Source of the DNA: Candidatus Promineifilaceae bacterium
GTDB lineage: Bacteria; Chloroflexota; Anaerolineae; Promineifilales; Promineifilaceae
Assembly (NCBI GenBank): GCA_041987425.1
Contig: JBHIWP010000002.1
Location: 18,608 to 82,607, forward strand
Direction: 5' to 3'
DNA: 64,000 nt
Shown: positions 1 to 64,000 of the stretch, piece by piece
Numbering within the stretch: position 1 is the first letter of the stretch
Layout: every line of letters begins with the position of its first letter
Translations under genes and position numbers: made by a program
The notes under the pieces: model-generated
Told to the model about the DNA's origin: nothing
The model's input: the letters and a program-made list of their open reading frames with translations, nothing else
Database searches by the model: none

Positions 1-384
1 AGAAGCGGTGTAACTGGTGTCAGTTGGCCCGTATTGGTCGTAGTGGTTCCACCCCGGCCCCTTTGCCACATAGGTAACGTGGCGTGTGCCTTCTGGCCGC
101 AGGTTGACAATAAACCCGCTTACGCAGTTGTAAACAAGGTTATCGAACACGGCCAAGCGCTGCATAGCCGCGCCGGTTCCTCCAAAGTGGTTATTCATTC
201 TGTCGTATTGGTCAAGCCTGCTTTTGGCCTTGACAGTGACTTCAATGCGTTCCACTCCGTAGGTTTCAACATTCCAACGAATACCGATTCTTTCCGGCCG
301 TTCAAACGCCTCGGACATCGTGCCCCCGGTAATGTGATACCCTGTAAAACTCGTCGTGAATCGCCCTGCAAATAACTCGCTCAT
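1..384 (-). CDS. Phage tail structural protein, N-terminal part only (gene continues past the window edge)
   Basis: Hand translation shows the minus-strand frame open from the ATG at 384-382 to base 1 (128 codons). It is absent from the ORF track. The ATG overlaps the TAA of the upstream tail gene as TAATG. Confidence 0.5.
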   Translation of the reverse strand, partial: MSELFAGRFTTSFTGYHITGGTMSEAFERPERIGIRWNVETYGVERIEVTVKAKSRLDQYDRMNNHFGGTGAAMQRLAVFDNLVYNCVSGFIVNLRPEGTRHVTYVAKGPGWNHYDQYGPTDTSYTAS

Positions 385-2351
385 TATGTTGTCCCTAACA
401 GGTGGCGAGTGCGGGGGGTAACATAAAATGTAAAGTTTCCTGTTTCTGTAAGTGTGAAAACCTCGTCATCTGACGAGGTGCCAAATACAAACAGGACAAA
501 TCGGGTCATCTTGTTACCCGCGACTACTGAAGTTATGTGACCGCTAGGATTAAGCAATACGCCTTGGGGGGTTTGCACCGTGGGGGGTACAGCAGTAGTA
601 TAAAACCCTGCAACGCTGTAATCATCACTCCGGCATATCACAATTTCTTTCCCTGCCGGGAAAAGCCAAACCCCGTCTATTTCAAACGTAGCCGAAGATG
701 TCGGAATATCCTCAATCGTTATTCTGTATTCAGCATTCCCGCTTCCTGGATAGGTATCAGGATCGAATATATCATCTGGGTAAAGCCCCCTCGCATCTAT
801 CAATCCCAAGTCTATAATTTCCCAATTCCCCCCGGTATTAGGTAGGCTCTGCGTTGTCTCCTGGTGTGACACAAACCCACGATACAGAGCAGATGCAATA
901 GTAGGCGTTGTGTTGTTGTTTCTGATAAGCCCAAACGCACGTAATGGGGTGCCCCACTGTAGGCGTGCGGCGTCTGTAGAAAAGCGGTAATAAATTGTTG
1001 TTGTATTTGTTGCGCTGGATGGTGACGTAAGTCTGATGTAATTTCCACCCGATACAGTCCCGCTTTGCGTGGATATGGTAACTCCACCACTTACGGCACT
1101 GGTTGAAAATTCATCACTATCAATAAAATGCTTGTAGTCAGCGACTAGGTATTTACCATCTGACAACGTGCTTAATATCATGGTTTTAGGCGACGTTGCA
1201 TAACCTGCTGGATTATTGTAAATCTTTACCAACGCATCACTATCCCCCGGCACGCCCCACACATCGACGTAGTTAATCCGCTCCTCATTACTGCTGGTTG
1301 GATCGTAACGATTACGGATTGCCGACGTGCTACACCACGCATCCGGCGCGGTGGTGGTGCCGGTTTGCAAGTACGCCCCGTCAATCACAAAATTGCTTAC
1401 CTTTGTGGCGCTGCTTGCCGTCCGTGATATGTAAAACCTGAAATTCGCGTTGGTATTGGTTCCGCTCAACACATAGCGATACCATGTACCAGATGCCCCC
1501 GTCGCTGTTTTGTCGTAGCCTGTTGGCGTGGTCGGGTTAAATGTCTTGCTCTGTATGCTTACGTCGCTGCCATCGGTCAAGTTGATTGTCACCGGGTCGC
1601 CAAATAAACCACCGCTGGTCAACCCCCTTAACCACACATAGGCTACGGCCTGAGTGCTTGATGACGCCGTAACAGATGCGCGTATTCCCTCATTGGTACT
1701 GGTGTCTGTAGCGATTTGCTGCGCTTTACCACCGATCAGGTAATTCACCACGCTGATATTTGTTGTAGGCGTCCCTACGGCCGTCCACCCGTCGGCCAAG
1801 CCGTCGCTATTAGAATCCTCTAGGAAGTGTGGCGAGCTTGCTAAATCGTTACGCAGGGTTATGGCCGCCCCCTCGCCTAATGGCTCCACAACGAGCATAA
1901 TCACCACGCCCAAAGCCCGCTTGTTAAGGATTGACGCAGGAGTGTAGTAACTGCCTGAATCATCCACATCGCCATAGATAACGGTGGCGTCGGTGTAGTT
2001 GGTCATGCCGTCTAACTGTATGCGTAAATAAATCTTATCTACATCACCATCAGCATGATAACGTGCGGCCTGTTGGTCCTCTCCGTCAATCCATCGTTTA
2101 ATGGGGGCAATGGTATTAATCACGTCGTCCCAATCATCCCCGTACACGTTCTTTGTTAGAAAGACCGTCCGCGGCTGGTTTTTCAGGCGTATCAACTTCG
2201 GTGATCCATTGTCCGGTCTATGCCATAAAACATCAGGCTCCCCGGCTTCCACTTTTAAGCCGTAATGTAGTTTAAAATCGGCCTGGCTTGCCGCATCATA
2301 AACAAATTCGTAATCCGTGGTTCCGTCGCTCAGTATGACGCTATCGGCCAT
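384..2351 (-). CDS. Phage tail protein directly after the tape measure (distal-tail / baseplate-like, Ser/Thr-rich C-terminal half)
   Basis: 655-aa ORF whose start abuts the tape measure stop. The position is typical of Dit-like proteins. No motif was recognised by eye. Confidence 0.5.
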   Translation of the reverse strand: MADSVILSDGTTDYEFVYDAASQADFKLHYGLKVEAGEPDVLWHRPDNGSPKLIRLKNQPRTVFLTKNVYGDDWDDVINTIAPIKRWIDGEDQQAARYHADGDVDKIYLRIQLDGMTNYTDATVIYGDVDDSGSYYTPASILNKRALGVVIMLVVEPLGEGAAITLRNDLASSPHFLEDSNSDGLADGWTAVGTPTTNISVVNYLIGGKAQQIATDTSTNEGIRASVTASSSTQAVAYVWLRGLTSGGLFGDPVTINLTDGSDVSIQSKTFNPTTPTGYDKTATGASGTWYRYVLSGTNTNANFRFYISRTASSATKVSNFVIDGAYLQTGTTTAPDAWCSTSAIRNRYDPTSSNEERINYVDVWGVPGDSDALVKIYNNPAGYATSPKTMILSTLSDGKYLVADYKHFIDSDEFSTSAVSGGVTISTQSGTVSGGNYIRLTSPSSATNTTTIYYRFSTDAARLQWGTPLRAFGLIRNNNTTPTIASALYRGFVSHQETTQSLPNTGGNWEIIDLGLIDARGLYPDDIFDPDTYPGSGNAEYRITIEDIPTSSATFEIDGVWLFPAGKEIVICRSDDYSVAGFYTTAVPPTVQTPQGVLLNPSGHITSVVAGNKMTRFVLFVFGTSSDDEVFTLTETGNFTFYVTPRTRHLLGTT

Positions 2352-4744
2352 TATTTAAGGCTCCCTATTCTTTCCACTACCATTGTGGAAACGCGATCAG
2401 CAAAGCGCTGGCCGCTTTCCCCCGGCCGTTGCACCACCTGCCCTATCAATGGCGCGTTAATGTTTATACCGCCCATGCCCCCGGCCTGTGACGATGGAAT
2501 AACATTCCCCTGATCGCCGGGGATAAGAAAAAGACGGCCGTTTTGTTTAAATAATTCTGGCTGGTTGAATTCCCCCACCTGTGACATTTCGCCGGGTAGC
2601 AAAAAGTTCCCTAGTGCGCTTTGCTTGCCATGCTCTTTTACGTCACCGCTACCGCTGCCTAAATCGCTGGCAGATGAGGTGTTAACGGTTACACTGGCAG
2701 AAGCGTGACGGCCGTCAACACTATCTAGCAGCCCCTTCACTTCTCGGAGGCGTTCAATAGAATCGCCCATCATAAGCGTATAGGCCGTTTCTACTTTCTG
2801 CGGCGTGGCATTAAACAGGTCAATAAGCTGCTGCTGCTTTTCGGCCGCTGCTATAGCCGATTCAGCAGTTCTAAATGTCCCACTGGCAAGCAAATCAAAA
2901 GCAATGCCTGCAACCTCGGCACTCACACCACCGTCAACAACTATCTGATTTAGTTCCTCAATGGCGATACGCGCCTCAGCCGCCTGTAATCGCATGTCGG
3001 CTTCTGCCTGCGTCAATTCCCCAATAGCAACGGCGTAATCTAGGGTGCGCTGTACGGCGTCTGGGTCTGGCGACAATTCGGCCAATGCCAGCGCCCCTTC
3101 AAATGCAAGGTCTCTGTATGAATCAATGATTGCTTGATTAGCGGCGTCTATGGCTTCCTGTGCGGCTTCTGCGTCCTCTATGCTGCCTGTATAAGCCGAT
3201 CCCACCGCGCCCTGTGAGGCTTCAAGGTCGGCACGCTGGGCAATAAGCGCCTCCCGCTGGCTGTCGCTCAAATCACCTTGCAGGGCTTGATACGCTGCCA
3301 GCCATTCCGCGCTGCCCTCATTGACAGTATTGAGAATTTCACGCATAGCCCCCTTTTGCTCATCGCTCAAATCGGCGGCAAGCTGGGAATTAATAGAGGC
3401 AATCTGCCCGCTATTATCGCGTGTGGTCTGTACCCACTCCCCTTGTGCCCCGGCAAGCTGTTGCTGGGCTTCTAGCAGTTGGCTAATCGCATCGCCAGCC
3501 CCGCCTAAATTTTGCAGTTGCCCTGCTATGGCCTGGCTGTAATTGCGTGCGGCGTTGGCAGCCTCTTGCAAATGTGCGTAGTTCTGGATTAATACCCGGT
3601 CGTAGGATTCACCCTGCGCTACGGCCGCTTCATACGCAGCGGCGGCGGCTAAATTCTCTGCTGAATTGGCTTCAGCAGCGGCGGCAACATCCCGATTGTA
3701 TTGTGCCATCCGATCCATTTGCTCATTAAGCTGCTCGGCTTCCCCTGTTGCTTGCTTTAATGCAACAGCCTGATCGTACCATGCCCGCGTGGTCATGATG
3801 TCAAAGGTATGCACCCCGGCAGCATGTAGCATCTGCTGGTACTCTTCAAAACTACCAGCAGTACGGCCGATGGACTCCATCACCTTTTGCTCACCCTCAA
3901 TTGTGCGGGTTTGCGCTTTGGTGTAATCGCCTGTGGCTTCTGCCATAGCAAGGTTTCTAGCCTCTACATCCTGAATGGCTTTGGAAAAGTCACCGTTTAT
4001 CAATTGCACCCAAGGTAATAACCCTTCTGCTAGATGTTGCTTAAAAGCATCGGTAGATTCCCCCACCTTTACTTCTAAGCGTGCCCAGGCGTCCGCTTGG
4101 CTGTCAACATTGCCTCCCACCTGCTGAATAAGCTGATCGCCAGATTCAAGGACGGCGTTAAGTAACGCAACCTGCTTTTCTTCTGCCGTCAATGCCTCTA
4201 CTGTTTTGCCTAGCTGCTGCGCGTATTTTTCGTTAGCCTCGCCAACCTTGACCACGATACCCAGGTTGTCAAGAATGAGGGGAGAAGCGCGCTTGATACC
4301 TGTAGCGATACTGTCATACAGGAAAGCGGTATCGCCTAATTGCGGATTAAGTTTGTTGGATGCTTTGGCGATTTCTAGCAGCTGCGGCGCATTGGCGGCT
4401 AGTTTCCCGGCAAGCTCATCACTCGCCCCGGCCGTGAGCTTAAGAAGCCCGGCCATAAGGTCAGCTTCCTTGATCGTGCCGCGTGCGGCCGCGCTCATGT
4501 TATCCAGCAGTCCAGGCGTCTTAAAAACTTCCTGATTCATTAGCTCAAATGAATCACGGAGCTGGTTCAGGTTGGCTCCCTCGCGTGATAGGTCAAAGGC
4601 TTTTTTGAACGTGGCCCCCATTGCTACCATGCCAGCAGTTACATTCTTGGCAGTGCCTAGCAAGTCATCAAGGCGTTGCCCGATACCCTTGATAGCATCG
4701 CTCCCTTGATCAACCTGTTTGACAACTAACCTAACTTCTGCCAC
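2351..4744 (-). CDS. Tail tape measure protein
   Basis: 797 aa, Ala/Gln/Glu/Leu-rich and helical. It is the longest tail-module gene and lies immediately downstream of the G/GT chaperone pair. Confidence 0.85.
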   Translation of the reverse strand: MAEVRLVVKQVDQGSDAIKGIGQRLDDLLGTAKNVTAGMVAMGATFKKAFDLSREGANLNQLRDSFELMNQEVFKTPGLLDNMSAAARGTIKEADLMAGLLKLTAGASDELAGKLAANAPQLLEIAKASNKLNPQLGDTAFLYDSIATGIKRASPLILDNLGIVVKVGEANEKYAQQLGKTVEALTAEEKQVALLNAVLESGDQLIQQVGGNVDSQADAWARLEVKVGESTDAFKQHLAEGLLPWVQLINGDFSKAIQDVEARNLAMAEATGDYTKAQTRTIEGEQKVMESIGRTAGSFEEYQQMLHAAGVHTFDIMTTRAWYDQAVALKQATGEAEQLNEQMDRMAQYNRDVAAAAEANSAENLAAAAAYEAAVAQGESYDRVLIQNYAHLQEAANAARNYSQAIAGQLQNLGGAGDAISQLLEAQQQLAGAQGEWVQTTRDNSGQIASINSQLAADLSDEQKGAMREILNTVNEGSAEWLAAYQALQGDLSDSQREALIAQRADLEASQGAVGSAYTGSIEDAEAAQEAIDAANQAIIDSYRDLAFEGALALAELSPDPDAVQRTLDYAVAIGELTQAEADMRLQAAEARIAIEELNQIVVDGGVSAEVAGIAFDLLASGTFRTAESAIAAAEKQQQLIDLFNATPQKVETAYTLMMGDSIERLREVKGLLDSVDGRHASASVTVNTSSASDLGSGSGDVKEHGKQSALGNFLLPGEMSQVGEFNQPELFKQNGRLFLIPGDQGNVIPSSQAGGMGGININAPLIGQVVQRPGESGQRFADRVSTMVVERIGSLK

Positions 4745-5093
4745 TGTTGATACCTACCTTTAATAGCCCCTGTTCTTGCAAGTCGCCTAACAACAAACGC
4801 TCATTGACAGTTAGGCCGGTATTGACCGCTTCTCCCTGCAATGAGCGAAATTTACTGACTACCCGGTGGATGTTTCTCAAGGCTCTCATGCGGGTAAATT
4901 CTGTGTAATCTTGTTCATGTACACCACCGCTACGCGGTAGATGATAATCACCACAGAGCCAGGCCAATTCTAATTCGGGCGGCGGCGTGGCCTTGCTGTT
5001 TACTACACACTGCACCGTCGCCTCTATGAGTTTTTTGGCACGGCCTCCGCTTCTAGGCTGTTCATGTGCCGGGCGGTTTGGTTCCCTACCCAC
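4731..5093 (-). CDS. T-frame ORF of the tail assembly chaperone, expressed as a G-T fusion by -1 frameshift
   Basis: The ORF overlaps the 3' end of the G ORF in the -1 frame and has no convincing start of its own. The slippery A AAA AAC lies in the overlap. Confidence 0.65.
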   Translation of the reverse strand: MGREPNRPAHEQPRSGGRAKKLIEATVQCVVNSKATPPPELELAWLCGDYHLPRSGGVHEQDYTEFTRMRALRNIHRVVSKFRSLQGEAVNTGLTVNERLLLGDLQEQGLLKVGINSGRS

Positions 5094-5335
5094 ATCACAA
5101 CATCAGCAACCTTAGGGCCGGTTTCTTTTTCAAGGTCTAGCTCTTTCGGATTAGGAACGGCTTCGCACTCCCATTCCTGATAAAGCGCCAAAAAGCCCAG
5201 CCATGTGCGAATGTAAACATCCTCACTGAAAAACCCGGTGGCATACACGCGCCCTCTGTACCGTAGCTGCTGCCCTACTGTGGGCGCGTCCGGTAATGTG
5301 AAGCGTACGCCTAAATCTTCGTTGGTAAATTCCAT
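5024..5335 (-). CDS. Tail assembly chaperone (gpG-like)
   Basis: Lies between the major tail protein and the tape measure. The start was moved to the ATG at 5335 (MEFTNEDLG...), just after the major tail stop at 5353. Confidence 0.65.
   Translation of the reverse strand: MEFTNEDLGVRFTLPDAPTVGQQLRYRGRVYATGFFSEDVYIRTWLGFLALYQEWECEAVPNPKELDLEKETGPKVADVVMWVGNQTARHMNSLEAEAVPKNS
5030..5036 (-). promoter_or_regulatory. Programmed -1 ribosomal frameshift slippery heptamer A AAA AAC
   Basis: The minus strand reads GTG CCA AAA AAC TCA TAG in the G frame. A -1 slip gives GCC AAA AAA CTC ATA GAG, which matches the 4731..5093 ORF (AKKLIEATV). Confidence 0.65.
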
Positions 5336-5352
5336 TTGTGCCCCCTGATTGA

Positions 5353-5769
5353 TTACAGCGCCACGCTGGTATAGTCGAATCCATCGCCGCTCGTGCTGCG
5401 ATATTCGGCCGTCCATGTTTGCAAGCCTACGGGAATGGATACGCTTACCGTCCCAATATTGGCCTCACCGGTGATGTACTGCCCACTTGCCAGCGTTACC
5501 TCAATCGTTTTGGTGGCACTGGTTCCTGCGGCTGCCAACGGCCCATAAATGCCGCGCGTGGTGCTGTTCATCATGCCCGTAAGCGTGATGCCCTTCACAG
5601 CGCCAATATCACGTTGTTCTGTTCTGTTGCTGTCACCCAGCCCGGTATCTTCCACCAGACCATTACCGCCGTTAATCGTGGCGTTGGTTACATCTCCCGA
5701 AATGGTTGTCAATGTACCGGATGCGTTATCTACCCGGACGCCTGCTACATCACTTAATGCATGGCTCAT
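5353..5769 (-). CDS. Major tail (tube) protein
   Basis: 138 aa, Gly/Thr/Ser-rich and beta-type in composition. It lies immediately upstream of the chaperone pair. Confidence 0.65.
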   Translation of the reverse strand: MSHALSDVAGVRVDNASGTLTTISGDVTNATINGGNGLVEDTGLGDSNRTEQRDIGAVKGITLTGMMNSTTRGIYGPLAAAGTSATKTIEVTLASGQYITGEANIGTVSVSIPVGLQTWTAEYRSTSGDGFDYTSVAL

Positions 5770-5954
5770 TCGTTCACCTCATCACTTTGTTCATATTCGG
5801 CTACGGCCGTTTCCAACCGTGCCAGCTTGGTATGATCGTATGTATCAAAGTGCCCCCCGCGCTCCTGTTGTGCCACAAGCGCCTGTTGTTTCTCTAAAGC
5901 TGCCAAAAGGTCAGCCGGTGCTTTACTCCTGGAAGCTGATCGTGATTTCTTCAT
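5766..5954 (-). CDS. Small phage protein, unknown function
   Basis: 62-aa ORF translationally coupled to its neighbours in the head-tail joining block. Confidence 0.4.
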   Translation of the reverse strand: MKKSRSASRSKAPADLLAALEKQQALVAQQERGGHFDTYDHTKLARLETAVAEYEQSDEVNE

Positions 5955-6369
5955 TTACCGTTCCTATCATCGTCGCTACCAACCACTGCGGCGCGTCCGC
6001 TGGGTTTTGTGTAACCTCATTAACGGCCGTTACCTGTCCCTGCTGTACCGTGTTGCCCGTATCGCCTAAGCGGGGATACTGGTCAAGGTTACTCAGAAGC
6101 GTGTTGTAATTGGCCTCTAAGTTGGTCAAGGTACTGCCATCGTCACGATACTTCTGCCACACCTCAATAATGGTTTGCCATACGTTTTGACGGTTCTTAA
6201 AGGTCAACATCTCCCGCGTATGGCTCCCCGGCTTAAGGATGACATAAACAGAAGCCTTGCCATTATCCAGAATGCGCCAATCTCCCCGGCTGGTGTTGTT
6301 CTCATCGTAGCCACTAATGGCCCGAATGCGCGTCAACCAAAGCGCCTCTACATCACTGTAGCCACTCAC
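5923..6369 (-). CDS. Head-tail joining / tail completion-like protein
   Basis: 148-aa ORF assigned by position only, between the connector and the major tail gene. Confidence 0.4.
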   Translation of the reverse strand: MSGYSDVEALWLTRIRAISGYDENNTSRGDWRILDNGKASVYVILKPGSHTREMLTFKNRQNVWQTIIEVWQKYRDDGSTLTNLEANYNTLLSNLDQYPRLGDTGNTVQQGQVTAVNEVTQNPADAPQWLVATMIGTVNEEITISFQE

Positions 6370-6875
6370 GGATTGAACATCCTCCGTCTAAACATTGGCT
6401 GCTCTCTCACGGTGCTATCCGGGTCCGTGCGTTCGCCGTGCTTATTCATGGCCGTAAACGTCAAGGCGGCGCTGGCATCGTCGGCAACCGGCACGCCCTG
6501 ATCGGCCCATGACGTTTTACGCTTCTGTACCCATTCAAAAGGGTCATCACCTAACAGTTCCCACAGTGACTTGTAGCGGCTATCCTCAGAGCCATCAAAA
6601 CCTGTGGAGCGGGCGGTAAGCTCTACCATTGCCGCCGCCCGCGTCCTTACCCACAGGTCACAAGAGCGTTTTGGACTGGCAACCGAAACGGGAATAGAGA
6701 AGCCGCAAGCGCGTATAGCGTCGTTTAAATCGGATGAAATGTCGTCAATAAATGCTTCCACTTCTGACAGGCTGGGACGGCTGGCCTCATCAAATGTTGA
6801 TTCGCCGTCCAAAAAGTGCCGGGTCAATGCCAGCACATCAGCCACAGAAGAGTAAGAACTCGCTTCAATCGCCAT
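6366..6875 (-). CDS. Head-tail connector/adaptor-like protein
   Basis: 169-aa ORF with 4-nt overlap coupling. Assigned by position in the module. Confidence 0.4.
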   Translation of the reverse strand: MAIEASSYSSVADVLALTRHFLDGESTFDEASRPSLSEVEAFIDDISSDLNDAIRACGFSIPVSVASPKRSCDLWVRTRAAAMVELTARSTGFDGSEDSRYKSLWELLGDDPFEWVQKRKTSWADQGVPVADDASAALTFTAMNKHGERTDPDSTVREQPMFRRRMFNP

Positions 6876-7078
6876 TATTTCTTGCCGCTGCCCCGCTTGC
6901 TCTTGCTGCTGCTTTTGGCCTTAGGCGTTACGTTTTCCTCTACAATGACGCCCTGTCGCCACATGCGGCGGTGGGCTTCGTTACCTGCCTCAAAAGCGAA
7001 TAGATCGCCTGCTTTGTATTCTTTGCCGTCAATTTTGGCCGTCTGGTGTGCTACTCGGAACTGAACGTAATCACTCAT
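6875..7078 (-). CDS. Small phage protein with a Lys/Ser-rich basic tail
   Basis: 67-aa ORF coupled to its neighbours. Confidence 0.4.
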   Translation of the reverse strand: MSDYVQFRVAHQTAKIDGKEYKAGDLFAFEAGNEAHRRMWRQGVIVEENVTPKAKSSSKSKRGSGKK

Positions 7079-7334
7079 TTAGATACTTGCCCCTTGCCTC
7101 TTGTTTGGCGATATGCGCCGCCCGGTTGGCATCGTAGTTATCTAGTACCTCGCGTGCGGCTGGTCCTATGTTGTGTTCTTTGTGCGGTGGCAATCCACCC
7201 CACACCACGCTAGGCACCTGTGGCACGCGGCTCATGGCCTCGCCACAGTCGCACACGATACCCGTAGAATAGAGCATCCTATGTAAAACCTCTTTGTAGT
7301 GAGATTCAGGGCACTTGTATACGTAAGTCGGCAT
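7071..7334 (-). CDS. FmdB-type zinc-ribbon protein
   Basis: The N-terminus MPTYVYKCPESH...CDCGE has the paired Cys pattern typical of the CxxC_CxxC_SSSS zinc-ribbon family. Confidence 0.55.
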   Translation of the reverse strand: MPTYVYKCPESHYKEVLHRMLYSTGIVCDCGEAMSRVPQVPSVVWGGLPPHKEHNIGPAAREVLDNYDANRAAHIAKQEARGKYLNE

Positions 7335-7849
7335 TACCTTATCGCCTCCACTCTAAAATCACGCCAGGGCCAATGGTGTAAGGCTGGCTTGACGTGTATG
7401 TTTCCCGCTTTAAATCCCGCGTCGATGAGCATTTGCGTCATGGTGTGCGGTGTGTATCCCCATAGATGTTGATAGTGCGGGTTGCCGTTTTGGTGTCCAT
7501 AAATGGCGTACATATCATGAAACGGCCGTGGCTGCTGCGTAGTTGGAACCATCCCCAGCAGCGCCCTGGCTGCGTACTCTAAATTAGGCTGTTCGGTAAT
7601 CAGCACCCCGCCCGGTTTCAATATCTGGTACACGGCCGTTACAAGCTTTACCGCGTCCCTGTGGTAAAGAAGCTCAATAAAGTGAATCATCTCTACACAA
7701 TCCCACTGTTGCCCTGTTATCTGTTCGGGCAACGGCAAAGCAGGCGCGGCAATGTCGGCTCCCGCCTGTGGGTCAGCATCCAACGTCACCCAGCCCGCCG
7801 CGCGTAATCGGCTTGTTTCTCTCCCGCTGCCAATGTTAAGCCGGTTCAT
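7334..7849 (-). CDS. Class I SAM-dependent methyltransferase
   Basis: LNIGSG glycine-rich loop and the ILKPGGVLI motif. Small Methyltransf_11/23-like size. Confidence 0.6.
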   Translation of the reverse strand: MNRLNIGSGRETSRLRAAGWVTLDADPQAGADIAAPALPLPEQITGQQWDCVEMIHFIELLYHRDAVKLVTAVYQILKPGGVLITEQPNLEYAARALLGMVPTTQQPRPFHDMYAIYGHQNGNPHYQHLWGYTPHTMTQMLIDAGFKAGNIHVKPALHHWPWRDFRVEAIR

Positions 7850-8846
7850 TAAGGATTCTCTTTACCAATGCCATGCCGTTGCCTATGGCCTGATGCATGT
7901 CCATGTAACGGTACGTCGCCAGCCGCCCGGCGAACAATAAGCCATCAGCTTTGGCCCGCTCTGCATACCGCTTGTGTAGCTCATTATTTTCCGGCGTGTT
8001 TATGGGATAAATGCGGTAGTTTGTGCCGTCGTAGGCTTGTGGGTATTCGGTGGTAACGGCCGTTTCCCGCCGGGGCTTCTGTCGATGTCCAAAGTATTGC
8101 CATTCCATTTGACGGGTATAGGTTGGCGTGTAATCGGTGTAATTCATGGTGGCACAGCCAATGCCATGCTGTACGTGTTCTGTCTTCCAGGCGAGTGAGC
8201 GATAGGGCAAACGGCCGTATTCGTAACCATACAATGCGTCAAGTGAGCCGGTGTAAATCGTTCGCTTTGCGGTGGGGCAGTCATCGGGAAACGTTACGCC
8301 TAACTCCACTGGAATGCCCTTTAGCATGTTCTTTATCCATGCCGTGTATCCATGTTTAGGCATGGCTTGATAGCGGTCTGAAAAGTATCTGTCATCGTAA
8401 TCGCTGCGAATAGGGATTCGGGCCAATATGCCACCGGGCAAATCGTCAATATCCATCCCCCACTGCTTGAATGAGTAACCAGCAAAGAACGATTGCCGAA
8501 TAACGGCCGTTGCGTGTTGTTCGTCGCCATTTAAGCCTAGTTGGTGCAGAGTTAGCCTGTTCGGTGGCAAGCTGTACACGTTGCCCCGGTAATGCGCCTT
8601 GACGCGGTGTTCGTATGGTTCCCACTCGCTAAAGCGATTCACGAAGTTCCATATCGGCTTGTTGTTCGTGTGGAAGATGTGGCCCCCGTAGCGATTGATA
8701 AAATAATCCTCGCACGGATCATCATGGCAGTTGCCGCCAATATGATCGCGCTTGTCCACTACCACGCAGGAAGCCCCCGCCTCAGTGAGCAACCTTGCCA
8801 CTGTTGCCCCGGTCAATCCCGCCCCCACAATCAAAAAGTCAGTCAT
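7836..8846 (-). CDS. glf: UDP-galactopyranose mutase
   Basis: N-terminal FAD fold FLIVGAGLTGATVA, IGGNCHD, and GGHIFHTNNKPIWNFVNRF. Length and signatures fit Glf. Confidence 0.85.
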   Translation of the reverse strand: MTDFLIVGAGLTGATVARLLTEAGASCVVVDKRDHIGGNCHDDPCEDYFINRYGGHIFHTNNKPIWNFVNRFSEWEPYEHRVKAHYRGNVYSLPPNRLTLHQLGLNGDEQHATAVIRQSFFAGYSFKQWGMDIDDLPGGILARIPIRSDYDDRYFSDRYQAMPKHGYTAWIKNMLKGIPVELGVTFPDDCPTAKRTIYTGSLDALYGYEYGRLPYRSLAWKTEHVQHGIGCATMNYTDYTPTYTRQMEWQYFGHRQKPRRETAVTTEYPQAYDGTNYRIYPINTPENNELHKRYAERAKADGLLFAGRLATYRYMDMHQAIGNGMALVKRILNEPA

Positions 8847-9595
8847 TAGAAACGATGTCTAAACGCTATCGGCTCGTTGGCATACCACGCTACGCCGTCG
8901 GACATCCACACCCCAAACGGCAAACCGTAATGCTGGTGTGTATGAAACGTGAACGGCAATACAATGGAACTGTAGCCCTGTGCGGCAATCTCATAGCACA
9001 CTAGCCACTGTTGCCGGGCGCGGTGTGCGAGTGTGTCACATGCCTTCTGCCAGTCTTGCATATAGGCGCTGTACAGCCGTCGCCACGTTTTTGCTCTGGC
9101 TACCGTTACGCCAATGTTAAAGCACGGCTCACGGTAAATTTGCTCCCCCCAAAAGTTAGCTAATAATTTTTCGTCAACCTTTGGATGTAACCGCCGCGCT
9201 TCATCTATGAGCTTTTCATTAGGGCCGCTATTCCAGGCTACGCCTACTTCGTTATCTTCCCACGCCTCTAGCCAGCCCATTTCCTCAGTGGTAAACGGCC
9301 GTTGCAAGATAATGTCACCATCGCTGTAAATGATTAAATCGTCATCCTGCACACCGGGCAGTACCCGCAAAAAGGACCCATGCTGTACGCTATTGGTTCC
9401 CTCTGGTGCTCCGTCGTTCTGTTCGTGGCTAATGGTCAATGCCTGCACTTTGGGCAGTTCGTCAAGGTAGCCCGCTGGCACTTCACAGGCTACAGTAATG
9501 AGATAGACATCACCGGGAAAGAAGGCATTCACTGTCTTAAGGAACGGCCGTATTTTCTCTAGATAATCCTCTGTGGAGCTGCATACCAATTTCAT
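8846..9595 (-). CDS. Putative glycosyltransferase (DxD-type)
   Basis: YSDGDIIL DxD-like motif. The start was set at the ATG at 9595, which forms an ATGA overlap with the upstream stop. Confidence 0.4.
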   Translation of the reverse strand: MKLVCSSTEDYLEKIRPFLKTVNAFFPGDVYLITVACEVPAGYLDELPKVQALTISHEQNDGAPEGTNSVQHGSFLRVLPGVQDDDLIIYSDGDIILQRPFTTEEMGWLEAWEDNEVGVAWNSGPNEKLIDEARRLHPKVDEKLLANFWGEQIYREPCFNIGVTVARAKTWRRLYSAYMQDWQKACDTLAHRARQQWLVCYEIAAQGYSSIVLPFTFHTHQHYGLPFGVWMSDGVAWYANEPIAFRHRF

Positions 9596-10464
9596 GTTAA
9601 TAACCTCTCCCATTCGATAGCGGATTGAGCAACCGTGCCCAGTTTGTCTATTTGCCGTTCGCCGTAGCTTGCACCGTCAAGCCTTGTCAGCATCTCACCT
9701 GCGAACAAATCGCACATTCGATAGTCCAGGCCGTCAACCATCGGCAAACCACAGGCCCACGCCGTGAGCGCCTTGTTGTTGCTCTTAACCTCTCCCCACG
9801 GTCCAGGGTAGGGGGGCAGCAGAGCAATATCATGAGAGGCCAATACCTCTACCTCTTTTTCTAGCGACCATTTAAGGTGGTAAATAGGGAATACATCGGA
9901 GAATTGAAAATACAAGTCAGGGCGATTGTCAAAGATGGTCAGTTCTATCTTGTACCCATTGGCTACTAATCTTTCCATGTTGGCTTTTGCCGCCCATAAC
10001 GCTACTCGGTTAGCCGCAATGCCAAACCAGATAAAGCGCACAGGTGAAACGTCATTATGTTGTCGCTGCGTGTGAAAGTGGGACAGCTTCAATCTGTCGG
10101 GAATGCAGGTGGCTAAGTCTTCCCCGTACCATTGATTAAAATCAGTAGCCAGCGCTTCTGTACTGGCAACAACGGCCGTCATATGCCGGGCAATCTCTTT
10201 ACACTCATTAGGTTGCCACCACCATGACGGGTCGCATACGTCCCAATAATGACGCACGTGTGGACTCGCTTTAATCAACGGCAGATTCGCCGTCTTTTGC
10301 CATATGCAAATATCCCCCGGGTTGTCGTAAACCTCCGTCAGGTATTTCATCTCCAAATTACCAACATCGTGCCCCCGCTCCCTTAGCGCCTCTGCTACCC
10401 AATATGCTCGCATCCGTGACGAAGCCCATTCAATAGGCCCGGCGGTTACAAAACAGATATTCAT
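9592..10464 (-). CDS. Putative glycosyltransferase (GT-B-like)
   Basis: Begins MNICFVTAGPIEWASSRMRAYW, a Rossmann-like start typical of GT1/GT4 enzymes. The start at 10464 forms an ATGA overlap with the upstream gene. Confidence 0.4.
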   Translation of the reverse strand: MNICFVTAGPIEWASSRMRAYWVAEALRERGHDVGNLEMKYLTEVYDNPGDICIWQKTANLPLIKASPHVRHYWDVCDPSWWWQPNECKEIARHMTAVVASTEALATDFNQWYGEDLATCIPDRLKLSHFHTQRQHNDVSPVRFIWFGIAANRVALWAAKANMERLVANGYKIELTIFDNRPDLYFQFSDVFPIYHLKWSLEKEVEVLASHDIALLPPYPGPWGEVKSNNKALTAWACGLPMVDGLDYRMCDLFAGEMLTRLDGASYGERQIDKLGTVAQSAIEWERLLT

Positions 10465-11213
10465 TGTGACCCCTGGTGCTCTTGCCGCGCTTTTTGTACC
10501 TGCTCTCGTAAATGGTTCGACCACTCCCGCCGGATGCTTTCGGGTGTGCCGGAATAGTCATCAGGTGACAACGGGTAACTAACAATGTGCTTAGGTCTCA
10601 CATCAGGATCGCCCCACAGCGTAAACCCGGCACGCTTGCACAGCAGCGGATAACGAATATCAGACCCCACCGGGTCTTTTGTCCCTCGCAATGGCGTGCC
10701 ATCCGGCCATGTGTCCATGTCATCTTCGATTACTTCATGCTCCCCACATAAAGACGGCCGTACGGCTTCAATCATGGCCCGGTGCATGAGCATACAGCCC
10801 CAACCGCTTGCCCCCAGCTCGTGCAAGCGCCCGCGTTCGGGGTCATCTGTGAACGGCATAAGCGGCCATTGCCCATCAAATGGCTCGAACCAAACGCTAA
10901 ACATAGGGGCAAACCGACGTCGCATATACAAGCCGCTAACGTAAGGCAGGCCATGCGAACGTAGCCGCTCTAATGTGTCGGCTTCAAATATCATGTCATG
11001 GTCAAGCAGTAGAATGTAATCGTGTTCGGAGGATAGAAATTCGTTAATGTGGAGCTGCCGCGCTTCGTATCCCTTTGTCGCCATTTTGAAGCGGGGGATA
11101 CTGTCCCCATCACGGCGCTGCAAATTCATGATAGATAGTACAGAGTGTACGGGGATTGTGTCAGGCCCAACAACGCCAATATAGGCGCTGCCGGTGTAGG
11201 TCTTTTTCATCAT
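10461..11213 (-). CDS. Putative family-2-like glycosyltransferase
   Basis: ILLLDHDMIF DxD motif. The start was set at 11213 (MMKKTY) and is preceded by a GGGGG Shine-Dalgarno sequence. Confidence 0.45.
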   Translation of the reverse strand: MMKKTYTGSAYIGVVGPDTIPVHSVLSIMNLQRRDGDSIPRFKMATKGYEARQLHINEFLSSEHDYILLLDHDMIFEADTLERLRSHGLPYVSGLYMRRRFAPMFSVWFEPFDGQWPLMPFTDDPERGRLHELGASGWGCMLMHRAMIEAVRPSLCGEHEVIEDDMDTWPDGTPLRGTKDPVGSDIRYPLLCKRAGFTLWGDPDVRPKHIVSYPLSPDDYSGTPESIRREWSNHLREQVQKARQEHQGSQ

Positions 11214-11222
11214 TGTGCCCCC

Positions 11223-11280
11223 TATGCCCTGGGGAAGGAAGCGAACGGGGGCACCAGTCCGCCGCCCTCCCCAGGGCATA
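11223..11280 (-). promoter_or_regulatory. 13-bp perfect inverted repeat (TATGCCCTGGGGA / TCCCCAGGGCATA) just downstream of the capsid gene
   Basis: Arms at 11223-11235 and 11268-11280 with a 32-nt loop. There is no clear U-tract. Confidence 0.3.
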
Positions 11281-11298
11281 AGTAAAAGTCAGAATCGA

Positions 11299-12234
11299 CT
11301 AAACGATGTCAGAGAAGAAAACGCCAGTGCTGGCAGCGACCAATTTCTGGTCCCATTGTTCCGTATGCTGCAACACGCGGCTGTTACGCCGTGCCGGGTC
11401 GTTGTATGTGGCAATCTCGCCCTCACCGCTGTCCCATGCGAACGTTTTCATGCTGGAAACGCTCATCATGTCAGCGCCGGGGGAAACAATGCACAGCAAG
11501 GCATCATCATCAATAACCGGTGACAGGCTGGCCGTTTGTCCAGTGTTGGCAGTGTTGTAAATAGCTCGGCTAACACCCAGAATGTCAATGCCCAAAACGG
11601 CCGCAAGCAAGGCCTCTACCCGCGTTACGGTTTGCGTTTCGGTGTACTGAATCAAGGTCTTAACTTCTGCATTAACAACCAGTGAATCATAAACAATCTC
11701 ACCAACAAACAGAGCATTAGGTGATTTACCCGTCAACTGGCGTACAACCCGCTTCTGCGTGCGGATGTCCTGAACGGGTACACCGCTGGCGTCATCCCAA
11801 TCGGTAGGCGTTGGGTTTGTGGTCCATACACCCGTCGTCATGAAATCAGCCGCAAAAGCGATCTCTTTACGCAGGTTGCTTTGGTGTGCCAACCACTCAA
11901 GCCCCACCTGGTCAAGGCGCATGTGTACCTGGCTGGTACGCTCGTGTTCTACAGGGATCACGTGCTCCAGACCCCATTGCAGCGTCTTGTAGGTGTCAGA
12001 CCCGAACGTATAGCCGCCCTGTGCGTAGGTATCGCCATAGGCGCGGCGTTCCAGCTTGTCAGCAAACCAATGCTTTTGTTCGATGGTTAGATACGTGCCC
12101 GATTCCTCGTTCACCGGCACCACAGGGGCAGCACGGCGGGCGATGAAGTCGTTGTCATCATTCATGTAAGCAATCAGCATATTGGTCAATAGCGGATTGG
12201 CTACAGGTCGTAGTTGTGCAACTGTTGGTCTCAT
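11299..12234 (-). CDS. Major capsid protein (lambda gpE-like family suspected)
   Basis: 311 aa, following the decoration and protease-scaffold genes. The gene order fits the Mu-I protease / DUF2190 / capsid-E type head module. Confidence 0.7.
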   Translation of the reverse strand: MRPTVAQLRPVANPLLTNMLIAYMNDDNDFIARRAAPVVPVNEESGTYLTIEQKHWFADKLERRAYGDTYAQGGYTFGSDTYKTLQWGLEHVIPVEHERTSQVHMRLDQVGLEWLAHQSNLRKEIAFAADFMTTGVWTTNPTPTDWDDASGVPVQDIRTQKRVVRQLTGKSPNALFVGEIVYDSLVVNAEVKTLIQYTETQTVTRVEALLAAVLGIDILGVSRAIYNTANTGQTASLSPVIDDDALLCIVSPGADMMSVSSMKTFAWDSGEGEIATYNDPARRNSRVLQHTEQWDQKLVAASTGVFFSDIV

Positions 12235-12246
12235 TTGGCTTCCCCC

Positions 12247-12609
12247 TTAGTACAGAATGGCCCGCAGCTCGTCACCGATGGCGCTTTTTGATTCGAGCAA
12301 TTGACCAAACGTTTGCCCAGAGGCGGCGATAGCACGGCCGGTAGTATCGAATTGAATCTCAGTACCACGCGTTAGCGTGCCCGTACCAGCAACTACCGTG
12401 ACAACGCCCAAACGGGCAACGGTAGCAGCTTCATTCGCTGCGTCTGGTGCATCCATTAACACGCCCGCAATCACTTCTGTGGTGGCTGTTAAGGCTACGA
12501 TTACATCGGCCGTACTGGCGTGCTTCACAGCATGGTATTGCTTGCTGCTTAGATCGCCCTGAACGTACAGGCCGGGAATGGTCGTGTAATTTCCATGTGT
12601 ATCGCTCAT
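12247..12609 (-). CDS. Head decoration protein (DUF2190-like)
   Basis: 120 aa, Ala/Gly/Thr/Val-rich, lying between the protease-scaffold and capsid genes. Confidence 0.55.
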   Translation of the reverse strand: MSDTHGNYTTIPGLYVQGDLSSKQYHAVKHASTADVIVALTATTEVIAGVLMDAPDAANEAATVARLGVVTVVAGTGTLTRGTEIQFDTTGRAIAASGQTFGQLLESKSAIGDELRAILY

Positions 12610-13595
12610 TTCGTCACCGCCTCAAATAGTTCTGGACGCTCCATTGCCAGACGGGAAACGGCCGCATTAAAGCTAACTTTATGCTCTGCTGCGTATTCCG
12701 TTGCCAGCTTGACGATTGTGTCCTGGCTAGGTGGGTTGCCGTCGCCTACTACCCCTACGTCGCCAGTCAAGGCGGCTTCGTTAATCTGTGCAGACAGGGC
12801 CTTGAATTTCGTCACCAGCTTGTCAGCATCCTCTTGCGGGAGCCGGGCAAGAATGGTGTGTAATTCGTGGTCGTCTGCTACGGCCGGGGATTCGCTTAAC
12901 GCAGTGCTAAATTTAGCGATACGTTCAGCAGCAGCGGCGGCGGCTTCCATCTTCTCTACTTTTGCTGCGTACTCTGCCACTTTTGCCCGTTCCGCTTGCA
13001 ATTCGGCTTCAAACTTGCTTACCTCTGGCTGCGGTTCAGGCTGTGGAGCTGGTTCACCTTCACGGTTAAGAATATTCTTAACCCATGCGTTGAACTGCTC
13101 AAACAGCGGCGTCGGTACTTGTGTCATTTCAGACATATTGTTACCTCCGTATTTCTCAACATGATAAAAAGCCGCAGCCTCCCCCAAAGCCGGGTTATGC
13201 AGCAGCGCATCACCCATAATGATGGGTGGGTAAATCTTTTCTCCAGTTAATGAATTGAGTAAATAACCTTCTGTGATTATTTCCGGTGAATGGTATCTAA
13301 ATGACCCCTGATTGACGGCTGCTGTGCCATTGTCATTCCATTCGGGGATTACATACAGACCGTCCGCTCGCACCTCAAGCCCTAGCATGTGCCCACCTGC
13401 GGGCGTTTCATCCCTGTGGCTACCCAGTTTAATTGGGGGCTTAAAGTGGGGGAGCTTGACGGTGGCTGCATATTCAGGGGTGAGGTTTATCGTCTTACCG
13501 TTTTTGTGAATCAATCCAAAGGGAAACAAGCGGTATGGCTCCCCCACCCGCGTATTCACAAAACGGTCGATTAAATAGATAGATTCTGCACCCAT
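12606..13595 (-). CDS. Capsid maturation protease with C-terminal scaffold region (Mu protein I-like)
   Basis: N-terminal globular domain (FPFGLIHKNGKTINLT, GSHRDETPAGGH) followed by an Ala/Glu/Lys coiled-coil tail. Confidence 0.55.
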   Translation of the reverse strand: MGAESIYLIDRFVNTRVGEPYRLFPFGLIHKNGKTINLTPEYAATVKLPHFKPPIKLGSHRDETPAGGHMLGLEVRADGLYVIPEWNDNGTAAVNQGSFRYHSPEIITEGYLLNSLTGEKIYPPIIMGDALLHNPALGEAAAFYHVEKYGGNNMSEMTQVPTPLFEQFNAWVKNILNREGEPAPQPEPQPEVSKFEAELQAERAKVAEYAAKVEKMEAAAAAAERIAKFSTALSESPAVADDHELHTILARLPQEDADKLVTKFKALSAQINEAALTGDVGVVGDGNPPSQDTIVKLATEYAAEHKVSFNAAVSRLAMERPELFEAVTK

Positions 13596-13634
13596 GCTGA
13601 TAACTTACAGCATGGAATGTAAAACCTCTTTGTA

Positions 13635-13838
13635 TTAGGTGTGATTAAACCGCCGCCAGCGGCTTTCCTCTGTACGGTAGATAGGGGTTACACGGCTTAA
13701 GCCGTGTAATATGTATGACGCGGCTTGATGCGTGATGTCAAACTGTAACATAATATCGCGGGGGGTTAGCTCCTCACCTACTGCTAACTGCCAGGCAACC
13801 CACGCCGCTTTTTCTTGCGGTGTGAAGTCTGTTGTCAT
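13635..13838 (-). CDS. Small phage protein, unknown function
   Basis: 67-aa ORF in the head module. Confidence 0.35.
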   Translation of the reverse strand: MTTDFTPQEKAAWVAWQLAVGEELTPRDIMLQFDITHQAASYILHGLSRVTPIYRTEESRWRRFNHT

Positions 13839-13852
13839 TGTCCTTTGTCCTG

Positions 13853-14320
13853 TTACCTGCCGTCAAGCCACCTTGCCAACTCATCAACGGCCGTATCATG
13901 CAGCCTGATAATGCCTGCCATTGCCCGCTTGGCAACGGTCTTAAGTGTCCACCACCTGCCAACAAACATTTCTTTCTGCGTGCCCTCGCCAATAACATCA
14001 GGCGCATAACTCAGGCTTGACCCAAACTCGCCTTGATACGCTGCCCCCACTTTGCGCGTGGTCTGTATGGTAGCCCGGCCAATAGGCCCGCCCGATTGCG
14101 TTACACCCAGGCTACGGCCTAACGTGCCGGTACGTCTGTATGACTGATTAGGGCGCGGCTTGGGATAGCTCGGCACGCTGCTTTGTACATGCAATAATGA
14201 CGCTTGCATGGTCTTTTCCATTACCCGGCTAAACTCATTCGGGTAACGGCTAAACCGCTGCATTAAATCACGCGGGGTCATGATGACTTCGATACTTGAA
14301 TCAGCCATACGCCACCTCAA
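13853..14320 (-). CDS. Phage structural/morphogenesis protein, unknown family
   Basis: 155-aa ORF coupled to the upstream head morphogenesis gene. Confidence 0.4.
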   Translation of the reverse strand: MRWRMADSSIEVIMTPRDLMQRFSRYPNEFSRVMEKTMQASLLHVQSSVPSYPKPRPNQSYRRTGTLGRSLGVTQSGGPIGRATIQTTRKVGAAYQGEFGSSLSYAPDVIGEGTQKEMFVGRWWTLKTVAKRAMAGIIRLHDTAVDELARWLDGR

Positions 14321-15068
14321 ACTTACCCGCCTTCACATCAGCAAAGAATTGCCCGGCTAACACGTCGCCAATGGACTGCCGTAACAACTCCTCACTTACA
14401 AACGGCTGTAACCAACAGCGGCAACGGGGATGAAACGGCGGTGCTATGGCGCTGGTGCCCACGTTGGCAAGCATCCCATTGGCCCGCATTAATGCCGCCT
14501 CTGGATTCCACCTGTCACCCATGAGCGCCCGCATAGCATCGCTTTGGGCCATTGTCTCAGGCGATAGGGTAAAGCTGCTGTTGAGTTCCACTACTGTGCC
14601 GTGTAGCGGCTGGCAGAAGGGGCAAACAAGCTCATCATTGGCCGTTTGCCAACGTTTACCGCTTACTACCCGCGTCCCTTCCCATAGCATCATATTGCCC
14701 TGAGCAAACACGCGGGTAACTTCTGTAATGGCTATCATTTCGGCACGCTTAGGGCCAAAGATAGGCGTTAAACGTGTAATGAGGCTGGGTAACGGATCGC
14801 CGCTTTGCATCCACTGGCGTATTGCTTCGATGGTTTGCTGGCGTGTGGTCTCTGTAATCCCTGCCACTGTGGAGAGGCGGTATTGGTCTAAGAACTGGAG
14901 AGCCGCCCGGTTCACAAAGTCCCAATCAACAAGGTTTTGCAGTGCCGGGGGAAGCTGGGCAACGGCCGTTTCTATCCCTTGCAATAGGGCAATCATCGTC
15001 AAGCCTTCCAACGATTCCCAAAATACGGCATCTTCGTTACGCCAGAATGAGAAGTCCAATGGGGTCAT
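14301..15068 (-). CDS. Head morphogenesis protein (SPP1 gp7 / Mu F-like)
   Basis: Follows the portal gene. Carries the CPFC ... HPRCRC cysteine/histidine signature seen in this family. Confidence 0.7.
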   Translation of the reverse strand: MTPLDFSFWRNEDAVFWESLEGLTMIALLQGIETAVAQLPPALQNLVDWDFVNRAALQFLDQYRLSTVAGITETTRQQTIEAIRQWMQSGDPLPSLITRLTPIFGPKRAEMIAITEVTRVFAQGNMMLWEGTRVVSGKRWQTANDELVCPFCQPLHGTVVELNSSFTLSPETMAQSDAMRALMGDRWNPEAALMRANGMLANVGTSAIAPPFHPRCRCWLQPFVSEELLRQSIGDVLAGQFFADVKAGKFEVAYG

Positions 15069-16591
15069 AGCTTACGCGCCCCCCGCTCTACACGCTTCAG
15101 TGCATCCTTGAAATAGCCGTTTGCCGTGCGATACCAGCGTCGCTCCAGTTTGCGCCGTTCGTTATCATCCGGCGCGTTACCAGCCTCAAATAGCGTTACG
15201 GCATTGTCGTCACGTTCGGGCATGTCGCTATCGTCGTTTTGTTGGTTACGGCCGTTTGGTGGTTGCCCGCGCTGCATGGCCTCTTGTATCATGCGCTGTC
15301 TTTCTTCTGCTTTGCGGTCGGCTTCCTCTTGCAGTTCTGTGATTTCATCCTCAGTCTTTTCCGGCATACCGAAGATTGACCGTATCTGGACCTCATCTTC
15401 TGGTGTCCAGTTCACACCACCGCCCACGGCCTTGATAAAGTCAATCATCATGTTTGTGTCTACATCACCCGCCGGGCTATGTTCTAGCTTGATATTGTCC
15501 GGTTCACGGCCGTTCAGTTCTAGCAATCGCTGTACGGCGTGCTTGGTGAACGTTTCCGCTATCGTATCGGCAAAGGCATCTACTGCCATCGTGAAAAATG
15601 ATACGTCGCTTTCTGCCTTTGACTGCGTGCCCACGCCATTAATACCTAAGATGGTAAACTGTGCCAATGCAGCCAGCAACACCTTTTGGTCATAGTCGCT
15701 TATAGTCGTGTTCAATGCCATAAACACCTGAGCATTGCCCGCGCTCATCAGGTCCACCTCCCACATGTGCATTTCGCCCTCACCCGTCGGTGGGGGAATG
15801 ACAATGCCGCCCTGTTCGTCAACACGAATGTTACGGGCGATCTCTTTTGCGCGGGTATGATCGTCACTTCCCTCGCTGCCGTCGCTGCCATAGGGCATAC
15901 GCACCTTAGGCATACCCGCCGCATGTCGTTCGTAACCTATGGCGCGTATCTCTTCCAAGTTTGTGCCATAGTAAAAGCTAGTCCAGGCGGGCCGCAAGAT
16001 GCTCTCCCCCTCTGGATTGCCCCCGGCATGACGAAATCGGATGACTAGCATCCGTTCTACAGGTATCGGGTCTCTCCACAGGTGCGGGTATTGCTGCAAG
16101 CCAAGTAACCCGCCGTCTTGTGCAAATATCCAGTCCATATGGGTTTCATGGCCCAGCATCTTGAACTTACGCCATAGCAAACGGCCGTCTTTACGCTCGT
16201 ACTTATTTGTGAACGTGGTCCAGCCATAGAAGGCGCTCAGCACCGCATCACTGATAAAATCTGCCCATGAATGCGTAAGGTTATTAAACGCCTCATTGAC
16301 TAACTCTAAATCAGGGTCATCTTGCCCCAATTCGCTGGTGAAAAACCAGTCTACCTTACGTATGGACATCTCAATAGCCAGGCGTAACGCGCCGCCAATA
16401 AGCGGGCTATTCTTGACCATCCGGTCAACCGTCTTGACCTTCTTTTGCGTCGTTTTCCAATCGTCAAGAAAATCATCCATGACGATACCAAACCGCTCAC
16501 GCTGCCCACTGGCTCCGATGTCCTTTGTCAATGAACCAGTTGGCAAACGGCCGTTGCTGCCATTCACTCTATATTCTGCTACTTGTTCCAT
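15065..16591 (-). CDS. Portal protein
   Basis: 508 aa, immediately downstream of TerL, with an acidic/basic C-terminal tail. Confidence 0.8.
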   Translation of the reverse strand: MEQVAEYRVNGSNGRLPTGSLTKDIGASGQRERFGIVMDDFLDDWKTTQKKVKTVDRMVKNSPLIGGALRLAIEMSIRKVDWFFTSELGQDDPDLELVNEAFNNLTHSWADFISDAVLSAFYGWTTFTNKYERKDGRLLWRKFKMLGHETHMDWIFAQDGGLLGLQQYPHLWRDPIPVERMLVIRFRHAGGNPEGESILRPAWTSFYYGTNLEEIRAIGYERHAAGMPKVRMPYGSDGSEGSDDHTRAKEIARNIRVDEQGGIVIPPPTGEGEMHMWEVDLMSAGNAQVFMALNTTISDYDQKVLLAALAQFTILGINGVGTQSKAESDVSFFTMAVDAFADTIAETFTKHAVQRLLELNGREPDNIKLEHSPAGDVDTNMMIDFIKAVGGGVNWTPEDEVQIRSIFGMPEKTEDEITELQEEADRKAEERQRMIQEAMQRGQPPNGRNQQNDDSDMPERDDNAVTLFEAGNAPDDNERRKLERRWYRTANGYFKDALKRVERGARKL

Positions 16592-18105
16592 TAGAATTTA
16601 CCCCACCTGCCCCCATTGTTACCGTTGCTAAAGCTGCCCCACCGTGAATTATACTCGCTTTCTGTCTGAATTGAACCGGACGCCACATGAGGCAGATACT
16701 TAAAGCCACCGGATGCGGCATCTACCGGGTCTTTGATGCCATTAGGAAAAGATGTCAAGATGTTTAACAGGCGTTCATTCCAATGCCCCTTAATAATCTT
16801 GACGTTACGCGCCTCACACTGCGCGGCTAATGGCTCGGCTCTCAATACCTTGTCACCCGTTGGCTTATCTGCCTGAATCACATAGCCTGGATTGCGAATG
16901 ATGGTCGCCTGTGCCGATTCCTTGCCGCCGCTCCCCGGCTCCTGTTCGATGTAGGTGTAAACACGGCCGTACTTTGCCGCGTCTATCTCCAAGGTCTGAC
17001 TAATTATCTTCTCGCGTTCAGCAGCTTCCCACTGCCCCATAATCATGTCACAAATAAAATAAGTGCCCTTGTATGCAGCCAGTAAGACGCCCGCCGTGTA
17101 TGCGCCCGCGTCTTTTGTCCCTGCTTTGTCCCAATAGCGCACATAATGAGACTTTGACGGCACCTGATTAACAATATCAAACCATTCACGCTTAAACATG
17201 CCGCCCTCGCGTGGTGACGGCCGTTGCTGGTAAAGCGCCGCCCAAAAGTATGAGCCTATGCGCTTCTTTATCTTTTCTAGCTTTTCAATTGTGTAGCGTT
17301 CAGCAGCTAATGGCTCCCCCACTTTTCGGCTATCATGTTCTACCGTACAAGAATCGGCATATGCTGGCCTGTCTGGTTCCTTAATGGCTTCAAAGTCCAC
17401 AATATGCCAGTTCTCCGGCTCTTCCTCGTATTCCTTATTGAGTAGGTACCCGCTTAAGTCATCCTCATGCCAGCGCGTTTGAATCACGATAATTGCCGCG
17501 CCCGGTTCCTCTCTGGTGTAAAAGGTTGAATCGTACCAGTCCTTTTGTTTGGCCCGTATCGTTTCACTGGCTGCTTCTTCTGCGTTCTTAAGCGGGTCGT
17601 CGATGATACCCAGGTGGAAGCCCTTACCCGTGATAGGCCCGCCCACGCCAGCCGCCCACAGCCCGCCGCCCTGGTTGGTTTCCCAATGCTTGACGGCCGC
17701 TGCGTCATGCTTCACTTGCCCACCTGCGCGGGTATAGTTGTCTCGTGAATTGCGGGAGAAGGTATAGGCCAATTCAGCAGCGTATGAATTAATACCCACC
17801 CAGCGCCCAGGGTGCTTTAGCAAATAGTAAGCAGAGAATAAGCGGCTAACTAATTCGCTTTTCCCATGACGCGGCGGCATGAATATCATGAGCCGGTCTA
17901 TTTCACCGTCTGCCACCTTTTGCAGTACGGCCGCTAGTTGCTTCACATGGGGATACCATTGGTAACGGGGATTAACTGAGGTAACGAAGTCGATGAAAGA
18001 ACCGGCCGTCGCCTGGGTCACAGATTCTTCGGCCTCTATCCTGTCGGCTTCGGGCCATAAATGTTTGTACCTCAGTGAAGGGGGAAGGTTAGTCGCTACG
18101 GTCAT
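16591..18105 (-). CDS. terL: Terminase large subunit
   Basis: 504 aa. Walker-A-like PPRHGKSE, IIDDP Walker B, and a C-terminal nuclease-type acidic region. Lies between TerS and the portal. Confidence 0.85.
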   Translation of the reverse strand: MTVATNLPPSLRYKHLWPEADRIEAEESVTQATAGSFIDFVTSVNPRYQWYPHVKQLAAVLQKVADGEIDRLMIFMPPRHGKSELVSRLFSAYYLLKHPGRWVGINSYAAELAYTFSRNSRDNYTRAGGQVKHDAAAVKHWETNQGGGLWAAGVGGPITGKGFHLGIIDDPLKNAEEAASETIRAKQKDWYDSTFYTREEPGAAIIVIQTRWHEDDLSGYLLNKEYEEEPENWHIVDFEAIKEPDRPAYADSCTVEHDSRKVGEPLAAERYTIEKLEKIKKRIGSYFWAALYQQRPSPREGGMFKREWFDIVNQVPSKSHYVRYWDKAGTKDAGAYTAGVLLAAYKGTYFICDMIMGQWEAAEREKIISQTLEIDAAKYGRVYTYIEQEPGSGGKESAQATIIRNPGYVIQADKPTGDKVLRAEPLAAQCEARNVKIIKGHWNERLLNILTSFPNGIKDPVDAASGGFKYLPHVASGSIQTESEYNSRWGSFSNGNNGGRWGKF

Positions 18106-18442
18106 TCAAGAGGTTAAGCAGGTCCAGCTTTATACCATCTGTCTCGCCCTGCGAATATTTGAGCCAATCTAACAAGTCTTTTTCAGTTTTGATATCAGGG
18201 GTATTTTCTTTTACAAACTGGCGTATAACACGGTTCGCAATTCGCAATCTCTCCGCACGGCTGGCAATGCCTACCATGTGAGAAAGACGGTCAACCTCTT
18301 GGCTAAATTCGGGGATGTCAAGCCAACGGCGTACCGTTCTGTCGGTTACACCACCGTTGTCCGCTGCCTCTTGCTGGGTAAGTCCCTTTGCAAGAGAGAG
18401 CGCAACCTTTTCTTTTGCGTCAGTCCACTTTAATTCGGACAT
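18089..18442 (-). CDS. terS: Terminase small subunit (HTH)
   Basis: 117 aa with a helix-turn-helix (LTQQEAADNGGVTDRTVRRW). Overlaps the terL start. Confidence 0.65.
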   Translation of the reverse strand: MSELKWTDAKEKVALSLAKGLTQQEAADNGGVTDRTVRRWLDIPEFSQEVDRLSHMVGIASRAERLRIANRVIRQFVKENTPDIKTEKDLLDWLKYSQGETDGIKLDLLNLLNDRSD

Positions 18443-18582
18443 TTCTAGGACACCTAGCCCCCGATTGCACCATCTGTCATCATCCTGCCTCCTGCCACGC
18501 TAACAATACTATCAACGTTACCTTACAGTATACATAAATTGGCTCTATGTGTACAGAGGTAAGGCGGGGGCAGTGGGGCCAA

Positions 18583-18864
18583 TTAGTCAAAACCATACGC
18601 CTCACATACGGCGTTATGCAATTCCTCAATCGTAGGTGCTGCTATCGTGTCAACATGAGTACGATACTGTTTCACCATTGCTTTAAATAGATTGTCGTTT
18701 GTGTCATACCATACCGCTGCGTGAAAGTTCCAGCCAGGATAATCAGCATAGCAATCGCCGCCTTTTAATCTCTCTGCAATTTCATAATCAATCGCATGGT
18801 CAAAGTTTGATACTACACTCACCCCCAAATATTCAAGGTTCTCTGGTCTTATTGCAATGCTCAT
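18583..18864 (-). CDS. Phage protein, unknown function
   Basis: 93-aa ORF. Confidence 0.4.
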   Translation of the reverse strand: MSIAIRPENLEYLGVSVVSNFDHAIDYEIAERLKGGDCYADYPGWNFHAAVWYDTNDNLFKAMVKQYRTHVDTIAAPTIEELHNAVCEAYGFD

Positions 18865-18906
18865 TCACTCACCATCCCGGCATCTATCGCCAATTCTAGT
18901 ATCTTG

Positions 18907-19542
18907 TCAAGCCAGAGGCGCTGGGCTTTGGTCAGAAGATAGTCGCCCGGCTTTGCACCATCTCCCAACGTGCGCGTTCAATCCTTGCACAGTACCAAAT
19001 TTACGGCCGCACTTTTCGCATTCATGCTCTGCACTATTCGCACTCATGCCAGCATCCTTTTGCATAGTGCTAGCATGTGCAAATTTTAATTCTAGCTCTT
19101 TTGCTTTAAGCTGTCGCTTTGCTTCTTTATCCAAAGCCTTTTGCTTAAGGTCAAATGATAGCATTATACCGTCCTGCCTGGTGTCTTGCTTAACCAATTC
19201 CTGCAAAGCAACCAGAACATAAACCAATGGTGCGATCCAGAACACCACCGCGCCAATGCTATCACGTAGCTCATAGGAGCCTATGCCAACATACGCCACC
19301 ATGATAACAACCGCAATAACGGCCGTTCTGTTATCGTTTCGTTTCCATGCTGTCATGCCCACGTGCCCCGCCAATATACCCACCGCCTCCAAGCCTAGCG
19401 CCGTCAATGCGCCAGCGGGAATGGCTAACCACGCCTCATTTGTCATAGTTAGAACAGCCGAATAAACACGCCAGCCGAAAAAGATGACGGGTGCAATGGG
19501 TACAAAAATCGGTGCCGTGATAGACAAGAATTGATAAATCAT
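18907..19542 (-). CDS. Multi-pass membrane protein with a coiled coil and a C-terminal C2H2-type zinc finger
   Basis: About 4 hydrophobic helices, then a Lys/Glu coiled coil, then CEKCGRKFGTVQGLNAHVGRWC. The start was set at 19542 (MIYQF), 2 nt after the upstream stop. Confidence 0.5.
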   Translation of the reverse strand: MIYQFLSITAPIFVPIAPVIFFGWRVYSAVLTMTNEAWLAIPAGALTALGLEAVGILAGHVGMTAWKRNDNRTAVIAVVIMVAYVGIGSYELRDSIGAVVFWIAPLVYVLVALQELVKQDTRQDGIMLSFDLKQKALDKEAKRQLKAKELELKFAHASTMQKDAGMSANSAEHECEKCGRKFGTVQGLNAHVGRWCKAGRLSSDQSPAPLA

Positions 19543-19544
19543 AC

Positions 19545-20006
19545 TTAACTGTCCCTTCCCTTTTTGTATCCCCACAACCAAATAACAATCAAGGGGGTCG
19601 CAATCAATGATATTTTGTAAAAAGCATTCGGAGAAAGTGCATCTCCAGAGATGCCGCTAACAATATAAGCAGACTGTGTATACACGTACGCAAGAAAACC
19701 AATGGTTGCAATAATAATGACGTACGCCCTGACAGGCATTACTAATCTGAAAGGGCGAGGATCAATCTCTCTAGTTGCCTTCCCTAAATTGCAATCACAA
19801 CATGCAACAACAAGATTGTCTACTGAATCTGTGCCACCTTTTGAAACAGGTAATACATGGTCAATATGCAGCTTAACATCTGGGGCGCTTCTGCCACAAT
19901 ACCTACACGTAAAATGGTCTCTGCTCAATATTTTCCATCTTTTTTTCTTCGATAAGTTTCTACGCATTGTAAAGTCCCCAGCGCGGCATGGACACAACAA
20001 CCGCAC
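19545..20006 (-). CDS. HNH endonuclease fused to C-terminal transmembrane helices
   Basis: CRYCG...HIDHVLPVSKGGTDSVDNLVVACCDCNLGK, followed by about 3 hydrophobic segments. The start may instead be the internal ATG at 19967. Confidence 0.6.
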   Translation of the reverse strand: MRLLCPCRAGDFTMRRNLSKKKRWKILSRDHFTCRYCGRSAPDVKLHIDHVLPVSKGGTDSVDNLVVACCDCNLGKATREIDPRPFRLVMPVRAYVIIIATIGFLAYVYTQSAYIVSGISGDALSPNAFYKISLIATPLIVIWLWGYKKGRDS

Positions 20007-20036
20007 TCCACATTAAGAGCTTGCCGTAATCAAGTC

Positions 20037-20612
20037 TCATCCGTTGTTACTCCAATGCCACGCCTCAGCCGCGTAGCAATAATGCACAATTTCTTTAACG
20101 GGCCAGCCGCTATCCGTCAATGTCATCAGGTGACTATCTAAGGATACCAATTGCCCCTCATTAACGTGTTCATTTGTAAGGACGGCGGGCGCGGTAATGC
20201 GCTTGATGTTTCGCCCTGTCATCCGCACAATGCCGAAATAGATAGCATCAAGGTCTAACAGTCGGCACTGCTCTATACTATCCCCGCTTAAGGCCAGGTA
20301 GATTGCAGCCAGGGCACAAGCGCGATAAGTTGTTCGCCGCTCATAGGCATAGTAGCCCTTCTCTGTGCGCTCAATGAATTGCTTTCTTGCAATGCCGTAC
20401 ATCTGCCAGCCCATAGCCAGGAAGTGCCCTAACGGCTCCCGCCTTACCGGCTGCGGCTGGTATATTTCTTCCCAGGTGCGCGGGCGATCTGGAATCGTCA
20501 CCCGCTGCGGCTGCATAACGCTATACGACTGTTGCACCGCTGGCAGGTTAGCACCGCTCTGTTGCCATTGGTCTTGTAACACGATACGGCCGTTGTTCGT
20601 TCTCACACTCAT
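20037..20612 (-). CDS. Phage protein, unknown function
   Basis: 191-aa ORF. Confidence 0.45.
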   Translation of the reverse strand: MSVRTNNGRIVLQDQWQQSGANLPAVQQSYSVMQPQRVTIPDRPRTWEEIYQPQPVRREPLGHFLAMGWQMYGIARKQFIERTEKGYYAYERRTTYRACALAAIYLALSGDSIEQCRLLDLDAIYFGIVRMTGRNIKRITAPAVLTNEHVNEGQLVSLDSHLMTLTDSGWPVKEIVHYCYAAEAWHWSNNG

Positions 20613-20699
20613 AATATACTCCTCCGTTGACCCGTCGTCGTCGTCGTCGTCTCGAGGTAGACGGGCGCATACGGGTAAACTAGCCTGTGGGGAAGGGTG

Positions 20700-21344
20700 C
20701 TAAACTTCAATATCCAAAACCTCTCTTAACCCCTTATCCGTCCACTGCCCTTGTTCTGTGATGTATTCCTTATCCTTCATAATCTTCGTGGCAATCCCAA
20801 AGTCAACAGAGCTGATACCAATGCCGTTATCTTTATCGCCCCACCCTATCCCCTTTGCCGACGTGTCCCGTCGTACGAACATATCCCCGCCTTCGTAAAT
20901 GGATTGAATCCTATCTAGTTCCTTGCCGGTAAATTTGTGGCGCAGGCTGCCGTATGCGATGGTGAGAGACGGCCGATCTAATGCAATCGTTCTGTTCTTG
21001 ACTTCGACCATTCGGCTTTGTGCTTGCGCTGGCTGTATCGTTGCTTCGTACTCGCTACGGCTTTGGGTACGTTCTGGCTGGTATTCGCTTAACCGTCGCT
21101 GCAACATCAGCCAACCAAACGCGCCGTATGTAGCACACGGCATCCCCAGCAATAGCAGGAAAAAACCGTGTTCAATTGAACCGATGCACAGCGCCCCGCC
21201 TAATCCCATCAGTGCCCCAAAGCCAGCATTGGAGAATGAGGGTGTGATAACAAACGTTTCCAGCGATTGCAAGAAACGAACGCTTTCACGCTCCTCTATT
21301 AATGGCTTTAAGCCTACGGCCGTTTGGTGGTACTTCTCGCTCAT
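20700..21344 (-). CDS. Phage membrane protein, unknown function
   Basis: 214-aa ORF with two central hydrophobic helices. Confidence 0.45.
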   Translation of the reverse strand: MSEKYHQTAVGLKPLIEERESVRFLQSLETFVITPSFSNAGFGALMGLGGALCIGSIEHGFFLLLLGMPCATYGAFGWLMLQRRLSEYQPERTQSRSEYEATIQPAQAQSRMVEVKNRTIALDRPSLTIAYGSLRHKFTGKELDRIQSIYEGGDMFVRRDTSAKGIGWGDKDNGIGISSVDFGIATKIMKDKEYITEQGQWTDKGLREVLDIEV

Positions 21345-21403
21345 GCTGTCTAGCGATACTCCTTTGCCCCGGCCATTGCGACCGGGGCATGTTGGGAAGG
21401 GAG

Positions 21404-21871
21404 TTAACCAAAAATCACAGTCAAATTTTCCTTGTCAGAATGAACCTGCAAGAAATTGATAAAGCCGATTACGTCACGAACACGGCCGCAAAAGGCCACA
21501 AACTCTCTATAAGCCTCGCCATCAAGTGTGTGACGGATTTCTCCTGTAGAAGCCAGCCAGGGAATAAGCGTTTCATCACGAAAGGCAATTACCTTTTCAA
21601 GAGTGCCATTGTTCATTTTCAATTCCTCACCATTGCTACCCTCCCAACCAGGGAAAAAGTCATACGGCATTGGCGCGTCAAGCTCTCTTGCTTTATTGCC
21701 CACCCATGACAAACTACCCCATGATTCACGAAGATAGCCGCTCTCTGGCACACTTTCAAAACCGGTAATGGAGTTTTTGTAATAATTTCTCCATTGGCCG
21801 TCTGATTCATGCCAGCCTATAAACTCATCTTTTTCAACTTTTCCCCATCTGCAATAAATATCTAATCCCAT
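21404..21871 (-). CDS. Phage protein, unknown function
   Basis: The start was moved to the ATG at 21871 (MGLDIYCRW), with GGAGG 7 nt upstream. The longer ORF-track start would run through the terminator. Confidence 0.5.
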   Translation of the reverse strand: MGLDIYCRWGKVEKDEFIGWHESDGQWRNYYKNSITGFESVPESGYLRESWGSLSWVGNKARELDAPMPYDFFPGWEGSNGEELKMNNGTLEKVIAFRDETLIPWLASTGEIRHTLDGEAYREFVAFCGRVRDVIGFINFLQVHSDKENLTVIFG

Positions 21872-21882
21872 CTCAAACCTCC

Positions 21883-21920
21883 ACAAAACAAAAATGCCCG
21901 TCTGCTTGCACAGAACGGGC
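21883..21920 (-). terminator. Intrinsic terminator upstream of the late-region genes
   Basis: The minus strand reads GCCCGTTCTG tgcaag CAGACGGGC followed by ATTTTTGTTTTG. Confidence 0.5.
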
Positions 21921-22010
21921 ATTCATGGCTAGAATGATACTAGCCTTATCACAGAAGTCCCGTTCTGTGCTTGGGTTAGCAGGTGGTATGTATTGCGAGT
22001 ACTGCCACCT
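21908..22010 (-). promoter_or_regulatory. Two stem-loops preceding the terminator. The second competes with the terminator stem
   Basis: Stem I: AGGTGG 21981-21986 / CCACCT 22005-22010. Stem II: 12 bp, 21908-21919 / 21959-21970, with an inner GGCTAG/CTAGCC hairpin. Its 3' arm overlaps the terminator 5' arm. Confidence 0.35.
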
Positions 22011-22028
22011 GCGTTTACCTCTGATAAA

Positions 22029-22427
22029 TTAACTCAAAATAATCTTCATATTCTGCCCTATACCTGCGGCAAGATTGCGATCTCTGACCATCAATAGAAT
22101 CTCTCTTCTTAACCCCTTCTCTAGTTCCTTTCTGCCTTTCTGTATATTGCACGAATAGCAAGCAGTAACTAAATTCCACGATTGGTTTAATCGGCTTGTG
22201 GGGCTAAATCCGTTTGTTGGCACAACATGATCGACATGTAACTTAAAATCATACGGGTCATAAGATACAGCACAATAAATACATGTGTAGTTATCACGTC
22301 GCAAAATCACGTCTTTGCAGCGATTTACATCCTCACCCAAAGCTACTGCTCTGCATGTAGTACTACAGTATTTTCTCGTTTTGGGGAATCGCTTAACTGT
22401 TCTACCGCATACTGCGCATTCAATCAT
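22029..22427 (-). CDS. HNH endonuclease
   Basis: CAVCG ... HVDHVVP ... WNLVTACYSCNIQKG. Confidence 0.75.
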   Translation of the reverse strand: MIECAVCGRTVKRFPKTRKYCSTTCRAVALGEDVNRCKDVILRRDNYTCIYCAVSYDPYDFKLHVDHVVPTNGFSPTSRLNQSWNLVTACYSCNIQKGRKELEKGLRREILLMVRDRNLAAGIGQNMKIILS

Positions 22428-22599
22428 CGTTAACCTGCTCCCACTCTATCTTTTGACTTGCCACCTGCCACACCTCACGCTCGATCTTTTCCATAACCGC
22501 ATCGTGAATAAATCTAACCATTGGCACACGGAGTAGGGCGGCGGCGAGTTTGGCGTTGTTTCTGGTGGCTGTGTACAGTTTTACGGTTACAAATTCCAT
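22420..22599 (-). CDS. Small ribbon-helix-helix-like protein (59 aa, not in the ORF track)
   Basis: Hand translation gives MEFVTVKLYTATRNNAKLAAALLRVPMVRFIHDAVMEKIEREVWQVASQKIEWEQVNDD. Its stop overlaps the HNH ATG (GATGATTGA). Confidence 0.45.
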   Translation of the reverse strand: MEFVTVKLYTATRNNAKLAAALLRVPMVRFIHDAVMEKIEREVWQVASQKIEWEQVNDD

Positions 22600-22605
22600 G
22601 TAGTA

Positions 22606-22634
22606 AGTTTAGCAAATTTACAACCTGCCGTCAA
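22606..22634 (-). promoter_or_regulatory. Sigma-70-like promoter TTGACG-17-TAAACT. The ATG of the small RHH gene lies 6 nt after the -10, so the mRNA would be leaderless
   Basis: Minus-strand reading: -35 at 22634-22629 and -10 at 22611-22606. Confidence 0.35.
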
Positions 22635-22708
22635 CCCCTAATCCCCGCCCCACTGCCACGCCTGCTGAATCACAATAACCTCATCTGCACGGCCGTTGCG
22701 GGCCGTGT

Positions 22709-23527
22709 CTAGCCTATAACCAGTAGTGGCGGATTAGCCCAGGCTACGCGCTTTTTGGCCAGTGCCACGTATTCAGGGCTAATATCAAAGCCCAGGTATT
22801 TGCGGCCGTTTTGGTACGCTATCTTTGCCGTTGTGCCGCTGCCCATAAACGGGTCAAGTACAATATCGCCGGAATTGGACCACGAGAGGATATGATCGTG
22901 CGCCAATTGTTCAGGGAAAATCGCCTCATGCTCAAAAGCGTACCGGTCCTTTGTTGTTCGCCCGGCCCCGATTGCGTATTTCCAAATGTTTCCCCTGTAT
23001 CCTTCTTTCTTTGTAATAAACGGTTTGCGGCCGTCACGCTGTAGCGAGTTGCCATTAATAGCAATAGACCTATTATTGTTGTTTAGTTCGCCTGCATACT
23101 TATTCTTTTTGAGCAACGGATTGAACGTACTCGGTGCGCCCTTTGAAAACACAAACATATATTCAAAATGTTGTTCATATCGGTTGTGCGTCATGGGAAG
23201 GCCTTCACGCCAATACACCATCGTATCGTGTAAATTAAACCCACATTCCATTGCAAAAAGCGCCTGCTTAAAACTTGTGCCAGTTTCAGAACCATCAATA
23301 GTGGCATCAGCTACAACCCAAACGACTACCCCGCCCGATTTTGTCACCCGGTAAAGCTGCTCGATGACTGGCCTGTAATCAAAAATAAAGCCGTTGTACT
23401 TTCGCAAATTATCGTAAGGCGGGCTAGTCACTGTCAAATCAATACACTCGTCAGGCAACCGGCTCATCATTTCGCTACACTCGCCGCAGTAGATTTCGTT
23501 TGCCTCATATGGTCCTAAATCTTTCAT
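22709..23527 (-). CDS. DNA methyltransferase (N4-C/N6-A, N6_N4_Mtase family)
   Basis: DLTVTSPPY catalytic motif near the N-terminus and a C-terminal FMGSGTT AdoMet motif (beta-class order). Confidence 0.8.
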   Translation of the reverse strand: MKDLGPYEANEIYCGECSEMMSRLPDECIDLTVTSPPYDNLRKYNGFIFDYRPVIEQLYRVTKSGGVVVWVVADATIDGSETGTSFKQALFAMECGFNLHDTMVYWREGLPMTHNRYEQHFEYMFVFSKGAPSTFNPLLKKNKYAGELNNNNRSIAINGNSLQRDGRKPFITKKEGYRGNIWKYAIGAGRTTKDRYAFEHEAIFPEQLAHDHILSWSNSGDIVLDPFMGSGTTAKIAYQNGRKYLGFDISPEYVALAKKRVAWANPPLLVIG

Positions 23528-23737
23528 CGTCCTACCCTCTCTCGCGTGATACGGCCGTTGCCCACGAATCCATTAACGCGGGTCAAAACGGCAGCTCCTC
23601 ATCATTCGCAACGCTATCAACCTTACCAAACCCAAACATTGCCCACGCTGCCAGCCGACAATGAATACGGAAGTACAGACCGCCGCTGCTGGGTAACGGT
23701 AAACAAGAAACAAGCCAGTCAAAGGTTCTGTATAACA

Positions 23738-24361
23738 TCACGCGCCGCCTTCGCTGGTTAGTGCCTCGCCTGATTTCGCCGCTATTCGATTCAGTTTATG
23801 TTGTGCCCAATTCTCACCACTGTACCCAGTGGGCGGCAATCCTGTACGCGCCAAATCACGGATGTACTCTAAATCCCCCTCCAGCGCCGCTACCCGTTCG
23901 CGTAGCGCGGCGATTGTTTTCTGGTCCTCGCTGTACTGGTGCTGGTAATAGTCTAAATCGTCTTTCGTTACCCGTTCGCGCAGGCGGGAAGCCTCTGCAA
24001 AGTTCGCCGCTCGTGACCGTTCCGTTTCGTCATACTGCTTTTGCAGCCTCGTGATTTCCGCGTGTAGCAGGTCGTTTTCCTCGCGTAAGCTGGCGTTTTC
24101 TTGCATGGCCTCGTGTATCTCCAGCCCTTCGTATTGAGCCACCACGCGGCCGCTTTCCAGGCTGTACACGGTGATACTGCCATCTGCCTCTAATGATTCT
24201 TTATTCGTGATAAACTTCGGTGGTATTGTTGCCATCGCGTTAACCCTCACTGTTTTTGTAGACATTGATTCTGTCGGTAATTTAATGCCCTGATTGGTTG
24301 TGACCATCGCGTCATCCTCCCGCCGGTCGCCCGGCTTATCTCTTGCTAGTTTTGTTGCCAC
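23738..24361 (-). CDS. Phage coiled-coil protein, unknown function
   Basis: 207-aa ORF, Glu/Leu/Arg-rich in the centre. Confidence 0.45.
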   Translation of the reverse strand: MATKLARDKPGDRREDDAMVTTNQGIKLPTESMSTKTVRVNAMATIPPKFITNKESLEADGSITVYSLESGRVVAQYEGLEIHEAMQENASLREENDLLHAEITRLQKQYDETERSRAANFAEASRLRERVTKDDLDYYQHQYSEDQKTIAALRERVAALEGDLEYIRDLARTGLPPTGYSGENWAQHKLNRIAAKSGEALTSEGGA

Positions 24362-24534
24362 TTATGCCCTGCGTCACATATGCAGCCCTTAGCGGTTGGC
24401 GGTGCACCACAGTTGCGACAAATCAAAACCGTATGCTTGCACTCTTCCGCGCCGCCTCGAGCCTTGCAAGTGGGACAGTCGCCATAAATGTACTGCCCAA
24501 AACTCCCGTCAATTTGTATGTAAATATCGCTCAT
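24346..24534 (-). CDS. Small Cys-rich protein
   Basis: 62 aa with CPTC...CRNC...CIC. Confidence 0.4.
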   Translation of the reverse strand: MSDIYIQIDGSFGQYIYGDCPTCKARGGAEECKHTVLICRNCGAPPTAKGCICDAGHKWQQN

Positions 24535-24543
24535 GGTGTCACC

Positions 24544-25452
24544 TTAAAACCAATCATTCTCAGCCAGCAACGGCCGCATATCGCGTATGCCTGTCATGTT
24601 AATTCGATACCGCTTAGGAACCATTTGCAGTAGGCGAGACCATGACGCGCCGCCTAAAAATGTCGCCATTTCCCGACTGGTTAGATTGCTAGTAACAATC
24701 ATGCTGATTCCATTTTCATAGCAGTGATTGATTAGGGAATAGTATCTATCCTGCTTTTCCTGTAGCTGCATATCCAGATCGCGCTTTTCCCATTTGAGCG
24801 TGCCCTCGCGTCCCAAATCGTCAATAATCACTACCTTGCCCAAATTCTGGAAGGTGTACCGTTCGCTAAAGTTTTCAGCATCAAATAAGGCCATAATTTC
24901 ACGTGCAGAGTAGAAGCGCCCCACAGGATAGACTTGCAAGCTATCAGGCATACCATGTGCATAGGTGTACCTTACGTTGGCATAGTAGGCGGCTTGGGCC
25001 AATGTTGTTTTGCCGCAGCCGTAGCCAGTGCGATCCATATCGCCGTCAACAGGATTGGCAACCATAATCAATGACAATCCATGCGCCCCGCTCTTAATTT
25101 CCTTCACGAAATCTTTAACCGTCTGAACGGCCGTTTCCAGCTTTTGCCGCTCGGCTTCATCGTCGATGTGGTCAAAAGTGATTTGGTCAAAAGTGGGCCA
25201 GCCCTTTTCTGCAATAACGGCAGCAACTTCTTTTTCCGACGGTTCCCACCGCGCCTGCTCTTCCCGCTCAATTTCATATTGCCGGTCAAGCTCTGCTAAT
25301 CGTTGCGCTGCCCCAGGATGCTTGTCAGCAAAATAGTGGTTAAACGTTGGGTGCTTTCCCCGGTCTACTTCTCTGCTCTTTTCCAGGCCAACATATTCGC
25401 TTAACGCTTCGCTCATTAAATCAAAATCTGATTTATCTTGAACAATTTCCAT
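24544..25452 (-). CDS. DnaC/IstB-like AAA+ helicase loader
   Basis: Walker A GYGCGKTT and Walker B VVIIDDLG. Lies directly downstream of the initiator gene. Confidence 0.75.
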   Translation of the reverse strand: MEIVQDKSDFDLMSEALSEYVGLEKSREVDRGKHPTFNHYFADKHPGAAQRLAELDRQYEIEREEQARWEPSEKEVAAVIAEKGWPTFDQITFDHIDDEAERQKLETAVQTVKDFVKEIKSGAHGLSLIMVANPVDGDMDRTGYGCGKTTLAQAAYYANVRYTYAHGMPDSLQVYPVGRFYSAREIMALFDAENFSERYTFQNLGKVVIIDDLGREGTLKWEKRDLDMQLQEKQDRYYSLINHCYENGISMIVTSNLTSREMATFLGGASWSRLLQMVPKRYRINMTGIRDMRPLLAENDWF

Positions 25453-25454
25453 TG

Positions 25455-26225
25455 CTAAAACTCTCCTTGAACTTGCCTAACTTCGCGGGTCTTTAACGCA
25501 TGGTGTGTGCCGTTTGATTGACGGCCGTTTTGACTGAGTAAAGAATTGTCTTTAAGCGGGAAAATACCCGTCCACTGATTCATGATTGATTGCTTCACCA
25601 TTGCCGTTGCCATAGCGGGATTGTATTTAGCCAACTCCCTTAACTGCATATCAACAGCCCTTTGCGTCAGCTTTTTGCGCTGCTCTTGCCGCGCCGCAGG
25701 CCACTCTTGCGTAAATACCCGAACAAACTCAGGTGTGTTTAGTTTTTCTGGTATGTTGAATTCAATTTCTTTTTTCTGCCGTTTCTTTTGCGCGTGTGCT
25801 TTTGGTGGTTCTTTTATGGTTCTTGATGGTTCTTGATGGTTCTGGGTGACTGGTGTGTCACCTTTTTGCGCTGGTGTGTCACCTTTTATGACCGTAGTGT
25901 CACCTTTTTGCGCTGGTGTGTCACCTTTTTCTGTCTCATTAAAGGTGACTGGTGTGTCACCTTTTTGAACGCAATTAATCACGTATTCATTGGTATTTCC
26001 GCGCCCTGCGTTACGTTCTATTGTCAGCTCGCCATCTGCCTCGGCCTGAGCAATCAACCGCTTAACGCTGCGCGGCTTCACGTCGATACGGTTAGCCAAT
26101 GTTTCTATAGCAGGCCAGCAACGGCCGTCAGCATCGGCAAATTCAGCCAGGGCAAGCATAAGCAGTTTCCCGTAGCCTGTTTGCTTTGAATGTTCCCAAA
26201 CTGCTTTTGTCGCCTGCCAACTCAT
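25455..26225 (-). CDS. Replication initiator-like protein (N-terminal winged HTH, repeat linker)
   Basis: The N-terminus resembles phage replication/DnaD-type HTH proteins. The central KGDTP(A/V) 7-aa repeats are encoded by 21-bp iterons. Confidence 0.55.
   Translation of the reverse strand: MSWQATKAVWEHSKQTGYGKLLMLALAEFADADGRCWPAIETLANRIDVKPRSVKRLIAQAEADGELTIERNAGRGNTNEYVINCVQKGDTPVTFNETEKGDTPAQKGDTTVIKGDTPAQKGDTPVTQNHQEPSRTIKEPPKAHAQKKRQKKEIEFNIPEKLNTPEFVRVFTQEWPAARQEQRKKLTQRAVDMQLRELAKYNPAMATAMVKQSIMNQWTGIFPLKDNSLLSQNGRQSNGTHHALKTREVRQVQGEF
25738..25966. repeat. Candidate phage replication origin: iterons plus an adjacent A/T-rich tract inside the initiator gene
   Basis: GGTGTGTCACCTTTT-type 15-mers start at 25852, 25873, 25894 (variant), 25915 and 25951, spaced 21 bp. 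ATGGTTCTTG occurs three times (third copy ATGGTTCTGG) at 25817-25846. An A/T-rich tract spans 25738-25790. Confidence 0.5.
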
Positions 26226-26404
26226 CTCAAATCACCATTTTCGGCAAAACTACAATCGCCGTTTTCGGCCGTGAATGGTAGAGGGAGATCGTCTACCGCT
26301 GTCAGGCTGCTAACTATCGCTTGAAGCTGTTCAACCTGCCTCTTTAGCTGCTCATTCTGTTTGATGTAATAAATAGTTGGCTTTATCGTGTACTGGCTTG
26401 TCAT
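26222..26404 (-). CDS. Small phage protein
   Basis: 60-aa ORF coupled to the initiator gene. Confidence 0.35.
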   Translation of the reverse strand: MTSQYTIKPTIYYIKQNEQLKRQVEQLQAIVSSLTAVDDLPLPFTAENGDCSFAENGDLR

Positions 26405-26503
26405 TGTCCTATCCTGCTATCCTGCCGTGGCTATCATTTTTTCCACGTGCTTACGTCCCTTGTCCTACCCCGCCCGGCGTCCTGGTCCAGGCGGGGGATG
26501 GTG

Positions 26504-26782
26504 CTAGTCGGTCTGCTCCCTGTAGTTTTTTGCGTACTCCCCCTCAGCGCGAATTGCTAGTATCATCCGCGTTTCGTCAAGTTTCTTGGCAAGTTCGGGG
26601 GTCCTTGCCCATCTCTCGCCAGAAACAATCAGACTGTGCAGAATGTCGCCACACTCTCCAAGCATCTCCCGCGCCTCATCCAGCTCCCGCCGCAGCCGCT
26701 CGTTTTCTGCCAGCAAGTCAGCCAACGTTTCCTCTAGCCCTTCTATGGTCAGTGCTTTAATGTCGTGTTCGTGGTTTGCCAT
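26504..26782 (-). CDS. Small coiled-coil phage protein
   Basis: 92-aa ORF. Confidence 0.4.
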   Translation of the reverse strand: MANHEHDIKALTIEGLEETLADLLAENERLRRELDEAREMLGECGDILHSLIVSGERWARTPELAKKLDETRMILAIRAEGEYAKNYREQTD

Positions 26783-26808
26783 GTCACGCCTCCTCTGGGG
26801 TGGGGGAA

Positions 26809-27276
26809 TTAAACCTCCACAATACTGACTGCCACTCTTTCTAATTCGTCTAATGGAACCAACAAACCAACCGTGTTGTAATCCTTGTTTGGTATGCTAC
26901 GCGTTTGGTATTTTCGGTTCCAGCGGGATAACTTCTTACGTAAATCTCGCGGCCGTATCACGTATATTGGGCCACTGTCATCAATGTAGTAAAAAATATA
27001 ATCAGCCTGACAGGTATAGGCCCAGCCCTGGATATTTGCCCGGTCTACGCTTATGGTTTCAATGAAGGCATTCCCTGTGCGGCTTGCCGTTTTGTCAGCT
27101 TTGTATTGGATGGCAAATTTTTTACCAGTTTCGTACTCTGTAAAAAACCGGTCAATGCCGCGTCGTTCGTCGTTACGCGCCGCCTCTTTTATTTGGAATC
27201 TGTCAGCAAAAACAGAATCTAAGAATTTTTCGGCACGTCGCCCGCGCTGGAGCTGTCGCTTAAATGAGTATTTCAT
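26809..27276 (-). CDS. Putative PD-(D/E)XK-type nuclease
   Basis: GIDRFF ... AIQYKAD resembles a D...(E/Q)xK core. The start at 27276 forms an ATGA overlap with the upstream stop. Confidence 0.3.
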   Translation of the reverse strand: MKYSFKRQLQRGRRAEKFLDSVFADRFQIKEAARNDERRGIDRFFTEYETGKKFAIQYKADKTASRTGNAFIETISVDRANIQGWAYTCQADYIFYYIDDSGPIYVIRPRDLRKKLSRWNRKYQTRSIPNKDYNTVGLLVPLDELERVAVSIVEV

Positions 27277-28196
27277 TTCCACTCCCACCAGATAACATCT
27301 GGGCTACCCCCACGAAACACCACGACCGCAGACGGAAACGGGGCGCTATTTTCAGCGTTACCAAACTTTAGACGGCCCCGCAAAAAGCGAATTTCGCCAC
27401 GTATGCAATAATCCCACCACCAGCCGGTATCTGTTCTGGCTGGGATAAGGCATACAACCGTCGCACCTTGCATCGATGCCTCCCACGCCTTTGCCATCCA
27501 GTTTTTAATACCATCGCCGTAGGGGGGATTCATCCAGCACACGGCCGTTCCCCAGTCTTGGGACAAGCCATCATCCTCTGGAGAAAAGAATTGCTCACAT
27601 TTGGTATTTGTCACAAGGGCGCAAACGTCAAGATTGAAACCAAATTCAACGTCTAGCAAATCAAATAAATCTTGTGGGGTTTCCCATTCACCTTTTTCGC
27701 TGCTGTAATGAACATCCATATAACGGCCGTTGCTTGCCGGTGGTGTCCATTCATCATCTTCGTATGGTTCAGGATCGGCACTTTCGCCGTCTGCGCTCCA
27801 TAAAGGCGCAAGGTATTCCCGCTTCGTGGCTTCTACGTGCGCGGCCGTTACCTTGCCGTTTGGGGCACTCTCTACGGCCCGCTGCCACACTTCGCGCTGT
27901 TGCTCTGGCTTTAGACTGGTTAAGGGGCGTATTTGACTTTCGTTCTCTGGTTTGGAACCAATTGGTTCCAATACCAAAACCGTTTCGCTAGCGGCAATAA
28001 GCCTATTAGCGTTTTGCCGTGTCATCCCCCACCGCTCCCGGCAATACTCCTCAAACGTGCCGTATTCTTGCCGGTACAAACGGCCGTCACGGATAGCCAA
28101 TAACGCATTGCCAACGTCAACGAACGTTTTTAACCCACGCTCAATCGTTGCTTCGTATTGTTGTAATTCTGTCTGCTCTGTTAACGAGAGTTGCAT
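27273..28196 (-). CDS. Phage DNA N6-adenine methyltransferase with an N-terminal ParB/KorB-like HTH domain
   Basis: WMNPPYG catalytic motif in the C-terminal half. The N-terminal 90 aa are the RDGRLYRQEYGTFEEYCRERWG type. Confidence 0.7.
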   Translation of the reverse strand: MQLSLTEQTELQQYEATIERGLKTFVDVGNALLAIRDGRLYRQEYGTFEEYCRERWGMTRQNANRLIAASETVLVLEPIGSKPENESQIRPLTSLKPEQQREVWQRAVESAPNGKVTAAHVEATKREYLAPLWSADGESADPEPYEDDEWTPPASNGRYMDVHYSSEKGEWETPQDLFDLLDVEFGFNLDVCALVTNTKCEQFFSPEDDGLSQDWGTAVCWMNPPYGDGIKNWMAKAWEASMQGATVVCLIPARTDTGWWWDYCIRGEIRFLRGRLKFGNAENSAPFPSAVVVFRGGSPDVIWWEWK

Positions 28197-28215
28197 TTTG
28201 AACCATAAAAAGTAA

Positions 28216-28279
28216 AAGGCTTCTGCCGGTTGCCGTTAGCGGGTGTCGAGACCGTAAACGAAAACTTAGCAGAAGCCTT
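28216..28279 (-). promoter_or_regulatory. Hairpin plus U-rich tract in the leader of the leftward early operon
   Basis: 11-bp arms AAGGCTTCTGC / GCAGAAGCCTT. On the minus strand they are followed by TTTACTTTTTAT just before the ATG at 28196. Confidence 0.35.
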
Positions 28280-28361
28280 GCGGCTAGTATATTAAGAATC
28301 TTGAAAATAGGGTAGGACTTGCGGCCAACCTGTTTTCGTTTATTACGATCTCGACAATGGG

Positions 28362-28390
28362 ATAATACCACAAACCTTTTTTGGTGTCAA
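28362..28390 (-). promoter_or_regulatory. Near-consensus sigma-70 promoter for the leftward early operon (TTGACA-17-TATTAT)
   Basis: Minus-strand reading: -35 at 28390-28385 and -10 at 28367-28362. Confidence 0.55.
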
Positions 28391-28396
28391 TAAACG

Positions 28397-28425
28397 TTGT
28401 GATATACTTTGCACCAAAATACAAT
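28397..28425 (+). promoter_or_regulatory. Promoter for the RHH gene (TTGTGA-17-TACAAT). The transcript would be leaderless
   Basis: -35 at 28397-28402 and -10 at 28420-28425. The ATG at 28433 lies 7 nt after the -10. Confidence 0.4.
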
Positions 28426-28440
28426 TTGCCATATGGCAAA
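28425..28440. promoter_or_regulatory. 16-bp perfect palindrome TTTGCCATATGGCAAA (candidate operator)
   Basis: Seen directly. It is centred on the start codon of the RHH gene and abuts its -10. Confidence 0.4.
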
Positions 28441-28624
28441 AAGGAAAGGTAATTACGTGGCTGGTCCTGGTCGTGATCCATTGTTCGATGAACCTATGGT
28501 AAGAATCCCCGGCACAATACCGGAATCATATAAAGAGCATTTGAAAAAAAGAGCCAAAGAAGAAGGTATTAGCATGGCCGAATACCTGCGCCGCCTCATT
28601 GACGCCGATATGCGGGAGGGTTAG
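28433..28624 (+). CDS. Ribbon-helix-helix (CopG/Arc-like) DNA-binding protein. Candidate prophage repressor
   Basis: MAKRKGNY...VRIPGTIPESYKEHLKKRAKEEGISMAEYLRRLI has the RHH pattern. Apart from int it is the only plus-strand gene in the prophage, and it is divergent from the early operon. Confidence 0.55.
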   Translation: MAKRKGNYVAGPGRDPLFDEPMVRIPGTIPESYKEHLKKRAKEEGISMAEYLRRLIDADMREG

Positions 28625-28818
28625 GGCTTATCGAACGCCTTCACAATGTCAACGGCCGCACACCACGCGAAGAACTCAATACACTGATTAATCACAGGTA
28701 AAAAGTGTTCATATTGCTCCTGTGACAATCTGCCGTCCTCTATTTCCTTTTTGATTTCGTCACGAAAGAGCTTTTCGTAATACCCGATTATCCTGTCTGA
28801 TGCTTCACTGGTATCCAC
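28621..28818 (-). CDS. Small phage protein
   Basis: 65-aa ORF with a GTG start. Confidence 0.35.
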   Translation of the reverse strand: MDTSEASDRIIGYYEKLFRDEIKKEIEDGRLSQEQYEHFLPVINQCIEFFAWCAAVDIVKAFDKP

Positions 28819-28971
28819 TATCTCACCTTATCCTTTACCCTTCGCTGCGGCCGTTCCTGTTGCCGCGTTTCCTTCTGAATCAATTCGGCTTCCAAACACG
28901 GCCCGCACAATTGGCGCTCAGGCGTTGCGTAGTAAAACGCGCCGTTTCTGCGTAGCGGCTGCTGGCAATGG

Positions 28972-29448
28972 TCACAGCGTTCCGTTAAGGTACTCAACTA
29001 CTAACTGCTTTACGCTATCCAAATCGCGGCACACGGCCGTTTTGTAACCCTGCGCGGCTAATCTATCCAACCAATCCCGCTGCGCCTCTGTGGGCTTGTT
29101 GTAGCCCACTTTCAGCTCTACATAGAGACCGTGATACCCGCTCCGAGCAACAGCAAGAAAGACATCCGGCACACCGGCTTTTAATCCCGGTTCCGGTCGC
29201 TGCCCTGGTCGGTATTGCCCGTTTGGGATGGCGTACATCATGGCGAGTTCTGGTAGGTCATAGACGGCCGTTTCTGCCCATTCAAATACCGCCGCTTGTA
29301 AGTCGTGTTCGGAGCCTTGCCACTGGCTGCGCTTCCCGCGCTCATCGACCTGCTGAACCGTCACAGCGCGGCGACCTGGGCCGCGTCCAAATAGTTCAGG
29401 ATTCAAAGCGACGGTATCAGGGGAGTAATTGCTAGGGTCAAGGGTCAT
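28972..29448 (-). CDS. VRR-NUC domain nuclease
   Basis: GVPDVFL...GLYVELKVGYNKPTEAQRDWLDRL matches the VRR-NUC D...ExK core. Confidence 0.7.
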   Translation of the reverse strand: MTLDPSNYSPDTVALNPELFGRGPGRRAVTVQQVDERGKRSQWQGSEHDLQAAVFEWAETAVYDLPELAMMYAIPNGQYRPGQRPEPGLKAGVPDVFLAVARSGYHGLYVELKVGYNKPTEAQRDWLDRLAAQGYKTAVCRDLDSVKQLVVEYLNGTL

Positions 29449-29454
29449 TATTAG

Positions 29455-29697
29455 CTACTCACTATTAACTGGCTCAAGAACACATAATAATGACTTCAAG
29501 ATAGATTCATCGCTCAAACCGTCGATGGAATACCACCCACAAGCATAGTATTCCTCGCTATAGATTTCATATGCTTGAATAATGGTTTTGATACCAACTA
29601 CATACCCCGCCTCATGCAAAACTCCTTGCATTTTATAGGCATCATTTACCTGGAATGTTTCCGGCCCAAATTCCTGTTTTAGCTGCAATTCAATCAT
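29455..29697 (-). CDS. Small phage protein
   Basis: 80-aa ORF. Confidence 0.4.
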   Translation of the reverse strand: MIELQLKQEFGPETFQVNDAYKMQGVLHEAGYVVGIKTIIQAYEIYSEEYYACGWYSIDGLSDESILKSLLCVLEPVNSE

Positions 29698-29699
29698 AT

Positions 29700-29903
29700 T
29701 TACCGTCGCTTATTAATTTTCCTTAGTCTGTTTAGCTTGTCTCTTTTTGGTTGTTTTCCAATGTGCCAGCCACCGCAGAAATTGCAGCTATAGCTATGTA
29801 ATTTTGCGCCTAGTTGAATCATGGCAGCCACAGCACTGGTCTGACTTTCATATCTCTGCTTGCGCTTGCAGCTCTTTCGCCTTAGTCTGCGCTTACTCGC
29901 CAT
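29700..29903 (-). CDS. Small basic protein
   Basis: 67 aa, Arg/Lys-rich, containing a CNFCGGWH element. Confidence 0.35.
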   Translation of the reverse strand: MASKRRLRRKSCKRKQRYESQTSAVAAMIQLGAKLHSYSCNFCGGWHIGKQPKRDKLNRLRKINKRR

Positions 29904-29991
29904 TGTTTATTAAAAAGGCGGCGGTTCATACGCCGGTATTGCCTGCGGTTGCCAGATTGCACAGAGTACGCGCAGGCAACCGGCGCATAAA

Positions 29992-30225
29992 TCACGCGCC
30001 GTTATGGGTTCGCTGTACGGCTCTGCTTTCGTTGTGCGGCCACACATCAAGCCGCTTGCCGTTCTGATGTGAATGGCTCCCGTTTTGGTCTGGACTGGTA
30101 GTTTGGTTGTGTGCATTGTTAGCCTCTTTTGCAGCTTCGATAATGTCATCGTTGAAGCCCCAGGGGGCAACGAAGATGGGTTTGTAAATGTGCCAACGGC
30201 CGTCGATGCGAACGAAGGCGTTCAC
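29992..30225 (-). CDS. Small phage protein
   Basis: 77-aa ORF. Preferred over the overlapping 29910..30170 frame because its N-terminus looks like an ordinary protein start. Confidence 0.3.
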   Translation of the reverse strand: MNAFVRIDGRWHIYKPIFVAPWGFNDDIIEAAKEANNAHNQTTSPDQNGSHSHQNGKRLDVWPHNESRAVQRTHNGA

Positions 30226-30390
30226 AATATCTCACCATACGGCCCGCGCACCACGCCCTGCGCCCGTTCGTGTTTGGGTTTATTTCGGCTTAAGCGACTG
30301 GACAACCTGAGCGCGGCAACTACCAACACACTCGCCACAGCTGACAAACATGTAAATATTAGAATGGCTGTCATTATCATTGCCCTTTGC

Positions 30391-30425
30391 GCCCGGTGGG
30401 GAATTACCCCTAAACCCCACCGGGC
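30391..30425 (-). terminator. 11-bp perfect GC-rich hairpin after the 30451..30651 gene
   Basis: GCCCGGTGGGG at 30391-30401 and CCCCACCGGGC at 30415-30425. There is no strong U-tract. Confidence 0.35.
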
Positions 30426-30450
30426 ACATAGAAAAGGAGAAAGATGAAAC

Positions 30451-30651
30451 CTAGTCGTCTTTTAAATCTTGCATCTTTTCGATAAATTCTTTTTTGGTGC
30501 TTTCTGCACAGCGGTATATATCTGCCAGCGCTTCCTTAAGCTCAAGGTCATCCGTAGTTTGGAAAAGTATTCGGGTCAGTCGCATGATCCTGTTTTGACA
30601 GGCTATCGTGTTTTCCAAGTACTCAAGGTCCTTATAGGCTATTTTCGGCAT
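30451..30651 (-). CDS. Small phage protein
   Basis: 66-aa ORF. Confidence 0.4.
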   Translation of the reverse strand: MPKIAYKDLEYLENTIACQNRIMRLTRILFQTTDDLELKEALADIYRCAESTKKEFIEKMQDLKDD

Positions 30652-30952
30652 CGAAAATCTTTTCTAACTCAATACGCTTTTGGCGCTGTTGCTCATGCTC
30701 TAATGCCACAAAAAACAGCTTTGCCCCGCCAGCGCATAAAAATCCACCGCATATTACGAGGTACGTGGTCGGGTCAAGCCATTCGGTAAAGAACACAAAC
30801 GGCGCGGCTATGCCAAGTACAGTGGCAATTCCAATACCGCGCCGTGCTAATTCGTTGTGCTTAAGCCATCGGCCTATTGTGAAATGCTCAATACTGACCA
30901 CAGTGCCGACGATAAATAAATACAGCGTTGTTAAAAATTCGGTTTCGTTCAT
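30632..30952 (-). CDS. Small phage membrane protein
   Basis: 106 aa with 3 hydrophobic helices. It is the first gene of the leftward block next to int. Confidence 0.45.
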   Translation of the reverse strand: MNETEFLTTLYLFIVGTVVSIEHFTIGRWLKHNELARRGIGIATVLGIAAPFVFFTEWLDPTTYLVICGGFLCAGGAKLFFVALEHEQQRQKRIELEKIFDAENSL

Positions 30953-31063
30953 TTTTGAAATTTGGTCACAAACTGCGAGTGATGTGCTACCATGTGGTTA
31001 TCATTGTCCTGTGGTGCCTGGCTTGCCGCTTTGGTGAGCCGGGCACCTGCCCTATTAGCTGAC

Positions 31064-31101
31064 TGTAAACTGTTTGTAAACTATCCGTAAACCTTGCAAA
31101 C
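31064..31101. repeat. Four phased (T/C)GTAAAC / GCAAAC direct repeats between int and the leftward block
   Basis: TGTAAAC at 31064 and 31075, CGTAAAC at 31086, GCAAAC at 31096. Spacing is 10-11 bp. Confidence 0.3.
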
Positions 31102-31124
31102 GTTGGACAAATTTGTCACATTTT

Positions 31125-31177
31125 GGTCATGGAACCAGTTCCATTAAAACTTTAGTACCATGACCCCTGTTTTTTTT
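31125..31177 (+). promoter_or_regulatory. Nested dyad followed by a T8 run upstream of int
   Basis: Outer arms GGTCATGG at 31125-31132 and CCATGACC at 31158-31165. Inner dyad ATGGAAC-ca-GTTCCAT. TTTTTTTT at 31170-31177. Confidence 0.3.
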
Positions 31178-31255
31178 GGCGAATCTGTCCACTGTTTGTA
31201 CACTTGTCGGGCTGAACTGTAACCGCTTTCATCCAAAAAAAAGCAAGGCCCACAA

Positions 31256-32221
31256 GTGAATATTTTTGAATCCCTAAAGCGCCGGATGCTATCCACTTCT
31301 GTTCTATATCTCTCTGATGTACCAGAGTTCATAGCGCTTGTCCCTGGCACAAAAATGCGGGATGTTGCCCCCAGCACTCAGAAAAAGTACAAAGACTGTA
31401 TAGCCAGATTCATAGAGTTTATGGGTGAGGATGTGCCGGTTGAAACCATCGACCGGGAGACCTACGCCGCCTTTCACGAATGGCTTGGCACTCGTGGCAC
31501 ACGTGCCATTACCTGCAACGGCTACCGACGAAGGCAGCGGGCCATCTGGAACCGATTACGGGAGCGGGGCATAGACGTTTGTGATAACCGGGGGATATTT
31601 AAAGAGCAACTAGAACCGGCACAAAAATCTAAGGCCACGATGTACGGTCACATGCAATCTATGCTGCAACTCTCTAATGTGAGAGATACGGCCGTCATCC
31701 TCTACACCGCTTCCGCTGGCTTTCGTCGCCAGACGATCCCGCGCTTACGTGTGGACAATACGCGTATATGGCTATCAGATTCAGGCCAGTACCGTATCGC
31801 CTCAAAAATTCCACAGGAAAAGACAAGCCCGCCGCGTCTTATCATCGGCGACGAAGCCGCCGCGCTTGCCGTTAAATTGTGGTTGGAGATTCGGGAGTTC
31901 CAGGATTCGCCCTGGCTGTTTTACGAGATGCACAACGGCGACCAAATGAGCGAGTTCAACGTGTCGGACATTTTCGGACGCCTGCGCCGCGCTGCCAATA
32001 TTCCCGCATGGTCTAACGCTTCTGCACATGGCCTGCGTCACCGTTTTGCTCAGGAGCAACTAAACGAACACGATCAGAAAATAGTTGCTCAGTGGATGGG
32101 AATTAGCGTTGAAACTATGTTGAAGGTTTACGCACACCGTGACGAGGAATCATTAATCACGGCCCGGCTAGGGGATAAAGACTTTCCCAAAGAACTACTA
32201 AATGGTAATGGCAAATCTTGA
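31256..32221 (+). CDS. int: Tyrosine recombinase / phage integrase
   Basis: C-terminal HGLRHRFA ... VYAHRD (R-H-R-Y family) and an N-terminal SAM-like domain. Lies next to tRNA sequence. The start is uncertain (GTG at 31256, or the internal ATG beginning MLSTS). Confidence 0.8.
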   Translation: MNIFESLKRRMLSTSVLYLSDVPEFIALVPGTKMRDVAPSTQKKYKDCIARFIEFMGEDVPVETIDRETYAAFHEWLGTRGTRAITCNGYRRRQRAIWNRLRERGIDVCDNRGIFKEQLEPAQKSKATMYGHMQSMLQLSNVRDTAVILYTASAGFRRQTIPRLRVDNTRIWLSDSGQYRIASKIPQEKTSPPRLIIGDEAAALAVKLWLEIREFQDSPWLFYEMHNGDQMSEFNVSDIFGRLRRAANIPAWSNASAHGLRHRFAQEQLNEHDQKIVAQWMGISVETMLKVYAHRDEESLITARLGDKDFPKELLNGNGKS

Positions 32222-32224
32222 CGC

Positions 32225-32274
32225 TGGACTCAAGCCCGGTACAATTGGACTCTATAGCCGCAATTCGTGGACTC
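32225..32274 (+). repeat. Three direct TGGACTC repeats immediately after the int stop (candidate arm-type integrase sites)
   Basis: Copies at 32225, 32246 and 32268, spaced 21-22 bp. Confidence 0.3.
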
Positions 32275-32307
32275 GAACCCCCCAAACACGCCTTCCAAGC
32301 TCTTGTC

Positions 32308-32332
32308 ACGGGTTCGAATCCCGTCTGCCGCT
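32308..32332 (+). pseudogene. tRNA 3' fragment (T-arm plus 3' acceptor strand). Candidate att core / displaced tRNA end
   Basis: ACGGG-TTCGAAT-CCCGT followed by CTGCCGC-T. No matching 5' acceptor, D arm or anticodon arm is present upstream. Confidence 0.5.
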
Positions 32333-32366
32333 CTATCCAGCGCAGCAACGGTAGCAAACAGTAATA

Positions 32367-32438
32367 GGGCCTGTAGCTCAACGGCAGAGCAGTCGGCTCA
32401 TAACCGATCGGTTTCAGGTTCGAATCCTGGCAGGCCCA
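32367..32438 (+). tRNA. tRNA with CAU anticodon (elongator Met type, or Ile2)
   Basis: Hand-folded cloverleaf of 72 nt. Acceptor GGGCCTG/CAGGCCC, D stem GCTC/GAGC, anticodon loop CTCATAA, T arm TCAGG-TTCGAAT-CCTGG. G1-C72 is paired, so it is not an initiator. Confidence 0.85.
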
Positions 32439-32456
32439 TTTTTCCTACGCGTTAAA

Positions 32457-32837
32457 TCAATTGAGCAGATAGTAAGCTAATGTCCGCTGTAGGCTGATGA
32501 TATCGATTCCCTTTTTCAGCTCCTTTTGGATCGTTGGTTCAGGCCGGTTTCCAACCCAAATTTTCAGCTCTGCATCTCTGTCAAAGCGCCCTGCAGTCTC
32601 TACCGAAAAATATTTGATCGACTTATAAGGTACTGATAAGTATTCTACTTTCTTACCAGTTAAACCCTGTTTGTCGACCAAAATTAACCGCTTGTCAGTA
32701 AAAATAAAAAGGTCTCTAATCAATCTGAAGGCGGCCTTAACTTCTTCATTGGGTATAAAGATTTCCTCGTGCTCTTTTTGAACTTTTTTTGCGTCGGCCT
32801 GGGAGGCGTTTCCAAATACGGCATCGATAATACTCAT
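32457..32837 (-). CDS. Bacterial PH-domain protein (YokE-like)
   Basis: LFIFTDKRLILVDKQGLTGKKVEYLSVPYKSI pattern. A/T-richer than its surroundings. Confidence 0.6.
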   Translation of the reverse strand: MSIIDAVFGNASQADAKKVQKEHEEIFIPNEEVKAAFRLIRDLFIFTDKRLILVDKQGLTGKKVEYLSVPYKSIKYFSVETAGRFDRDAELKIWVGNRPEPTIQKELKKGIDIISLQRTLAYYLLN

Positions 32838-32861
32838 TGTTCTCTCCTATAGTTAGCTTAG

Positions 32862-35747
32862 CTATTCCTGAATAGTTATTTCGCCAAGTGGGATCCAACT
32901 ATAAACGGCCGTAATCCGCTCATCTAATATTGTCAGTGGACGGTTGGTAAATGCGTCGTAGAGACGCAATATTCCGCTTATGGTTTGCCCTGTGGTTGCC
33001 TTATTATCTACCAAGAGGACAGGGGCGCCCGGAGCTGGCTTTTCGCTCTGACAAAAATCACTAAATGCAGCAGGCTGCGTGCGCGGTGGAAAAACTACCG
33101 TGCGTGGCGACTGCACGCGTGAGCCGTGAATCCATTTAAGAGTGGGAATGCCGCCCATCGCCGGTACACCGTCTACCAGATCGCACCAGGCCCAGGTGAA
33201 GTTGTCTGCCTCCAGCCCCACCAGACGTGTAGAAACCACATAGTCGCGCAGGAGAGGACGGCCGTTTATGAACCGAATCGGCATGGCAAACGCGCCTCCT
33301 GCGGCAAGTGCATCTCGTCCATCAGAGAGGGAATCGCCAAGCCAAACAAGGCCCTGCCCCAAAGGCACATAATGCTCAACTGCGGCAGGCTCGGGTACCA
33401 GCCACCCCGCTTGCGGCACGCCCCAGGGACCAAGCGTCGGCGGCAGCAGGTTGCTCAGCTCTGTTTTTGAGAGGTTGTCGTGGGTGCTGCTCCAATAGCC
33501 GTTTTCATTTCGCCAGTGCAAATAAAGTCGCGTCTGATCTGGCAGCGTTTGATCCCAATCGTAGCCAATGAGCGTCTGCATAGGGTGCGGAGCCACTACT
33601 GGGCGATGCACCGGATTTTGGGTGGCGGGCGGCATGGAGGCCAACGTGACGGGCAGCGTGCCAATTTCGCTAAATTCAGCCCCGCTGCCCAGCCGCAGCG
33701 TGTAATTTCCCGGCCCCTGACGCGGCGTCAGGCGGAACTGAGTGAGCGTAATGCCCTCAACCTGCGGCATTGCCAGGACATCTGCCTGGGCTACAATGCT
33801 GGCTGATTCATCGAGGAGATGGACAAAAAATTGTCGCGGCTGGCTCCCTTGCCAGGCAACTAATAGACGTGATTCCAAACCAATTTCTACTTCAGATTGG
33901 GCCAGGTGATAGCCTAAAATCTTCGCCTCTCCCAGCGTGAGGGTGAGGGGGAGATATTCAGCGGGCAGCTCTGTAAGCGGTGCCTGGCGGAAGAGCAGCG
34001 CTTCACCGAGCGGCTCTGCGCGGGGCAGGGCGCTGTAGGCAGCCTCATCGACGTAGGTGGCAACGACAGAACGGCCGTTTGCCAACCCGGCATTAATCTC
34101 TTCTATCCAGGTCAGACTATATGGGCCTTCACCGGGCGCAACGTATTCAATGTGCACATCCGGCCGGGCGCCCTCTACCGTTTGTAAATACCACAGTGGT
34201 GTGGCCCAGTGCCAGTTAGCCAGAATCAGGCTGTCCGGTGGCGCGTCCTCCAAGATTGTTGTGGCGTAGTCACGTGCGTCTTCCGTATGGTGGAGCCAGC
34301 GATAGCTGGGCCAATGCTGCCACCCCTGCCACACGGCCGTTGTGAAGAGAACGGCCGTCGCCGTGAGCGGAAGCCAGCGTAGAACCACTGGCTGCTTCCA
34401 GGCAGACGTTCCCAGGTGGCCACTGGCTACACCGAGGCAGACGGCCAGGGGTACATAGACTGGCAGCATGTACTCCACCGTTTGCGGAGCGCGGTAGGTG
34501 GCTGTTACGAGCGTGTGCAGCGCAAAGGCGCCGCCCAGCAGCAGCCCCACGCGCCACTGGCGCCGCATCAGAAGCAGCCAGCCTAAAGCCGCCCCAGCCA
34601 GCAGCCAGGGCGAGAACTGAAAGGTAAGCACATTGCCCATTACCTTTAGGCGTGGCCACAGCACGGCAGGATGTACGTAATAGAAGAAGTCTCCCTGAAA
34701 GCCCAGCGCCAGAAAGTGGTTCAAGAAGCCGGAAGCCGTGCTGAGCCCGGCGCTTGCCCCCGGTACATTGGCCCCAGCGCGTAGGGGCAGGTAGAGCAGA
34801 GGCAATAGACCAAGCAGGGCAGCAAGGAACGGCCGTTTCCAACGAGCTGGCGTCTTAATAAAGCCAGGGTCCATGAGCAGCAGGCTCAGGCCAAAGACAA
34901 GCCCCATAAAGGCCAGCGACAGATGGTGCGTAAAGCCGAAGCCGAGGGCAGCGGCGAATAGGATCAGATAACGATCGGTTTGATCCTTTTTTTGCCAATG
35001 GCGCACAAGGGCATAGATAGCCAGCACGGCAAACAGGGCCGTCAGGCTGCGAATGTTGGCGGTTGTGGCCTGTGCCCAAAAAGTGGTGGCGGTTCCCAGG
35101 GCAACGACGGCTGTTACCGCCGCCAGATACCGCTCCGTGAGCCGATACACCGTCAAATAAACCAGTCCCAGGGTGATTGCGCTGGTCAGCGCGGAGAGGA
35201 GATTTATTTTGTATGCAGCCGTAGCCGCCAGGGGCAACCAGGTGCTCAGCTTGCCGAGCAGGGTATAGAGTGGAAAACCAGGTGGGTGCGCCACCCCCAG
35301 CGTGGCTCCCACCAGCTGAAATTCTCCGTTGTCAGCCGGTAGCAGGCCCGGCGCCAGGGTAAGCACATATAGCACAAAAAACAGACCCATACTGCCGTAC
35401 AACCCTAGCTGTAGGGCCTGTTTAGGCGTCAGGATTCGCTGGGGAAAGGGGAGGAACTGGGCCAAAACGGCCGTTACTAAAAGAAGTACGGCGGCAGCGG
35501 CAGACAGGCTGGGATGTGGATAAAAAACGTAGGCCAACAGCAAGAGGAGCGGCCACGTCTGGCTTAGCGGGTGACGGCGTAAGCTAAAAATAGCCAGTAA
35601 CGACAGGCTTGCCGTGAGCAAAATTGCAGCAGCAAGGCTGGCTTCATAATGGATAGCCCACTGTTCGCTCAGAACGCGCCCGCCAAACAACCCCAGCACC
35701 AATGGAGCAAGCAGTGGGGCAATCTTTTCTTTGAGGTTTTGCCACAT
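32862..35747 (-). CDS. DUF2723 / GT-C-fold membrane glycosyltransferase-like protein with a large C-terminal extracytoplasmic domain
   Basis: More than 10 hydrophobic helices in the first 450 aa. A PADNGEFQ acidic loop motif follows early helices, as in PMT/ArnT-like GT-C enzymes. Confidence 0.6.
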   Translation of the reverse strand: MWQNLKEKIAPLLAPLVLGLFGGRVLSEQWAIHYEASLAAAILLTASLSLLAIFSLRRHPLSQTWPLLLLLAYVFYPHPSLSAAAAVLLLVTAVLAQFLPFPQRILTPKQALQLGLYGSMGLFFVLYVLTLAPGLLPADNGEFQLVGATLGVAHPPGFPLYTLLGKLSTWLPLAATAAYKINLLSALTSAITLGLVYLTVYRLTERYLAAVTAVVALGTATTFWAQATTANIRSLTALFAVLAIYALVRHWQKKDQTDRYLILFAAALGFGFTHHLSLAFMGLVFGLSLLLMDPGFIKTPARWKRPFLAALLGLLPLLYLPLRAGANVPGASAGLSTASGFLNHFLALGFQGDFFYYVHPAVLWPRLKVMGNVLTFQFSPWLLAGAALGWLLLMRRQWRVGLLLGGAFALHTLVTATYRAPQTVEYMLPVYVPLAVCLGVASGHLGTSAWKQPVVLRWLPLTATAVLFTTAVWQGWQHWPSYRWLHHTEDARDYATTILEDAPPDSLILANWHWATPLWYLQTVEGARPDVHIEYVAPGEGPYSLTWIEEINAGLANGRSVVATYVDEAAYSALPRAEPLGEALLFRQAPLTELPAEYLPLTLTLGEAKILGYHLAQSEVEIGLESRLLVAWQGSQPRQFFVHLLDESASIVAQADVLAMPQVEGITLTQFRLTPRQGPGNYTLRLGSGAEFSEIGTLPVTLASMPPATQNPVHRPVVAPHPMQTLIGYDWDQTLPDQTRLYLHWRNENGYWSSTHDNLSKTELSNLLPPTLGPWGVPQAGWLVPEPAAVEHYVPLGQGLVWLGDSLSDGRDALAAGGAFAMPIRFINGRPLLRDYVVSTRLVGLEADNFTWAWCDLVDGVPAMGGIPTLKWIHGSRVQSPRTVVFPPRTQPAAFSDFCQSEKPAPGAPVLLVDNKATTGQTISGILRLYDAFTNRPLTILDERITAVYSWIPLGEITIQE

Positions 35748-35853
35748 AAAGGGGATTATAACGTGGTTATGGCAACCAACACCAAGCCAGGTATTATATC
35801 TGACATAAGCTGGCAGGATATGGGGAAATTTACTGTATTAAGGCGACCAAACG

Positions 35854-36036
35854 CTATTGTTCGGCCTGTCGCGGGTACATCTCTTGCGCAATCTCGCTTT
35901 CTTTTGCTTCCCACTCGTCGTAGCTTTCAGACAAACCTTCTTGCCGACTTAATCGGGAAGAAAGCATGAGTGCTGCAACGACTAAAATTGAAGCTAAAAG
36001 CGACAATATAAGCCATACAATGATGATGGTTTGCAT
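35854..36036 (-). CDS. Small single-pass membrane protein
   Basis: 60 aa with an N-terminal hydrophobic helix and an acidic tail. Confidence 0.35.
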   Translation of the reverse strand: MQTIIIVWLILSLLASILVVAALMLSSRLSRQEGLSESYDEWEAKESEIAQEMYPRQAEQ

Positions 36037-36278
36037 ATACTCATTCTTCCAATTTGTTTGGTGCTTTCTCTTCCTATTTTGCAGCGATGCAGATTAAATT
36101 GTATCCTATTTTCTCAAAAAAAAGATTAGTAAACTAAAATTGATCCAATTTGGGGGCGATCTTGAGACGATGACAAGATTGTATACTCAATGTTATACTT
36201 AACTGGACAAATTTTATTAACGGCCGTATTCCTGTAATCGGCTTCTGCTCACACCAGGCAGCTAAACAAAACCAACTC

Positions 36279-38939
36279 ATGACAGAAACTGCGACCCGGT
36301 CTCCACTGGATGATCTGTCTAAGCCAACGTCAGACCGCAAGCCCAAACGATACATTGCCGAGCGATATGAAGTAGTAAACGTGCTGGAAGGCGGCATGGG
36401 GCTCGTCTATCTCTGCCGGGATCATTTTACTTCACAGCTTGTTGCTCTAAAAACATTTCGGCCGGAATTTTTGTCCCATCGCACGGCTCGTGACCTTTTT
36501 TTGCGCGAAGGCACAATGTGGGTAGAAATCGGCCGCCATCCTAATGTGGTGCAGGCGTACCGGGTTGAACGCGTGGGAGACGGCCGTGAAGTTTATTTAG
36601 TGCTGGAATGGATCGTACAGCCGCAGGGTAAAAAATCACCGTCGCTTCGCTCCTGGCTAAAGAAGGGGCACCCCCTGCCTGTGGAGCAGGCTATTTTGTT
36701 TGCCTTGCACGTTGCCCGGGGGATGCGCTTCGCCACTCAGAAAATTCCCGGTCTGGTGCACCGCGATCTAAAGCCAGAAAACATTCTAATTGGGTACGAT
36801 GGCTCGGCCAGGGTAACAGACTTTGGTCTGGCCAGCACCTTATCGGGCCACAGCCCCGGCTCTACCATTGGTTCGTTAGAAAACAGCCGCGAAAATATTG
36901 GCCGAACCCAGCTAACGCAGGGCGTGGCGGGCACGCCGCTTTATATGGCTCCGGAGCAGTGGCGGCACAAGGCGCTGGATGCGCGCGCCGACATTTATGC
37001 TCTGGGCTGTATTTTGTACGAGATGGTGACCGGCCATTTTGCCGCAGAGGGCGAAACGCGTGAAGATTTACGAGAGGTGCATCTACACGGCCGTATCCAA
37101 CCCCTTGATGCTGAACTTCCCCTGCCTCTACGCCAATTTATTGAGCGCTCCCTTTCTATCCCCAAAGAACAGCGCTATCGCGACTGGGCAGAAACGGAAA
37201 AAATGTTGGCGACTGTCTACACGCGCGTTACGGGCAAACCCTCGCCTGCCGAGTGGGATGGGGCTGAAGTAACGCCAGACGAACGCCGGGCTGCTGGTAA
37301 CTCCTACAACACGATGGGGCTTTCTTATCTGGACATTGGGAAGTTAGACGTGGCTGTTATGTACTTTGAGCAGGCTGTCAATGTGGCCCGCGCAGAAAAC
37401 ATCCGTGATCTGGAAGGCAATGGGTTGGGCAATCTGGGGCTGGCCTATGCTGCTTTGGGCTATATTGAGCGTGCCATTGAATTTCATGAGGAACATTTAG
37501 CCATCGCCCGAGAGCTAGGCGACCGGGCGGAAGAGGGACGGTCGCAGGGTAACCTGGGCCTGGTCTATCGCCAAAAAGGCGAGCCTGAGCGGGCGGTGCG
37601 GTATCACGAAAGGGAGCTGCAAATCTTCCAACGTTTGGCCAATCGTTTTAAAGAAGCCGAAGCACTGCATAATTTGGGGGAAACTTACAGGGAGCTGGGC
37701 GAAGCGGCGCGGGCAGAAGATTATTATAAACAGTCGCTGGCAATTGCCCGGGACATTGGCGACCGTACGCGCGTGGAGCGTATTTTGAACAGTATGGGCA
37801 AAGTGTACCTTGATTCTGGCGAGCACAAGGAAGCTGCCCAGCTGTTTAAGCAAACCTTAGTCATTTCGCGCCAGATTGGGGATCGCGTTGGCGAAGGAGA
37901 AGTGCTGGGCAATCTGGGCGAACTGTACCAGGCTTCCGGCTTTACAGATCGGGCCATAGAATATTACAACTACGCCCTGACCATTACCAAAGAAAGCAAT
38001 GATCGGCGGAAGATGATCAAAAATCTGCTGCGTTTGGGAGACCTTTATCTGGTGCAGGAAGATATTGATGCAGCCCTGGCCCATTATGACAAAGGCCTGA
38101 CTGCTGCCCAGGAGATCTCTGACCAGGTGCAGGAGCTGGCAGCTTTTTATAAGCTGGGGATTGCCTTTGATGCGCAGGGCAACTACACGGAATCTGGCCG
38201 GATGTATAAACGTGCTTTGTTGCTGAGCCGAGAGCGGAACAACCGCGAGACGGAACAAATCATGCTGACGAAGCTGGCGAAAGCCTACGAGATGTGGGGA
38301 GATTTCAGCCGGGCCATTACCTACCTGGAGCAAAGTCTGGCGATGGTTCAGGCGCAAAAGGATATTGCTGCACAAAGCTGGCACTGGCGGGAATTGGCTC
38401 ACCTATATCGCAAGCTGAACCAGGTGCGCCCTGCCTTAGATGCCTTTGAGTCTGCACTAAAATTGGTGCGCTCTGTTGAGGAACACAGTGGTGAAGCGGA
38501 GATTTTGGCTGAACTGGGCGATTTGTACCGTGTTATCAATGATCAGTCGCAGGCCATGGATCAATATAAGCTGGCGCTGGATCTCGTTCAGGAACATAAC
38601 TTGCCACTGCAAGAGGCCAACGTTTTGAGCGGCATGGGGATGAGCCAGCAAGAAATGGGAAAAAAGCGGCAGGCATTGCGGGAGCTTGAACGGGGGCTGG
38701 AGGTGGCGAAGAAGGTACGCTCTAGCCGCATGGTGGCTTTGGTGAGCTATCGCCTGGCGCTGGTGTTGTGTAAGCAGGGGCGATGGGATAAAGCAAAACC
38801 ACATGCGCAACTGGCTGCACGTCTATACGGCCGTCTTGGTGACACCACAATGAAAGACCATGCCGAAACGCTTCTCAGCCGCATCCAGCAAAATAAGGGC
38901 AAATCAACCGGATTCTTCCACAACCTGCTAGAGTCTTAA
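36279..38939 (+). CDS. Ser/Thr protein kinase with a long C-terminal TPR array
   Basis: GGMGLVY...VALK, HRDLKPENIL, DFGLA, and APE-like PLYMAPEQ. About 500 aa of 40-residue TPR-like repeats follow. Confidence 0.85.
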   Translation: MTETATRSPLDDLSKPTSDRKPKRYIAERYEVVNVLEGGMGLVYLCRDHFTSQLVALKTFRPEFLSHRTARDLFLREGTMWVEIGRHPNVVQAYRVERVGDGREVYLVLEWIVQPQGKKSPSLRSWLKKGHPLPVEQAILFALHVARGMRFATQKIPGLVHRDLKPENILIGYDGSARVTDFGLASTLSGHSPGSTIGSLENSRENIGRTQLTQGVAGTPLYMAPEQWRHKALDARADIYALGCILYEMVTGHFAAEGETREDLREVHLHGRIQPLDAELPLPLRQFIERSLSIPKEQRYRDWAETEKMLATVYTRVTGKPSPAEWDGAEVTPDERRAAGNSYNTMGLSYLDIGKLDVAVMYFEQAVNVARAENIRDLEGNGLGNLGLAYAALGYIERAIEFHEEHLAIARELGDRAEEGRSQGNLGLVYRQKGEPERAVRYHERELQIFQRLANRFKEAEALHNLGETYRELGEAARAEDYYKQSLAIARDIGDRTRVERILNSMGKVYLDSGEHKEAAQLFKQTLVISRQIGDRVGEGEVLGNLGELYQASGFTDRAIEYYNYALTITKESNDRRKMIKNLLRLGDLYLVQEDIDAALAHYDKGLTAAQEISDQVQELAAFYKLGIAFDAQGNYTESGRMYKRALLLSRERNNRETEQIMLTKLAKAYEMWGDFSRAITYLEQSLAMVQAQKDIAAQSWHWRELAHLYRKLNQVRPALDAFESALKLVRSVEEHSGEAEILAELGDLYRVINDQSQAMDQYKLALDLVQEHNLPLQEANVLSGMGMSQQEMGKKRQALRELERGLEVAKKVRSSRMVALVSYRLALVLCKQGRWDKAKPHAQLAARLYGRLGDTTMKDHAETLLSRIQQNKGKSTGFFHNLLES

Positions 38940-38952
38940 GATTGACAGTTTG

Positions 38953-39954
38953 CTACTGTGTGAAGACTGAGCGCAAGTTAGGTACCAGCTCTGCGGCCGT
39001 TTCAAACCGCTCCCGAATATTGAACAACAAATAAAGACCGGCTTCTCTTGGCGACGCGTGTTTGGCACTGGCCACGCGCAGCTGGTGCGGATTAACGACC
39101 GTGTGCCCGCCTGTACAATCAATGTGCCCCGTCACCAGCACAGATTGGCGGGCAAACCCGTCTGAGAGGGCTTGCAGCATCGTGGTTAGCAATATCTGAT
39201 AGCTGTTGCTGCCGTACTCTTTCTCATTGCGAGAAAACATGGCAGGCCACAATAGCTCAAAATCCTGGTCAGACGTTGCCAGCGTGCCAACTAGAAAATC
39301 GTCGTAGCGAGGATCGTCCAGACCGGTGACGGCAAACCATTTGCGGGCCATCTCGTTGTAGGTACGGCCGTGCATTTTGCGCATGGCCCGAATGAGAGAC
39401 GGCCGTTCTTCCTGGGTAATTTGGGCGCGGGTGCGGGTCAAAATGCTCTGGTGAGAGAAGTTAAACAGCCGCTCTATGCCATTTGTCTCGCCCAGCGCGG
39501 TGCTGGCCCCAGCATGGCAGATAGACACACCACCCGGCGTGCGCACGTAGAAAGGCAGGCCATCGAAAAAGGAGACAATTTTTTGCCGATCGTCCCCCAT
39601 GGCAAATTCAAAGCGAGGCGTAAATAGCTCATCCCCTTTTTGCAGGGTAATGGTGTAAATATGGGGCAGTTCGTGGTTGCCCAACAAATAAATCAGCCTG
39701 TCGCCCAGCTCTTTTTTTAATTCGATAATGTCCAGAACAATCTCAACTGACTTATCTTGGGAGGCGGGGGCACTGGCATGGATCATATCCCCGGCCAAGA
39801 TTAATATATCTGCCTGACCCAGCGAGCGAAGTTGAAAAAAGGTGTCGCGGTACCGCTGGTACGCGTCCCAATCCCCATGAAGATCTGTTACAACCATTGC
39901 CTGACCTTCCGCGAGGTCGGTAATCCGCGTCCAACTTTTATCCGCTATGCTCAA
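38953..39954 (-). CDS. Metallophosphoesterase (PPP-family Ser/Thr phosphatase-like)
   Basis: DLHGD, GDMIH and GNHE motifs in the canonical order. Confidence 0.7.
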   Translation of the reverse strand: MSIADKSWTRITDLAEGQAMVVTDLHGDWDAYQRYRDTFFQLRSLGQADILILAGDMIHASAPASQDKSVEIVLDIIELKKELGDRLIYLLGNHELPHIYTITLQKGDELFTPRFEFAMGDDRQKIVSFFDGLPFYVRTPGGVSICHAGASTALGETNGIERLFNFSHQSILTRTRAQITQEERPSLIRAMRKMHGRTYNEMARKWFAVTGLDDPRYDDFLVGTLATSDQDFELLWPAMFSRNEKEYGSNSYQILLTTMLQALSDGFARQSVLVTGHIDCTGGHTVVNPHQLRVASAKHASPREAGLYLLFNIRERFETAAELVPNLRSVFTQ

Positions 39955-40088
39955 TGCCTACTCCCTGTTCTTGCAATGGCCAAATTTTAGCACATCTCCC
40001 CAACATTTCCCTGGAACCTGAAGTCGAGGTAGCTGTCCAGGCGTAAACTCTTAGGGATGGTTGGCACTATTTTTGGGCAGGCAGATGA

Positions 40089-40370
40089 CTATCGCTGCCG
40101 CTGCTCAAGCTCTTTTTGAATGTCGCTCCAGGAGAGGTCGCGCGATACTAGCAAAACGAGCATATGGTAGAGCAGATCGGCCGTTTCTTCCACAATGCGC
40201 TGATTTCCCTGGCCCTTGGCAGCCAATATTACTTCCACCGCTTCTTCACCAATTTTTTTGATGATCTCATCCTCACCGGTGGTGAGCAGGCTGGCAGTAT
40301 AGCTGTTTGGGGTCGGGTTTTGCTTGCGTTCTTGTAGGGTGGCGAATAGCGCTTCTATAAAATCACTCAT
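40089..40370 (-). CDS. hisE: Phosphoribosyl-ATP pyrophosphatase
   Basis: 93 aa of MazG-like HisE type (SYTASLL...KIGEEAVEV...EETADLLYH). Confidence 0.85.
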   Translation of the reverse strand: MSDFIEALFATLQERKQNPTPNSYTASLLTTGEDEIIKKIGEEAVEVILAAKGQGNQRIVEETADLLYHMLVLLVSRDLSWSDIQKELEQRQR

Positions 40371-40420
40371 TGGCTTACTCTCTCAAGGTGGTTCTGTAAT
40401 TGTGAAAACGAGACTGGATC

Positions 40421-40457
40421 TTGGCGATTGGAAAAGTCTTTAATCTCCAATCTCCAA
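40421..40457. repeat. Heptamer-repeat hairpin (unit TTGGAGA) spanning the hisI stop codon
   Basis: TTGGCGATTGGAAAAG tc TTTAATCTCCAATCTCCAA. The last hisI codons (LEIGD) and the stop lie inside the right arm. Confidence 0.6.
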
Positions 40458-40766
40458 TTGCCTATGAAAACAGCTCATCTCCCCCGTGTGGCAGGCCGGT
40501 CCAGCAGGCTCCACCTGCAGCAGCAGGGTGTCGCCGTCGCAGTCTACGTGGATGTCCTTGACGCGCTGCACGTTGCCGGAGGTACCGCCCTTGTGCCACA
40601 GCTTCTGGCGGCTGCGGCTCCAAAAGTGGGCCTCGCCCGTTTCCAGCGTCAGCCGTAATGCATCGGCGTTCATCCAGGCCACCATCAATATTTCGTGGGT
40701 GGTGTGATGTTGGAGAACGGCCGTAATCAGACCCTTCTCATCAAATTTTAGGCCGTTGAATAACAT
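40440..40766 (-). CDS. hisI: Phosphoribosyl-AMP cyclohydrolase
   Basis: [17 protein letters not shown] and DCDGDTLL motifs. Confidence 0.9.
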
Positions 40767-40804
40767 GCTTCACTTAGAAATTGTTTCTATTCCTTTAAAT
40801 TATT

Positions 40805-41173
40805 TTATATGTTTGGTTGCTGATACCTTTGAATTTCTAAAACATCCCCATTTCGATCTGTCCACTTTTTTGGTTGCAGAGTAATATTTTCAATCATTCC
40901 TGCTGCATACTGTGCCCAGTTGTAAAGTATGCCACCTTGCTTCTCAGCAAGCCAACCTTGTTGCCAAAATTCCTCGAAAAACTCTAAGAACTGTTGTGCA
41001 TCAATGAGATATTCATCTTCGCCGTTATCATCTTGTAGACCACTAGAACATTCAAGAAATTGAAGCTCGATTAGGTGGGTAATTTTGTAGAATAACTTTG
41101 CTCGCCCATTTGACATGCTGGCCGCGAAACGCTTATTTCCATCTTTTAACAAAGCTATAAATATTTTTCCCAT
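40805..41173 (-). CDS. Orphan protein inserted between hisF and hisI (A/T-rich)
   Basis: 122-aa ORF with no motif recognised. Its composition is clearly more A/T-rich than the flanking his genes. Confidence 0.5.
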   Translation of the reverse strand: MGKIFIALLKDGNKRFAASMSNGRAKLFYKITHLIELQFLECSSGLQDDNGEDEYLIDAQQFLEFFEEFWQQGWLAEKQGGILYNWAQYAAGMIENITLQPKKWTDRNGDVLEIQRYQQPNI

Positions 41174-41203
41174 GATTTAATATCGACTAGTTTCCATATT
41201 TAG

Positions 41204-42031
41204 CTATTGTCTAACTGGGATATTTTGCAGCGCCAGGTAATCCTTCACTTCGGCGATGGTGAGCTGTTTGTAGTGAAACAGCGAAGCGGCGAGAGCCGCA
41301 TCCGCGCCGCCTTCCGTCAATGCCTGGGCAAAGTGGTGCAGCGTGCCAGCACCGCCGGAGGCAATGACGGGGATGTTGACCGCGTCGGCAATGGCACGAG
41401 TGAGTTCGATGTCATAGCCTTCTTGCGTGCCGTCCCCGTCCATGCTGGTGAGCAAAATCTCGCCCGCGCCGCGCCGCTCGGCCTCCTTGGCCCATTCGAC
41501 AGCGTCCAGCCCGGTGGGGGTGCGGCCGCCGCTGACGTACACTTCCCAATGGTTAATGGTTAATGGTAAATTGTTAATGCTTAATTGCTGTTCATTCAAC
41601 TGATCACTGCTTACCGAAGCCCGCTCACCAACCCGTCGCGCGTCAATTGCCACCACCACCGCCTGGCTGCCAAAGGCTTCGGCGCCCTGGCTGATGATCT
41701 CCGGGTTGCGCACGGCCGCAGAGTTGATGCTGATCTTGTCTGCCCCGGCGCGCAAAATGCCGCGCATGTCTTCCACCGTGCGGATGCCGCCCCCGATGGT
41801 AAAGGGAATGAACACCTGCTCCGCCACGGCGCGCGCCAGCTCCATCACCGTGTTGCGCGCCTCATGGGTGGCCGTGATGTCTAGAAAAACCAGCTCATCG
41901 GCCCCGGCTTGATCATAAAGCCTGGCCTGCTCCACCGGATCGCCCGCGTCGCGCAGCTCAACAAAGTTGATGCCTTTGACCACACGGCCGTCTTTCACGT
42001 CTAAGCAGGGAATAATGCGTTTGGCTAACAT
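41204..42031 (-). CDS. hisF: Imidazole glycerol phosphate synthase, cyclase subunit
   Basis: [37 protein letters not shown]. Carries a 21-aa repeat-derived insert. Confidence 0.9.
41549..41611 (-). repeat. Nine tandem heptamers (63 nt) in frame inside hisF
   Basis: The coding strand reads CAGTGAT CAGTTGA ATGAACA GCAATTA AGCATTA ACAATTT ACCATTA ACCATTA ACCATTG, encoding [21 protein letters not shown]. Confidence 0.75.
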
Positions 42032-42044
42032 AAAAGCTCTCTTG

Positions 42045-42785
42045 TCAGTCGGCGCGCACGGTATTGAACGCTTCTTGCAGGTCTAAACGGCCGTCATAAA
42101 TGGCACGTCCGGTAATCACCCCAACCACACCATGTTCCGCCTGGGCGTGACAGCGGCGAATGTCTTCCATTGAGGCCACGCCCCCGGAAGCGATGACCTG
42201 CAAGCCCGTCACCTGGCTCAGCTGCACCGTCGCCTGCACATCTACACCGCTTAACACGCCATCACGACCAATGTCGGTGTAGATAATGGTTTTGACCCCG
42301 CGCTCTTTCATATCCTTGCCCAGATCAACGGGATTCATGGCCGTATCGCGCTGCCAGCCTCTCGTCTTAACACGGCCGTTGCGCGCATCTATACCCACCA
42401 ATATTTTACTCTTGCCAAACTTTTCCACGGCTTTGCTAACCAGGTCTGGCTTTTCGATGGCCACCGTGCCCAAAATGACCCGGTTAGCGCCAGCGTCCAG
42501 GGCTCGCGCCACATCATCCAGGCTGCGGACGCCGCCGCCAAACTGCACCTTCACGTCTAGCTGGGCGATGGCAGGCAACGCAGCCCAGTTAGCTGCACTG
42601 GCTTCGTCCAGAGCGCCGTCCAGGTTGACCACGTGCAGCCACCTGGCTCCGGCGTCAACCCATTTTTGGGCCATTTTGACGGGATTATTGCCAAACACGG
42701 TTTCTTTTTCAGGATCGCCATGCTCCAGCCGCACGACACGGCCGTTGCGTAAATCAATAGCGGGGAATATCGTGAACTTACTCAA
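42045..42785 (-). CDS. hisA: ProFAR isomerase
   Basis: [34 protein letters not shown]. Confidence 0.9.
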
Positions 42786-42803
42786 TGGTACCTCTTGGGA
42801 TGA

Positions 42804-42862
42804 GGTAATTGTGTAATTAAGCGATTGGGTAATTACCCAGTTACTCAGTTACCCAATTACAC
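42804..42862. repeat. Octamer-period repeat hairpin in the hisA-hisH spacer
   Basis: GTAATTGT GTAATTAA GCGATTGG GTAATTAC CCAGTTAC TCAGTTAC CCAATTAC, with a central palindrome GGGTAATTACCC. It overlaps the hisH stop. Confidence 0.6.
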
Positions 42863-43528
42863 TTTTTCTACAAAGTTTCTCAAAATCGTTAAACCTACAC
42901 TCTGGCTCTTTTCCGGGTGGAATTGCAGACCATAGATATTATCCTTAGCTACCACAGATGCAAAGGGAAAACCATAGTCAGTCCAGGCAAGAACGGCCGT
43001 TGCATCGTCCGCATCGCAGTAGTAAGAATGGACAAAGTAAGCGTAGTCGCCCGTTTTTACGCCATTCAGCAGCGGATTGTCCCAGGCGGGTTCCAACTGG
43101 TTCCAGCCCATGTGGGGAACTTTTAAATGGTTAATGGTTAATTGTGAATGGTGAATGGTTAACGGATTGGCTTCATTACCCATTAGCCCTTTCTCTGGAA
43201 ACCGCACCACCTTGCCCGCCAGTAAATCCAGGCCCTCGTGGACGCCCATTTCATGCCCTTCCGTGAACATGAGCTGCATTCCGACACAGATGCCCAAAAA
43301 AGGAACGCCGCGCTGCACGGCTTCGTGAATGGCTTCGGGCAGGTTGTGCCGTCGCAGGCCATCCATGCCAGAGCCAAAAGCGCCCACGCCGGGCAGCACC
43401 AGCTTGTCGGCACGGCGCACTACCTCCGCGTCGTCCGTCAGGTGCACCTCGGCCCCAATATACTCAAATGCCTTCTGCGCCGAGCGAATGTTGCTGGCGC
43501 CGTAGTCGATCATGGTGATTTTGGTCAT
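42857..43528 (-). CDS. hisH: Imidazole glycerol phosphate synthase, glutaminase subunit
   Basis: GVGAFG, ICVGMQL, PHMGWN, HSYY, FHPEKS. Carries a repeat-derived insert before PHMGWN. Confidence 0.9.
   Translation of the reverse strand: MTKITMIDYGASNIRSAQKAFEYIGAEVHLTDDAEVVRRADKLVLPGVGAFGSGMDGLRRHNLPEAIHEAVQRGVPFLGICVGMQLMFTEGHEMGVHEGLDLLAGKVVRFPEKGLMGNEANPLTIHHSQLTINHLKVPHMGWNQLEPAWDNPLLNGVKTGDYAYFVHSYYCDADDATAVLAWTDYGFPFASVVAKDNIYGLQFHPEKSQSVGLTILRNFVEKV
43121..43162 (-). repeat. Six tandem heptamers (42 nt, unit TTAACCA) in frame inside hisH
   Basis: The coding strand reads TTAACCA TTCACCA TTCACAA TTAACCA TTAACCA TTTAAAA, encoding LTIHHSQLTINHLK. Confidence 0.75.
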
Positions 43529-43533
43529 ATTTT

Positions 43534-43617
43534 GGTAATCCGTTAGCGGTTATCGGTATTCAGTGAATCAGTATTCAGTGAGTCAGTTACTGATTACCGA
43601 CCACTGACCACTGGTTA
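43534..43617. repeat. Twelve tandem heptamers forming an imperfect dyad. They fill the hisH-hisB spacer
   Basis: GGTAATC CGTTAGC GGTTATC GGTATTC AGTGAAT CAGTATT CAGTGAG TCAGTTA CTGATTA CCGACCA CTGACCA CTGGTTA. Confidence 0.65.
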
Positions 43618-44211
43618 CTCCGTCAGCGTTCCCTTCGTCGAAGCCACGTCCAGCCGTCGTGGGTCAATGGCTACGGCCGTTCTCAGCGCCCTGGCAAATG
43701 CCTTAAACAGGGCCTCGGCCTGATGGTGATCGTTACGGCCGTATTCAATGCGGGCGTGCAGGTTCATTCTGGCGTGAATGGCTACCGATTCAAAGAAGTG
43801 CTGCACTAGATCAGTGGGCATCTGGCCGATGGCTGGCGTGTGCCAGGTACCGTGGAAGACCGTGTACGGCCGTCCGCCCAAATCAATCGCCACAAAGCCC
43901 AGCGCCTCGTCCATCGGCACGTAGGCATGCCCCACGCGGGTGATGCCCTTGCGGTCGCCTAAAGCACTGTTGATGGCTTGCCCGAAAACAATGCCTACGT
44001 CCTCAATGGTGTGGTGCGTGTCGATGTGCAGGTCGCCCGTGGCCACCACCGTGAGATCAAACAGTCCGTGGATGGAAACGGCCGTAAGCATATGGTCAAA
44101 AAAGCCAACGGCCGTACTGATGTCGTGCTGCCCTCTGCCTTCCAAATTGATGGAGACAGAAATGTCTGTTTCGCTGGTTTGCCGATGAATGCTTGCTGTT
44201 CGTGTCATCAT
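43615..44211 (-). CDS. hisB: Imidazoleglycerol-phosphate dehydratase
   Basis: [26 protein letters not shown], and [11 protein letters not shown] are typical IGPD motifs. Confidence 0.9.
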
Positions 44212-44234
44212 GAATCGTTTTGTTGAAGTTTATA

Positions 44235-44325
44235 CAAAGGAACGAAGATAGAAAGGAACCAAGAGGATTAGCAACTAATTGATTATCTTACTTCTTTGTT
44301 TCTTCCGTCCCTTTGTCTCTTCGTC
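44235..44325. repeat. Purine-rich octamer-period hairpin in the hisB-hisC spacer
   Basis: The left arm AAAGGAAC GAAGATAG AAAGGAAC CAAGAGGA faces a pyrimidine-rich right arm, CTTCTTTGTTTCTTCCGTCCCTTTGTCTCTTCGT. Confidence 0.55.
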
Positions 44326-44332
44326 TAATTAA

Positions 44333-45481
44333 TTACTGCTCTTCTAAACGACGCAGTTCGGCAAGCAACTGGTCTGTCTCCTCTGGCCGTCCGGCGCTGA
44401 TGCGGATGCAGTTGTCTACGCCGGGCTTATTAAAGTAACGCACCAGAATGCCTTCTTTTTCCAGATCAAGTTTGAGTGCCTGCGCACTGCGGCCAATGAC
44501 CCGGCATAATATAAAGTTTGAACGGCTGGGGAGTGGGTTCAGGTAGCTAATTGTACCCAATTTTGTAAAAAGGCGCTCTCTTTCTGCAACCAAAAGCTGC
44601 ACTTTCTCATGCAGCCACGCCTGATCGGCCAGTGAGGCCAGCGCCGCCAGCGAAGCGGCGACGTTAATGTTGTACGGCTGCTTGATTTTCCACAGGTGCG
44701 GCAGCAGCCATTCCGGGAACGCGCCGTACCCCACGCGCAGCCCGGCCAGCCCGGCCAGCTTGCTAAACGTCCGCAGCACCGCCAAATTGTCATATTCCAA
44801 GGTCCAGTGAATGCGGCTGGCTGAATTAAAACTGACCGTGGAGTTTTCCTCTTCTTTTTCTCTGCGTTCTCCGCGGTTCAAATCAAAATCGACGTACGCT
44901 TCGTCAAGAACAACGAGGACGGGTAGTTGGAGCAAACGTCGTAGGTCGGCGTCATTGATGGTGCTGCCGTCCGGATTGTTGGGCGAGCAGATGAAGAGGA
45001 CTTTGGCGGTGGGGTGCTTGGCTACGGCCGTTTCAATGGCGTCAACGTCCAGGCTGAAATCTTCTTTGCGCCACACCTGCACGTAACGGCCGCCGTTAAC
45101 GGCCGTGCTGAACGGATACATGCCAAACGACGGTGGGCAATCTATCACCACGTCGTCTGGCGAGAGCACCACGCGCAGCACCAGGTCGATCAGCTCATCG
45201 GCGCCCATGCCCGCCAGCAGCCGCGCCTTGGGCATCTGCACATAGCTGCTGAGCGCATCGCGCAGTTCGTTGGATTCGGGGTCGGGGTAGATGTGGAAGA
45301 AACGGCCGTTGCGTAAAGCCTCCAAAGCCTTCGGCGACGGCCCATAAGGATTCTCGTTGGCGTCCAACTTCACAATTTCCTCCGGCGCCCGCCCCAGCCG
45401 TGCCGACAGCACCTCAAACGGCACAATTGGAATGTAAGGCTCCATCTCAGCAATATCAGGTCGTACAAATCTGTTGGTCAT
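44333..45481 (-). CDS. hisC: Histidinol-phosphate aminotransferase
   Basis: KLDANENPYGPSP, DEAYVDF, and LRTFSKLAGLAGLRVGY (PLP lysine). Carries a repeat-derived insert between DEAY and RTFSK. Confidence 0.9.
   Translation of the reverse strand: MTNRFVRPDIAEMEPYIPIVPFEVLSARLGRAPEEIVKLDANENPYGPSPKALEALRNGRFFHIYPDPESNELRDALSSYVQMPKARLLAGMGADELIDLVLRVVLSPDDVVIDCPPSFGMYPFSTAVNGGRYVQVWRKEDFSLDVDAIETAVAKHPTAKVLFICSPNNPDGSTINDADLRRLLQLPVLVVLDEAYVDFDLNRGERREKEEENSTVSFNSASRIHWTLEYDNLAVLRTFSKLAGLAGLRVGYGAFPEWLLPHLWKIKQPYNINVAASLAALASLADQAWLHEKVQLLVAERERLFTKLGTISYLNPLPSRSNFILCRVIGRSAQALKLDLEKEGILVRYFNKPGVDNCIRISAGRPEETDQLLAELRRLEEQ
44843..44878 (-). repeat. 36-nt repeat-derived segment in frame inside hisC
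   Basis: The coding strand AACCGCGGAGAACGCAGAGAAAAAGAAGAGGAAAAC encodes NRGERREKEEEN. Its first 20 nt match the inverted repeats flanking the GxxExxY gene. Confidence 0.65.
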
Positions 45482-45501
45482 AGTTAGTTGCTTCCTTATT
45501 A

Positions 45502-45532
45502 TTAACCGCGGAGAGCGCGGAGAACGCTGAGA
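45502..45532. repeat. Left inverted repeat flanking the GxxExxY gene
   Basis: TTAACCGCGGAGAGCGCGGAGAACGCTGAGA, with a 9-nt periodic unit GGAGAGCGC. Confidence 0.65.
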
Positions 45533-45540
45533 TTTGGCTG

Positions 45541-45936
45541 TTAGAGGTTGAGAGCCACACGCTTGATGCCACCAACTTTTAGTCGGCGCACGTTGAAATT
45601 TAGTAGCAACCCTAGCTTTAGATTTGCCAGCTTTAAGTAGGACATTAATTGTGCCTGGTGTATGGCTTCAAATTTTTTGATAGCTTTTAGCTCCACAACA
45701 ACAAGATTTTCTACTACAAAGTCCGCTCTATAAGCATTCTCCACAGGAAGTTGTTTGTAGATTAACGGGATGGTTCTTTCGCGCTCATATTCAATGTTTC
45801 GCAATGCCATCTCATGAGCCAAACAGGCCTGATAAGCTGACTCTAGCAAGCCAGGACCGAGATGTTTATGTACTTCAATGGCCGCCCCGATAATCTTTCC
45901 CGTAATCTTGTCTTCTTCTCGCATTGGCTCTCTCAT
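45541..45936 (-). CDS. GxxExxY family protein (PD-(D/E)XK-like, PDDEXK_3)
   Basis: KIIGAAIEVHKHLGPGLLESAYQACLAHEM contains the GxxExxY signature. The start was set at the first ATG (45936), because the ORF-track start is a TTG. Confidence 0.75.
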   Translation of the reverse strand: MREPMREEDKITGKIIGAAIEVHKHLGPGLLESAYQACLAHEMALRNIEYERERTIPLIYKQLPVENAYRADFVVENLVVVELKAIKKFEAIHQAQLMSYLKLANLKLGLLLNFNVRRLKVGGIKRVALNL

Positions 45937-45942
45937 ATTCAA

Positions 45943-45977
45943 TCCTCCGCGCTATCTCTGCGCTCTCTGCGGTTAAA
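45943..45977. repeat. Right inverted repeat flanking the GxxExxY gene
   Basis: Its reverse complement TTAACCGCAGAGAGCGCAGAGATAGCGCGGAGGA matches the left repeat at 20 of the first 22 positions. The hisD stop lies in its outer TTAA. Confidence 0.65.
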
Positions 45978-47295
45978 TCCTCTTCCTTGCAGCGTTGGCA
46001 TGGGCGTCGAGGGCTTCCGCCTGGGCGATGCGGGCGGCGGCGGCGCTGAGTTGGGCAGACGTGGCGTCGTCTAGCTGCACGATGCTGCTGATTTTGACGA
46101 AATCAAGCACGTTGAGCGGTGAGGCAAAGCGGGCGGTGCCGTTGGTGGGCATCACGTGGCTGGGACCGGCCACATAGTCCCCCAACACTTCAAAGCTGCG
46201 CTCGCCAATGAACAGGCCGCCTGCGTTAGGGATTTTATCTGCATAGGCCGCCGGGTTTTGCGTGGCGATGCAGGTGTGTTCGGCGGCAAAGTCGCTGGCA
46301 AGCTGGCAGGCTTCGTCCAAATCGGAGGTTAGCACAATGCCGCCCCGATTAGCCAGCGACACGGCGATCACCTCACTGCGGGTTAGCGATTCCATCTGGC
46401 GGGCAATCTCTACCTGCACGGCCTCGGCCAGCGAATTGGAGGGCGTAAAGAGGATGGCGGTCGCCAGAACGTCGTGTTCGGCCTGTGCCAGCATGTCGGC
46501 GGCAACCCAGGCGGCATCGGCCGTTTCGTCGGCAACGACCGCGGTTTCGGTTGGGCCATACAGGCCGTCGATACCCACAATGCCGTAGACCTGCCGCTTG
46601 GCCAGGGTGGTAAAGAGGTTGCCTGGACCCACAATTTTGTCCACGCGGGGCACGCTTTCCGTGCCAAAGGCCAGCGCGGCGATGGCCTGAGCTCCGCCCA
46701 GCGTATAAATTGTGTCGATGCCAGCAATGGCCGCTGCGGCCAGGATCACGTCCGGGATACGGCCATCTTCCCGTCCTGGCGGGGTTGCCACCACAATCTC
46801 CGGCACACCTGCCACCCGCGCCGGAATTACCGACATGAGCAGCGAAGACGGCAGCGGGGCCGTGCCGCCGGGCACGTAGACACCCACGCGCTGAATCGGC
46901 GTGACGCGCTGGCCGAGAAAGCCGCCCATTTCAGTGGTTTGCCAGTTGGGCAGCGGCTGCCGCTGATGGAAGTCGGCAATGCGATACGCGGCCAGTTCTA
47001 GGGCGTGTTTTAGCGCTGGTTCAATACGCGTGAGAGCCGCAGAAATCTCATCCTTATCCACTCGCAAACTTGCCACTTTCACACCATCTAGCGTTTCCGT
47101 CCAGCGGCGCAGGGCGGCATCGCCTCTCTGGCGCACGTCACGCAAAATGGTGGAGACGGCCGTTTCTGGCGTAGCGCCCTCACCAAACAGTTGGTTTAAG
47201 CTGGCCTGTAATGCCGGGGGCACGTCAGGCTCCAGGGACGTTTCTCGCCGCAGGATGGATTTTTGAGCATCGGGGATTGTGTATATTCTTATCAT
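45973..47295 (-). CDS. hisD: Histidinol dehydrogenase
   Basis: Typical HisD throughout (GGAQAIAALAFGTE, AQAEHD, GDYVAGPSHVMPT). The start was moved to the ATG at 47295 (MIRIYT), because the longer ORF-track N-terminus is encoded by a repeat hairpin. Confidence 0.9.
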   Translation of the reverse strand: MIRIYTIPDAQKSILRRETSLEPDVPPALQASLNQLFGEGATPETAVSTILRDVRQRGDAALRRWTETLDGVKVASLRVDKDEISAALTRIEPALKHALELAAYRIADFHQRQPLPNWQTTEMGGFLGQRVTPIQRVGVYVPGGTAPLPSSLLMSVIPARVAGVPEIVVATPPGREDGRIPDVILAAAAIAGIDTIYTLGGAQAIAALAFGTESVPRVDKIVGPGNLFTTLAKRQVYGIVGIDGLYGPTETAVVADETADAAWVAADMLAQAEHDVLATAILFTPSNSLAEAVQVEIARQMESLTRSEVIAVSLANRGGIVLTSDLDEACQLASDFAAEHTCIATQNPAAYADKIPNAGGLFIGERSFEVLGDYVAGPSHVMPTNGTARFASPLNVLDFVKISSIVQLDDATSAQLSAAAARIAQAEALDAHANAARKRI

Positions 47296-47306
47296 GGTCT
47301 TTTGGG

Positions 47307-47377
47307 AGGAAGTGAAGAGTGAGAAGTGAAAAGTAAAAAGAACCCACTTATCACTTTTCACTTTTTACTTATCACTC
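47307..47377. repeat. Heptamer-repeat hairpin (unit AAGTGA[A/G]) filling the hisG-hisD spacer
   Basis: GAAGTGA AGAGTGA GAAGTGA AAAGTAA AAAG aaccca CTTATCA CTTTTCA CTTTTTA CTTATCA CTC. The arms pair over about 30 bp by hand and overlap the hisG stop. Confidence 0.65.
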
Positions 47378-48390
47378 TGTAAAGCTGTTAGCATGGCGCG
47401 GTACCGCTCCGGTTCTTCTTCAAAAATGTAGGTGCAGGGTGAGACGACCACACCGCTGCCGCCAATGGCTCGTAGTTCAGCAATGGCCTGGAACAAATTT
47501 GCTTTTTGCACAACAATATTAACGGCGAACCAGTTGGGGTCGCCAGGCGTGTGGTGCCGGGCGACGACCGGGGCAATGGTGGGGCCGCGCAGGCCGCGCA
47601 GGTGAGGCTGGCTCAGCATCTTTTTGGCAATATCTTCGGGAGAATCCCCGCGTACGTTTGTGACAACCAGGAAGGAACTTTCGGCGCGCAGGTAGGCTTC
47701 GATGTATTCAATGAGCTGGCGGGCCACGGTGAGCACGTCCGGACGCGTTTTCAGCGTTTCTTTGTTGGCGATCAGGCAGGCTTGCGAGCGCAAGATGAGA
47801 CCATCTTCAATCGGGCGCAAGTGATTGTCGCGCAGGGTGATGCCGGAGGAGACCAAATCGGAGATGACGTCGGCATAGCCGATTGTGGGGGCAATTTCCA
47901 GCGTGCCCTCTACGCTAATTAGCTTGACGGGGGCCACACCGTGCTGTTCCAGGAAAGCACCGGTGACTTTGGGGAACTTAGTCGCCACGCGTAGGGCACG
48001 GCCGTTTTCTCCCAGTGCCTCAGCCCAGGCCGCCAGATCGCCCATCGTGCGGGCTGGCTGATCTTCCGGGATAGCCAGGTTGAGGGTGCAGGGGCCAAAG
48101 CCAAGCGCGTCGTGGAGGGTGAGGATGGATTGCGAACGGCCGTAAGCCTTTTCAGCCAGGATATCCAGGCCCGTAATACCAAAATCAATGCTTCCTTGCC
48201 GTACCCCGGTAACAATATCGCCTGGCCGCTGAAACATCACCGTAAGCTGAGGCAGGCTAGGAATGATGGCTTCATACTGGCGGGGATTGGGTCTAAAAAT
48301 CTTTAATCCACACGCTTCTAAAAAATCAAACGCGTCTTTGTGCAAGGCCCCCTTACTAGGCAGGGCCAGCCGGATATCTGATCGTAGCAT
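47365..48390 (-). CDS. hisG: ATP phosphoribosyltransferase (long form with C-terminal regulatory domain)
   Basis: LRLALPSKG, DIVTGVRQGSIDFGITG, DLVSSGITLRDN. The start was moved to the ATG at 48390, preceded by GAAGGAG. The ORF-track extension is repeat-encoded. Confidence 0.9.
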   Translation of the reverse strand: MLRSDIRLALPSKGALHKDAFDFLEACGLKIFRPNPRQYEAIIPSLPQLTVMFQRPGDIVTGVRQGSIDFGITGLDILAEKAYGRSQSILTLHDALGFGPCTLNLAIPEDQPARTMGDLAAWAEALGENGRALRVATKFPKVTGAFLEQHGVAPVKLISVEGTLEIAPTIGYADVISDLVSSGITLRDNHLRPIEDGLILRSQACLIANKETLKTRPDVLTVARQLIEYIEAYLRAESSFLVVTNVRGDSPEDIAKKMLSQPHLRGLRGPTIAPVVARHHTPGDPNWFAVNIVVQKANLFQAIAELRAIGGSGVVVSPCTYIFEEEPERYRAMLTALQSDK

Positions 48391-48410
48391 ACAATACTCC
48401 TTCAAGATAG

Positions 48411-48455
48411 TTGAACGCAGAGGCGCAGAGAACGTAAACCGCAAAATCTCTGCCT
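48411..48455. repeat. GCGCAGAGA-type repeat element in the hisG 5' UTR
   Basis: GAACGCAGAGGCGCAGAGAACGTAAACCGCAAAATCTCTGCC uses the same unit type as the GxxExxY flanks and the hisC insert. Confidence 0.5.
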
Positions 48456-48500
48456 TAAGTTTATCTTATACGGGAAGGGTTTCACCCGTTATTACAGAAT

Positions 48501-48537
48501 ACAAACAAAAACACCCTCCTCTGGCTTGAGGAGGGTG
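48501..48537 (-). terminator. Intrinsic terminator of the his leader (attenuator)
   Basis: The minus strand reads CACCCTCCTC aagcca GAGGAGGGTG followed by TTTTTGTTTGT. It lies 34 nt after the leader-peptide stop and about 110 nt before the hisG ATG. Confidence 0.7.
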
Positions 48538-48570
48538 CTAAAATGCATCCCAGTTAGAATTAAAGCTGCC

Positions 48571-48651
48571 TCAACCCAAAGTAAACCATCGCCAACTTGC
48601 ATGGTGTGCGTGATGATGCTTCAGATGGGTTGCAGCAGGAATGTTTTTCAT
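48571..48651 (-). CDS. His-rich leader peptide of the his operon (26 aa)
   Basis: Hand translation gives MKNIPAATHLKHHHAHHASWRWFTLG, with six His including HHHAHH. It is followed by the terminator and is absent from the ORF track. Confidence 0.6.
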   Translation of the reverse strand: MKNIPAATHLKHHHAHHASWRWFTLG

Positions 48652-48670
48652 GACGCTAAAAGTCTAGCAC

Positions 48671-48699
48671 ATACTACGTGGTGTGCAATCTATTTCCAA
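48671..48699 (-). promoter_or_regulatory. Candidate his operon promoter TTGGAA-17-TAGTAT
   Basis: Minus-strand reading: -35 at 48699-48694 and -10 at 48676-48671, about 20 nt upstream of the leader ATG. Confidence 0.3.
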
Positions 48700-48808
48700 T
48701 ATCCCTTCTGTAAAGAGCCTTTTAACAGTTTGTTATCAATTCGATTTATGCCCTGATTGATGTGTATAATGTGCGAAAAATTCTTGCTAAATTTAGGTAG
48801 GTTGCACC

Positions 48809-50536
48809 GTGTCTATTCCTGGAACAGTTGTTTACAATTCGGCAGTAGAAGATTTTAAGCGGGCCCGTCGCGCCGCGGCCATGCAGCAAATGATGGCCCG
48901 GCTCACCGGCAAGTCGGCCGATCTTTTGGCCTATGAGGATGTTTGCCGCTATGTGAAATCTGCTGACGAGGTGAAGCAGGGCGTGCGGGAGATCCCACTG
49001 GACGCCATTGTGGGCAGCGTAGGCCGGTACAAGGATTTTACGCGTACTTTCTGGCCCAAGAACGATAGTGATGAGGAGCGTTGGGTGCGGGTGAAAACGG
49101 CCGTTCACGATATGTCTGGTATGTCGCCCATTGATGTGTATAAAACCGGCGACGTTTACTTTGTTATTGACGGCAACCACCGGGTCTCTATTGCCCGGCA
49201 GCTGGGCAGCGACACGATTACCGCCCGCGTCACGGAAGTGCCGCTGCGCGTGCCCCTGTCGCCCGATGATGATCCTGAAAAAATTATTTGTAAAGCGCGG
49301 TATGCTGAGTTTTTGGAGCAAACGGATCTGGACAATTTACGACCTGGAGCAAATCTGCTGATGACTTTTTGTGGCCAGTACCAGCTGCTGCTGGACCAGA
49401 TTGCGGCGCATGCTGCGCTTTTGGCGGAGAAGGGTGAAGCGGTTGATGATAAAACGGCCGTTTGCCGCTGGTATGATGAGGTGTATCTGCCTGTCTTGCG
49501 CCACATTCAGGCGCAGGGCATCATGCGCCTCTTTCCAGACAGGACCCAGGCCGATATGTACATCCTTTTTTCTGAACGGCGGGCGGAGCTGGAAGAGGCT
49601 TTGGGTTGGAAGATTGATGCGGAGACGGCCGTATCTCAATTAGCCAGCGAAGAAAGCGACCGACCAAAAGGGCTGGCGGGCTGGCTGCGCCAGACGCTGG
49701 TACCCGCAGAGCTGATTGAAGGGCCGCCCCCAGGGCGCTGGCGGGAATTTCAGGAAACGCGAGAGCGAGGTTGCCTGTTTGCCGATTATTTGGTGGCTAT
49801 AGAGGGCAGCGAAACAGATTGGCAAATGCTGGACCAGGTGGTAAAGATGGCGCTGCGCGACAATGACCGTCTGCTGGGCCTGCACGTGGTGGCGCGTCAG
49901 GCGCAGCGAAACAGCGCGAAAGTAGAGCGGATCCGAGAAAGATTTCTGCGCACCTGCCGTGAGGCTGGCCTTAGATGCGAGTTTGCCGTTGAAGTGGGCG
50001 CTGTTGTGGATGTTATTATTAAACGGGCCATCTTTGCTGATTTGGTCGTGCTCAATTTAGAGCATCCCCCGGGGCCACAGGCTCTCGCCAGGTTGGGCAA
50101 CCGCTTTAGCCAGCTGGTGCAGCGCTGCCCACGACCCATTTTAGCCATTCCTTGTGGGGCAGAGACGGCTATGGACCGGGTGCTATTGGCTTACGACGGC
50201 AGCCCCAAGGCAGATGAAGCGCTGTTTGTGGCTACCTACCTGGTAACGCGCTGGCCGCTGTCCTTGACGGTGGTTACGGTGGAGACGGAGCATACGGCGG
50301 CCAATGCCCTACAGCGCGCCAAAGAATATTTGGAGGCGCACGGCGTTACGAAAGCGCGGTACGTGTTGGGCAAGATGCCCATTGCAGAAGCGGTTTTACA
50401 AACGGCCGTTGACGAAGATATTAATTTTCTCATCATGGGTGGCTTTGGTTTTAGGCCCATGATGCACTTTGTGCTCGGCAGCACTGTGGATGAGATTTTG
50501 CGGCGGTTTAAGCATCCAATTTTAATTTGTCGATGA
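48809..50536 (+). CDS. ParB/Srx-like N-domain protein with a DUF4032-like middle region and tandem C-terminal universal stress protein domains
   Basis: YFVIDGNHRVSIARQLG (ParB/sulfiredoxin-type), then WYDEVYLPV...RTQADMYIL. Two USP-like halves follow, ending GGFGF...VLGSTVDEILR. GTG start. Confidence 0.6.
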   Translation: MSIPGTVVYNSAVEDFKRARRAAAMQQMMARLTGKSADLLAYEDVCRYVKSADEVKQGVREIPLDAIVGSVGRYKDFTRTFWPKNDSDEERWVRVKTAVHDMSGMSPIDVYKTGDVYFVIDGNHRVSIARQLGSDTITARVTEVPLRVPLSPDDDPEKIICKARYAEFLEQTDLDNLRPGANLLMTFCGQYQLLLDQIAAHAALLAEKGEAVDDKTAVCRWYDEVYLPVLRHIQAQGIMRLFPDRTQADMYILFSERRAELEEALGWKIDAETAVSQLASEESDRPKGLAGWLRQTLVPAELIEGPPPGRWREFQETRERGCLFADYLVAIEGSETDWQMLDQVVKMALRDNDRLLGLHVVARQAQRNSAKVERIRERFLRTCREAGLRCEFAVEVGAVVDVIIKRAIFADLVVLNLEHPPGPQALARLGNRFSQLVQRCPRPILAIPCGAETAMDRVLLAYDGSPKADEALFVATYLVTRWPLSLTVVTVETEHTAANALQRAKEYLEAHGVTKARYVLGKMPIAEAVLQTAVDEDINFLIMGGFGFRPMMHFVLGSTVDEILRRFKHPILICR

Positions 50537-50542
50537 GGATTT

Positions 50543-52282
50543 ATGAGTGCACACAATCAATATCACTACCATGCAGCCCTGGAGGACTTTCACCAGGCGC
50601 GGCGACAGGCGGCAATGCAGCAGCTGCTGGCCCGATTTACCGGCGAGCAAACTGAACTACTATCGTATGAGGATGTGAGGCGAAAGCTGAAGGTCACCAA
50701 CGTACGCGAGCGTGGACTGCAAGAAATCCCTGTAAATAAGATTATTGGCAGCGTAGGGCGCTACAAAGATTTTACCCGGAGCTTTTTGCCCAAGAGCGAC
50801 AGCGACAGCCATCGCTGGGCCCGGGTTAAAGCGGCCGTTTCAGACCTGGCTGGCGTACCGCCAATTGAGGTTTATCAGCTGGGCGATGCTTATTTTGTCA
50901 TAGACGGCAACCATCGCGTCTCCATTGCCAGGCAGCTGGAGACTCCCACCATCTCCGCGTATGTGACTGAGGTGAAGACCCGCGTTCCCCTGACGGCAGA
51001 CGATGATCCCGAAGAGCTGATTTGCAAAAGCCGCTATGCGGAATTCCTGGAAAATACCGATCTGGATAATCTGCGGCCTGAAGCTGATTTAATGATGACC
51101 TTCTGTGCCCATTACTCTGTTTTGCTAGACCATATTGAGGTACATCGCTATTACATGGGGCTGGATCTGAAGCGGGATGTCTCTTACGAAGAAGCTGTGG
51201 CCCACTGGTATGACGAGGTGTACATGCCCGTGGTGGAACTGGTGCGCGAGCAGGGGATTATGCGAGACTTCCCCGAGCGCACCGAAGCGGATATGTATAT
51301 TTTGCTGGCAGAACATCGCGCTGAGTTGGAAAGTGCTCTGGGCTGGGATGTGGATGCCAGTACGGCCGTTAGCGAGATGCAGCGCAAGAGCAGACCGGGG
51401 CCTGCGCTGGCGCGCGTGTTGGAAGCCGTGCTGCCCGATGAGCTGGAGTTTGGCCCGGCTGCTGGGCAGTGGCGGCAAGAGCGGCTAAGCCAGCGTAATC
51501 TGAGCCGCCTTTTTGAAGAAACAATGGTGGCTATCTCGGGTCAGCCAGATGACTGGCGCGTGTTGGACCAGGCGATAGTGATGGCACAGCGGGAAACCGG
51601 CCGTTTACGTGGCGTTCATGTATCTGATGCCAGCGATGAGGAAGCCGCTGAAGAGAGTGTGTCATCCATACGGGGAGAATTTTACCGCAGAACGGAGTCC
51701 GCCGGAGTCCAGGCAAATTTTACCGTTGAGTTTGGCAACGTAGCCCGCCACATTGTGGCCCATGCCGCCTACTCCGACCTGGTAATGCTGGCTTTGAATC
51801 GCCCCCCTGGCCTCTCGATTTTGGAGCGCCTGGCCTCTGGCCTGCAAACCATACTTAAGCGAACGCCGCGACCGGTGATGGTTGTGCCTACGGCCGCATC
51901 CCCCATGCAGCACGCCTTACTGGCTTATGACGGCAGCCCCAAGGCAGAAGAAGCGCTGTTTGTGGCTACTTATCTGGCCAGCCGGTGGCAGATACAGCTT
52001 ACAGTTGCAACGATTAGCAGCAGCGCCAACGGTAAGCTGGATGCTTCCAGGCGCATTCAGGCAAGGGCCAAAACATACCTTGAACTGGCCGGAGTTTCTG
52101 CCAACTACTTGCTTTCTGTGGGGCCACCCGCGCAATCCTTGCTGGAAACGGCCGTTTCGCAAAATGTGGATTTTATGATCATGGGCGGGTTCGGCTTTAG
52201 TTCTATGAAGAGCCTGGTGTTGGGCAGCACGCTCAACCGCGTTTTGCTGGAGTACAAGCAGCCTGTATTGATATGCAGATAA
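50543..52282 (+). CDS. Paralogue of the preceding gene (ParB/Srx-like + DUF4032-like + 2x USP)
   Basis: Collinear similarity to 48809..50536 along the whole length (YFVIDGNHRVSIARQL, WYDEVYMPV, GGFGF...VLGSTLNRVL). Confidence 0.6.
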   Translation: MSAHNQYHYHAALEDFHQARRQAAMQQLLARFTGEQTELLSYEDVRRKLKVTNVRERGLQEIPVNKIIGSVGRYKDFTRSFLPKSDSDSHRWARVKAAVSDLAGVPPIEVYQLGDAYFVIDGNHRVSIARQLETPTISAYVTEVKTRVPLTADDDPEELICKSRYAEFLENTDLDNLRPEADLMMTFCAHYSVLLDHIEVHRYYMGLDLKRDVSYEEAVAHWYDEVYMPVVELVREQGIMRDFPERTEADMYILLAEHRAELESALGWDVDASTAVSEMQRKSRPGPALARVLEAVLPDELEFGPAAGQWRQERLSQRNLSRLFEETMVAISGQPDDWRVLDQAIVMAQRETGRLRGVHVSDASDEEAAEESVSSIRGEFYRRTESAGVQANFTVEFGNVARHIVAHAAYSDLVMLALNRPPGLSILERLASGLQTILKRTPRPVMVVPTAASPMQHALLAYDGSPKAEEALFVATYLASRWQIQLTVATISSSANGKLDASRRIQARAKTYLELAGVSANYLLSVGPPAQSLLETAVSQNVDFMIMGGFGFSSMKSLVLGSTLNRVLLEYKQPVLICR

Positions 52283-52292
52283 AGAAAGACGC

Positions 52293-52667
52293 ATGAACCC
52301 ATTTACCCGCTTTCTCACGCAGTGGTCCAGAAATGCCTCGCTTGCCGATTTTATCGCGCACTGGGATCGGCTGGAGAAGCTGGTGGTCCAGGTGCATCGG
52401 GAAAAGATTACGCTGCTGGAAGCCAGGCAAGAGTTCGAGGCGGTTTGGGCCTGGCTGCGGCGGCATTACGGCAGCTGGGAAGAAGCGTTACGGCCGTATT
52501 GGCAGCAAACAAAAGCCGCAGGTGAACTTACCCAAACCGATCCCTTTCAGCTGCTGCTTTCTTTAGAAGCCCCCGCTGCCATCTTAGGCAACTGGCCTGC
52601 CATGCAGCACCTGCCCGCTGCCCGCGAAGCCCTTAACCTCTATCTACGTGACCAGCAAGAAGCATAA
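52293..52667 (+). CDS. Hypothetical protein
   Basis: 124-aa ORF following the USP pair. Confidence 0.4.
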   Translation: MNPFTRFLTQWSRNASLADFIAHWDRLEKLVVQVHREKITLLEARQEFEAVWAWLRRHYGSWEEALRPYWQQTKAAGELTQTDPFQLLLSLEAPAAILGNWPAMQHLPAAREALNLYLRDQQEA

Positions 52668-52679
52668 CCAACTCACCCT

Positions 52680-55600
52680 TTACCGCTTCACAAACGGCAA
52701 ATAGATGAAATAGTCTGCACCACTGCCGGGGTCCACCGTTGGCGTCATCTCCGGAGTTGGTGATGGGCCAGGAGTTGGCGAAGGCCCCGGGGTAGACGTA
52801 GGCGGAATGGGTGTATTGGTCGGCGTTGGCGTGTTGGTCGGCGTCGGTGTGTTCGTTGCCGTCGGCGTATTTGTTGGCGTTGGCGTGGGTGTATTCGTCG
52901 CTGTCGCTGTTGGCGTGGGCGTAACGGACGGCGTCGGCGTGGGGCTTAGATTCTCGGTGGAATCGGCCGCGTAGGTGCCTCGCGTCAGGCTGGCTGTGGT
53001 AAGACCAACCAGGCGGAACATTTGTCCCTGTGCCGTGACATTGGAGGCCAGGTCCCAGCAGGCGGCGCTGCCCGGTACGGTACAGTCGGCCGTGTCGCTA
53101 ACTTCCATTAGCCGCTGCTGGTTGAACACGTCGGCCAGGCATTGTGAATTGTTATCTACCGGCAGCTGCAATGTCCACGTTGTGCCGGTTGTGGGCACGC
53201 CTCGCACGAAATATTCGTAGTAATCAGAGCACATGCTGGTGCTGCTGGTATTGAGCGGCGTGCTGAAAGGGGCGTTGGTGAGGGAACGGCCGTAGCTCAC
53301 AATAACCGGTGTGCCAGAGCGATTGTTACTTTCTAACGTAGCGTCACCCAACTTGGCGCGGCCTGTCCGGCTAGAAAGGTCGGTCCAGGCAACGACGTTG
53401 GCCGCCAAACGGGCATCCCAGGCAGCCTGGGGGATACCGGAACCAGCGGGAGGCGTCTCGCCCAGGGCTACGCCCCAGAAGTTGTTGTTCAGGTTGGCCG
53501 TGCCGCTAATGGACTGGGTGTAAGCAATCGTAGAGTCTGTAATATTGTTGGCATAGGCGTCAATAATACCTTCATTTTGCTGGATAGCGGTTGTATTATC
53601 GACGAGCGTATTGCCCTTTATGATGACATCACTGGGGCCAGTAATACTAACGGCCTGGTTGAAACCGGTGATGGTGTTATTTTTGATGAGGATACGGCCG
53701 TTGCCCGAAGCGCGTACGGCCGTGGTCGTCTCACAGTTGGCCGAGCAGGTCAGGTTCAGGTTCAGAATGGTCATGTTGCCCACACTCTGAGCCGAAATCA
53801 TGCGGCTGTTAGCACCGCCCACCCAGTTCAGCGTGGCGTTATTGCTGCCGTACAGCACAACGCTGCCGGTCCCGCTGCCGCTGGCTACCAGGGGAGCAGA
53901 AATATTGAAGTTGCCAATGATTGTGAGCGAATCCCCGCTGGGTATGGTGTTTAAAGCCGTTTGAATGTTGTTGAAGTCACAGCCGGAGGCGCACACGGTC
54001 CAGGGTTCCACCAGGGCTTCTAAAAAGTCCAAAATGCGCTCTGCATTTTCTGATCCCGCCACCACGGAGGGGCGGCCTACCAGCCCAAACGACGGCGAAT
54101 CCTGGAACTCTGGCCCACCGTAGAAGGTAATGGCCCGGCGCAGGTCTACTCGAGTGTGGTTGTGGAAGAATGGCGCTGTAAGATCAGTACCGAACAGGCC
54201 GGGTGTGCTGTAGGCGCGGGTGCTGACGCCGTTGCCGTCGGGCTCCTCCGGCGGCATGCCATCGGCGGCGTTGACGGCGATCTCGTCTGTGCCGGTGTCA
54301 AAAACCCCGTTCTCTCCTTCGGCAAAGCCGCGCACCGTGCCGTCGGTGGTCGCCAACACCGGGCCAGAGTGGCAGCGAGAGCACTTGGCCGCCGGGCCAA
54401 AGAAAATCTCACGGCCCAAAATCTGCTCATCGGTCACCGCAAAGCGGTCCAGGTCATAGTTGCCATCGGCAGGCAGGCGGATGGTGAACTGGAAGGCTTC
54501 CAGGGCAGCCCGCTCGTCCTCCGTGGGCAGGCGGAAGTCGATGCCCTCGCGCCGCAGCAGGCTGCGCGGCGCGTGCTGCTCCACCGCTCCGGCGGAAAAG
54601 TCACCCAGGTCGGCAATCTCAGAGCTGAAGCCGTAGGGAGCGGTGTGCTCCAGGTTAAACAAAGCGGGCGAGGCGCGAAACACCTCAATCTGGTCGAAGC
54701 CATCGATATTTTCCAGGATCAGGGCACGGCCGTCTGGGAAGCTCACTGTGTTGGCAGAGGGGCCGTGCATCAGCGTGAAATTCTCCAGCCCGTTGGCACT
54801 GCCGTTGACTGGGTTTGGTCCGGCCAGGTCGCCATTGGTAAAGGAAATAAAAGTGGCGCTATTGCCCAAGCTGTCCGTGATGGTGCCTGAAAGGTCATCA
54901 CCACCATAAATTAGATACGTATTGCCATAGCCAGCCAGAACGGTGGCCGAGCCAGTGGTGCCGCTAATATCCCCGCGCAGGTCGCTGGGCTGGGCAAAGC
55001 CGCTGGGGGCGCTGGAGGTAACCACCAGCGTGTTGACGTTGTACTCATTGACGAAGAGCACGTCATGGGCGGGCTTGTTGAGGACCTGGTCGGGGGAGAG
55101 GCCGAAGTCGCCGTTGTCGGGCACGTGGCAAGAGCCGCAGGTACGGCCGTTGCCCAGGAAAGTCTCCTGGTTAAACAAAATCTCGCCCTGATCTGCCAGG
55201 GGAGCCACGGAGGGCACAACGGTAAAGGTTTGCCCGGCTGTGTTTACAGGATTGGGCGGTCCCATAGCAAAATCACTATTATTTTGCGTACCAGTGCCGA
55301 AGCCGCTGCCGCTCACTCGCTTGAGAGCGGCGGTGTTTAAAATGGGCAGTTCGGCGCTGCTAGGGCCGTCATTGGCGCCTGCGGTGCTGCCGCTGTAGCC
55401 TGCACCGCCGTAAGAAAGGGCCACGTTGACGCTGGTGCTATTGATATTGTCCGGGTTGTTTTGGAAGGCAACTTTACCGGCGACGGGAATGATATCGGCA
55501 GGCATGATGAAGTCTGGAGCGGGAGCGCCGGGCAGGGCGGCGAACTTCTCTGTGGCTACCAGAACGGTGCTTTCACCAGAGGAGGGATCGTTGGGGAATA

Positions 55601-55910
55601 CAAATCGGCCGGTTTCTGCACCCAGTGAATTATAAAATACCAGCATTGCGCGACCCGGCGAGCCAGCAGGGTCTTCTGCTTGTGGTCCCCACGCTTTTTG
55701 CGAATTGCTTGATGCTTCCAGCACCACATACTGTACCTGAGAATCGCCGTTCATTCCGGCCATAACCTCATTGATACGTACTAAATGATGATCGGCGCTG
55801 GCCTGGCGCACCGTGGTGAAAACAGCCACGGTTGCCATTAGCAAAAAAGCAAAAAGGGTTATCAGCAGATGCAATCTTCTAACTGGGACGAGCATATACA
55901 ATTCCTCCAA
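52680..55910 (-). CDS. Large secreted protein: LTD-like N-domain, di-haem cytochrome c (peroxidase-like) region, parallel beta-helix repeats, Pro/Thr linker, short C-terminal YLPFVKR tail
   Basis: Signal-anchor N-terminus. Two CxxCH motifs (CGSCH, CSRCH). [15 protein letters not shown] plus NNTITG/GNTLVDN PbH1-like repeats. A (T/N)TPTP linker. Confidence 0.65.
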
Positions 55911-56037
55911 AATACTGCTGCCTGGCTCCTAACCTCGAACGATTAAGTGATGAATTTGCACAAGGATAGTGCCCAAAAATATAGATGGCAGCACTTACAT
56001 ATGCGCTTACGAGAAGATGTTTTGGAGGGGTGAAACG

Positions 56038-56084
56038 TGATGCGTGAAGCGCAAGAGATGAGGTCTGTTACGCTTCACGCATCA
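56038..56084 (-). repeat. 14-bp perfect hairpin built of GTGAAGC-type heptamers, after the multihaem cytochrome gene
   Basis: TGATGCGTGAAGCG at 56038-56051 and CGCTTCACGCATCA at 56071-56084. Preceded by GTGAAAC GTGATGC GTGAAGC phasing. No U-tract. Confidence 0.55.
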
Positions 56085-56095
56085 GGCAGGAATTG

Positions 56096-57970
56096 TTATC
56101 TATGAATGAAAGGGAGGTAGGTTTCTAGCCCAATAGCTTTTTGAGCCATGATGGTTGGTTGAGAACGGCCGTTTTCCGCCCACAGATCATACAAAATCTG
56201 GCCGTTGCTGCTGGCGTCGCCAAAAAAAGGACTCTCATTGCGTAAAAACTCAATGTACTCGCGTGAAGCCACCTGATGCACCAGCCGCACTATCACAACT
56301 TCGGGTTCGGCAGGCAGGGAGTAGGTGACCGTGTCCCAGTACTGACCATCAGCGTAGCGGCTGGGGTCTGGCGCGCCGTTGGTGTATGGCGCAGCCCCAG
56401 CCGCGGCAAAGGCAGCAAACTCGTAGCCACGCGGTGGGATGCGGTTGTCGTGCAAGATCTCGTTGTTCAGAATGAAGTGGAACGATTCGCCTGCGGGAAC
56501 GCCAAGCTGAGCCGCCAGGTCCGCCGAGATGCCGTGCTTGGCTTCGTATAGCTGAAGGTCACCGTCTTCAGTGAGAAGGCCAGTGGCTGCATCGTATGCG
56601 CCGGAGCTATAAATGAGGCTGCCGGCGGCGTCGTATGCTTCTACCTGCAGCCACATGCGTCGGCCTTCAATGTAGCCAGTGGGCAGCTTATGGCCGCTGT
56701 TGTTGGTCACCGTCACCACGAGCTGTGTGCCCGTCAGGGAAATGTCTAGCTCCGCGGCATTTTGCAGCATGGCCGTGGCCCGGTCAATACCGGCGTTAAG
56801 TGCCTCCAGCCGCTCCTCGGCGTAGGGGCCGGTGGTGAAGGTTGCGCTGAACACGGGATGCTGCGGAATAATTTGCGGCACCCAGTTGTTGGCGCCAGTG
56901 AGATCATGTAGGGGCAGATCACTGCGCTCTGGAACGCTGGTGGCATTGCCAAAGAATGCCGCGCCAACGCCGGTGACATCCTGCATGTGGCAGTCCTGGC
57001 AGGTGGAGACGCTGCTTTTGTTGCCGCCAAACTGCGGCAGGGCAACACCTTGCGGCGTGTTGAAGTCACTGAGCCGCCACTCGCTGTAGGTGCGCTCAAC
57101 GGGGAACATGCTGGTGGTGTCGGTGAACGGCTGGTTGACGTCGTTAAGAACGTAGCTTTGGCTGGGCTCATCCCAGGTGAGCAGCGGGTTGCTGATGTCG
57201 TGGCAGCTGCCGCACAGGGCAGCATCCTGGTGGAAGGGCGATTCAAGGGTATCCAGGGCGCCTGCGGCCGGGTTGTGGGGGTCGAAGCCGTTGTCGGTAA
57301 CGACGTCAAAGGGGCCGCGCCGGTAATCGGCCGTATCCACGATGAGGCTAGCGTTGCCGGGAATGGTTACCGGGCTGGTGATGGCGGCCAATACGGTCAG
57401 GTCGCGGTCGGGGTTTTCGCTGCTGTACAGCGGATCGACCATGCGGTGACACACTTCGCACTGCACGCCCTCCTGGTCAACGGCCGTCATTGCCGAGCCG
57501 TCTGTGGTGGAAGAACGGCCGTCTAGCCAACCGCGCGGCAAGTGACAGCGCAGGCAAAACTCCCCAGCAAAGGCGGCATCGGCATTGGCAATATCTAGCG
57601 CGGCATAAAATACGGGGTCGCGGCCCGATTGAGCCATCATGCTGCCCGCCCAGCCGGTCCACGGCTCATAATCAGCAGGCTGGTTTACCTGGCTGCTGTA
57701 GTTGGCGTGGCAGCCAATGCACTGCTCTGGCGAGTCGATGTCGAAGGTACCAGTGTGCAACGGCTGCGTGCCGGGCTGGAAAAAGTCTAGCATGGTGGTA
57801 GTAGAAAGCGTGGGGGTAGGCCCGGTTCCATTAGGACTCAATTGTGGATGATTTGCAGGCAGTGCGGCCTGTGCGGCGGGCGTGCTGGTTTGTTTTAGCG
57901 TGGCAAAAAGGGCGGCAATGATGGCGAGCGTGAGGCTGGTGGAAAAGAAGATAATTAATATTTTACGCAT
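56096..57970 (-). CDS. Secreted multihaem c-type cytochrome (five CxxCH) with a C-terminal YLPFIHR tail
   Basis: Signal peptide. CIGCH, CLRCH, CEVCH, CGSCH, CQDCH. Confidence 0.75.
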   Translation of the reverse strand: MRKILIIFFSTSLTLAIIAALFATLKQTSTPAAQAALPANHPQLSPNGTGPTPTLSTTTMLDFFQPGTQPLHTGTFDIDSPEQCIGCHANYSSQVNQPADYEPWTGWAGSMMAQSGRDPVFYAALDIANADAAFAGEFCLRCHLPRGWLDGRSSTTDGSAMTAVDQEGVQCEVCHRMVDPLYSSENPDRDLTVLAAITSPVTIPGNASLIVDTADYRRGPFDVVTDNGFDPHNPAAGALDTLESPFHQDAALCGSCHDISNPLLTWDEPSQSYVLNDVNQPFTDTTSMFPVERTYSEWRLSDFNTPQGVALPQFGGNKSSVSTCQDCHMQDVTGVGAAFFGNATSVPERSDLPLHDLTGANNWVPQIIPQHPVFSATFTTGPYAEERLEALNAGIDRATAMLQNAAELDISLTGTQLVVTVTNNSGHKLPTGYIEGRRMWLQVEAYDAAGSLIYSSGAYDAATGLLTEDGDLQLYEAKHGISADLAAQLGVPAGESFHFILNNEILHDNRIPPRGYEFAAFAAAGAAPYTNGAPDPSRYADGQYWDTVTYSLPAEPEVVIVRLVHQVASREYIEFLRNESPFFGDASSNGQILYDLWAENGRSQPTIMAQKAIGLETYLPFIHR

Positions 57971-58061
57971 ACGATCCCTCTACGATTTGAGTTGAGAGTA
58001 CCCGGATGAGTACGGCCGTATTATAATCCCCCGCGCAAATCATGACTATTAAGGGAAGAAT

Positions 58062-59849
58062 ATGTCTATAACGAATCATAAACATGGACTAAAGTTGCTA
58101 ATTTTGTTTTTGCTGGTTGGCGTGTGGGCGTGGCCGGAAACGGCCGTTTCCTCTGTAACTGCTCAGTCGGCCCGCGACCCCCGCTTTGGCGCGGTAGAGT
58201 CGTTTTGGGCACCGGGCGAAGCGGCCGAACTGGGCGTCGGCTGGGAGCGTATCCTCTTTTACTGGAACGAAATCCAGCCTACCGGCCCCAACGACTGGAA
58301 CACCCTGCATGTCCACGAAGAGTGGCTGGCAGAAGCGCGGGCGCAGGGGCGGCAGGTGACGGGATTGCTCAAAAATACGCCCACCTGGGCCACGGACGGC
58401 ACGCCAGCCTCCGGGGTGCCGCGCGGCCTCTATTTGCCAATTGATGATCCCGGCAATCTGTGGGCCAACTACGCCCGGCGCGTGGCCTCCTACTACAGCG
58501 CGCACGGCGTGCACAACTGGATTATCTGGAACGAACCAGACATTGCCCCAGACGTCTATGGGCATGAGTTCAGCGGCTCGATGGCCGATTACTATCAGCT
58601 GGTGAAGGTGGCTTACCTGGCTATTAAGCAGGTGGACCCCAACGCCAAGATTCACCTGGGCGGCATGACCTACTGGCACGACCCAAGCTGGCTGGGCCGC
58701 TTCCTAAGAATGGTTGCGGAAGATCCTGATGCGGCGGCCAACAACTACTATTTCGACATCATCTCGCTGCACATCTACTTTCGCCCGGAGACGGTTCCCC
58801 AAATTGTGGGCAACGCCTTTGCTGCGCAGCAGCAGGCTGGTATTCCGCTGAAGCCGGTGTGGATTAATGAGACGAATGCCCGACCCAGCACAGACCCGGA
58901 GTGGCCGGTGCAGGTGCAGGCGTTTGAGCTGGATTTGGAGCAGCAGGCGTGGTACATCGTGCAGGCGTACGCCCTTGGTTTTTACTCGGGCGCGGGGCGA
59001 ATTTCGGTGTACAAGTTGATTGATATCAATATTTCGCCCGGCGAAGAGTCGTGGGGGTTGATACGGCCGTATGACTTCAGCAAGCGCCCTGCCTTTTTTG
59101 CCTATCAGAACACAATCAAATACCTGGCCGGGTTTACCTACCCGGTGCAGCGAGAGCAGGCGGGTAACTACACCATTGTGCGCTTTAACCGGCCAGAGGG
59201 CACCACGCGCGTGCTCTGGGCGCGCACGGCCAGCAGCGCGACGCTCAACGTGCCGGCTTTGGCGGACGCGGCCGTTTTGGTTGACCCGATCACCGGGGCC
59301 GAAACGCCCATAACTCCAACCGGGGGCAGCTACGAGATTCGTTTGAATGGCGCGCGCTGCGCTGGAGAGTGCTACATGGGTGGCGCGCCGGTCTTCCTGG
59401 TAGAAGCCGGGGTTGGCGGTGAAGGTGGCTCTACCGCGCCGCCGGTAGTGTCGGCGGCAAGCACGCCAGCGGCTGGGGCAACCGGTACCGATGGGTCCCA
59501 AACGGCGGCCGGGACGCCTATTCCCACCGAGCCGTCTGCCCCAACCGAAACGCCGTATCCGACGGCCACAAACATGGTGCCCGTGCCTAAACCTTCCAGC
59601 ACGCCGACCGCAACGAATACGGCCGTACCACCCACAGAAACAGCACCCGCCACGCAAGAGGCGGCCATAGTGCCTACGGCTACGGAAGCGGTTGTTTCGG
59701 CTGCTGGAGATGATGGCGCAATTGTAGAAGCTGGGGAAGAAGAAACGGCCGTAATCGAGGCTCCAGCACCTAACCTTGGCATTTGGCTGCTGGGGGGCGC
59801 AGGTCTTGCTGCGCTGCTGGCTGGTTTCGTTTGGCTCCGCCGCCGCTAG
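58062..59849 (+). CDS. Secreted glycoside-hydrolase-like TIM-barrel protein (clan GH-A-like) with a Pro/Thr/Ala linker and a C-terminal TM anchor ending RRR
   Basis: Signal peptide. IIWNEPD and WINETN motifs resemble the acid/base and nucleophile strands. C-terminus LGIWLLGGAGLAALLAGFVWLRRR. Confidence 0.5.
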   Translation: MSITNHKHGLKLLILFLLVGVWAWPETAVSSVTAQSARDPRFGAVESFWAPGEAAELGVGWERILFYWNEIQPTGPNDWNTLHVHEEWLAEARAQGRQVTGLLKNTPTWATDGTPASGVPRGLYLPIDDPGNLWANYARRVASYYSAHGVHNWIIWNEPDIAPDVYGHEFSGSMADYYQLVKVAYLAIKQVDPNAKIHLGGMTYWHDPSWLGRFLRMVAEDPDAAANNYYFDIISLHIYFRPETVPQIVGNAFAAQQQAGIPLKPVWINETNARPSTDPEWPVQVQAFELDLEQQAWYIVQAYALGFYSGAGRISVYKLIDINISPGEESWGLIRPYDFSKRPAFFAYQNTIKYLAGFTYPVQREQAGNYTIVRFNRPEGTTRVLWARTASSATLNVPALADAAVLVDPITGAETPITPTGGSYEIRLNGARCAGECYMGGAPVFLVEAGVGGEGGSTAPPVVSAASTPAAGATGTDGSQTAAGTPIPTEPSAPTETPYPTATNMVPVPKPSSTPTATNTAVPPTETAPATQEAAIVPTATEAVVSAAGDDGAIVEAGEEETAVIEAPAPNLGIWLLGGAGLAALLAGFVWLRRR

Positions 59850-59871
59850 GTTTCGTTTAAAAGTAATGGAC

Positions 59872-59946
59872 GCAGATTCTCCTGATTGACCTGATTTTGA
59901 TCGCTTTTCAATCAGATCTATCAGGAGAATCTGCGTTTTATTTTTT
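59872..59946. terminator. Bidirectional intrinsic terminator between convergent genes
   Basis: 15-bp perfect arms GCAGATTCTCCTGAT at 59872-59886 and ATCAGGAGAATCTGC at 59920-59934. GTTTTATTTTTT follows on the plus strand. An inner CTGATT/AATCAG pairing is also present. Confidence 0.65.
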
Positions 59947-61528
59947 ACAGCGTGATCAGTTTTACCTGGGTGATGGCCGGGATTTTTACCAGGGCATCAA
60001 TAACCTCTTTGCCAGGTTGGCTGTCCAAATTGATGAAGGAAAGGGCGTGACCGCCGGGCCTGTCTCGGCCCATGCGCCATTCGGCGATGTTGACTTCGTA
60101 GGCGGCCAGGATGGTGCCCACCTGCCCAATGACGCCGTGCACGTCTTTGTTTTGCATCACCAGCACGTGGCCGTCTGGCCGGGCATCTAGCTTATAGTCA
60201 TCCACCTGCACTATGCGCGGCTCCACACCGCCAAATAGCATTCCGGCCAGCGTGCGTTCCCCGCCGTCCCAGGTGACCCGGCAAGAGATGAGATTCGAGT
60301 AGTCGAGCGAGCTGGCTGCCTTGGTTTGGGCCACGCTGATGCCGTTTTCTTCCGCTAGCAGGGGGGCGTTGATGTAGTTGACCTGCTCGCTGATTGATTT
60401 TTCGAGAATGCCTTTTAGCAGTCCAGCGGCGATGGGCTTGATTAGCTCATTAACCGTGTCGCCTCGTGCCTCGATCTCAACGCGGCGAATGGCGCCATCG
60501 GCCAAATAGCAGTGCAGGCGACCCAGCTTTTCACTGAGTTCCATATACGGCCGTGTCTCGGCAAAGTCTGGCCCGGCCTGGAAGGGCAAATTAATGGCGT
60601 TGCGGAAGTCGGTGCCGCGCAGCGCATCCAGCACCTGATCCACGATTTGGGTGGCGACATCGCGCTGAGCTTCCTCAGTGCTGGCGCCCAGGTGGGGCGT
60701 GTGCAGCACGTTGGGCAGGCCAATGAGCGGACTGCTTTCCGGTGGTTCCTTTTGATAGACGTCGAGAGCGGCCGTTCGAATGCGTCCATTTTTCAAGCCT
60801 TCAGCCAGGGCTTCTTCATCGACGAGCTTGCCACGAGCGGCATTGATCAAAATGACGCCCGGCTTCATCTGGCTAATCGTTTGGGCATTGATTATTTTCT
60901 CGGTTTCTGGCAGTAGGGCGGTATGCAGGCTGATGTAGTCAGACTGGGCCAATAGATCTTCCAGGTCAACGAGCGTCACGTTTAACTCTTGCCCCACCTC
61001 TTCAGATACATATGGATCAAAGGCCAGAATTTCCATGCCAAATGCCTGGGCTCGCTTGGCTACCAAACGACCGATTCGGCCAAATCCGATAATGCCCAGC
61101 GTTTTACGATATAGCTCGGTGCCTACAAATTGTGAGCGTTTCCACTCACCTTCTTTCAGTGAGGCGTGAGATTGTGCCGTGTGGCGGCTGGCGGCCAACA
61201 TTAAGGCAATCGCCTGCTCGGCGGTGGCAATGCTGTTGGCCTGTGGCGTGTTCATCACAATGATGCCGCGCATGGTTGCCGCGCGTACGTCCACGTTGTC
61301 TACGCCAATTCCCGCCCGACCAACCACCTTGAGATTGGTACCAGCGGCCAAAATTTCTGCATCTGCCTTGGTGCCGCTGCGAATGATAAGCGCATCGTAT
61401 TCCGGCAGAATGGCCATAAGCTCTTCTTTGCTCAGGCCAGGTTTCATGTCGTATTGGGCGTCTTTGGCCAGATCAAGCCGATCTAGCCCTGCTTGCCCTA
61501 GCTTGTCTGAGATTAATATTTTGAACAT
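59945..61528 (-). CDS. serA: D-3-phosphoglycerate dehydrogenase (long form with ASB/ACT domains)
   Basis: GIIGFGRIGRLVA NAD fold, the HTPHLGAST catalytic His region, and a C-terminal ACT-like domain. Confidence 0.9.
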   Translation of the reverse strand: MFKILISDKLGQAGLDRLDLAKDAQYDMKPGLSKEELMAILPEYDALIIRSGTKADAEILAAGTNLKVVGRAGIGVDNVDVRAATMRGIIVMNTPQANSIATAEQAIALMLAASRHTAQSHASLKEGEWKRSQFVGTELYRKTLGIIGFGRIGRLVAKRAQAFGMEILAFDPYVSEEVGQELNVTLVDLEDLLAQSDYISLHTALLPETEKIINAQTISQMKPGVILINAARGKLVDEEALAEGLKNGRIRTAALDVYQKEPPESSPLIGLPNVLHTPHLGASTEEAQRDVATQIVDQVLDALRGTDFRNAINLPFQAGPDFAETRPYMELSEKLGRLHCYLADGAIRRVEIEARGDTVNELIKPIAAGLLKGILEKSISEQVNYINAPLLAEENGISVAQTKAASSLDYSNLISCRVTWDGGERTLAGMLFGGVEPRIVQVDDYKLDARPDGHVLVMQNKDVHGVIGQVGTILAAYEVNIAEWRMGRDRPGGHALSFINLDSQPGKEVIDALVKIPAITQVKLITL

Positions 61529-61685
61529 ACGTCTCCCTTTGCTTGGTAAGTTGTTTGGTGCCAGGCGATTTGGGAATTATTGATTGTGGGTAAAAGTACA
61601 AAGGAATTATAGTCGGGGTTGGTTGTGCGGCAAGCAGCGCGTGGAATTGGGAAATCAACGTCTGCTTTACGTTACTTCCAGTTGA

Positions 61686-62210
61686 TCACAATGTTTGTAA
61701 GAGTTGCTTACACTGCTCTACAGTTAGGGAAACCAGAGCGCCACCAGTAAAGCGGACATCCTCAGTAACTTCACGTAGGGCGAATAAAGGATGGGGTACT
61801 GACATTAGGAGGCTGACGTCTGGCTGCTCAATTTCAGCCAAGATCAGCCCGGTGAGGTGACCCATGAACTGATCAATGCTGAATTGGAAACGGCCGTCTG
61901 CTAACTTATACCGCTTCTTGACCAGTTTTTGAGCAGGCAGCGTTTCTAACAGTGTATAGCTGGCGTCGTCCAGATAAAAGTTGGTGATAGTCGTGGCATA
62001 AGCGGTTTGATCTTCGGCCTGGTATTTTTGCGTTAGCTTGCGGGCGGTCACCTGTCCGTCGGCATTGGTCATGCGGCGCAGGCGCAGCGGCGTGCCAGAA
62101 ATATAGCGATCTTCAATGAGCTGATAATCCTGGCTGTTCTCGAGCGCATTCGGCAGGGTGGCCAAAAGCCAGCGCCGTTCGCATTCGATCTGGGCATATT
62201 TGTGGGCCAT
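61686..62210 (-). CDS. CYTH-domain protein
   Basis: The N-terminal IECERRWL (ExExK-like) start is typical of CYTH/CYTH-like triphosphatases. Confidence 0.55.
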   Translation of the reverse strand: MAHKYAQIECERRWLLATLPNALENSQDYQLIEDRYISGTPLRLRRMTNADGQVTARKLTQKYQAEDQTAYATTITNFYLDDASYTLLETLPAQKLVKKRYKLADGRFQFSIDQFMGHLTGLILAEIEQPDVSLLMSVPHPLFALREVTEDVRFTGGALVSLTVEQCKQLLQTL

Positions 62211-62257
62211 TTAGCAGGTCCAAGTCGTTTATGGTGACAAAGTGCGCCGATTCTACC

Positions 62258-62779
62258 TTAGGCGCTACTGAACAAAGGATGATAAAAAACAGTGCCGCGC
62301 CTGTCTTTCAAGGCGCCAGGCACCAACTCTTTGACCATAAACACGTCATCTGGGACGTCGAACTGGCTGCGCAGCCCATATGGGGATGAGGGCGAAAAGC
62401 CGAAGCGTGGGTAATAGGTTGAATGCCCCAGAACAAACGCCAGTTTGTACCCCACCTGCTCGCAGGCAGCCAGTCCGGCCCAGCAAAGCTCTGAACCAAT
62501 ACCTTTATTTTGATGTTCTGGGGCAACTGCCACCGGGCCCAGGGCAACGGCCGTAAACTCCCCCTCGTCATTTTTTACCGTCACGGGCGAAAACAGGATG
62601 TGCCCCACGATTTCACCGTCCAGCTCAGCCACGAGGGAAATGAGGTCTACACCGCCCTGCTGCAAATTTTGCACCAGCTCTGCTTCGGATGGACGATTGG
62701 CTGCTGCTTCTACTGCGAATACCTGGTCGGCGTCTGCGGCCGTTTCTGGTCGAATTTTTAGCGTCATAGAAGCAATCAT
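62258..62779 (-). CDS. GNAT family N-acetyltransferase
   Basis: VAVAPEHQNKGIGSEL acetyl-CoA binding motif. Confidence 0.8.
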   Translation of the reverse strand: MIASMTLKIRPETAADADQVFAVEAAANRPSEAELVQNLQQGGVDLISLVAELDGEIVGHILFSPVTVKNDEGEFTAVALGPVAVAPEHQNKGIGSELCWAGLAACEQVGYKLAFVLGHSTYYPRFGFSPSSPYGLRSQFDVPDDVFMVKELVPGALKDRRGTVFYHPLFSSA

Positions 62780-62815
62780 ACTGCATTGGCGGGCATGGGG
62801 CGAGACAACTCCTGC

Positions 62816-63352
62816 TCATCGAACAAAAGAGCGTTTGCCAATGCTTCTTTCTCGCTTGGGCCTCAATAGCTTCGGAGCATTTTTGCGCAGCAGCCATTGC
62901 GTACCGATCATCGTCCCGAGCATAGCCAGGAGCAAGACGGCCGTGTAGCCAGCTAAAATTTGGGCATACCCCAACGCCAGGCTGCGCCAGGCACCCAAAA
63001 CCAGCGCCGTGTACCAGGAAACGGCCGAAACCGCGCCAAAGACGGAAATGCGTGGCAGCTTTTGGGCCAGACCATTTATATGAAACGGCTGGTGCCTGAA
63101 GGCAGCTTTTTGCAGCAAGGGGAACAGCTTTACGTGCATAATGCCGCCGTTTAACGTGGCGATGAGCACAATGGTCATTTTGGCAAAAAAGCGCTGATTG
63201 ACGCTGCCGCTCAAAATGATAAGCCCCAGTCCGGTGGCCGTTAACAGCATCAGCCCACCAATCACAATGCCCGAAGCCACTTTTAGCAAGCGAAATTCAG
63301 CTTTTTCGATACGGCCGTTTCGCGGTAGTCCAGTGAGATTATCTCCAACCAT
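62816..63352 (-). CDS. Integral membrane protein, unknown function
   Basis: 178 aa with 4-5 hydrophobic helices. Confidence 0.5.
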   Translation of the reverse strand: MVGDNLTGLPRNGRIEKAEFRLLKVASGIVIGGLMLLTATGLGLIILSGSVNQRFFAKMTIVLIATLNGGIMHVKLFPLLQKAAFRHQPFHINGLAQKLPRISVFGAVSAVSWYTALVLGAWRSLALGYAQILAGYTAVLLLAMLGTMIGTQWLLRKNAPKLLRPKRERSIGKRSFVR

Positions 63353-63406
63353 CCGGCGGATAAACCGGAGTGAGGAGAACCTCGCGAATGAATAAGATTG
63401 AATTCG

Positions 63407-64000
63407 CTAAACCAATAGCCATCGCCGGTGACCGCTGTTCATACTTTTTTTACCCACCAGCTCAGGCAGCAACCGCTTAAGACTACGATGCTCACGACAC
63501 CAGTTGTAAACTGTCATGCCCCACCAACCCATCGCCGCTTTGGTTTCGCCTTTTTTGGCAAAAGCCAGAGTTTTGCGCACCTGCGCCGCACTCATCAAGC
63601 GGGCCGTGCCGTTGCGCCGCTCGATAGCCGAGGTGTTAGGCACATGGTAGCCCAGTCGGTCCAGAGCTTGCTCAATCCGCTTTTGACTGCCATGGACATA
63701 GCGGATTTCCACTTCTTTGAGTCGATAACCACTGTGGTGCTTGATGATTTGCACGTGAGCCGCCGTCCGAGGAATGCGAAACCGCGCTTTAGGATACGGA
63801 CCGCGTGTGCCTTGTCGCGGTGGGTAGTAGGCAGTGCCGAATATCTCCGGGAACAAGGTACGATACGCCGCCACCCCATCAGTGAACAAGGCAATCTCAT
63901 GACGATTGTGCAGACGTACCGCGCCATCTTGGAGCAAACAACGAATCAAGACCTCGTCTCGCGTTCCCTGGACGTGCGCCAAAATGAACTTGCTTGCCGG
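63407..64000 (-). mobile_element. DDE-type IS transposase gene, C-terminal part (open to the window edge)
   Basis: NTSAIERRNGTARL ... YNWCREHRSLK is typical of the C-terminal part of DDE transposases. The frame stays open past the TTG that the ORF track used as a start. Confidence 0.55.

Follow-up and report, generated by a model that had tools for sequence, protein, structure and literature searches.

The 8-base palindrome ACGGCCGT occurs at about 90 times the chance level in a Chloroflexota chromosome and prophage window (the whole 64-kb stretch of DNA that was analysed, from a Promineifilaceae/"Ardenticatenaceae" bacterium) and is a genuine HIP-type element whose sequence and phylum are both new. 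Our preferred reading, held at slightly better than even odds (roughly 0.55), is that it is a clade-specific mark of this type, carried by all DNA resident in the cells (chromosome, prophage and related phages), with a reader derived from restriction-modification systems and a methylation-dependent ratchet. A directional, sequence-specific force acts here at the DNA level, site by site; it fills almost every codon-compatible position with ACGGCCGT and drove amino-acid replacements at tolerant positions, after which the sites were kept fixed and adjacent synonymous positions randomised.

Abundance and distribution of the octamer

The hyperabundance of ACGGCCGT in the window is confirmed and lies far above chance. 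A pattern search over the 64 kb returned exactly the 92 starts listed by the first-pass annotation, with none missing and none extra, compared with a mean of 0.98 copies (maximum 4) in 100 dinucleotide-preserving shuffles. The comparison with Markov models, which the annotation had proposed and which was run on the 64-kb window, gave 92 observed copies versus 1.2-14.7 expected, namely 1.2 (order 0), 2.4 (order 2), 4.7 (order 3), and 14.7 (order 4), and the runner-up among palindromic octamers reaches 4 copies. One-mismatch neighbours, estimated by eye at about 20, 10, and 7, were computed at 12+10 (ACGGCCGC and GCGGCCGT), 7+3 (TCGGCCGT and ACGGCCGA), and 5+2 (CCGGCCGT and ACGGCCGG), so that those estimates were accurate; each inner-position variant has only 0-3 copies, and AACGGCCGTT is found 20 times.

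Positions 1-32300 belong to a prophage on the minus strand that extends past the window start and runs from tail through head and packaging to replication genes, with an integrase (31256-32221, plus strand) adjoining tRNA-Met (32367-32438); it holds 37 copies (1.16 per kb; likewise 37 in the half 1-32000). The chromosomal part (32301-64000), which includes the his operon, serA, a Ser/Thr kinase, and multihaem proteins, holds 55 (1.72 per kb; likewise 55 in the chromosomal half).

Along the prophage half, copies lie in ORF 384-2351(-) (1777-1784, T-A-V, frame 0); the tape measure ORF 2351-4744(-) (2534-2541, N-G-R, and 2708-2715, D-G-R, both frame 1); the mechanical ORF 5549-6109(+) (5803-5810, frame 2, gene call uncertain); and at 6023-6030 (T-A-V, frame 0, gene call uncertain). 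They continue in ORF 7334-7849(-) (7522-7529, P-R-P-F, frame 2; 7632-7639, T-A-V); ORF 7836-8846(-) (8056-8063 and 8503-8510, T-A-V; 8211-8218, Y-G-R); ORF 8846-9613(-) (9295-9302, Q-R-P-F; 9544-9551, I-R-P-F); ORF 9592-10524(-) (10172-10179, T-A-V) and ORF 10696-10944(+) (10754-10761, D-G-R), these two copies being common to phage L082; ORF 13853-14320(-) (13887-13894, T-A-V); and ORF 14301-15068(-) (14962-14969, T-A-V). The portal ORF 15065-16591(-) carries 15248-15255 (N-G-R) as well as 15506-15513 (N-G-R), 16181-16188 (D-G-R), and 16547-16554 (N-G-R), the last three common to L081/L082, and the terminase ORF 16591-18105(-) carries 16963-16970 (Y-G-R), common to L081-L083, and 17217-17224 (Q-R-P-S), common to L081-L083 and not in L084. 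Further copies are located in ORF 18907-19581(-) (19319-19326, T-A-V), ORF 20037-20612(-) (20586-20593, N-G-R), ORF 20700-21344(-) (21316-21323, T-A-V), ORF 24544-25452(-) (25127-25134, T-A-V), ORF 25455-26225(-) (25521-25528, N-G-R; 26121-26128, D-G-R), the Dam-type methyltransferase ORF 27273-28196(-) (27541-27548, T-A-V; 27723-27730, N-G-R; 28080-28087, D-G-R), ORF 28972-29448(-) (29033-29040 and 29264-29271, T-A-V), ORF 30073-30447(+) (30196-30203, T-A-V), and the integrase (31688-31695, T-A-V).

On the chromosomal side, ORF 32862-35747(-) carries 32905-32912, 34333-34340, 34351-34358, and 35467-35474 (T-A-V), 33258-33265 and 34071-34078 (N-G-R), and 34829-34836 (K-R-P-F), and the kinase ORF 36279-38939(+) carries 36580-36587 (D-G-R), 37087-37094 (H-G-R), and 38827-38834 (Y-G-R), of which the latter two also have the motif in relative L003. 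These are followed by ORF 38953-39954(-) (39364-39371, H-G-R, conserved in L001, L003, and L016; 39399-39406, E-R-P-S), ORF 40440-40766(-) (40717-40724, T-A-V, conserved in 5 relatives), ORF 41204-42031(-) (41984-41991, D-G-R, conserved in 6), ORF 42045-42785(-) (42087-42094, D-G-R, E-G-K in outgroups; 42372-42379, N-G-R, D-G-L in outgroups; 42738-42745, N-G-R), ORF 42857-43528(-) (42993-43000, T-A-V), and ORF 43615-44211(-) (43673-43680, T-A-V; 43735-43742, Y-G-R; 43866-43873, G-R-P-Y, conserved in 8 relatives; 44078-44085, T-A-V, T-H-V/I in outgroups; 44108-44115, T-A-V, T-G-V in other taxa). The his genes contain copies in hisC (44333-45481(-); 45024-45031 and 45099-45106, T-A-V; 45302-45309, N-G-R), hisD (45973-47361(-); 47156-47163, T-A-V, conserved in 9 relatives, Q/E-A-V in outgroups), and hisG (47365-48444(-); 47998-48005, N-G-R; 48136-48143, Y-G-R). 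The remainder lie in ORF 48809-50536(+) (49097-49104, 49454-49461, 49625-49632, and 50402-50409, T-A-V), ORF 50543-52282(+) (51362-51369 and 52148-52155, T-A-V), ORF 52293-52667(+) (52490-52497, L-R-P-Y), ORF 52680-55910(-) (53286-53293, Y-G-R; 53694-53701 and 55143-55150, N-G-R; 53716-53723, T-A-V; 54726-54733, D-G-R), ORF 56096-57970(-) (56165-56172, N-G-R; 57480-57487, T-A-V; 57515-57522, D-G-R), ORF 58062-59849(+) (58140-58147, 59619-59626, and 59745-59752, T-A-V; 59063-59070, I-R-P-Y), serA (59945-61528(-); 60547-60554, T-R-P-Y), ORF 61686-62210(-) (61890-61897, D-G-R), ORF 62258-62779(-) (62547-62554, T-A-V), and ORF 62816-63352(-) (62937-62944, T-A-V; 63311-63318, N-G-R).

The copies that had been called intergenic are of two kinds: 36220-36227 and 58012-58019 are outside any ORF, whereas 22689-22696 and 23551-23558, which flank methyltransferase gene 22709-23527(-), the first 13 nt past its stop and the second 24 nt upstream of its ATG, are probably intergenic, because they overlap only short opposite-strand mechanical ORFs.

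A DNA-level feature that reshaped proteins

The abundance of ACGGCCGT is a DNA-level feature. A codon or peptide artefact, already rejected in the first-pass annotation, is contradicted by synonymous codon shuffling (12.3 +/- 3.1 copies versus 90 observed in ORFs), by the use of all three reading frames (those previously read at 49097, 50402, 36580, 37087, 38827, 42087, 43866, and 39399 are all correct), and by enrichment in non-coding DNA. The density is 0.9-1.0 per kb in non-coding DNA (48% GC) and 1.9 per kb in coding DNA (54.5% GC), the fold-enrichment relative to composition being similar in both. Membership of a larger repeat unit can likewise be dismissed, as the flanks show only a weak, symmetric, and frame-independent preference (GGAA...TTCC).

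Compatible peptide contexts are close to saturation: ACGGCCGT is the coding sequence for Thr-Ala-Val in 42 of 47 cases and for [NHDY]-Gly-Arg in 36 of 45, and it fills 12 of 20 x-R-P-[FLSYCW] contexts, for an expected filling of 5-15%. Moreover, T-A-V is found 47 times in the window proteins versus 8.3 expected, and because the motif-compatible tripeptides T-A-V and [NHDY]-Gly-Arg are 3-6 times over-abundant, ACGGCCGT has altered the sequences of the proteins themselves. The prophage and all in-group loci are saturated in the same way, and outgroups have 2-3 T-A-V per ~6000 amino acids, none encoded by ACGGCCGT.

Conservation in relatives and phages

The motif is present in 13 of 13 sampled relatives of one monophyletic group, its density ranging from 0.5 to 2.5 copies per kb; pooled, the relatives hold 432 copies in 256 kb. 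Orthologous sites are conserved across them, and the motif-bearing genomes are monophyletic in the HisD tree. The motif is absent from the sister lineage (L013) and other Chloroflexota, where the CGGCCG core is often avoided (e.g. 0 versus 5.4 expected and 1 versus 14.9 expected); in-group genomes avoid other 6-bp palindromes as usual. The orthologue alignment proposed earlier revealed no compatible peptide in any outgroup at 19 of the 24 sites having outgroup data. In same-peptide comparisons, the 8-mer was identical in 91-100% at motif sites versus 21-34% for control 8-mers, and 76-88% of ACGGCCGT sites are shared with L001, L003, and L016, with a fourfold-degenerate site identity of only 44-57%.

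The earlier view that the whole octamer is favored, not its core alone, holds in this genome; among the relatives, however, the hexamer is the common denominator. One-off variants are enriched at positions 1 and 8 only; L009 is enriched in W-CGGCCG-W, and L011 has 50 bare CGGCCG versus 2.8 expected (18-fold), the hexamer dialect being based on one 7.6-kb contig and a few viral contigs. The constant part is CGGCCG, an EagI-type restriction-modification palindrome, and the outer A...T and weak symmetric flanks differ among lineages.

Among phage relatives, those 82% identical in TerL carry the motif 1.15-1.6 times per kb, at shared sites, one at 68% has 0 copies in 18.7 kb, and many IMG/VR contigs have 2-3.7 per kb. 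Neither of the prophage's two methyltransferases is linked to ACGGCCGT: one is of the Dam type (27273-28196(-)), and the other is a generic phage N4/N6 enzyme whose 49-58% identical homologues are located on motif-free phages.

Possible origin and comparison with HIP1

Our best guess for the origin of the excess is a methylation-linked, site-directed drive. The protein that reads ACGGCCGT would be symmetric (dimeric), recognise duplex DNA and have restriction-modification ancestry, most likely as an orphan CGGCCG methyltransferase, and a methylation-dependent second step would favor the marked allele. In this step, mismatch repair may choose between strands, which is what Elhai reportedly proposed for HIP1, or marked DNA may be taken up or recombined preferentially, in line with recent HIP1 transformation data. 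Either route would act as a ratchet, turning near-cognate sequences into ACGGCCGT in any replicon spending time in the cell. The search suggested by the first-pass annotation found no cognate methyltransferase or Vsr-like protein, and no nickase or competence gene, in the window or ~0.5 Mb of motif-rich loci. Direct selection for ACGGCCGT instead of drive is compatible with the same data, the sampled genomes containing no closely related pairs. For very-short-patch (VSP) type repair, which the annotation had listed as a possible origin beside DNA uptake and a recombination signal, no signature is visible in the neighbour spectrum. Elhai's G-mC rule for HIP1 predicts GCGGCCGC, not ACGGCCGT; if methyl-directed repair is involved, the reader must differ here.

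The annotation had described the motif as formally the same phenomenon as cyanobacterial HIP1, and the likeness extends to peptide-context saturation, density, conservation, and outer-position bias. For example, in a HIP1-rich Pseudanabaena locus (L076) analysed by the identical procedure, GCGATCGC encodes 18 of 18 A-I-A and 14 of 15 [CGRS]-D-R contexts. Published HIP1 values are 300-2700 copies per Mb with observed/expected ratios of 55-228, and the density and ratio of ACGGCCGT fall within this range. The orthologous conservation of ACGGCCGT matches that of HIP1, which exceeds codon conservation, and its outer-position bias matches the published HIP1 one-off variants, which mostly differ at the first or last base around a core that is a methyltransferase site. 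Methylated HIP1 raises transformation >100-fold. Full-text literature searches found no description of ACGGCCGT as an iterated palindrome, in agreement, as far as can be told, with the earlier impression that the octamer is undescribed. Together, these data make ACGGCCGT a second, independent example for studying the still-unexplained HIP1-type elements.

Abundance of the palindrome and its imprint on proteins

The palindrome ACGGCCGT occurs as 92 exact copies in the 64,000 bases of the window, and a pattern search recovered every one of the 92 start positions that the first-pass annotation had listed by eye, with none missing. Across 100 dinucleotide-preserving shuffles of the window, the mean number of copies was 0.98 and the largest 4, so the observed count lies far above the compositional expectation, as the annotation had maintained; Markov models predict 1.2 (order 0), 1.15 (order 1), 2.4 (order 2), 4.7 (order 3), and 14.7 copies (order 4). 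ACGGCCGT is the top 8-mer of the window, the remaining frequent 8-mers all overlap it, and the runner-up palindromic octamer has 4 copies. The core hexamer CGGCCG is found 144 times, with A...T flanks in 92 of these; the site is enriched ~7-fold as a hexamer and ~90-fold as the octamer. The observed/expected ratio of ACGGCCGT is 76-94, and its density is 1437 copies per Mb over the window, against 1690 per Mb in the pooled motif-bearing relatives (the in-group). The by-eye counts of one-mismatch neighbors were also accurate, with 22, 10, and 7 copies for the outer-position classes and 0-3 for each inner-position variant. The copies are spaced a little more evenly than by chance (coefficient of variation 0.91), very short gaps being under-represented.

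These copies are shared between two kinds of DNA. The prophage, extending from 1 to ~32,300, encodes a tape measure, a major head protein, a protease, a portal, and a large terminase, together with a DnaC-like loader, a VRR-NUC nuclease (28972-29448, minus strand), and two DNA methyltransferases, and its end is marked by a tyrosine integrase (31256-32221) adjoining a tRNA-Met (32367-32438). The chromosomal part carries hisG, hisD, hisC, and their neighbors, serA, a Ser/Thr kinase with TPR repeats, and multihaem proteins. HisD relatives, the best of which are 84-87% identical, place the host in the Promineifilaceae/"Ardenticatenaceae" group of Chloroflexota, near Candidatus Leptofilum. Exact matches to the window proteins were confined to short Logan contigs from SRR32696350 and SRR30684387. 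The motif saturates the prophage to the same degree as the chromosome, ACGGCCGT encoding 17/20 T-A-V contexts in the former and 25/27 in the latter, and 14/19 and 22/26 x-G-R contexts, respectively. Two chromosomal gene pairs deserve mention in their own right. Tandem paralogues of ~575 aa at 48809-50536 and 50543-52282 (both plus strand), each with a C-terminal universal stress protein (Usp) domain, carry ACGGCCGT at equivalent positions (codon offsets 816/819 and 1593/1605). Two large proteins at 52680-55910 and 56096-57970 (both minus strand) have weak di-haem/MauG-like and MtrC-like multihaem cytochrome matches and may be part of an extracellular electron-transfer system, unrelated to ACGGCCGT.

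Within the window, the motif falls in reading frames 0, 1, and 2 with 42, 36, and 12 copies, respectively, and in both gene orientations; 88-90 of the 92 copies lie inside ORFs and 2-4 are intergenic. When synonymous codons were permuted within genes, 12.3 +/- 3.1 copies (maximum 22) were obtained, compared with the 90 observed in ORFs. This, together with the use of three frames and the non-coding copies, bears out the earlier statement that the motif is not a codon or peptide artefact, and because the flanks are unrelated beyond weak single-base preferences, it is not part of a longer repeat either, as had also been proposed. The flank preference is weak and symmetric, roughly GGAA-ACGGCCGT-TTCC at 40-55% per position. 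Read in gene orientation, it is present at frame 0 and frame 1 sites and fainter at those of frame 2, a pattern expected if duplex DNA is read by a symmetric protein. In the pooled in-group, non-coding DNA (48% GC) contains 0.9-1.0 ACGGCCGT/kb and coding DNA (54.5% GC) 1.9/kb, the fold-enrichment relative to composition being similar in both.

The motif measurably reshapes the proteome. For example, 42 of the 47 Thr-Ala-Val tripeptides are encoded by ACGGCCGT compared with 15% expected from codon usage, as are 36 of the 45 [N/H/D/Y]-Gly-Arg (expected ~5%) and 12 of the 20 x-Arg-Pro-[FLSYCW] contexts (expected ~6%), and about 85% of all compatible contexts are filled. The peptides themselves are also in excess, with T-A-V present 47 times against 8.3 expected (the reverse tripeptide V-A-T is found 12 times) and [NHDY]GR present 45 times against 13. 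Per ~6000 residues, T-A-V occurs 2-3 times in motif-free sister lineages and 16-27 times in in-group loci (11 in the short locus L010), making it 6-8 times commoner in the latter.

Codon alignments of his-region genes between the window and three of its motif-bearing relatives (L001, L003, and L016) show that 76-88% of the window motif sites are also motif in these genomes, whereas fourfold-degenerate sites are 44-57% identical. Where both genomes encode the same peptide, the 8-mer is identical at 91-100% of motif sites, compared with 21-34% for control 8-mers, GC-matched ones included. At 19 of the 24 sites with outgroup data, the compatible peptide is absent from every motif-free outgroup, and the orthologous outgroup 8-mers are mostly 2-5 positions away from ACGGCCGT; replacements include Q/E-A-V to T-A-V in HisD, T-H-V to T-A-V, and E-G-K to D-G-R. 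Identical contigs aside, the loci compared include no closely related genome pairs. Sites are thus made by amino-acid replacement and held afterwards.

Distribution among relatives, phages, and lineage dialects

Among 80 genomic loci retrieved through HisD, ACGGCCGT ranks first of the palindromic octamers in 12 of the 13 closest (L001-L010, L012, and L016), at 0.8-2.5/kb. In the thirteenth, L011, it reaches 0.5/kb and ranks just behind GCGGCCGC, and in all further loci it is at background. In a neighbor-joining tree of HisD, which calls for caution as a single-gene tree, the genomes with the motif form a monophyletic group, and L013, the sister of this group, is without the motif. Pooling the in-group gives 432 copies over 256 kb; one-off variants there are 3-5-fold enriched at positions 1 and 8 only, the inner ones being at or below expectation. 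L011 (uncultured Anaerolineae, CALECP010000110.1, 1-7594) carries 50 copies of CGGCCG over 7.6 kb, where 2.8 are expected, with hardly any restriction on the flanking bases, and this bare hexamer is a "dialect" of the same element as ACGGCCGT; the basal L009 prefers W-CGGCCG-W, an intermediate dialect, and several viral contigs are likewise intermediate. A metagenome scan with the L011 HisD for more genomes of the hexamer dialect gave a best match of only 56% identity. The first-pass annotation had held that the whole octamer is favored and not just its core, which is right for this genome, where 92 of 144 CGGCCG have A...T flanks, but what the relatives share is the hexamer, as in L011 and L009.

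Motif-free Chloroflexota show the opposite bias, CGGCCG being found 0 times against 5.4 expected in L015, 1 against 14.9 in L037, 1 against 9.0 in L041, 2 against 14.4 in L025, 4 against 11 in L013, and 3 against 8.6 in L017, which suggests an EagI-type restriction pressure in these neighbors. Taken with the dialects, this avoidance implies that the constant element is the EagI-type hexamer and that the outer base is a lineage-specific layer. The in-group avoids other palindromes: in pooled loci (the window with L001, L003, L004, L005, L007, L010, L012, and L016), CTGCAG is found 12 times against 88 expected, GTCGAC 4 against 22, CCCGGG 18 against 77, GGGCCC 7 against 30, and CGATCG 11 against 41, and GATC is at 0.62 of expectation. 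This is an ordinary restriction-avoidance footprint beside one hyper-abundant palindrome.

The motif is also found in phages. IMG/VR relatives of the prophage with an 82% identical terminase carry 1.15-1.6 ACGGCCGT/kb, mostly at the same codon positions, whereas a relative with a 68% identical terminase has 0 copies in 18.7 kb; the mark therefore follows the host and not the phage lineage. A scan for two ACGGCCGT copies 10-40 nt apart picked out many more viral or mobile contigs, some with clear phage genes, at 2-3.7 ACGGCCGT/kb, although the very high densities are biased upward because the contigs were chosen for close motif pairs. Among the densest of the viral contigs, Pfam and PHROG gave phage-like matches for a DnaC-like loader, a terminase-like protein, and an M23 protein resembling a tape measure, and several proteins had no match. 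The densest contig, L110 (IMGVR_UViG_3300033417_000002, 1-13185), has 49 ACGGCCGT in 13 kb and is labelled viral; its genes for FtsK/SpoIIIE, a MoxR-like AAA protein, and an SLT transglycosylase suggest that it may not be a phage but a conjugative or integrative element.

Both prophage methyltransferases were considered as the writer of a mark at ACGGCCGT and rejected. The ORF at 22709-23527 (minus strand) encodes an N6_N4 DNA methyltransferase (PF01555) of a generic phage kind, with an SPPY motif, and therefore probably produces m4C; the phage contigs that carry its closest homologues (49-58% identity) have a GC content of 29-59% and are free of the motif. ACGGCCGT copies stand 24 nt upstream of its ATG (at 23551) and 13 nt past its stop (at 22689), with two one-off copies (ACGGCCGC) inside the gene; because the homologues on other phages have no motif association, this arrangement is maybe a coincidence. 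The ORF at 27273-28196 (minus strand) is of the Dam type (PF05869) and has no link to ACGGCCGT; it has an N-terminal extension, and the same Dam-type protein is present on Logan contigs from SRR32696350 and SRR30684387. A regex search for m5C and N4/N6 methyltransferase motifs found no others in ~0.5 Mb of motif-rich loci.

Other repeated words were encountered among the HisD loci. In L047 (a Trueperaceae MAG, CBDCCT010000002.1), the 21-kb locus holds 26 copies of GCTCGAGC, where its composition predicts ~0.7, and CTCGAG is flanked by G..C in 26 cases and by G..G in 13. From these counts, it looks like another HIP-like octamer, with an XhoI-type core, in Deinococcota; it mostly reads x-Leu-Glu and is less saturated than ACGGCCGT, since 17 of 26 x-Leu-Glu contexts are filled. 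Non-palindromic 8-mers with 11-21 copies, namely CTTGTCCT in L008, CCCCCATC in L054, and TACCAGTT in L072, are probably local tandem or dispersed repeats.

Mechanism and rival explanations

Together, these data demonstrate a directional, sequence-specific, DNA-level force that acts on every replicon in these cells, overrides weak protein constraint, and keeps sites once they are created. As to its nature, our preferred reading, which we hold to be only slightly more likely than not, is that ACGGCCGT is a highly iterated palindrome (HIP) that would be recognized by a symmetric protein from the restriction-modification machinery, most likely an orphan CGGCCG methyltransferase, and that a methylation-dependent step in repair, recombination, or uptake would favor the marked allele, acting as a ratchet. 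A broader and more tentative reading, to which we give a probability of about 0.35, is that a genome marking of the HIP type arose independently in Chloroflexota on another restriction-modification core, CGGCCG instead of the CGATCG of HIP1.

A pure uptake signal of the DUS/USS type is possible, if on the doubtful side; here, competence would prefer fragments with ACGGCCGT, and uptake followed by homologous recombination would act as a molecular drive without methylation. The DUS/USS range known from Neisseria and Haemophilus covers a density of ~1-2.5/kb and an observed/expected ratio near 90, within which both values of ACGGCCGT fall. The clade-specific dialects, the amino-acid-changing insertions at tolerant positions, and the conservation of sites across species are also in agreement with this explanation, the prophage belongs to the transformable chromosome pool, and HIP1 itself is now proposed to be an uptake signal. 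On the other hand, known uptake signals are non-palindromic and enriched in intergenic inverted pairs, whereas ACGGCCGT is an exact palindrome with no intergenic excess, and an uptake receptor does not predict a classical restriction-modification core that is avoided by neighbor lineages.

The motif might instead be an array of binding sites, under direct selection and without methylation, for an abundant nucleoid, chromosome-organizing, or recombination hotspot protein, which we consider distinctly unlikely. The palindrome and its symmetric flanks would suit a dimeric binder, the sites are conserved and their spacing is slightly more even than random, and for HIP1 a role in nucleoid structure and a Chi-like action have been suggested. 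However, selection for density does not predict that ~85% of compatible contexts are filled, nor would equal saturation in the prophage and phage relatives be predicted. The palindromic sites known to be of such a kind, parS, NBS, SBS, and matS, number tens per genome, and polar functions such as those of Chi and KOPS require asymmetric, strand-skewed motifs.

A by-product of very-short-patch (VSP) repair, in which a Vsr-type endonuclease and a C5-methyltransferase restore T:G to C:G and slowly enrich the site, has very little probability. In its favor, the one-off variants at inner positions do not exceed expectation or fall slightly short of it, and the CGGCCG/GGCC core is a typical target of m5C methyltransferases. 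Yet VSP repair fixes only C-to-T at one position of an otherwise complete site, and its enrichment in E. coli is below about two-fold, compared with ~90-fold here. The deamination-type neighbors are not depleted overall, ATGGCCGT/ACGGCCAT occurring 26 times against 15-18 expected, ACAGCCGT/ACGGCTGT 13 times against about 10, and ACGACCGT/ACGGTCGT 3 times against 5. Because the outgroup 8-mers are 2-5 changes from ACGGCCGT, a multi-step creation is needed that goes beyond VSP repair, which alone is an unlikely cause. Trivial origins, whether a preference for certain codons or peptides, a MITE or other dispersed repeat, or a faulty assembly, can practically be dismissed, since, although ACGGCCGT is mostly read as T-A-V or x-G-R, it occurs in three frames, both gene orientations, and non-coding DNA, is not reproduced by synonymous shuffles (12 against 90), has flanks that are unrelated beyond weak single-base preferences, and recurs at the same enrichment across 13 independently obtained MAGs and numerous viral contigs that stem from different projects.

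HIP1 has defied explanation for about 30 years and has been regarded as peculiar to cyanobacteria; the class reportedly goes back to Robinson in 1995. If HIP-type marking did arise independently in Chloroflexota, highly iterated palindromes would be a general, convergent outcome, in which an orphan restriction-modification methyltransferase is co-opted into a genome-wide "self" mark for the machinery of repair, recombination, or DNA uptake to read. In that case, resident phages would be pushed by drive or selection toward the host's mark, and the outer bases would evolve as lineage dialects, from bare CGGCCG through WCGGCCGW to ACGGCCGT. With a second HIP-like system, whatever explains HIP1 should have a counterpart that tracks the boundary between the motif-bearing clade and L013, candidates being a methyltransferase and its reader, competence machinery, or repair. 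Thanks to the sharp boundary and the dialects, the HIP question can be addressed through comparative genomics and through methylome calling on existing long-read MAGs, and the A...T outer bases constrain the model published by Elhai. From a practical point of view, ACGGCCGT can serve as a strong signature for binning, phage-host assignment, and the detection of horizontal transfer in these activated-sludge and soil Chloroflexota.

Comparison with HIP1 and other known systems

DUS and USS are asymmetric 9-12-mers whose uptake function has been shown experimentally, DUS being enriched as inverted pairs in terminators. ACGGCCGT resembles the DUS of Neisseriaceae and the USS of Pasteurellaceae in occurring about once per kb genome-wide, in its clade-specific dialects, and in its intragenic location at tolerant positions where the amino-acid sequence is affected, but it differs in being a perfect palindrome with symmetric flanks, in lacking an intergenic excess (its non-coding density is half of the coding one), and in not being paired into terminators. 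The hexamer at the heart of ACGGCCGT is itself a classical Type II restriction-modification site (EagI/XmaIII CGGCCG, containing HaeIII GGCC) and is avoided by neighboring Chloroflexota as under restriction pressure, whereas here it is enriched while other 6-bp palindromes are avoided in the same genomes. REP, BIME, and MITE elements are also palindromic and highly repeated, but they are 20-40 nt or longer, imperfect, and extragenic, with shared flanks, unlike an 8-bp motif with 88-90 of 92 copies in ORFs and unrelated flanks. Nor is ACGGCCGT of the Chi, KOPS, or AIMS type, since a palindrome has no orientation and strand skew is impossible.

The closest parallel is HIP1 (GCGATCGC) of cyanobacteria. 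HIPs have 300-2700 copies per Mb and observed/expected ratios of 55-228, and alternative HIPs besides HIP1 have been described (Elhai 2015, PMC4390886). HIP1 sites are conserved beyond control palindromes and beyond their constituent codons (PMC5861425), HIP1 one-off variants mostly differ at the first or last base, and the core hexamer is a methyltransferase target. More recently, methylated HIP1 was reported to raise natural transformation >100-fold (preprint, 10.1101/2024.09.10.611283), and HIP1 abundance to correlate with pilus and competence genes (preprint, 10.64898/2026.06.24.733823). The positive controls were cyanobacterial loci that the retrieval through HisD had also brought in; in one of them, the Pseudanabaena locus L076, HIP1 is present at 1.78/kb and encodes 18/18 A-I-A, 14/15 [CGRS]-D-R, and 5/6 x-R-S contexts.

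ACGGCCGT is similarly an exact 8-bp palindrome made of a 6-bp restriction-modification-type core and one symmetric outer base, and its density of ~1.4-2.5/kb and observed/expected ratio of ~76-94 fall inside the published HIP range. Like HIP1, it occurs as dispersed single units in all frames and in non-coding DNA, its one-off variants deviate mainly at the outer positions, its orthologous sites exceed control octamers and codon conservation (the criterion of Xu 2018), compatible peptide contexts are near saturation for both motifs as measured here, and lineage-specific variants exist. The suggestion made from the sequence alone that the motif is an analogue of HIP1 is thus supported by matching quantitative behavior, including that of the L076 control.

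The motif is not HIP1 proper, having another sequence and a Chloroflexota host. Its core is CGGCCG, whereas that of HIP1 is CGATCG, and because it contains no GATC, it has no Dam-type layer. It is found in Promineifilaceae/Ardenticatenaceae and not in cyanobacteria, and its outer A...T does not fit the G-mC-directed mismatch-repair rule of Elhai, which predicts GCGGCCGC. Cognate methyltransferases are known for HIP1, whereas ~0.5 Mb of motif-rich loci yielded none for ACGGCCGT. For ACGGCCGT, a prophage and its phage relatives are shown here to be saturated to an equal extent. Full-text literature searches returned no description of ACGGCCGT or of a HIP-type element in Chloroflexota. What the window and its relatives display is HIP-type behavior with a new sequence, on a new core, and in a new phylum.

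Follow-up and report, generated by a model that had tools for sequence, protein, structure and literature searches.

Layout of the locus

In the 64,000-nucleotide stretch of DNA that we analysed (the window), a prophage carries six genes on the minus strand (7071-11213), flanked on one side by the major capsid gene and on the other by the head-tail genes. They encode, in reading order, three glycosyltransferases (GTs; gtC, gtB and gtA), a UDP-galactopyranose mutase (Glf), a small methyltransferase and a zinc-ribbon protein. A preliminary description had placed six co-oriented open reading frames between the capsid and connector genes, and all six are present. It had also proposed translational coupling through ATGA or TAATG. 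Direct reading of the sequence supports this at four cassette junctions (ATGA at gtC/gtB and gtB/gtA; TAATG at gtA/Glf and methyltransferase/zinc ribbon); at Glf/methyltransferase the genes instead overlap by 14 nt. The coupled chain runs on past the cassette into p67, p169 and p148 (5923-7078, minus strand) by way of an 8-nt overlap (zinc ribbon/p67), TAATG (p67/p169) and GTGA (p169/p148). As these three codon-coupled genes have no match in Pfam or PHROG, we presume from their position that they are head-tail joining genes. The tape-measure gene lies downstream of the cassette; portal, Mu-F-like protein, protease and terminase genes lie upstream of the capsid gene.

The 311 amino acid major capsid protein (11299-12234, minus strand) is of the HK97-like "capsid E" type (phrog_1005 "major head protein", E 1e-56; weak match to PF03864). 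It is the anchor of the cassette and a candidate sugar acceptor. A second candidate acceptor is the 120 amino acid head decoration or cement-type protein encoded directly upstream of the capsid gene (12247-12609, minus strand; phrog_673, E 4e-11). Its homologues in two related loci (L004 and L123) match PF09956 (Phage_cement_2), and Arthrobacter phage Kovu has a gene annotated as "head fiber protein" in this position.

The capsid/gtC junction is uncoupled and consists of an 85-nt spacer holding an inverted repeat, the longest in positions 1-32300 of the window. The repeat is predicted to fold into a long, stable RNA hairpin (11222-11282, minus strand; minimum free energy -54 kcal/mol over 101 nt, z = -6.1). 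It matches no Rfam family and, with no U-tract after it, does not qualify as a canonical terminator. The loop at its tip, 5'-GUGCCCCC-3' (11254-11247), has its complement in 5'-GGGGGCAC-3' (11222-11215), the Shine-Dalgarno region that immediately precedes the gtC AUG. In relatives the hairpin architecture is conserved while the sequences differ, and loops pair specifically with the Shine-Dalgarno region of their own locus (0 of 20000 permutations). A gtC start at 11279 was considered and rejected: that ATG falls within the hairpin, and the real one is at 11213, which gives the 250 amino acid form in the NCBI record.

Enzymes of the cassette

By sequence, gtA, gtB and gtC have no match in Pfam, NCBIfam or PDB. 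The preliminary description of all three as GT-like nevertheless holds, by distant methods only: structure prediction and transitive profile searches place gtC near GT2, gtB near GT4 and gtA near GT8/GT6. The DxD motif that it had assigned to all three is present in gtC (DHD) and gtA (DGD) and missing from gtB. A search of 50,697 deposited phage genomes, among them those of mycobacteriophages, gave no relatives of gtB or gtA and one weak match to gtC.

The first gene, gtC (10461-11213, minus strand; 250 amino acids), encodes a GT-A fold, GT2-like enzyme with an invariant DHD in LLLDHDM. It has at least 511 homologues, and among those listed only one has a Pfam match. Close homologues match PF00535 (6 of 29) and PF13641 (2 of 29) weakly. 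When 50 distant relatives obtained by profile search were scanned, 13 matched GT2 (best 6e-29), 10 Anp1, seven Glyco_tranf_2_3 and five GT21. The product of gtB (9592-10464, minus strand; 290 amino acids, starting MNICFV) has a predicted GT-B fold (AlphaFold2 pLDDT 95.3) and matches phrog_7162 "glycosyltransferase" (E 1e-6). Its Foldseek matches in the PDB include ManT (7qsg, E 1.5e-9), MshA (3c4q, TM 0.77), BshA and PimA; in BFVD it matches viral GT group 1 proteins (TM 0.81), and giant-virus GT1 proteins are found among its fold matches.

The gtA product (8846-9595, minus strand; 249 amino acids, starting MKLVCSS) has a GT-A fold with an invariant DGD. Its family is tiny (5.8 billion proteins yield only 19 clusters of homologues, none with a Pfam match) and constitutes a new, undescribed GT-A family. 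The AlphaFold2 model (pLDDT 96) resembles LgtC (1g9r, E 3.6e-9), XXYLT1 and the alpha3GalT/ABO enzymes (TM 0.55-0.59). In all cases tested (the window and loci L002, L003, L027, L123, L124, L125 and L127), gtA lies at most one gene away from Glf, and we consider it a candidate galactofuranosyltransferase.

The identity of Glf (7836-8846, minus strand; 336 amino acids) is solid (PF03275, E 1e-57; E. coli UGM 1i8t, E 1.6e-75), with 289.4 bits against TIGR00031 (cut-off 303.75). It keeps the FAD motif, HIFHTNN, RIPxR..YFSDRYQ, YTR, YPxN and GRLAxYxYxDM. It is a short form whose helical domain lacks about 26 residues, a deletion common to L002, L124 and L125. That a phage should make its own UDP-galactofuranose had been called unusual, but Glf is present in 89 GenBank phage records; a Glf within a capsid-linked cassette is not mentioned in the literature that we searched.

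The 171 amino acid product of the next gene (7334-7849, minus strand), with motif I LNIGSG, had been called a SAM methyltransferase. That assignment stands, with a score just above the Pfam cut-off of 27 bits (PF13489 Methyltransf_23, 28.3 bits, E 1.7e-6), and the enzyme is of class I. It is presumably a sugar O-methyltransferase, and homologues of it are part of this module in L002, L003 and L123. The last gene (7071-7334, minus strand; 87 amino acids) encodes a protein previously described as an FmdB zinc ribbon. Its domain scores are below threshold (Zn_ribbon_8, E 2.6e-5, 24.6 bits against a cut-off of 34.4; TIGR02605, E 1.2e-4, also under the cut-off), but it is conserved as a family with the pattern MPxYxY.C..GH...H.M...CxxCG..MHRxPQ...NWxGLPP.

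Capsid linkage and the variable island

The cassette belongs to a layout that is nearly universal among a large group of uncultured phages and changes quickly there; relatives are binned with Anaerolineae, Gemmatimonadota and Proteobacteria. Of 49 non-redundant capsid clusters in this lineage, 48 have gtC immediately after the capsid gene (55 of 56 loci before clustering, from a capsid-protein search reaching down to 37% capsid identity). A gene for a GT-B enzyme comes next, then a variable island of about 0-6 kb that extends to the connector gene; measured from the GT-B gene to the connector gene, it spans from about 0.1 kb to more than 5 kb. In 17 of 38 clusters gtB itself fills the second position; where it is not detectable, each of the 10 proteins tested from that position is a different GT-B, either on its own or as a fusion with a methyltransferase. 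The gtC-GT-B core is ancient within the phage lineage. The zinc-ribbon gene usually ends the island (15 of the loci examined) and is missing from minimal gtC-gtB loci; p67, p169 and p148 form the conserved right border, with homologues of p169 and p148 flanking the island in relatives.

Between these conserved flanks the contents vary, as in a surface locus: GT1, GT2 and GT11 enzymes, several methyltransferase types, pairs of B12/SPASM radical-SAM proteins, a nucleotidyltransferase, NUDIX, Glf and gtA. Locus L002 has the same six-gene order as the window, with proteins 68-86% identical, while in the close relatives L015 and L017 (capsid approximately 70-74% identical) a GT2 and a radical-SAM enzyme replace gtA, Glf and the methyltransferase with the flanks conserved. 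Similar modules occur with other capsids. L124, with an unrelated capsid (PF25209), has GT1-GT2-methyltransferase-gtA-Glf between capsid and head-closure genes; L125, on a contig without a capsid gene, has gtA, Glf and a GalE-like epimerase directly upstream of a head-closure gene; and the podovirus-like MW202711 has the order capsid, 100 amino acid ORF, gtC-like GT, tail tubular protein A.

Could gtA, Glf and the methyltransferase be recent cargo from the host chromosome, with no virion-specific role? The preliminary description had suggested capture from the host lineage because the cassette had the highest density of ACGGCCGT in the prophage. The density is mildly raised (2.1 per kb against 1.15 per kb prophage-wide; 9 copies against 4.2 expected, a marginal P of approximately 0.03, uncorrected), but the portal gene has a similar density of this palindrome, 2.6 per kb, and ACGGCCGT occurs throughout the prophage and in its nearest phage relatives. 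Moreover, cassette GC (0.50-0.54) and GC3 (0.55-0.61) match those of the flanking structural genes, the gene order is kept in L002, the gtC-GT-B core is old, and among the loci found gtA occurs solely in phage structural modules. We therefore do not retain the capture proposal and regard recent host cargo as highly unlikely.

A probable virion glycosylation pathway and its closest counterparts

We propose, with a probability of roughly 60%, that the cassette is a late-expressed cytoplasmic glycosylation pathway that decorates a virion protein, the acceptor being suggested by gene position and co-inheritance. The circumstantial support is strong and comes from the late-operon position, the capsid linkage, the surface-locus-like variability of the island, the loci with unrelated capsids and the scarcity of membrane segments. 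In the order that we envisage, gtC would put a first sugar on a structural protein (the capsid protein, the 120 amino acid decoration protein and/or the tail tube) and gtB would extend the glycan. Glf would convert host UDP-galactopyranose to UDP-galactofuranose, from which gtA might transfer the rare sugar galactofuranose; the small methyltransferase would then O-methylate a sugar, with the zinc-ribbon protein perhaps an accessory factor. It is tempting to hypothesize that pairing of the hairpin loop with the gtC ribosome-binding site keeps translation of the enzymes far below that of the capsid protein, and that overlapping stop and start codons let ribosomes pass from gene to gene through the cassette and into the head-tail genes beyond.

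One observation on the capsid protein counts against virion glycosylation: aligned with 21 relatives it has no C-terminal extension, unlike mycobacteriophage proteins, whose glycans are reported at C-termini (PMC12619734).

Alternatively, the cassette could modify a glycan of the host envelope (O-antigen, wall polysaccharide or S-layer glycan), either as lysogenic conversion or as late receptor masking against adsorption to debris or superinfection. Bacterial Glf normally supplies galactofuranose for the cell wall or O-antigen, and the variable island looks like an O-antigen locus. An integrase gene at 31256-32221, next to a tRNA fragment and tRNA-Met, marks the phage as temperate, so lysogenic conversion is formally possible. 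However, neither the cassette nor the Pfam-annotated island proteins of relatives include a flippase, polymerase or initiating phosphoglycosyltransferase. The six cassette proteins have no membrane segments, and only three of 104 island ORFs in relatives do. This absence is not decisive, because GTs that are soluble and have no membrane segment can also work on lipid-linked sugars at the inner membrane face. Morons tend to lie at the borders of modules and to carry signals of their own, whereas here overlapping codons tie the genes into the late operon, promoter-like sites show no excess over shuffled sequence and terminator-like sites are only slightly above it. Neither the near-constant capsid linkage nor the recurrence of the slot in unrelated capsid lineages is expected of morons. 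Overall we judge modification of a host glycan unlikely. The Gtr serotype-conversion cassettes of Shigella and Salmonella phages (gtrA, gtrB and a gtr-type gene) are likewise sugar-modifying genes on temperate phages, but they encode membrane proteins, lie by int/att and are expressed in the lysogen; here six soluble proteins are encoded in a late operon approximately 20 kb from int.

Other phages make their own UDP-galactofuranose. The Glf of the window is 36-38% identical to those of Pootjesviridae (Rhizobium phage RL38J1, Sinorhizobium phage PhiM9) and T4-like Aeromonas phages. In these phages Glf is grouped with DNA-hypermodification genes and, for Pootjesviridae, has been proposed as the UDP-galactofuranose source for DNA glycosylation (PMC13326640). 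By analogy, the enzymes here could place galactofuranose or other sugars on hypermodified bases of phage DNA and so evade restriction; T4 DNA alpha-glucosyltransferase does appear at rank 15 among the structural matches of gtB (TM 0.56). The top matches, however, are GT4 enzymes with small or lipid acceptors, and the genes, with Glf beside gtA, lie in the head module rather than the replication module. When 15 ORFs of the early region were scanned with Pfam, none matched a base hydroxylase, hydroxymethylase, thymidylate-synthase-like enzyme or dNMP kinase; the matches were confined to N6/N4 and Dam-type DNA methylases, two HNH proteins, a VRR-NUC and an HTH protein. DNA glycosylation is thus very improbable.

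The cassette has further counterparts. Bacterial galactofuranose pathways combine Glf with GT2-type transferases (e.g., GlfT1/GlfT2, WbbI), and here too Glf neighbours a GT-A enzyme for which its product would be the donor; gtA, however, is nearer to retaining GT8/GT6 folds than to GT2, and lipid-carrier machinery is lacking. Chloroviruses and other giant viruses encode cytoplasmic GTs whose products, unusual and partly methylated glycans, are carried by the major capsid protein, and giant-virus GT1 proteins match the gtB fold, but these viruses infect eukaryotes, have an unrelated capsid fold and lack an operon structure.

The mycobacteriophages Che8, Corndog and Myrna, as here, have soluble GTs and a methyltransferase within the virion structural operon. 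Corndog gp35-38 come closest in layout, with an O-methyltransferase and three GT genes (PMC4351075), although they lie between portal and protease rather than between capsid and head-tail genes. GT-type enzymes of mycobacteriophages modify capsid and tail-tube proteins (Freeman 2023, via PMC11600133, PMC12619734 and PMC12363180); virion modification is proven there, whereas here it is proposed. The mycobacteriophage GTs have no detectable sequence similarity to ours, so the likeness is functional and not homologous, and their hosts are Actinobacteria, which those of the present lineage are not. Compared with the mycobacteriophage systems, the cassette adds Glf, a Glf-linked GT family, a zinc-ribbon gene and an upstream hairpin complementary to the Shine-Dalgarno region.

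The cassette and its prophage setting

All six genes of the preliminary description are present, and all lie on the minus strand between capsid and head-tail genes: gtC (10461-11213, 250 amino acids), gtB (9592-10464, 290 amino acids), gtA (8846-9595, 249 amino acids), the Glf gene (7836-8846, 336 amino acids), a methyltransferase gene (7334-7849, 171 amino acids) and a zinc-ribbon gene (7071-7334, 87 amino acids). Upstream are the genes for the major capsid protein (MCP; 11299-12234; phrog_1005, E-value 1e-56) and a 120 amino acid decoration-type protein, and farther upstream those for a protease, a Mu-F-like protein and the portal; a 504 amino acid gene adjoining the portal gene is called large terminase from homologues only. 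The tape-measure protein gene lies downstream of the cassette. The gene model of gtC is corrected here: its start is at 11213, as in the 250 amino acid NCBI form, and the capsid gene and gtC, taken earlier as translationally coupled, are separated by an 85-nt spacer. The junctions within the cassette had been described as ATGA or TAATG overlaps. This holds for four of them (ATGA, ATGA, TAATG, TAATG), but the fourth in order, Glf/methyltransferase, is a 14-nt overlap. Because overlapping junctions continue past the zinc ribbon through the next three genes (8-nt overlap, TAATG, GTGA), the cassette is fused to the downstream head-tail genes. A promoter and terminator scan gave no cassette-specific signal; promoter-like sites showed no excess, and terminator-like sites were slightly above shuffled sequence.

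The element is a prophage. After its integrase gene (31256-32221) come a tRNA 3' fragment comprising T-arm and acceptor (32307-32333), an intact tRNA-Met (32367-32438) and host-type genes. The fragment is probably an att-site remnant at the right prophage end, the left end being beyond the start of the window. The early region encodes two HNH endonucleases, an N6/N4 DNA methylase, a Dam-type methylase and a VRR-NUC nuclease (genes at 19545-20006, 22029-22427, 22709-23527, 27273-28196 and 28972-29448). The first host gene past the prophage (32862-35747, minus strand) encodes a 961 amino acid PMT_2/TMEM260-like protein O-mannosyltransferase, which means that protein glycosylation also occurs in the host; next comes a Ser/Thr kinase with TPR repeats (36279-38939).

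Predicted activities of the six products

On sequence grounds Glf is securely assigned as a UDP-galactopyranose mutase (UGM), as proposed. It matches PF03275 with an E-value of 1e-57 (195.4 bits against a Pfam gathering cut-off of 26.3) and the E. coli UGM with 1.6e-75, and every signature motif is retained. The FAD-binding Rossmann motif GxGxxG reads VGAGLTG (residues 7-13; NAD_binding_8, E-value 3e-17), and residue alignment with 1i8t and 3hdq shows that the substrate and catalytic motifs (mobile-loop Arg, second Arg, Tyr residues, HxFHTN) are kept; the same motifs are invariant across seven phage copies. Glf misses the NCBIfam equivalog cut-off of TIGR00031 (289.4 bits versus 303.75, the match being split in two stretches) because approximately 26 residues of the helical domain are deleted (E. 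coli UGM residues 118-142). This short form is found in the window and in the loci L002, L124 and L125, which represent two capsid lineages, while L003 and L123 have the full length. A phage making its own UDP-Galf had been thought unusual; Glf is in fact already present in 89 phage records.

The SAM methyltransferase passes its Pfam threshold, narrowly. The small protein described as an FmdB zinc ribbon is FmdB-like, but falls under the curated cut-offs (PF09723, 24.6 bits versus 34.4; TIGR02605, 22 versus 31.3). Its first knuckle is C-x3-H, and its second is CxC in the window and CxxC in most relatives. The family is well conserved, with a C-terminal motif of its own (RxPQ...NWxGLPP), and by these sequence features we class it as a distinct FmdB-like subfamily.

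The three glycosyltransferase-like proteins are all supported as glycosyltransferases (GTs), gtA and gtB by structure and gtC by profiles. Direct sequence searches with the three against Pfam, NCBIfam and PDB gave no match, and profile searches against PDB returned only noise. For gtA, which has 19 homologue clusters among 5.8 billion proteins, none with a Pfam domain, there is no sequence match to a curated family in Pfam, NCBIfam, PHROG or PDB (Pfam serving as proxy for CAZy GT8/GT6). Its AlphaFold2 model (pLDDT 96) resembles retaining GT-A enzymes of GT8 and GT6, with Foldseek E-values of 4e-9 to 1e-7, probability 1.00 and TM 0.46-0.59 against LgtC, XXYLT1 and alpha-1,3-GalT. The model thus predicts a GT8/GT6-like glycosyltransferase of GT-A fold. 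The model of gtB (pLDDT 95.3) has the two Rossmann domains of a GT-B fold and is closest to the GT4 enzymes ManT, MshA, BshA and PimA (TM up to 0.77); viral GT1 proteins reach TM 0.81. The Pfam families Glycos_transf_1 and Glyco_trans_1_4 do not match gtB and give weak matches (E-value about 0.004) in 2-3 of 31 homologues. From its modelled fold, gtB appears to be a GT4-like GT-B enzyme.

DxD motifs had been ascribed to all three proteins. They are present in gtA (DGD, residues 92-94, invariant in 19 homologues) and gtC (DHD), but not in gtB; GT-B enzymes need no DxD. In gtC the motif follows a hydrophobic strand (LLLDHDM), and D71 and D73 do not vary among 29 sequences. The window gtC protein has no Pfam match, while its family profile reaches relatives at E-values of 1e-15 to 1e-41. 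Among 50 such relatives, PF00535 is matched by 13 (best 6e-29), Anp1 by 10, PF13641 (Glyco_tranf_2_3) by seven and GT21 by five; GT2, Anp1/GT62, Glyco_tranf_2_3 and GT21 are all GT-A families. The profiles point to gtC as a GT2-like GT-A glycosyltransferase. An hhalign comparison of the gtC family with an improvised alignment of island proteins that match GT2 in Pfam gave a probability of 0.9%, but that alignment is too heterogeneous for the value to count for or against a relationship. The gtC family comprises more than 500 clusters at 90% identity.

Capsid linkage, variable island and entrance hairpin

How constant is this arrangement among related phages? Locus L002 has the identical six-gene order, with cassette proteins 68-86% identical to those of the window; more distant gtB relatives keep capsid-gtC-gtB and then carry different genes. 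In a gtB-anchored survey of 47 loci (GTDB genomes, IMG/VR and contig look-ups), every locus with upstream DNA has the same head module: protease, decoration protein, capsid, gtC, gtB. Between gtB and p169, the connector-side gene that forms the conserved border beyond the zinc ribbon, lie approximately 0.1 kb to more than 5 kb. This island holds glycosyltransferases of GT1, GT2 and GT11, SAM methyltransferases of three or more kinds, radical-SAM enzymes of the B12-binding and SPASM types, a nucleotidyltransferase, a NUDIX hydrolase, Glf and gtA, and closes with the zinc ribbon in 15 examined loci.

An unbiased, capsid-anchored survey (clusters set at 90% capsid identity) agrees with the near-constant layout: of 56 informative loci, 55 have gtC following the capsid gene, which amounts to 48 of 49 clusters, the sole exception being the most distant capsid (30% identity). 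In cultured phages with distant capsids (at most 30% identity), no GT follows the capsid gene. Proper gtB is present in 17 of 38 clusters; where it is missing, all ten tested proteins at its position are other GT-B enzymes, alone or fused to Methyltransf_24. This gives a core order of capsid, GT-A, GT-B (a methyltransferase being optional), variable island, zinc ribbon and connector.

The island content differs in the close relatives L015 and L017 (capsid approximately 70-74% identical), where a GT2, a 71 amino acid ORF and a SPASM radical-SAM enzyme replace gtA, Glf and methyltransferase (window 7334-9595): a clean cassette swap between conserved gtB and zinc-ribbon genes. Wherever there is enough sequence, gtA lies at most one gene from Glf (eight of eight contexts). 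The pair also occurs beside a different capsid family (PF25209) in L124, where GT1, GT2, methyltransferase, gtA and Glf lie between capsid and head-closure genes, and L125 has gtA/Glf plus a GalE-like epimerase. In a podovirus-like assembled phage (MW202711, locus L128) the order is capsid, 100 amino acid ORF, gtC-like GT, tail tubular protein A. An ORF of about 100 amino acids between capsid gene and gtC is found in most loci (e.g., L004, 6684-7016; L005, 1793-2104; L123, 2876-3184) and also in this unrelated phage (4537-4839); the window is without it. At the DNA level, a search with cassette and capsid gene against a phage collection gave no match.

The zinc-ribbon gene occurs in the 15 examined loci whose island encodes a SAM enzyme, a radical-SAM enzyme or a fusion of GT-B and methyltransferase, and is absent from minimal loci holding only gtC-gtB(-gtA), a pattern that suggests a tie to the methylation step, not to the GTs. 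Downstream of gtB, the B12-binding radical-SAM enzyme is found in the islands of L004, L008, L021, L023 and L026 and the SPASM enzyme in L004, L008, L015, L021 and L026, both types occurring together in four loci. The recurrence of these enzymes hints at unusual sugars, possibly C-methylated or otherwise rearranged.

The 85-nt spacer between capsid gene and gtC (11214-11298) folds into an 18+7 bp hairpin (window 11282-11222, minus strand) with a minimum free energy of -54 kcal/mol (z = -6.1); no inverted repeat in the prophage portion of the window is longer. At the apex, the hairpin carries the loop GUGCCCCC, complementary to GGGGGCAC directly before the gtC AUG. Similar hairpins precede gtC in 12 relatives (L002, L003, L009, L011, L017, L021, L028, L036, L037, L042, L056 and L058); their sequences differ and the design is the same, loop and SD changing together across lineages in compensating pairs (UGCCCCCUG / CAGGGGGCA; UAAGCCCCC / GGGGGCUUA; UGACCCCC / GGGGGUCA; GUACCCACUCC / GGAGUGGGUAC; UAUUCCACUCCC / GGGAGUGGAAUA; GCGUGCCUCC / GGAGGCGUGC). 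Predicted structure at least 14 bp deep (median approximately 24) lies upstream of gtC in all 65 non-redundant loci. By cross-locus permutation tests, the apex-SD duplex energy of cognate pairs averages -11.35 kcal/mol against -8.28 for non-cognate pairs, a mean that was not reached in any of 20000 permutations. The hairpin is not followed by a U-tract and belongs to no Rfam family, the sole match being a sub-threshold, chance one on the other strand. The hairpin likely holds enzyme translation down relative to the capsid protein, and it may stabilize the 3' end of the capsid mRNA.

Capture of the cassette from the host lineage had been proposed from its high density of the palindrome ACGGCCGT. 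The palindrome occurs 92 times in the 64 kb, in all reading frames, against 1-2 copies expected, at densities of 1.7 per kb (host DNA) and 1.15 per kb (prophage). It reaches 0.5-1.2 per kb in the closest phage contigs (L002, L003, L015, L017, L018, L021), is absent from distant relatives of similar GC content and has only incidental mentions in the literature; its distribution resembles that of a highly iterated palindrome belonging to the host clade and mirrored by its phages. The excess in the cassette is marginal (9 copies versus 4.2 expected, P about 0.03). Against this sign of capture, cassette GC and GC3 match those of neighboring genes, the gtC/GT-B core is an ancient feature of the phage lineage and gtA has turned up in phages only. 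Capture from the host is not supported.

Target of the enzymes and comparison with known systems

What do these enzymes modify? GTs, with or without an O-methyltransferase, sit with the structural genes by gene order and codon coupling, and their position points to late expression. Glycosylation of the virion is the best explanation and in our view a probable one; we infer the acceptor, the specificity for each sugar and the sequence of steps. Against modification of the host envelope, a membrane segment is found in none of the six proteins (highest 19-residue hydropathy 1.32) and in only 3 of 104 island ORFs of relatives, flippase, polymerase and initiating transferase are absent among Pfam-annotated island proteins, and promoter-like sites are not in excess. 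We regard this alternative as unlikely, and leave it some weight because soluble GTs can act on lipid-linked acceptors. Glycosylation of phage DNA has a precedent in Pootjesviridae, whose phage Glf is proposed to serve that end (PMC13326640). It is very improbable here: among 15 early-region ORFs of the prophage scanned with Pfam there are DNA methylases but no base-hydroxylating or nucleotide-kinase genes, and the cassette genes are in the head module. Returning to the virion, the MCPs of the GT-bearing lineage have a Ser/Thr/Asn-rich loop, GVWGT-DN[TN]S[AT]T-DWDD, before an invariant Trp (columns approximately 138-152 of our MCP alignment with relatives; window residues approximately 136-149), often with N-x-S/T (DNTSAT, DNNSTT), where outgroup MCPs without a neighboring GT have DLTGVSGTP-type loops instead. 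As an acceptor site this loop is too speculative, and we set it aside; the window has NPTPT there.

A tempting reading, to which we give a probability of about 0.4, is that the whole forms a "capsid serotype locus" shared throughout its lineage, a large group of uncultured tailed phages whose head modules are Mu-like. A priming GT-A would be inherited with the capsid gene, followed by a GT-B and then by a quickly exchanged tailoring island (methylation, radical-SAM, galactofuranose), so that related phages would display different sugar coats. The conserved hairpin, its loop masking the ribosome-binding site, would gate the whole locus. The gtA family might be an undescribed, phage-restricted family of galactofuranosyltransferases, and the gtA-Glf-methyltransferase trio would move among unrelated capsid lineages, always beside the capsid gene.

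If this is true, sugar-coated virions would be both ancient and central to a phage lineage that is widespread in the environment; the gtC family alone numbers more than 500 clusters, and relatives fall in bins of several bacterial phyla. Their glycan would undergo diversifying turnover like bacterial O-antigen loci, implying that the surface of the particle is selected, for example through adsorption to non-host material, through predation or stability, or through recognition by defences of hosts or animals. A GT-A gene directly after the capsid gene could mark glycosylated phages in metagenomes, and there may be relevance to phage therapy, since glycan shielding alters antibody recognition. 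The loci would also provide reagents: two GT families and one Glf-linked GT family, all lacking curated descriptions, together with a compact Glf and an RNA that is a candidate throttle of translation.

Gtr-type conversion cassettes consist of a GtrA flippase, a GtrB bactoprenol GT and a multi-span GT near int/att; in contrast, the window cassette has no membrane proteins and lies approximately 20 kb from the integrase. To our knowledge, only in a few actinobacteriophages have phage enzymes so far been shown to glycosylate the virion. Corndog-type mycobacteriophages have an O-methyltransferase and three GT genes in the structural operon (PMC4351075), and mycobacteriophage GT products are described as modifying capsid and tail-tube proteins, reportedly at C-termini (PMC11600133, PMC12619734, PMC12363180). 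The window cassette is like the Corndog-type system by every genomic criterion. Its GTs show no detectable homology to those of Corndog and Che8; searched by tblastn in 50,697 phage records, gtC had a single match, weak and unrelated, and gtB and gtA had none. The cassette occupies a different operon slot, adds Glf with gtA, a zinc ribbon and an anti-SD hairpin, and belongs to an uncultured lineage linked to non-actinobacterial bins, the binning of phage contigs in MAGs being unreliable as host evidence. New relative to these systems are an architecture that is capsid-linked and hypervariable throughout the lineage, the pairing of Glf with gtA, and a conserved RNA element proposed as a gate.

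Follow-up and report, generated by a model that had tools for sequence, protein, structure and literature searches.

The window, by which we mean the whole analysed stretch of 64,000 nt, derives from a member of the Ardenticatenaceae / Ca. Leptofilum group of Chloroflexota and carries a his operon that lies entirely on the minus strand. Gene calls, made by NCBIfam apart from orf122, are as follows.

47365-48390, minus strand: hisG
45973-47295, minus strand: hisD
45541-45936, minus strand: GxxExxY / PDDEXK_3 gene, 131 aa
44333-45481, minus strand: hisC
43615-44211, minus strand: hisB
42857-43528, minus strand: hisH
42045-42785, minus strand: hisA
41204-42031, minus strand: hisF
40805-41173, minus strand: orf122, a called gene
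40440-40766, minus strand: hisI
40089-40370, minus strand: hisE

No Pfam, NCBIfam or PADLOC family was found for orf122 and no repeats flank it, and an exact-match look-up of HisB gave no record. The his transcription unit begins at a His-leader attenuator, and the leader terminator at 48539-48510 is the only strong terminator that the terminator scan assigned to the operon region on its strand. The following repeats, built of short tandem units, lie in the operon and outside it.

40421..40457, no strand assigned: TTGGAGA-heptamer palindrome, hisI>hisE junction
42805..42862, no strand assigned: palindrome with 8-nt GTAATTNN arms, hisH>hisA junction
43529..43617, no strand assigned: CAGTGAN/CGGTAAT-type heptamer palindrome, filling the hisB>hisH spacer
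44232..44328, no strand assigned: purine-rich palindrome with 8-nt ACAAAGGA/ACGAAGAG arms, hisC>hisB junction
45501..45531, minus strand: downstream cassette arm, ...CTCAGCGTTCTCCGCGCTCTCCGCGGTTAA on the operon strand
45943..45976, minus strand: upstream cassette arm, TTAACC plus CGCAGAGAG/CGCAGAGAT/CGCGGAGGA units
47307..47378, no strand assigned: AAGTGAA-heptamer palindrome, hisG>hisD junction
48411..48455, no strand assigned: apparent degraded member of the 9-nt family, in the stretch from the his leader terminator to hisG
56030..56085, no strand assigned: GTGAAGC/GTGATGC-heptamer palindrome, outside the his operon

The spacer hairpins are real DNA palindromes that come from several dispersed repeat families. 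Elements occupy seven of the ten his junctions, five with a hairpin and two with only an arm of a cassette, and the hisA>hisF, hisF>orf122 and orf122>hisI junctions of the window have none; the original prediction that nearly every his spacer is filled was thus right for most junctions and too broad for three. Because low-score TRF over the whole window was too noisy as a detector, a hairpin-plus-period detector was used instead, and periodicity was compared with 1000 dinucleotide shuffles, inverted repeats with 300 shuffles and RNA folds by z-scores. The periodicity, on which the original prediction had staked itself, is statistically real at six hairpin loci, where none of the 1000 shuffles reached the observed value: period 7 at 40415-40462 (inverted repeat 1/300, fold z -2.8), period 8 at 42800-42865 (0/300, z -4.0), period 7 at 43529-43617 (2/300, z -3.0), period 8 at 44230-44328 (1/300, z -2.3), period 7 at 47305-47380 (0/300, z -4.0) and period 7 at 56028-56087 (0/300, z -9.3). 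The last of these substantiates the claim that the same architecture recurs outside the operon at 56031-56084, and the claimed pairing of AAGTGAA heptamers over about 30 bp at 47307-47377 agrees with arms of 30 nt each (47311-47340 and 47347-47376) that are 80% complementary. The other listed loci fared differently as tandem-unit hairpins. The regions 45500-45535 and 45943-45977 have a period of 9 that was reached by 1/1000 and 53/1000 shuffles, respectively, and neither folds locally; at 48408-48458 the period was not significant (501/1000 shuffles) and the fold was weak (z -0.95), so that a hairpin at 48411-48455 is unsupported. Direct reading gave the units CGCAGAGG and CGCAGAGAA there, and the locus looks like a degenerated member of the 9-nt family.

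Several palindromes extend over stop codons. The right arm of 40421..40457 provides the final hisI codons and the TAA stop (40440-40442), the hisH stop codon (42857-42859) lies inside 42805..42862, the left arm of 47307..47378 (operon sense) takes in the last hisG codons and the stop, and 56030..56085 lies about 10 nt past the stop of the gene at 56096-57970. The heptamer TAACTGA itself is present within the elements at 42833-42860 and 43580-43600. As intrinsic terminators, that is, a G+C-rich stem followed by a T-run, no spacer hairpin appeared in the terminator scan.

Low-GC insertions of tandem units, which the original prediction had not listed, are found in frame inside hisF, hisH and hisC.

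41549..41623, minus strand: HisF loop insertion, residues 137-161, AACCATT x5 array
43124..43192, minus strand: HisH loop insertion, residues 113-135, AACCATT arm
44835..44878, no strand assigned: small member of the 9-nt family lacking a gene, AACCGCGGAGAACGCAGAG...CTCCACGGT, in frame in hisC

The hisF copy is periodic without a hairpin, being a direct array only, and the HisH copy is an AATGGTT/AACCATT hairpin whose 5' arm has been partly lost and which is complete in L002 and L003. The hisC copy encodes residues ~201-222 (RGERREKEEE...); it is orthologous in L001, L003, L083, L085 and L089 and absent from L004, L006, L007 and L010. One and the same protein loop of HisF, HisH or HisC carries different families in different genomes; the HisF loop, for instance, has a TTGGAGA hairpin in L003 and L085 and CAGTGAA x6 in L004.

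In close relatives, periodic hairpins occupy 13 of 70 co-directional spacers, compared with 6 of 260 in other taxa and 0-1 in shuffles, and stringent thresholds leave 9.2 of them per 100 kb of clade sequence versus 0.7 per 100 kb. Relatives with ~84-87% protein identity keep hairpins at the same junctions with differing sequences and unit numbers. The hisG>hisD element has orthologues of 41 nt (L001), 75 nt (L002) and ~66 nt (L085), the hisH>hisA GTAATTNN element has orthologous copies of 55 nt and 103 nt in L001 and L002, and orthologues of the hisB>hisH element measure 59-95 nt (L001, L002, L003, L083 and L085). Across such orthologous sets, with lengths of 41/69/75 nt, 55/71/103 nt and 63/86/84/95 nt, both arms change together. 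The comparison of the same spacers in relatives, which the original prediction had proposed, thus revealed differences in presence as well as in unit number, and the latter indicate a component of local slippage. Direct-only arrays, namely eight copies of GGTAATTG in L089, at a junction other than hisH>hisA, and 7 x ACAGTGR in L004, point to pure slippage.

The idea that each locus has its own private unit did not survive this comparison, since the same types are found at non-orthologous junctions and in protein loops of relatives. TTGGAGA occurs at hisI>hisE in the window and L001, at hisA>hisF in L002, at hisC>hisB in L003, L004 and L005, at the end of hisG in L005 and within hisF in L003 and L085. 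The ACAAAGGA/ACGAAGAG type is present at hisC>hisB also in L085 and in two places in L004, GTGAAGC recurs at hisA>hisF in L083, and CGCRGAGNN 9-mers and CGGTAAT/CAGTGAA likewise reappear at other junctions and in protein loops of other genomes, as do TTGGAGA, ACAAAGGA and GTGAAGC. Occupants of one junction are replaced: at hisH>hisA three genomes have GTAATTNN, two have the 9-nt type, one has a GCGTRAT type and L003 has no element, and L005, L006 and L083 lack a spacer here, their genes overlapping or an extra ORF intervening. Several unit families coexist in one operon, and the elements are not copies of one fixed-sequence MITE, in agreement with the original prediction.

These data bear on a purely local origin, in which each locus generates its own array by slippage and acquires the inverted copy through intrastrand template switching, with no mobility and no partner in trans. 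Such a process would account for orthologues that differ in unit number in both arms together, for direct-only arrays and for palindromy that reaches into locus-specific flanks, and, according to the summary of Mrazek (2007) in PMC4679880, no long simple repeats are commoner in bacteria than heptamers, which are attributed to slippage. We nevertheless consider it unlikely as the whole explanation, because the same units are present at unrelated sites in different genomes, the ACCRCNRAG terminus of the 9-nt family is invariant and comes with a cognate gene at loci with GC of 31-67%, gene-less copies cluster around the GxxExxY gene, and L096 has four ~135-nt copies whose loop is conserved, a pattern typical of dispersed elements. 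The local generative process of the original prediction thus has partial support, from the slippage in unit number.

A role at the RNA level was examined by folding 30 hairpins: the sense strand folded better in 12 and the antisense strand in 17, with 45 G:U pairs in sense versus 63 in antisense. In terminal inverted repeats, G:T and A:C mismatches numbered 57 and 45, so that neither folding energy nor the comparison of G:U with A:C mismatches gave a sense-strand RNA signature. At the Rfam gathering threshold only the tRNA matched, and a permissive Rfam search added only two chance matches to miRNA models, far under the cut-offs. Host-selected RNA elements, acting as 3' stabilisers, RNase III sites or modulators of translational coupling for differential expression of the his cistrons, would fit the confinement of all of them to a single transcription unit beginning at the His-leader attenuator, hairpin stabilities of -18 to -32 kcal/mol and the retention of hairpins at the same junctions in relatives despite changes of sequence and unit number. 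REPs, the closest analogue, are moreover reported to follow coding regions, and it is plausible that they are RNA elements (PMC3733652); by direct reading the GGAGGA of the upstream arm before the GxxExxY start would be sequestered in a long stem. This explanation is, in our judgement, improbable, because the sense strand has no advantage in folding or G:U usage, the same elements lie within coding sequence, the family at a junction is replaced between genomes, no Rfam match or terminator-like hairpin was found, and L007 and L009-L011 have tight junctions free of hairpins, which are also missing from individual junctions of L003, L005 and L006. Of the two functions that the original prediction had offered, mRNA processing or stability thus gained no support, the antisense strand folding as well or better, mismatches being symmetric, and copies lying in coding sequences and being absent from more distant relatives, whose junctions are tight; selfish DNA is the better option.

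A further possibility is that the arrays bind a host regulator, such as a translational or RNA-binding protein of the sort proposed for TAACTGA repeats, the inversion being incidental. Short motifs are iterated at fixed spacing near start and stop codons, several units have GGAG-like or TAACTGA-like cores, and heptamer arrays of Beggiatoaceae and Nostoc have been suggested to be regulatory (PMC4679880; bioRxiv 10.1101/2022.06.06.494920). Many different units within one operon, the complementary arm that always accompanies the window's spacer copies, the presence of elements in coding loops as well, the frequent turnover of families at sites and the fact that no candidate binding protein was identified make this very unlikely.

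The two arms at 45501..45531 and 45943..45976 form a single inverted repeat ~410 nt apart with the GxxExxY gene between them. The upstream arm overlaps the hisD stop codon (45973-45975), and its innermost unit gives GGAGGA 7 nt ahead of the GxxExxY ATG. The encoded protein of 131 aa has a 100% identical match (P0001), belongs to PF13366 PDDEXK_3 / TIGR04256 GxxExxY and conserves D72, E82 and K84 of the PD-(D/E)XK motif. PF13366 is listed as 'function unknown' (Steczkiewicz 2012, PMC3424549), and GxxExxY is rare as a term in the literature searched. The AF2 model of the protein was poor (pLDDT 60.6) and unfit for a fold search, its sequence matched no solved structure and PADLOC gave only a weak Cas4-core match. 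The gene has the same hisD-hisC position in L001, L006, L083, L085 and L089 with 60-88% protein identity across genera, so the cassette of the his operon is old and orthologous. Among relatives no recent gain was caught and every polymorphism seen is a loss; the hisD>hisC spacer of L003 is TTAACCGCGGTTAA, the remnant to be expected had the cassette been deleted between its terminal CCGCGG repeats.

We scored 80 GxxExxY genes, consisting of 76 loci of diverse metagenomes and four genome or assembly loci, and 56 of them have flanking inverted repeats scoring at least 13, compared with a shuffled maximum of 8-12.5. All 56 share the architecture TT[C/A]ACC + (CRCNRAG + 1-3 nt)n, and arm complementarity is 0.88 within cassettes versus 0.59 between them (0/2000 permutations). 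Gene-less hairpins of the 9-nt type numbered 34 in 251 kb around GxxExxY genes and 1 in 1065 kb of control loci. Neighbours are co-oriented with the cassette at 56:8 upstream and 46:18 downstream; in the carotenoid operon of Ca. Flexifilum a GxxExxY paralogue lies between perfect 31-nt arms GTTAACCGCAGAGAACGCAAAGAACGCAGAG. Distant PDDEXK_3 homologues on viral contigs have arms of 45-56 nt whose tandem units are different ones, 12-13 nt long. Every GxxExxY gene found between arms had those of the CRCNRAG class or, if a distant homologue, those of another fixed class, and none was found in an arbitrary hairpin; within the 9-nt family, the terminus subtype (ACC-A vs ACC-G) did not significantly track protein identity (151/2000). 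Because the ACCRCNRAG termini and the cognate gene are conserved in many taxa, the 9-nt type is a sequence-defined family, at variance with the suggestion of a family recognised by structure alone. No target-site duplication was found in 42 cassettes, the direct identity of flanks being equal to that of a re-paired control for k = 2-10, and palindromy continues into locus-specific flanks; together these are at odds with classical cut-and-paste transposition. A scan of 16 loci for genes enclosed by inverted repeats 100-2500 nt apart yielded the 9-nt family only, and no partner gene was found in ~260 kb of clade sequence for the seven other families, which are putative elements by their recurrence.

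Because 9-nt arms surround a gene and have gene-less counterparts, they resemble a REP/REPIN plus RAYT system with a different protein, and we think it probable, though well short of certain, that the spacer hairpins are selfish DNA palindromes working in a REP/RAYT-like manner with another partner protein. Its observed basis is the anatomy, the recurrence across genomes, the association of gene and arms, the lack of target-site duplication and the strand symmetry. The hairpins would be DNA-level palindromic elements belonging to a few dispersed families of Ardenticatenaceae-type Chloroflexota, and every family would be defined by a short unit that one arm repeats 2-6 times and the other arm carries as its complement. 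They would persist where insertion is tolerated, both immediately at or over the stop codons between co-transcribed genes and within enzyme surface loops, where the reading frame is kept, and their unit number would drift through slippage or apical deletion. The 9-nt family would form the inverted ends of a cassette with the small PD-(D/E)XK-type GxxExxY gene, of which the gene-less hairpins may be non-autonomous or unoccupied counterparts. The iterated units are putative binding or recognition sites of the predicted nuclease, which may home into the palindrome centre or mobilise the palindrome; other unit families may have analogous partners elsewhere in the genome, and any effect on his mRNA would be a by-product.

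PDDEXK_3 / GxxExxY comprises 34,123 clusters at 50% identity (E <= 1e-3). More tentatively, as a possibility that we rather doubt, the whole family may consist of nucleases of unrecognised and very widespread palindromic cassettes, whose ends are iterated recognition units that change with the subfamily; the gene-less hairpins in operons and loops of Ardenticatenales, including the other unit types of this operon, might then be unoccupied targets or non-autonomous progeny. The present data give a first genomic context to PF13366, a very large family of unknown function, together with the testable hypothesis that palindromic arms are recognised by a nuclease through their iterated units. They would mean that a partnership of palindrome and flanked gene of the REP/RAYT kind has arisen with another enzyme class, and would connect a concrete type of element with the short-period tandem arrays of filamentous bacteria, which have long lacked an explanation. 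In annotation, the elements make false C-terminal extensions, provide stop codons and give housekeeping enzymes additional loops of low complexity.

Among known systems, heptamer arrays of cyanobacteria, named in the original prediction as the nearest analogue, are a fair one, though their units are not enriched here. The STRR units are CCCCAGT (STRR1), TTGGTCA (STRR2) and CAACAGT (STRR3), and the window contains no dimer of STRR1-3, while 114 kb of relatives contain 1-4, not above control taxa. Small dispersed repeats in Nostoc were reportedly described by Elhai and colleagues in 2008. The likeness to STRR and to the TAACTGA arrays of Beggiatoaceae, Cyanobacteria and Bacteroidetes (MacGregor 2015, PMC4679880) consists of 7-nt intergenic tandem units near start or stop codons, indels in 7-nt steps between strains and filamentous hosts. 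TAACTGA arrays of BOGUAY are direct in 169 sets and indirect in 1 (PMC4679880), whereas two complementary arms are the rule here, in a different phylum, and unlike in STRR the units have 7, 8 or 9 nt and are two-armed in the window's spacers, the hisF copy being direct only. Regulatory arrays of the TAACTGA type, in which one heptamer is directly repeated a few nt upstream of start codons, were rejected as an identity, the present elements having several units, inverted pairs and stop codons abutted at least as often as starts.

Judged as MITEs, the elements have inverted repeats without target-site duplication in the 42 cassettes, and the gene-less copies, found clustered with the gene-bearing cassette and having its termini and units, may correspond to deletion derivatives. 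Rickettsia palindromic elements, said to have been described by Ogata and colleagues in 2000 as Rickettsia-specific families of fixed sequence and 100-150 bp, are likewise selfish palindromes that lie in frame within protein-coding genes, at permissive sites, and give rise to additional peptide loops; unlike the present elements, they are without tandem-unit arms and a known cognate gene. Free-standing homing endonuclease genes are similar in that a small predicted nuclease gene lies in the middle of a palindrome resembling its own site, and the lack of target-site duplication, uninterrupted copies of the site elsewhere and the apparently intact D..ExK residues would agree with this; in contrast, the his copy was already in its place before the genera split and has not moved since, and its arms consist of iterated units where a homing site is single.

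REP/REPIN and RAYT systems (Di Nocera 2013, PMC3733652; Bertels and Rainey 2011, PMC3116915) are the comparison on which our preferred reading is built. One end of a REP bears a GTAG or CGTC tag that is unpaired (PMC3733652), whereas direct reading of the elements in the window and in relatives gave no such tag and the 9-nt family ends in TT[C/A]ACC. REP palindromes are of 20-40 bp, and those studied here are of 37-100 nt after stop codons, at 9.2 per 100 kb of clade sequence, with arms of 2-6 tandem 7-9-nt units in variable number and with several unit families together in one operon; the flanked gene is a PD-(D/E)XK-type PDDEXK_3 gene and not a Y1 (IS200/IS605-like) transposase. What the two share is short palindromes, probably in many copies, mostly past coding regions between co-directional or convergent genes and occasionally inside genes, the lack of target-site duplication, and a small gene that is itself bordered by the repeats or by long inverted repeats.

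The periodic hairpins of the original prediction were borne out at six loci (40421-40457, 42805-42862, 43529-43617, 44232-44328, 47307-47378 and 56030-56085). The best period was 7 or 8 nt at all six and was reached by none of 1000 dinucleotide shuffles, while the inverted repeats were matched in no more than 2 of 300 shuffles and the RNA fold z-scores ranged from -2.3 to -9.3. Two further loci, with 9-nt units, were confirmed as periodic (1/1000 and 53/1000 shuffles), but they do not fold locally as had been supposed and are complementary to each other instead: these two arms pair across the 396-nt GxxExxY gene (TIGR04256; PDDEXK_3, PF13366; 45541-45936, minus strand) between hisD and hisC. 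The locus at 48411-48455 found no support as a periodic hairpin (its period was reached in 501/1000 shuffles; fold z -0.95) and reads as a decayed copy of this 9-nt family. The view that nearly every spacer of the his operon is filled in this manner has to be moderated, tandem-unit arms being present at 7 of its 10 junctions. Several elements start at, or contain, the upstream gene's stop codon. Elements are scarce in the rest of the window, and tandem-unit hairpins are absent from its prophage part (1-32 kb).

The prophage (1-32440) adjoins tRNA-Met (32367-32438) and carries genes for tape measure protein, major head protein, portal, large terminase, DNA methyltransferase, a DnaC-like loader and an integrase (31256-32221). 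Another repetitive sequence is the palindromic octamer ACGGCCGT, with the extended consensus GGAAACGGCCGTTTCC and 92 copies in the 64-kb window, 37 of them in the prophage part; it resembles cyanobacterial HIP1 (highly iterated palindrome) and was also seen in the related loci L001-L006, L010, L083, L085 and L089, and as the variant TTCGGCCGAA in L011. Between the convergent genes at 59869-59944 there is a long hairpin with a T-run after it, a candidate bidirectional terminator; its arms, CTGATTGAC / CTGATTTTGA, have a loose 9-nt repeat.

The ten-gene his operon has the minus-strand order hisG-hisD-[GxxExxY]-hisC-hisB-hisH-hisA-hisF-[orf122]-hisI-hisE (NCBIfam). By a HisB scan of the genome collection, the window was assigned to Chloroflexota, with the Ardenticatenaceae / Ca. 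Leptofilum MAGs L001-L003 as nearest relatives (86-89% identity), and the operon synteny is common to L001-L011, L083, L085 and L089.

Mean protein identity of related loci to the window
L001, L085: about 87%
L002, L003: 83-84%
L004-L006, L083, L089: 70-75%
L007-L011: 60-67%

In L001-L006, L083, L085 and L089, unrelated genes repeatedly break the operon at the same junctions as the hairpins, including HAD hydrolase and glyoxalase genes at hisA>hisF, a DUF429 gene at hisI>hisE, toxin-antitoxin pairs, HEPN/nucleotidyltransferase-like pairs and a metallophosphoesterase. The window's operon has lost most of these genes. Its orf122 (40805-41173, minus strand), a 122-aa ORF of low GC (about 0.36) between hisF and hisI, belongs to no family in Pfam, NCBIfam or PADLOC, is not flanked by repeats and lacks homologues in the related loci; at this junction the relatives have other inserts, including low-GC stretches of about 950 nt and a 326-aa ORF. 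A His leader-peptide attenuator is located 5' of hisG (48510-48714, minus strand), comprising a promoter-like site (48714..48687), a leader ORF (48651..48571, minus strand) encoding MKNIPAATHLKHHHAHHASWRWFTLG* and, 3' of it, a G+C-rich hairpin with a T-run (48539..48510). The His-rich peptide (..HHHAHH..W..LG*) is kept 5' of hisG in 12 related loci, and the Rfam His_leader model gave no match to that of the window.

In the closest genomes, the unit type is kept at orthologous junctions and the length varies, both arms shifting together.

Length of his junctions
hisG>hisD: window 69 nt; L001 41 nt; L002 75 nt; L003 -
hisH>hisA: window 71 nt; L001 55 nt; L002 103 nt; L003 -
hisB>hisH: window 86 nt; L001 63 nt; L002 84 nt; L003 95 nt

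The idea that each locus has its own unit did not hold, because unit types recur at other junctions and in protein loops. Taking different genomes together, TTGGAGA was found at five junctions or gene ends as well as within HisF; the ACAAAGGA unit has two further sites in L004, and the GTGAAGC/GTGATGC type at hisA>hisF of L083. Conversely, three different unit types occupy the hisH>hisA junction among six genomes, and the loops of HisF and HisH have at least three each. These loops contain low-GC in-frame insertions of variable length (HisF 137-161, HisH 113-135 and, likewise, HisC 201-222), which are missing in more distant relatives according to protein alignments; TRF detected AACCATT arrays within hisF and hisH, and what is inserted in HisC is a small 9-nt-type hairpin.

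Among co-directional spacers, 13/70 contain a periodic hairpin in close relatives versus 6/260 in other taxa, the hairpin density at stringent thresholds is 9.2 per 100 kb in the clade versus 0.7, and TTGGAGA dimers number 20 in 178 kb of the clade versus 5 in 1065 kb elsewhere. The more distant L007 and L009-L011 have no hairpins at their his junctions, which measure -10 to +20 nt, and no gain event was seen among the compared relatives. A 98-nt hairpin with AGTGGAR heptamer arms, directly 3' of hisB in a Firmicutes MAG (Gemmiger sp.; L055 10597-10694), indicates that tandem-unit palindromes are not limited to Chloroflexota. In Ca. Flexifilum (L088 5206-5296), C-runs and G-runs make up nearly all of a hairpin of roughly 90 nt, which could be a homopolymer palindrome or an artefact of assembly.

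The GxxExxY gene occupies the same hisD-hisC site in the window, L001, L006, L083, L085 and L089 with 60-88% protein identity, which makes it old at this position; it has been lost from L002-L005. In L003 the site is reduced to TTAACCGCGGTTAA, the remnant expected from a deletion between the terminal CCGCGG repeats. The protein retains D72, E82 and K84 and belongs to a family with 34,123 clusters at E <= 1e-3, classed as 'function unknown' (PMC3424549). In the carotenoid operon of L088, a paralogue lies between perfect 31-nt arms of the 9-nt type, and GGACTGA and ACAGTGA hairpins are present in the adjacent spacers. An alignment of 20 homologues retrieved 80 metagenome loci (47-61% identity, GC 31-67%). 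We then searched the 160-nt flanks of 80 genes, namely the 76 metagenome loci with enough flank plus L083, L085, L088 and L089, for inverted repeats at a cut-off score of >=13, the shuffled maxima being 8-12.5. The best repeat reached this score in 56/80, and every one of these had TT[C/A]ACC followed by CRCNRAG units at 8-9 nt spacing, with the terminus A-C-C-R-C-N-R-A-G invariant in 36 anchored cassettes. Most of the neighbouring genes run in the same direction, separated by about 50 nt.

Arm complementarity is 88% within a cassette versus 59% between cassettes (0/2000 permutations). No target-site duplication was found at the cassettes, and inverted complementarity runs on into locus-specific flanks; at L105, L109, L125, L128 and other GxxExxY loci the repeat extends past TT[C/A]ACC into A/T-rich sequence (for example, ATAAATTTTTTAACC... 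/ ...GGTTAAAAAATTTAT). Around GxxExxY genes, 251 kb contained 34 gene-less hairpins with the cassette termini, versus 1 in 1065 kb of control loci; among the 34 are four copies in tandem in locus L096, each about 135 nt long, which have a conserved loop. Non-9-nt hairpins number 9 in the same 251 kb versus 7 in 1065 kb, and their link to GxxExxY genes in metagenomes may be confounded by taxonomy. Homologues on viral contigs (31-41% identity) are enclosed by 45-56-nt arms whose 12-13-nt tandem units are different and A/T-rich. Two GxxExxY domains occur in some library proteins of 240-295 aa (P0121-P0133 and others), which may have arisen by read-through or by fusion of tandem cassettes.

Of 30 gene-less hairpins, taken in the direction of transcription, 12 fold better as the sense strand and 17 as the antisense strand, with 45 G:U pairs on the sense and 63 on the antisense side; mismatches in cassette arms are G:T in 57 cases and A:C in 45. 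None of the spacer hairpins was terminator-like or matched Rfam. Copies at orthologous positions carry genome-specific unit variants (CAAAG in L083, CACAGAG in L003, CGGAG/CAGAG in the window and L001), and in L083 and L001 the hisC hairpin matches the downstream cassette arm better than that arm's own partner does, a pattern which indicates that the copies evolve in concert.

The elements are iterated-unit palindromes of several recurring families, strand-symmetric, without duplication, and tolerated at gene ends and in protein loops; one family is tied physically and evolutionarily to a PD-(D/E)XK-type gene. We propose that the iterated units serve as recognition sites, and that the GxxExxY gene, a predicted nuclease, may home into the centre of its own palindromic site or mobilise its ends. 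Unit number would be altered by slippage and apical deletions, and gene conversion or a shared recognition requirement may keep arms and copies alike. In the window, GGAGGA lies 7 nt before the ATG of the GxxExxY gene, within the innermost upstream unit, which could double as a ribosome-binding site, and the long stem could couple GxxExxY translation to hisD. Effects on the his mRNA are conceivable and would be secondary.

As to known systems, a MITE requires target-site duplication, and none was found here. STRR and TAACTGA arrays have similarly short periods and indels of 7 nt, but they consist of direct repeats. Rickettsia palindromic elements reside in frame within genes, a property common to the window elements. 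REP/REPIN-RAYT, whose defining tag and Y1 transposase are both missing in the window elements, is the closest functional parallel: its palindromes follow ORFs, some lie within genes, and the gene is flanked by its own repeats (PMC3733652). The window elements are likewise located 3' of ORFs and in some cases in genes, with one gene placed between its own repeats.
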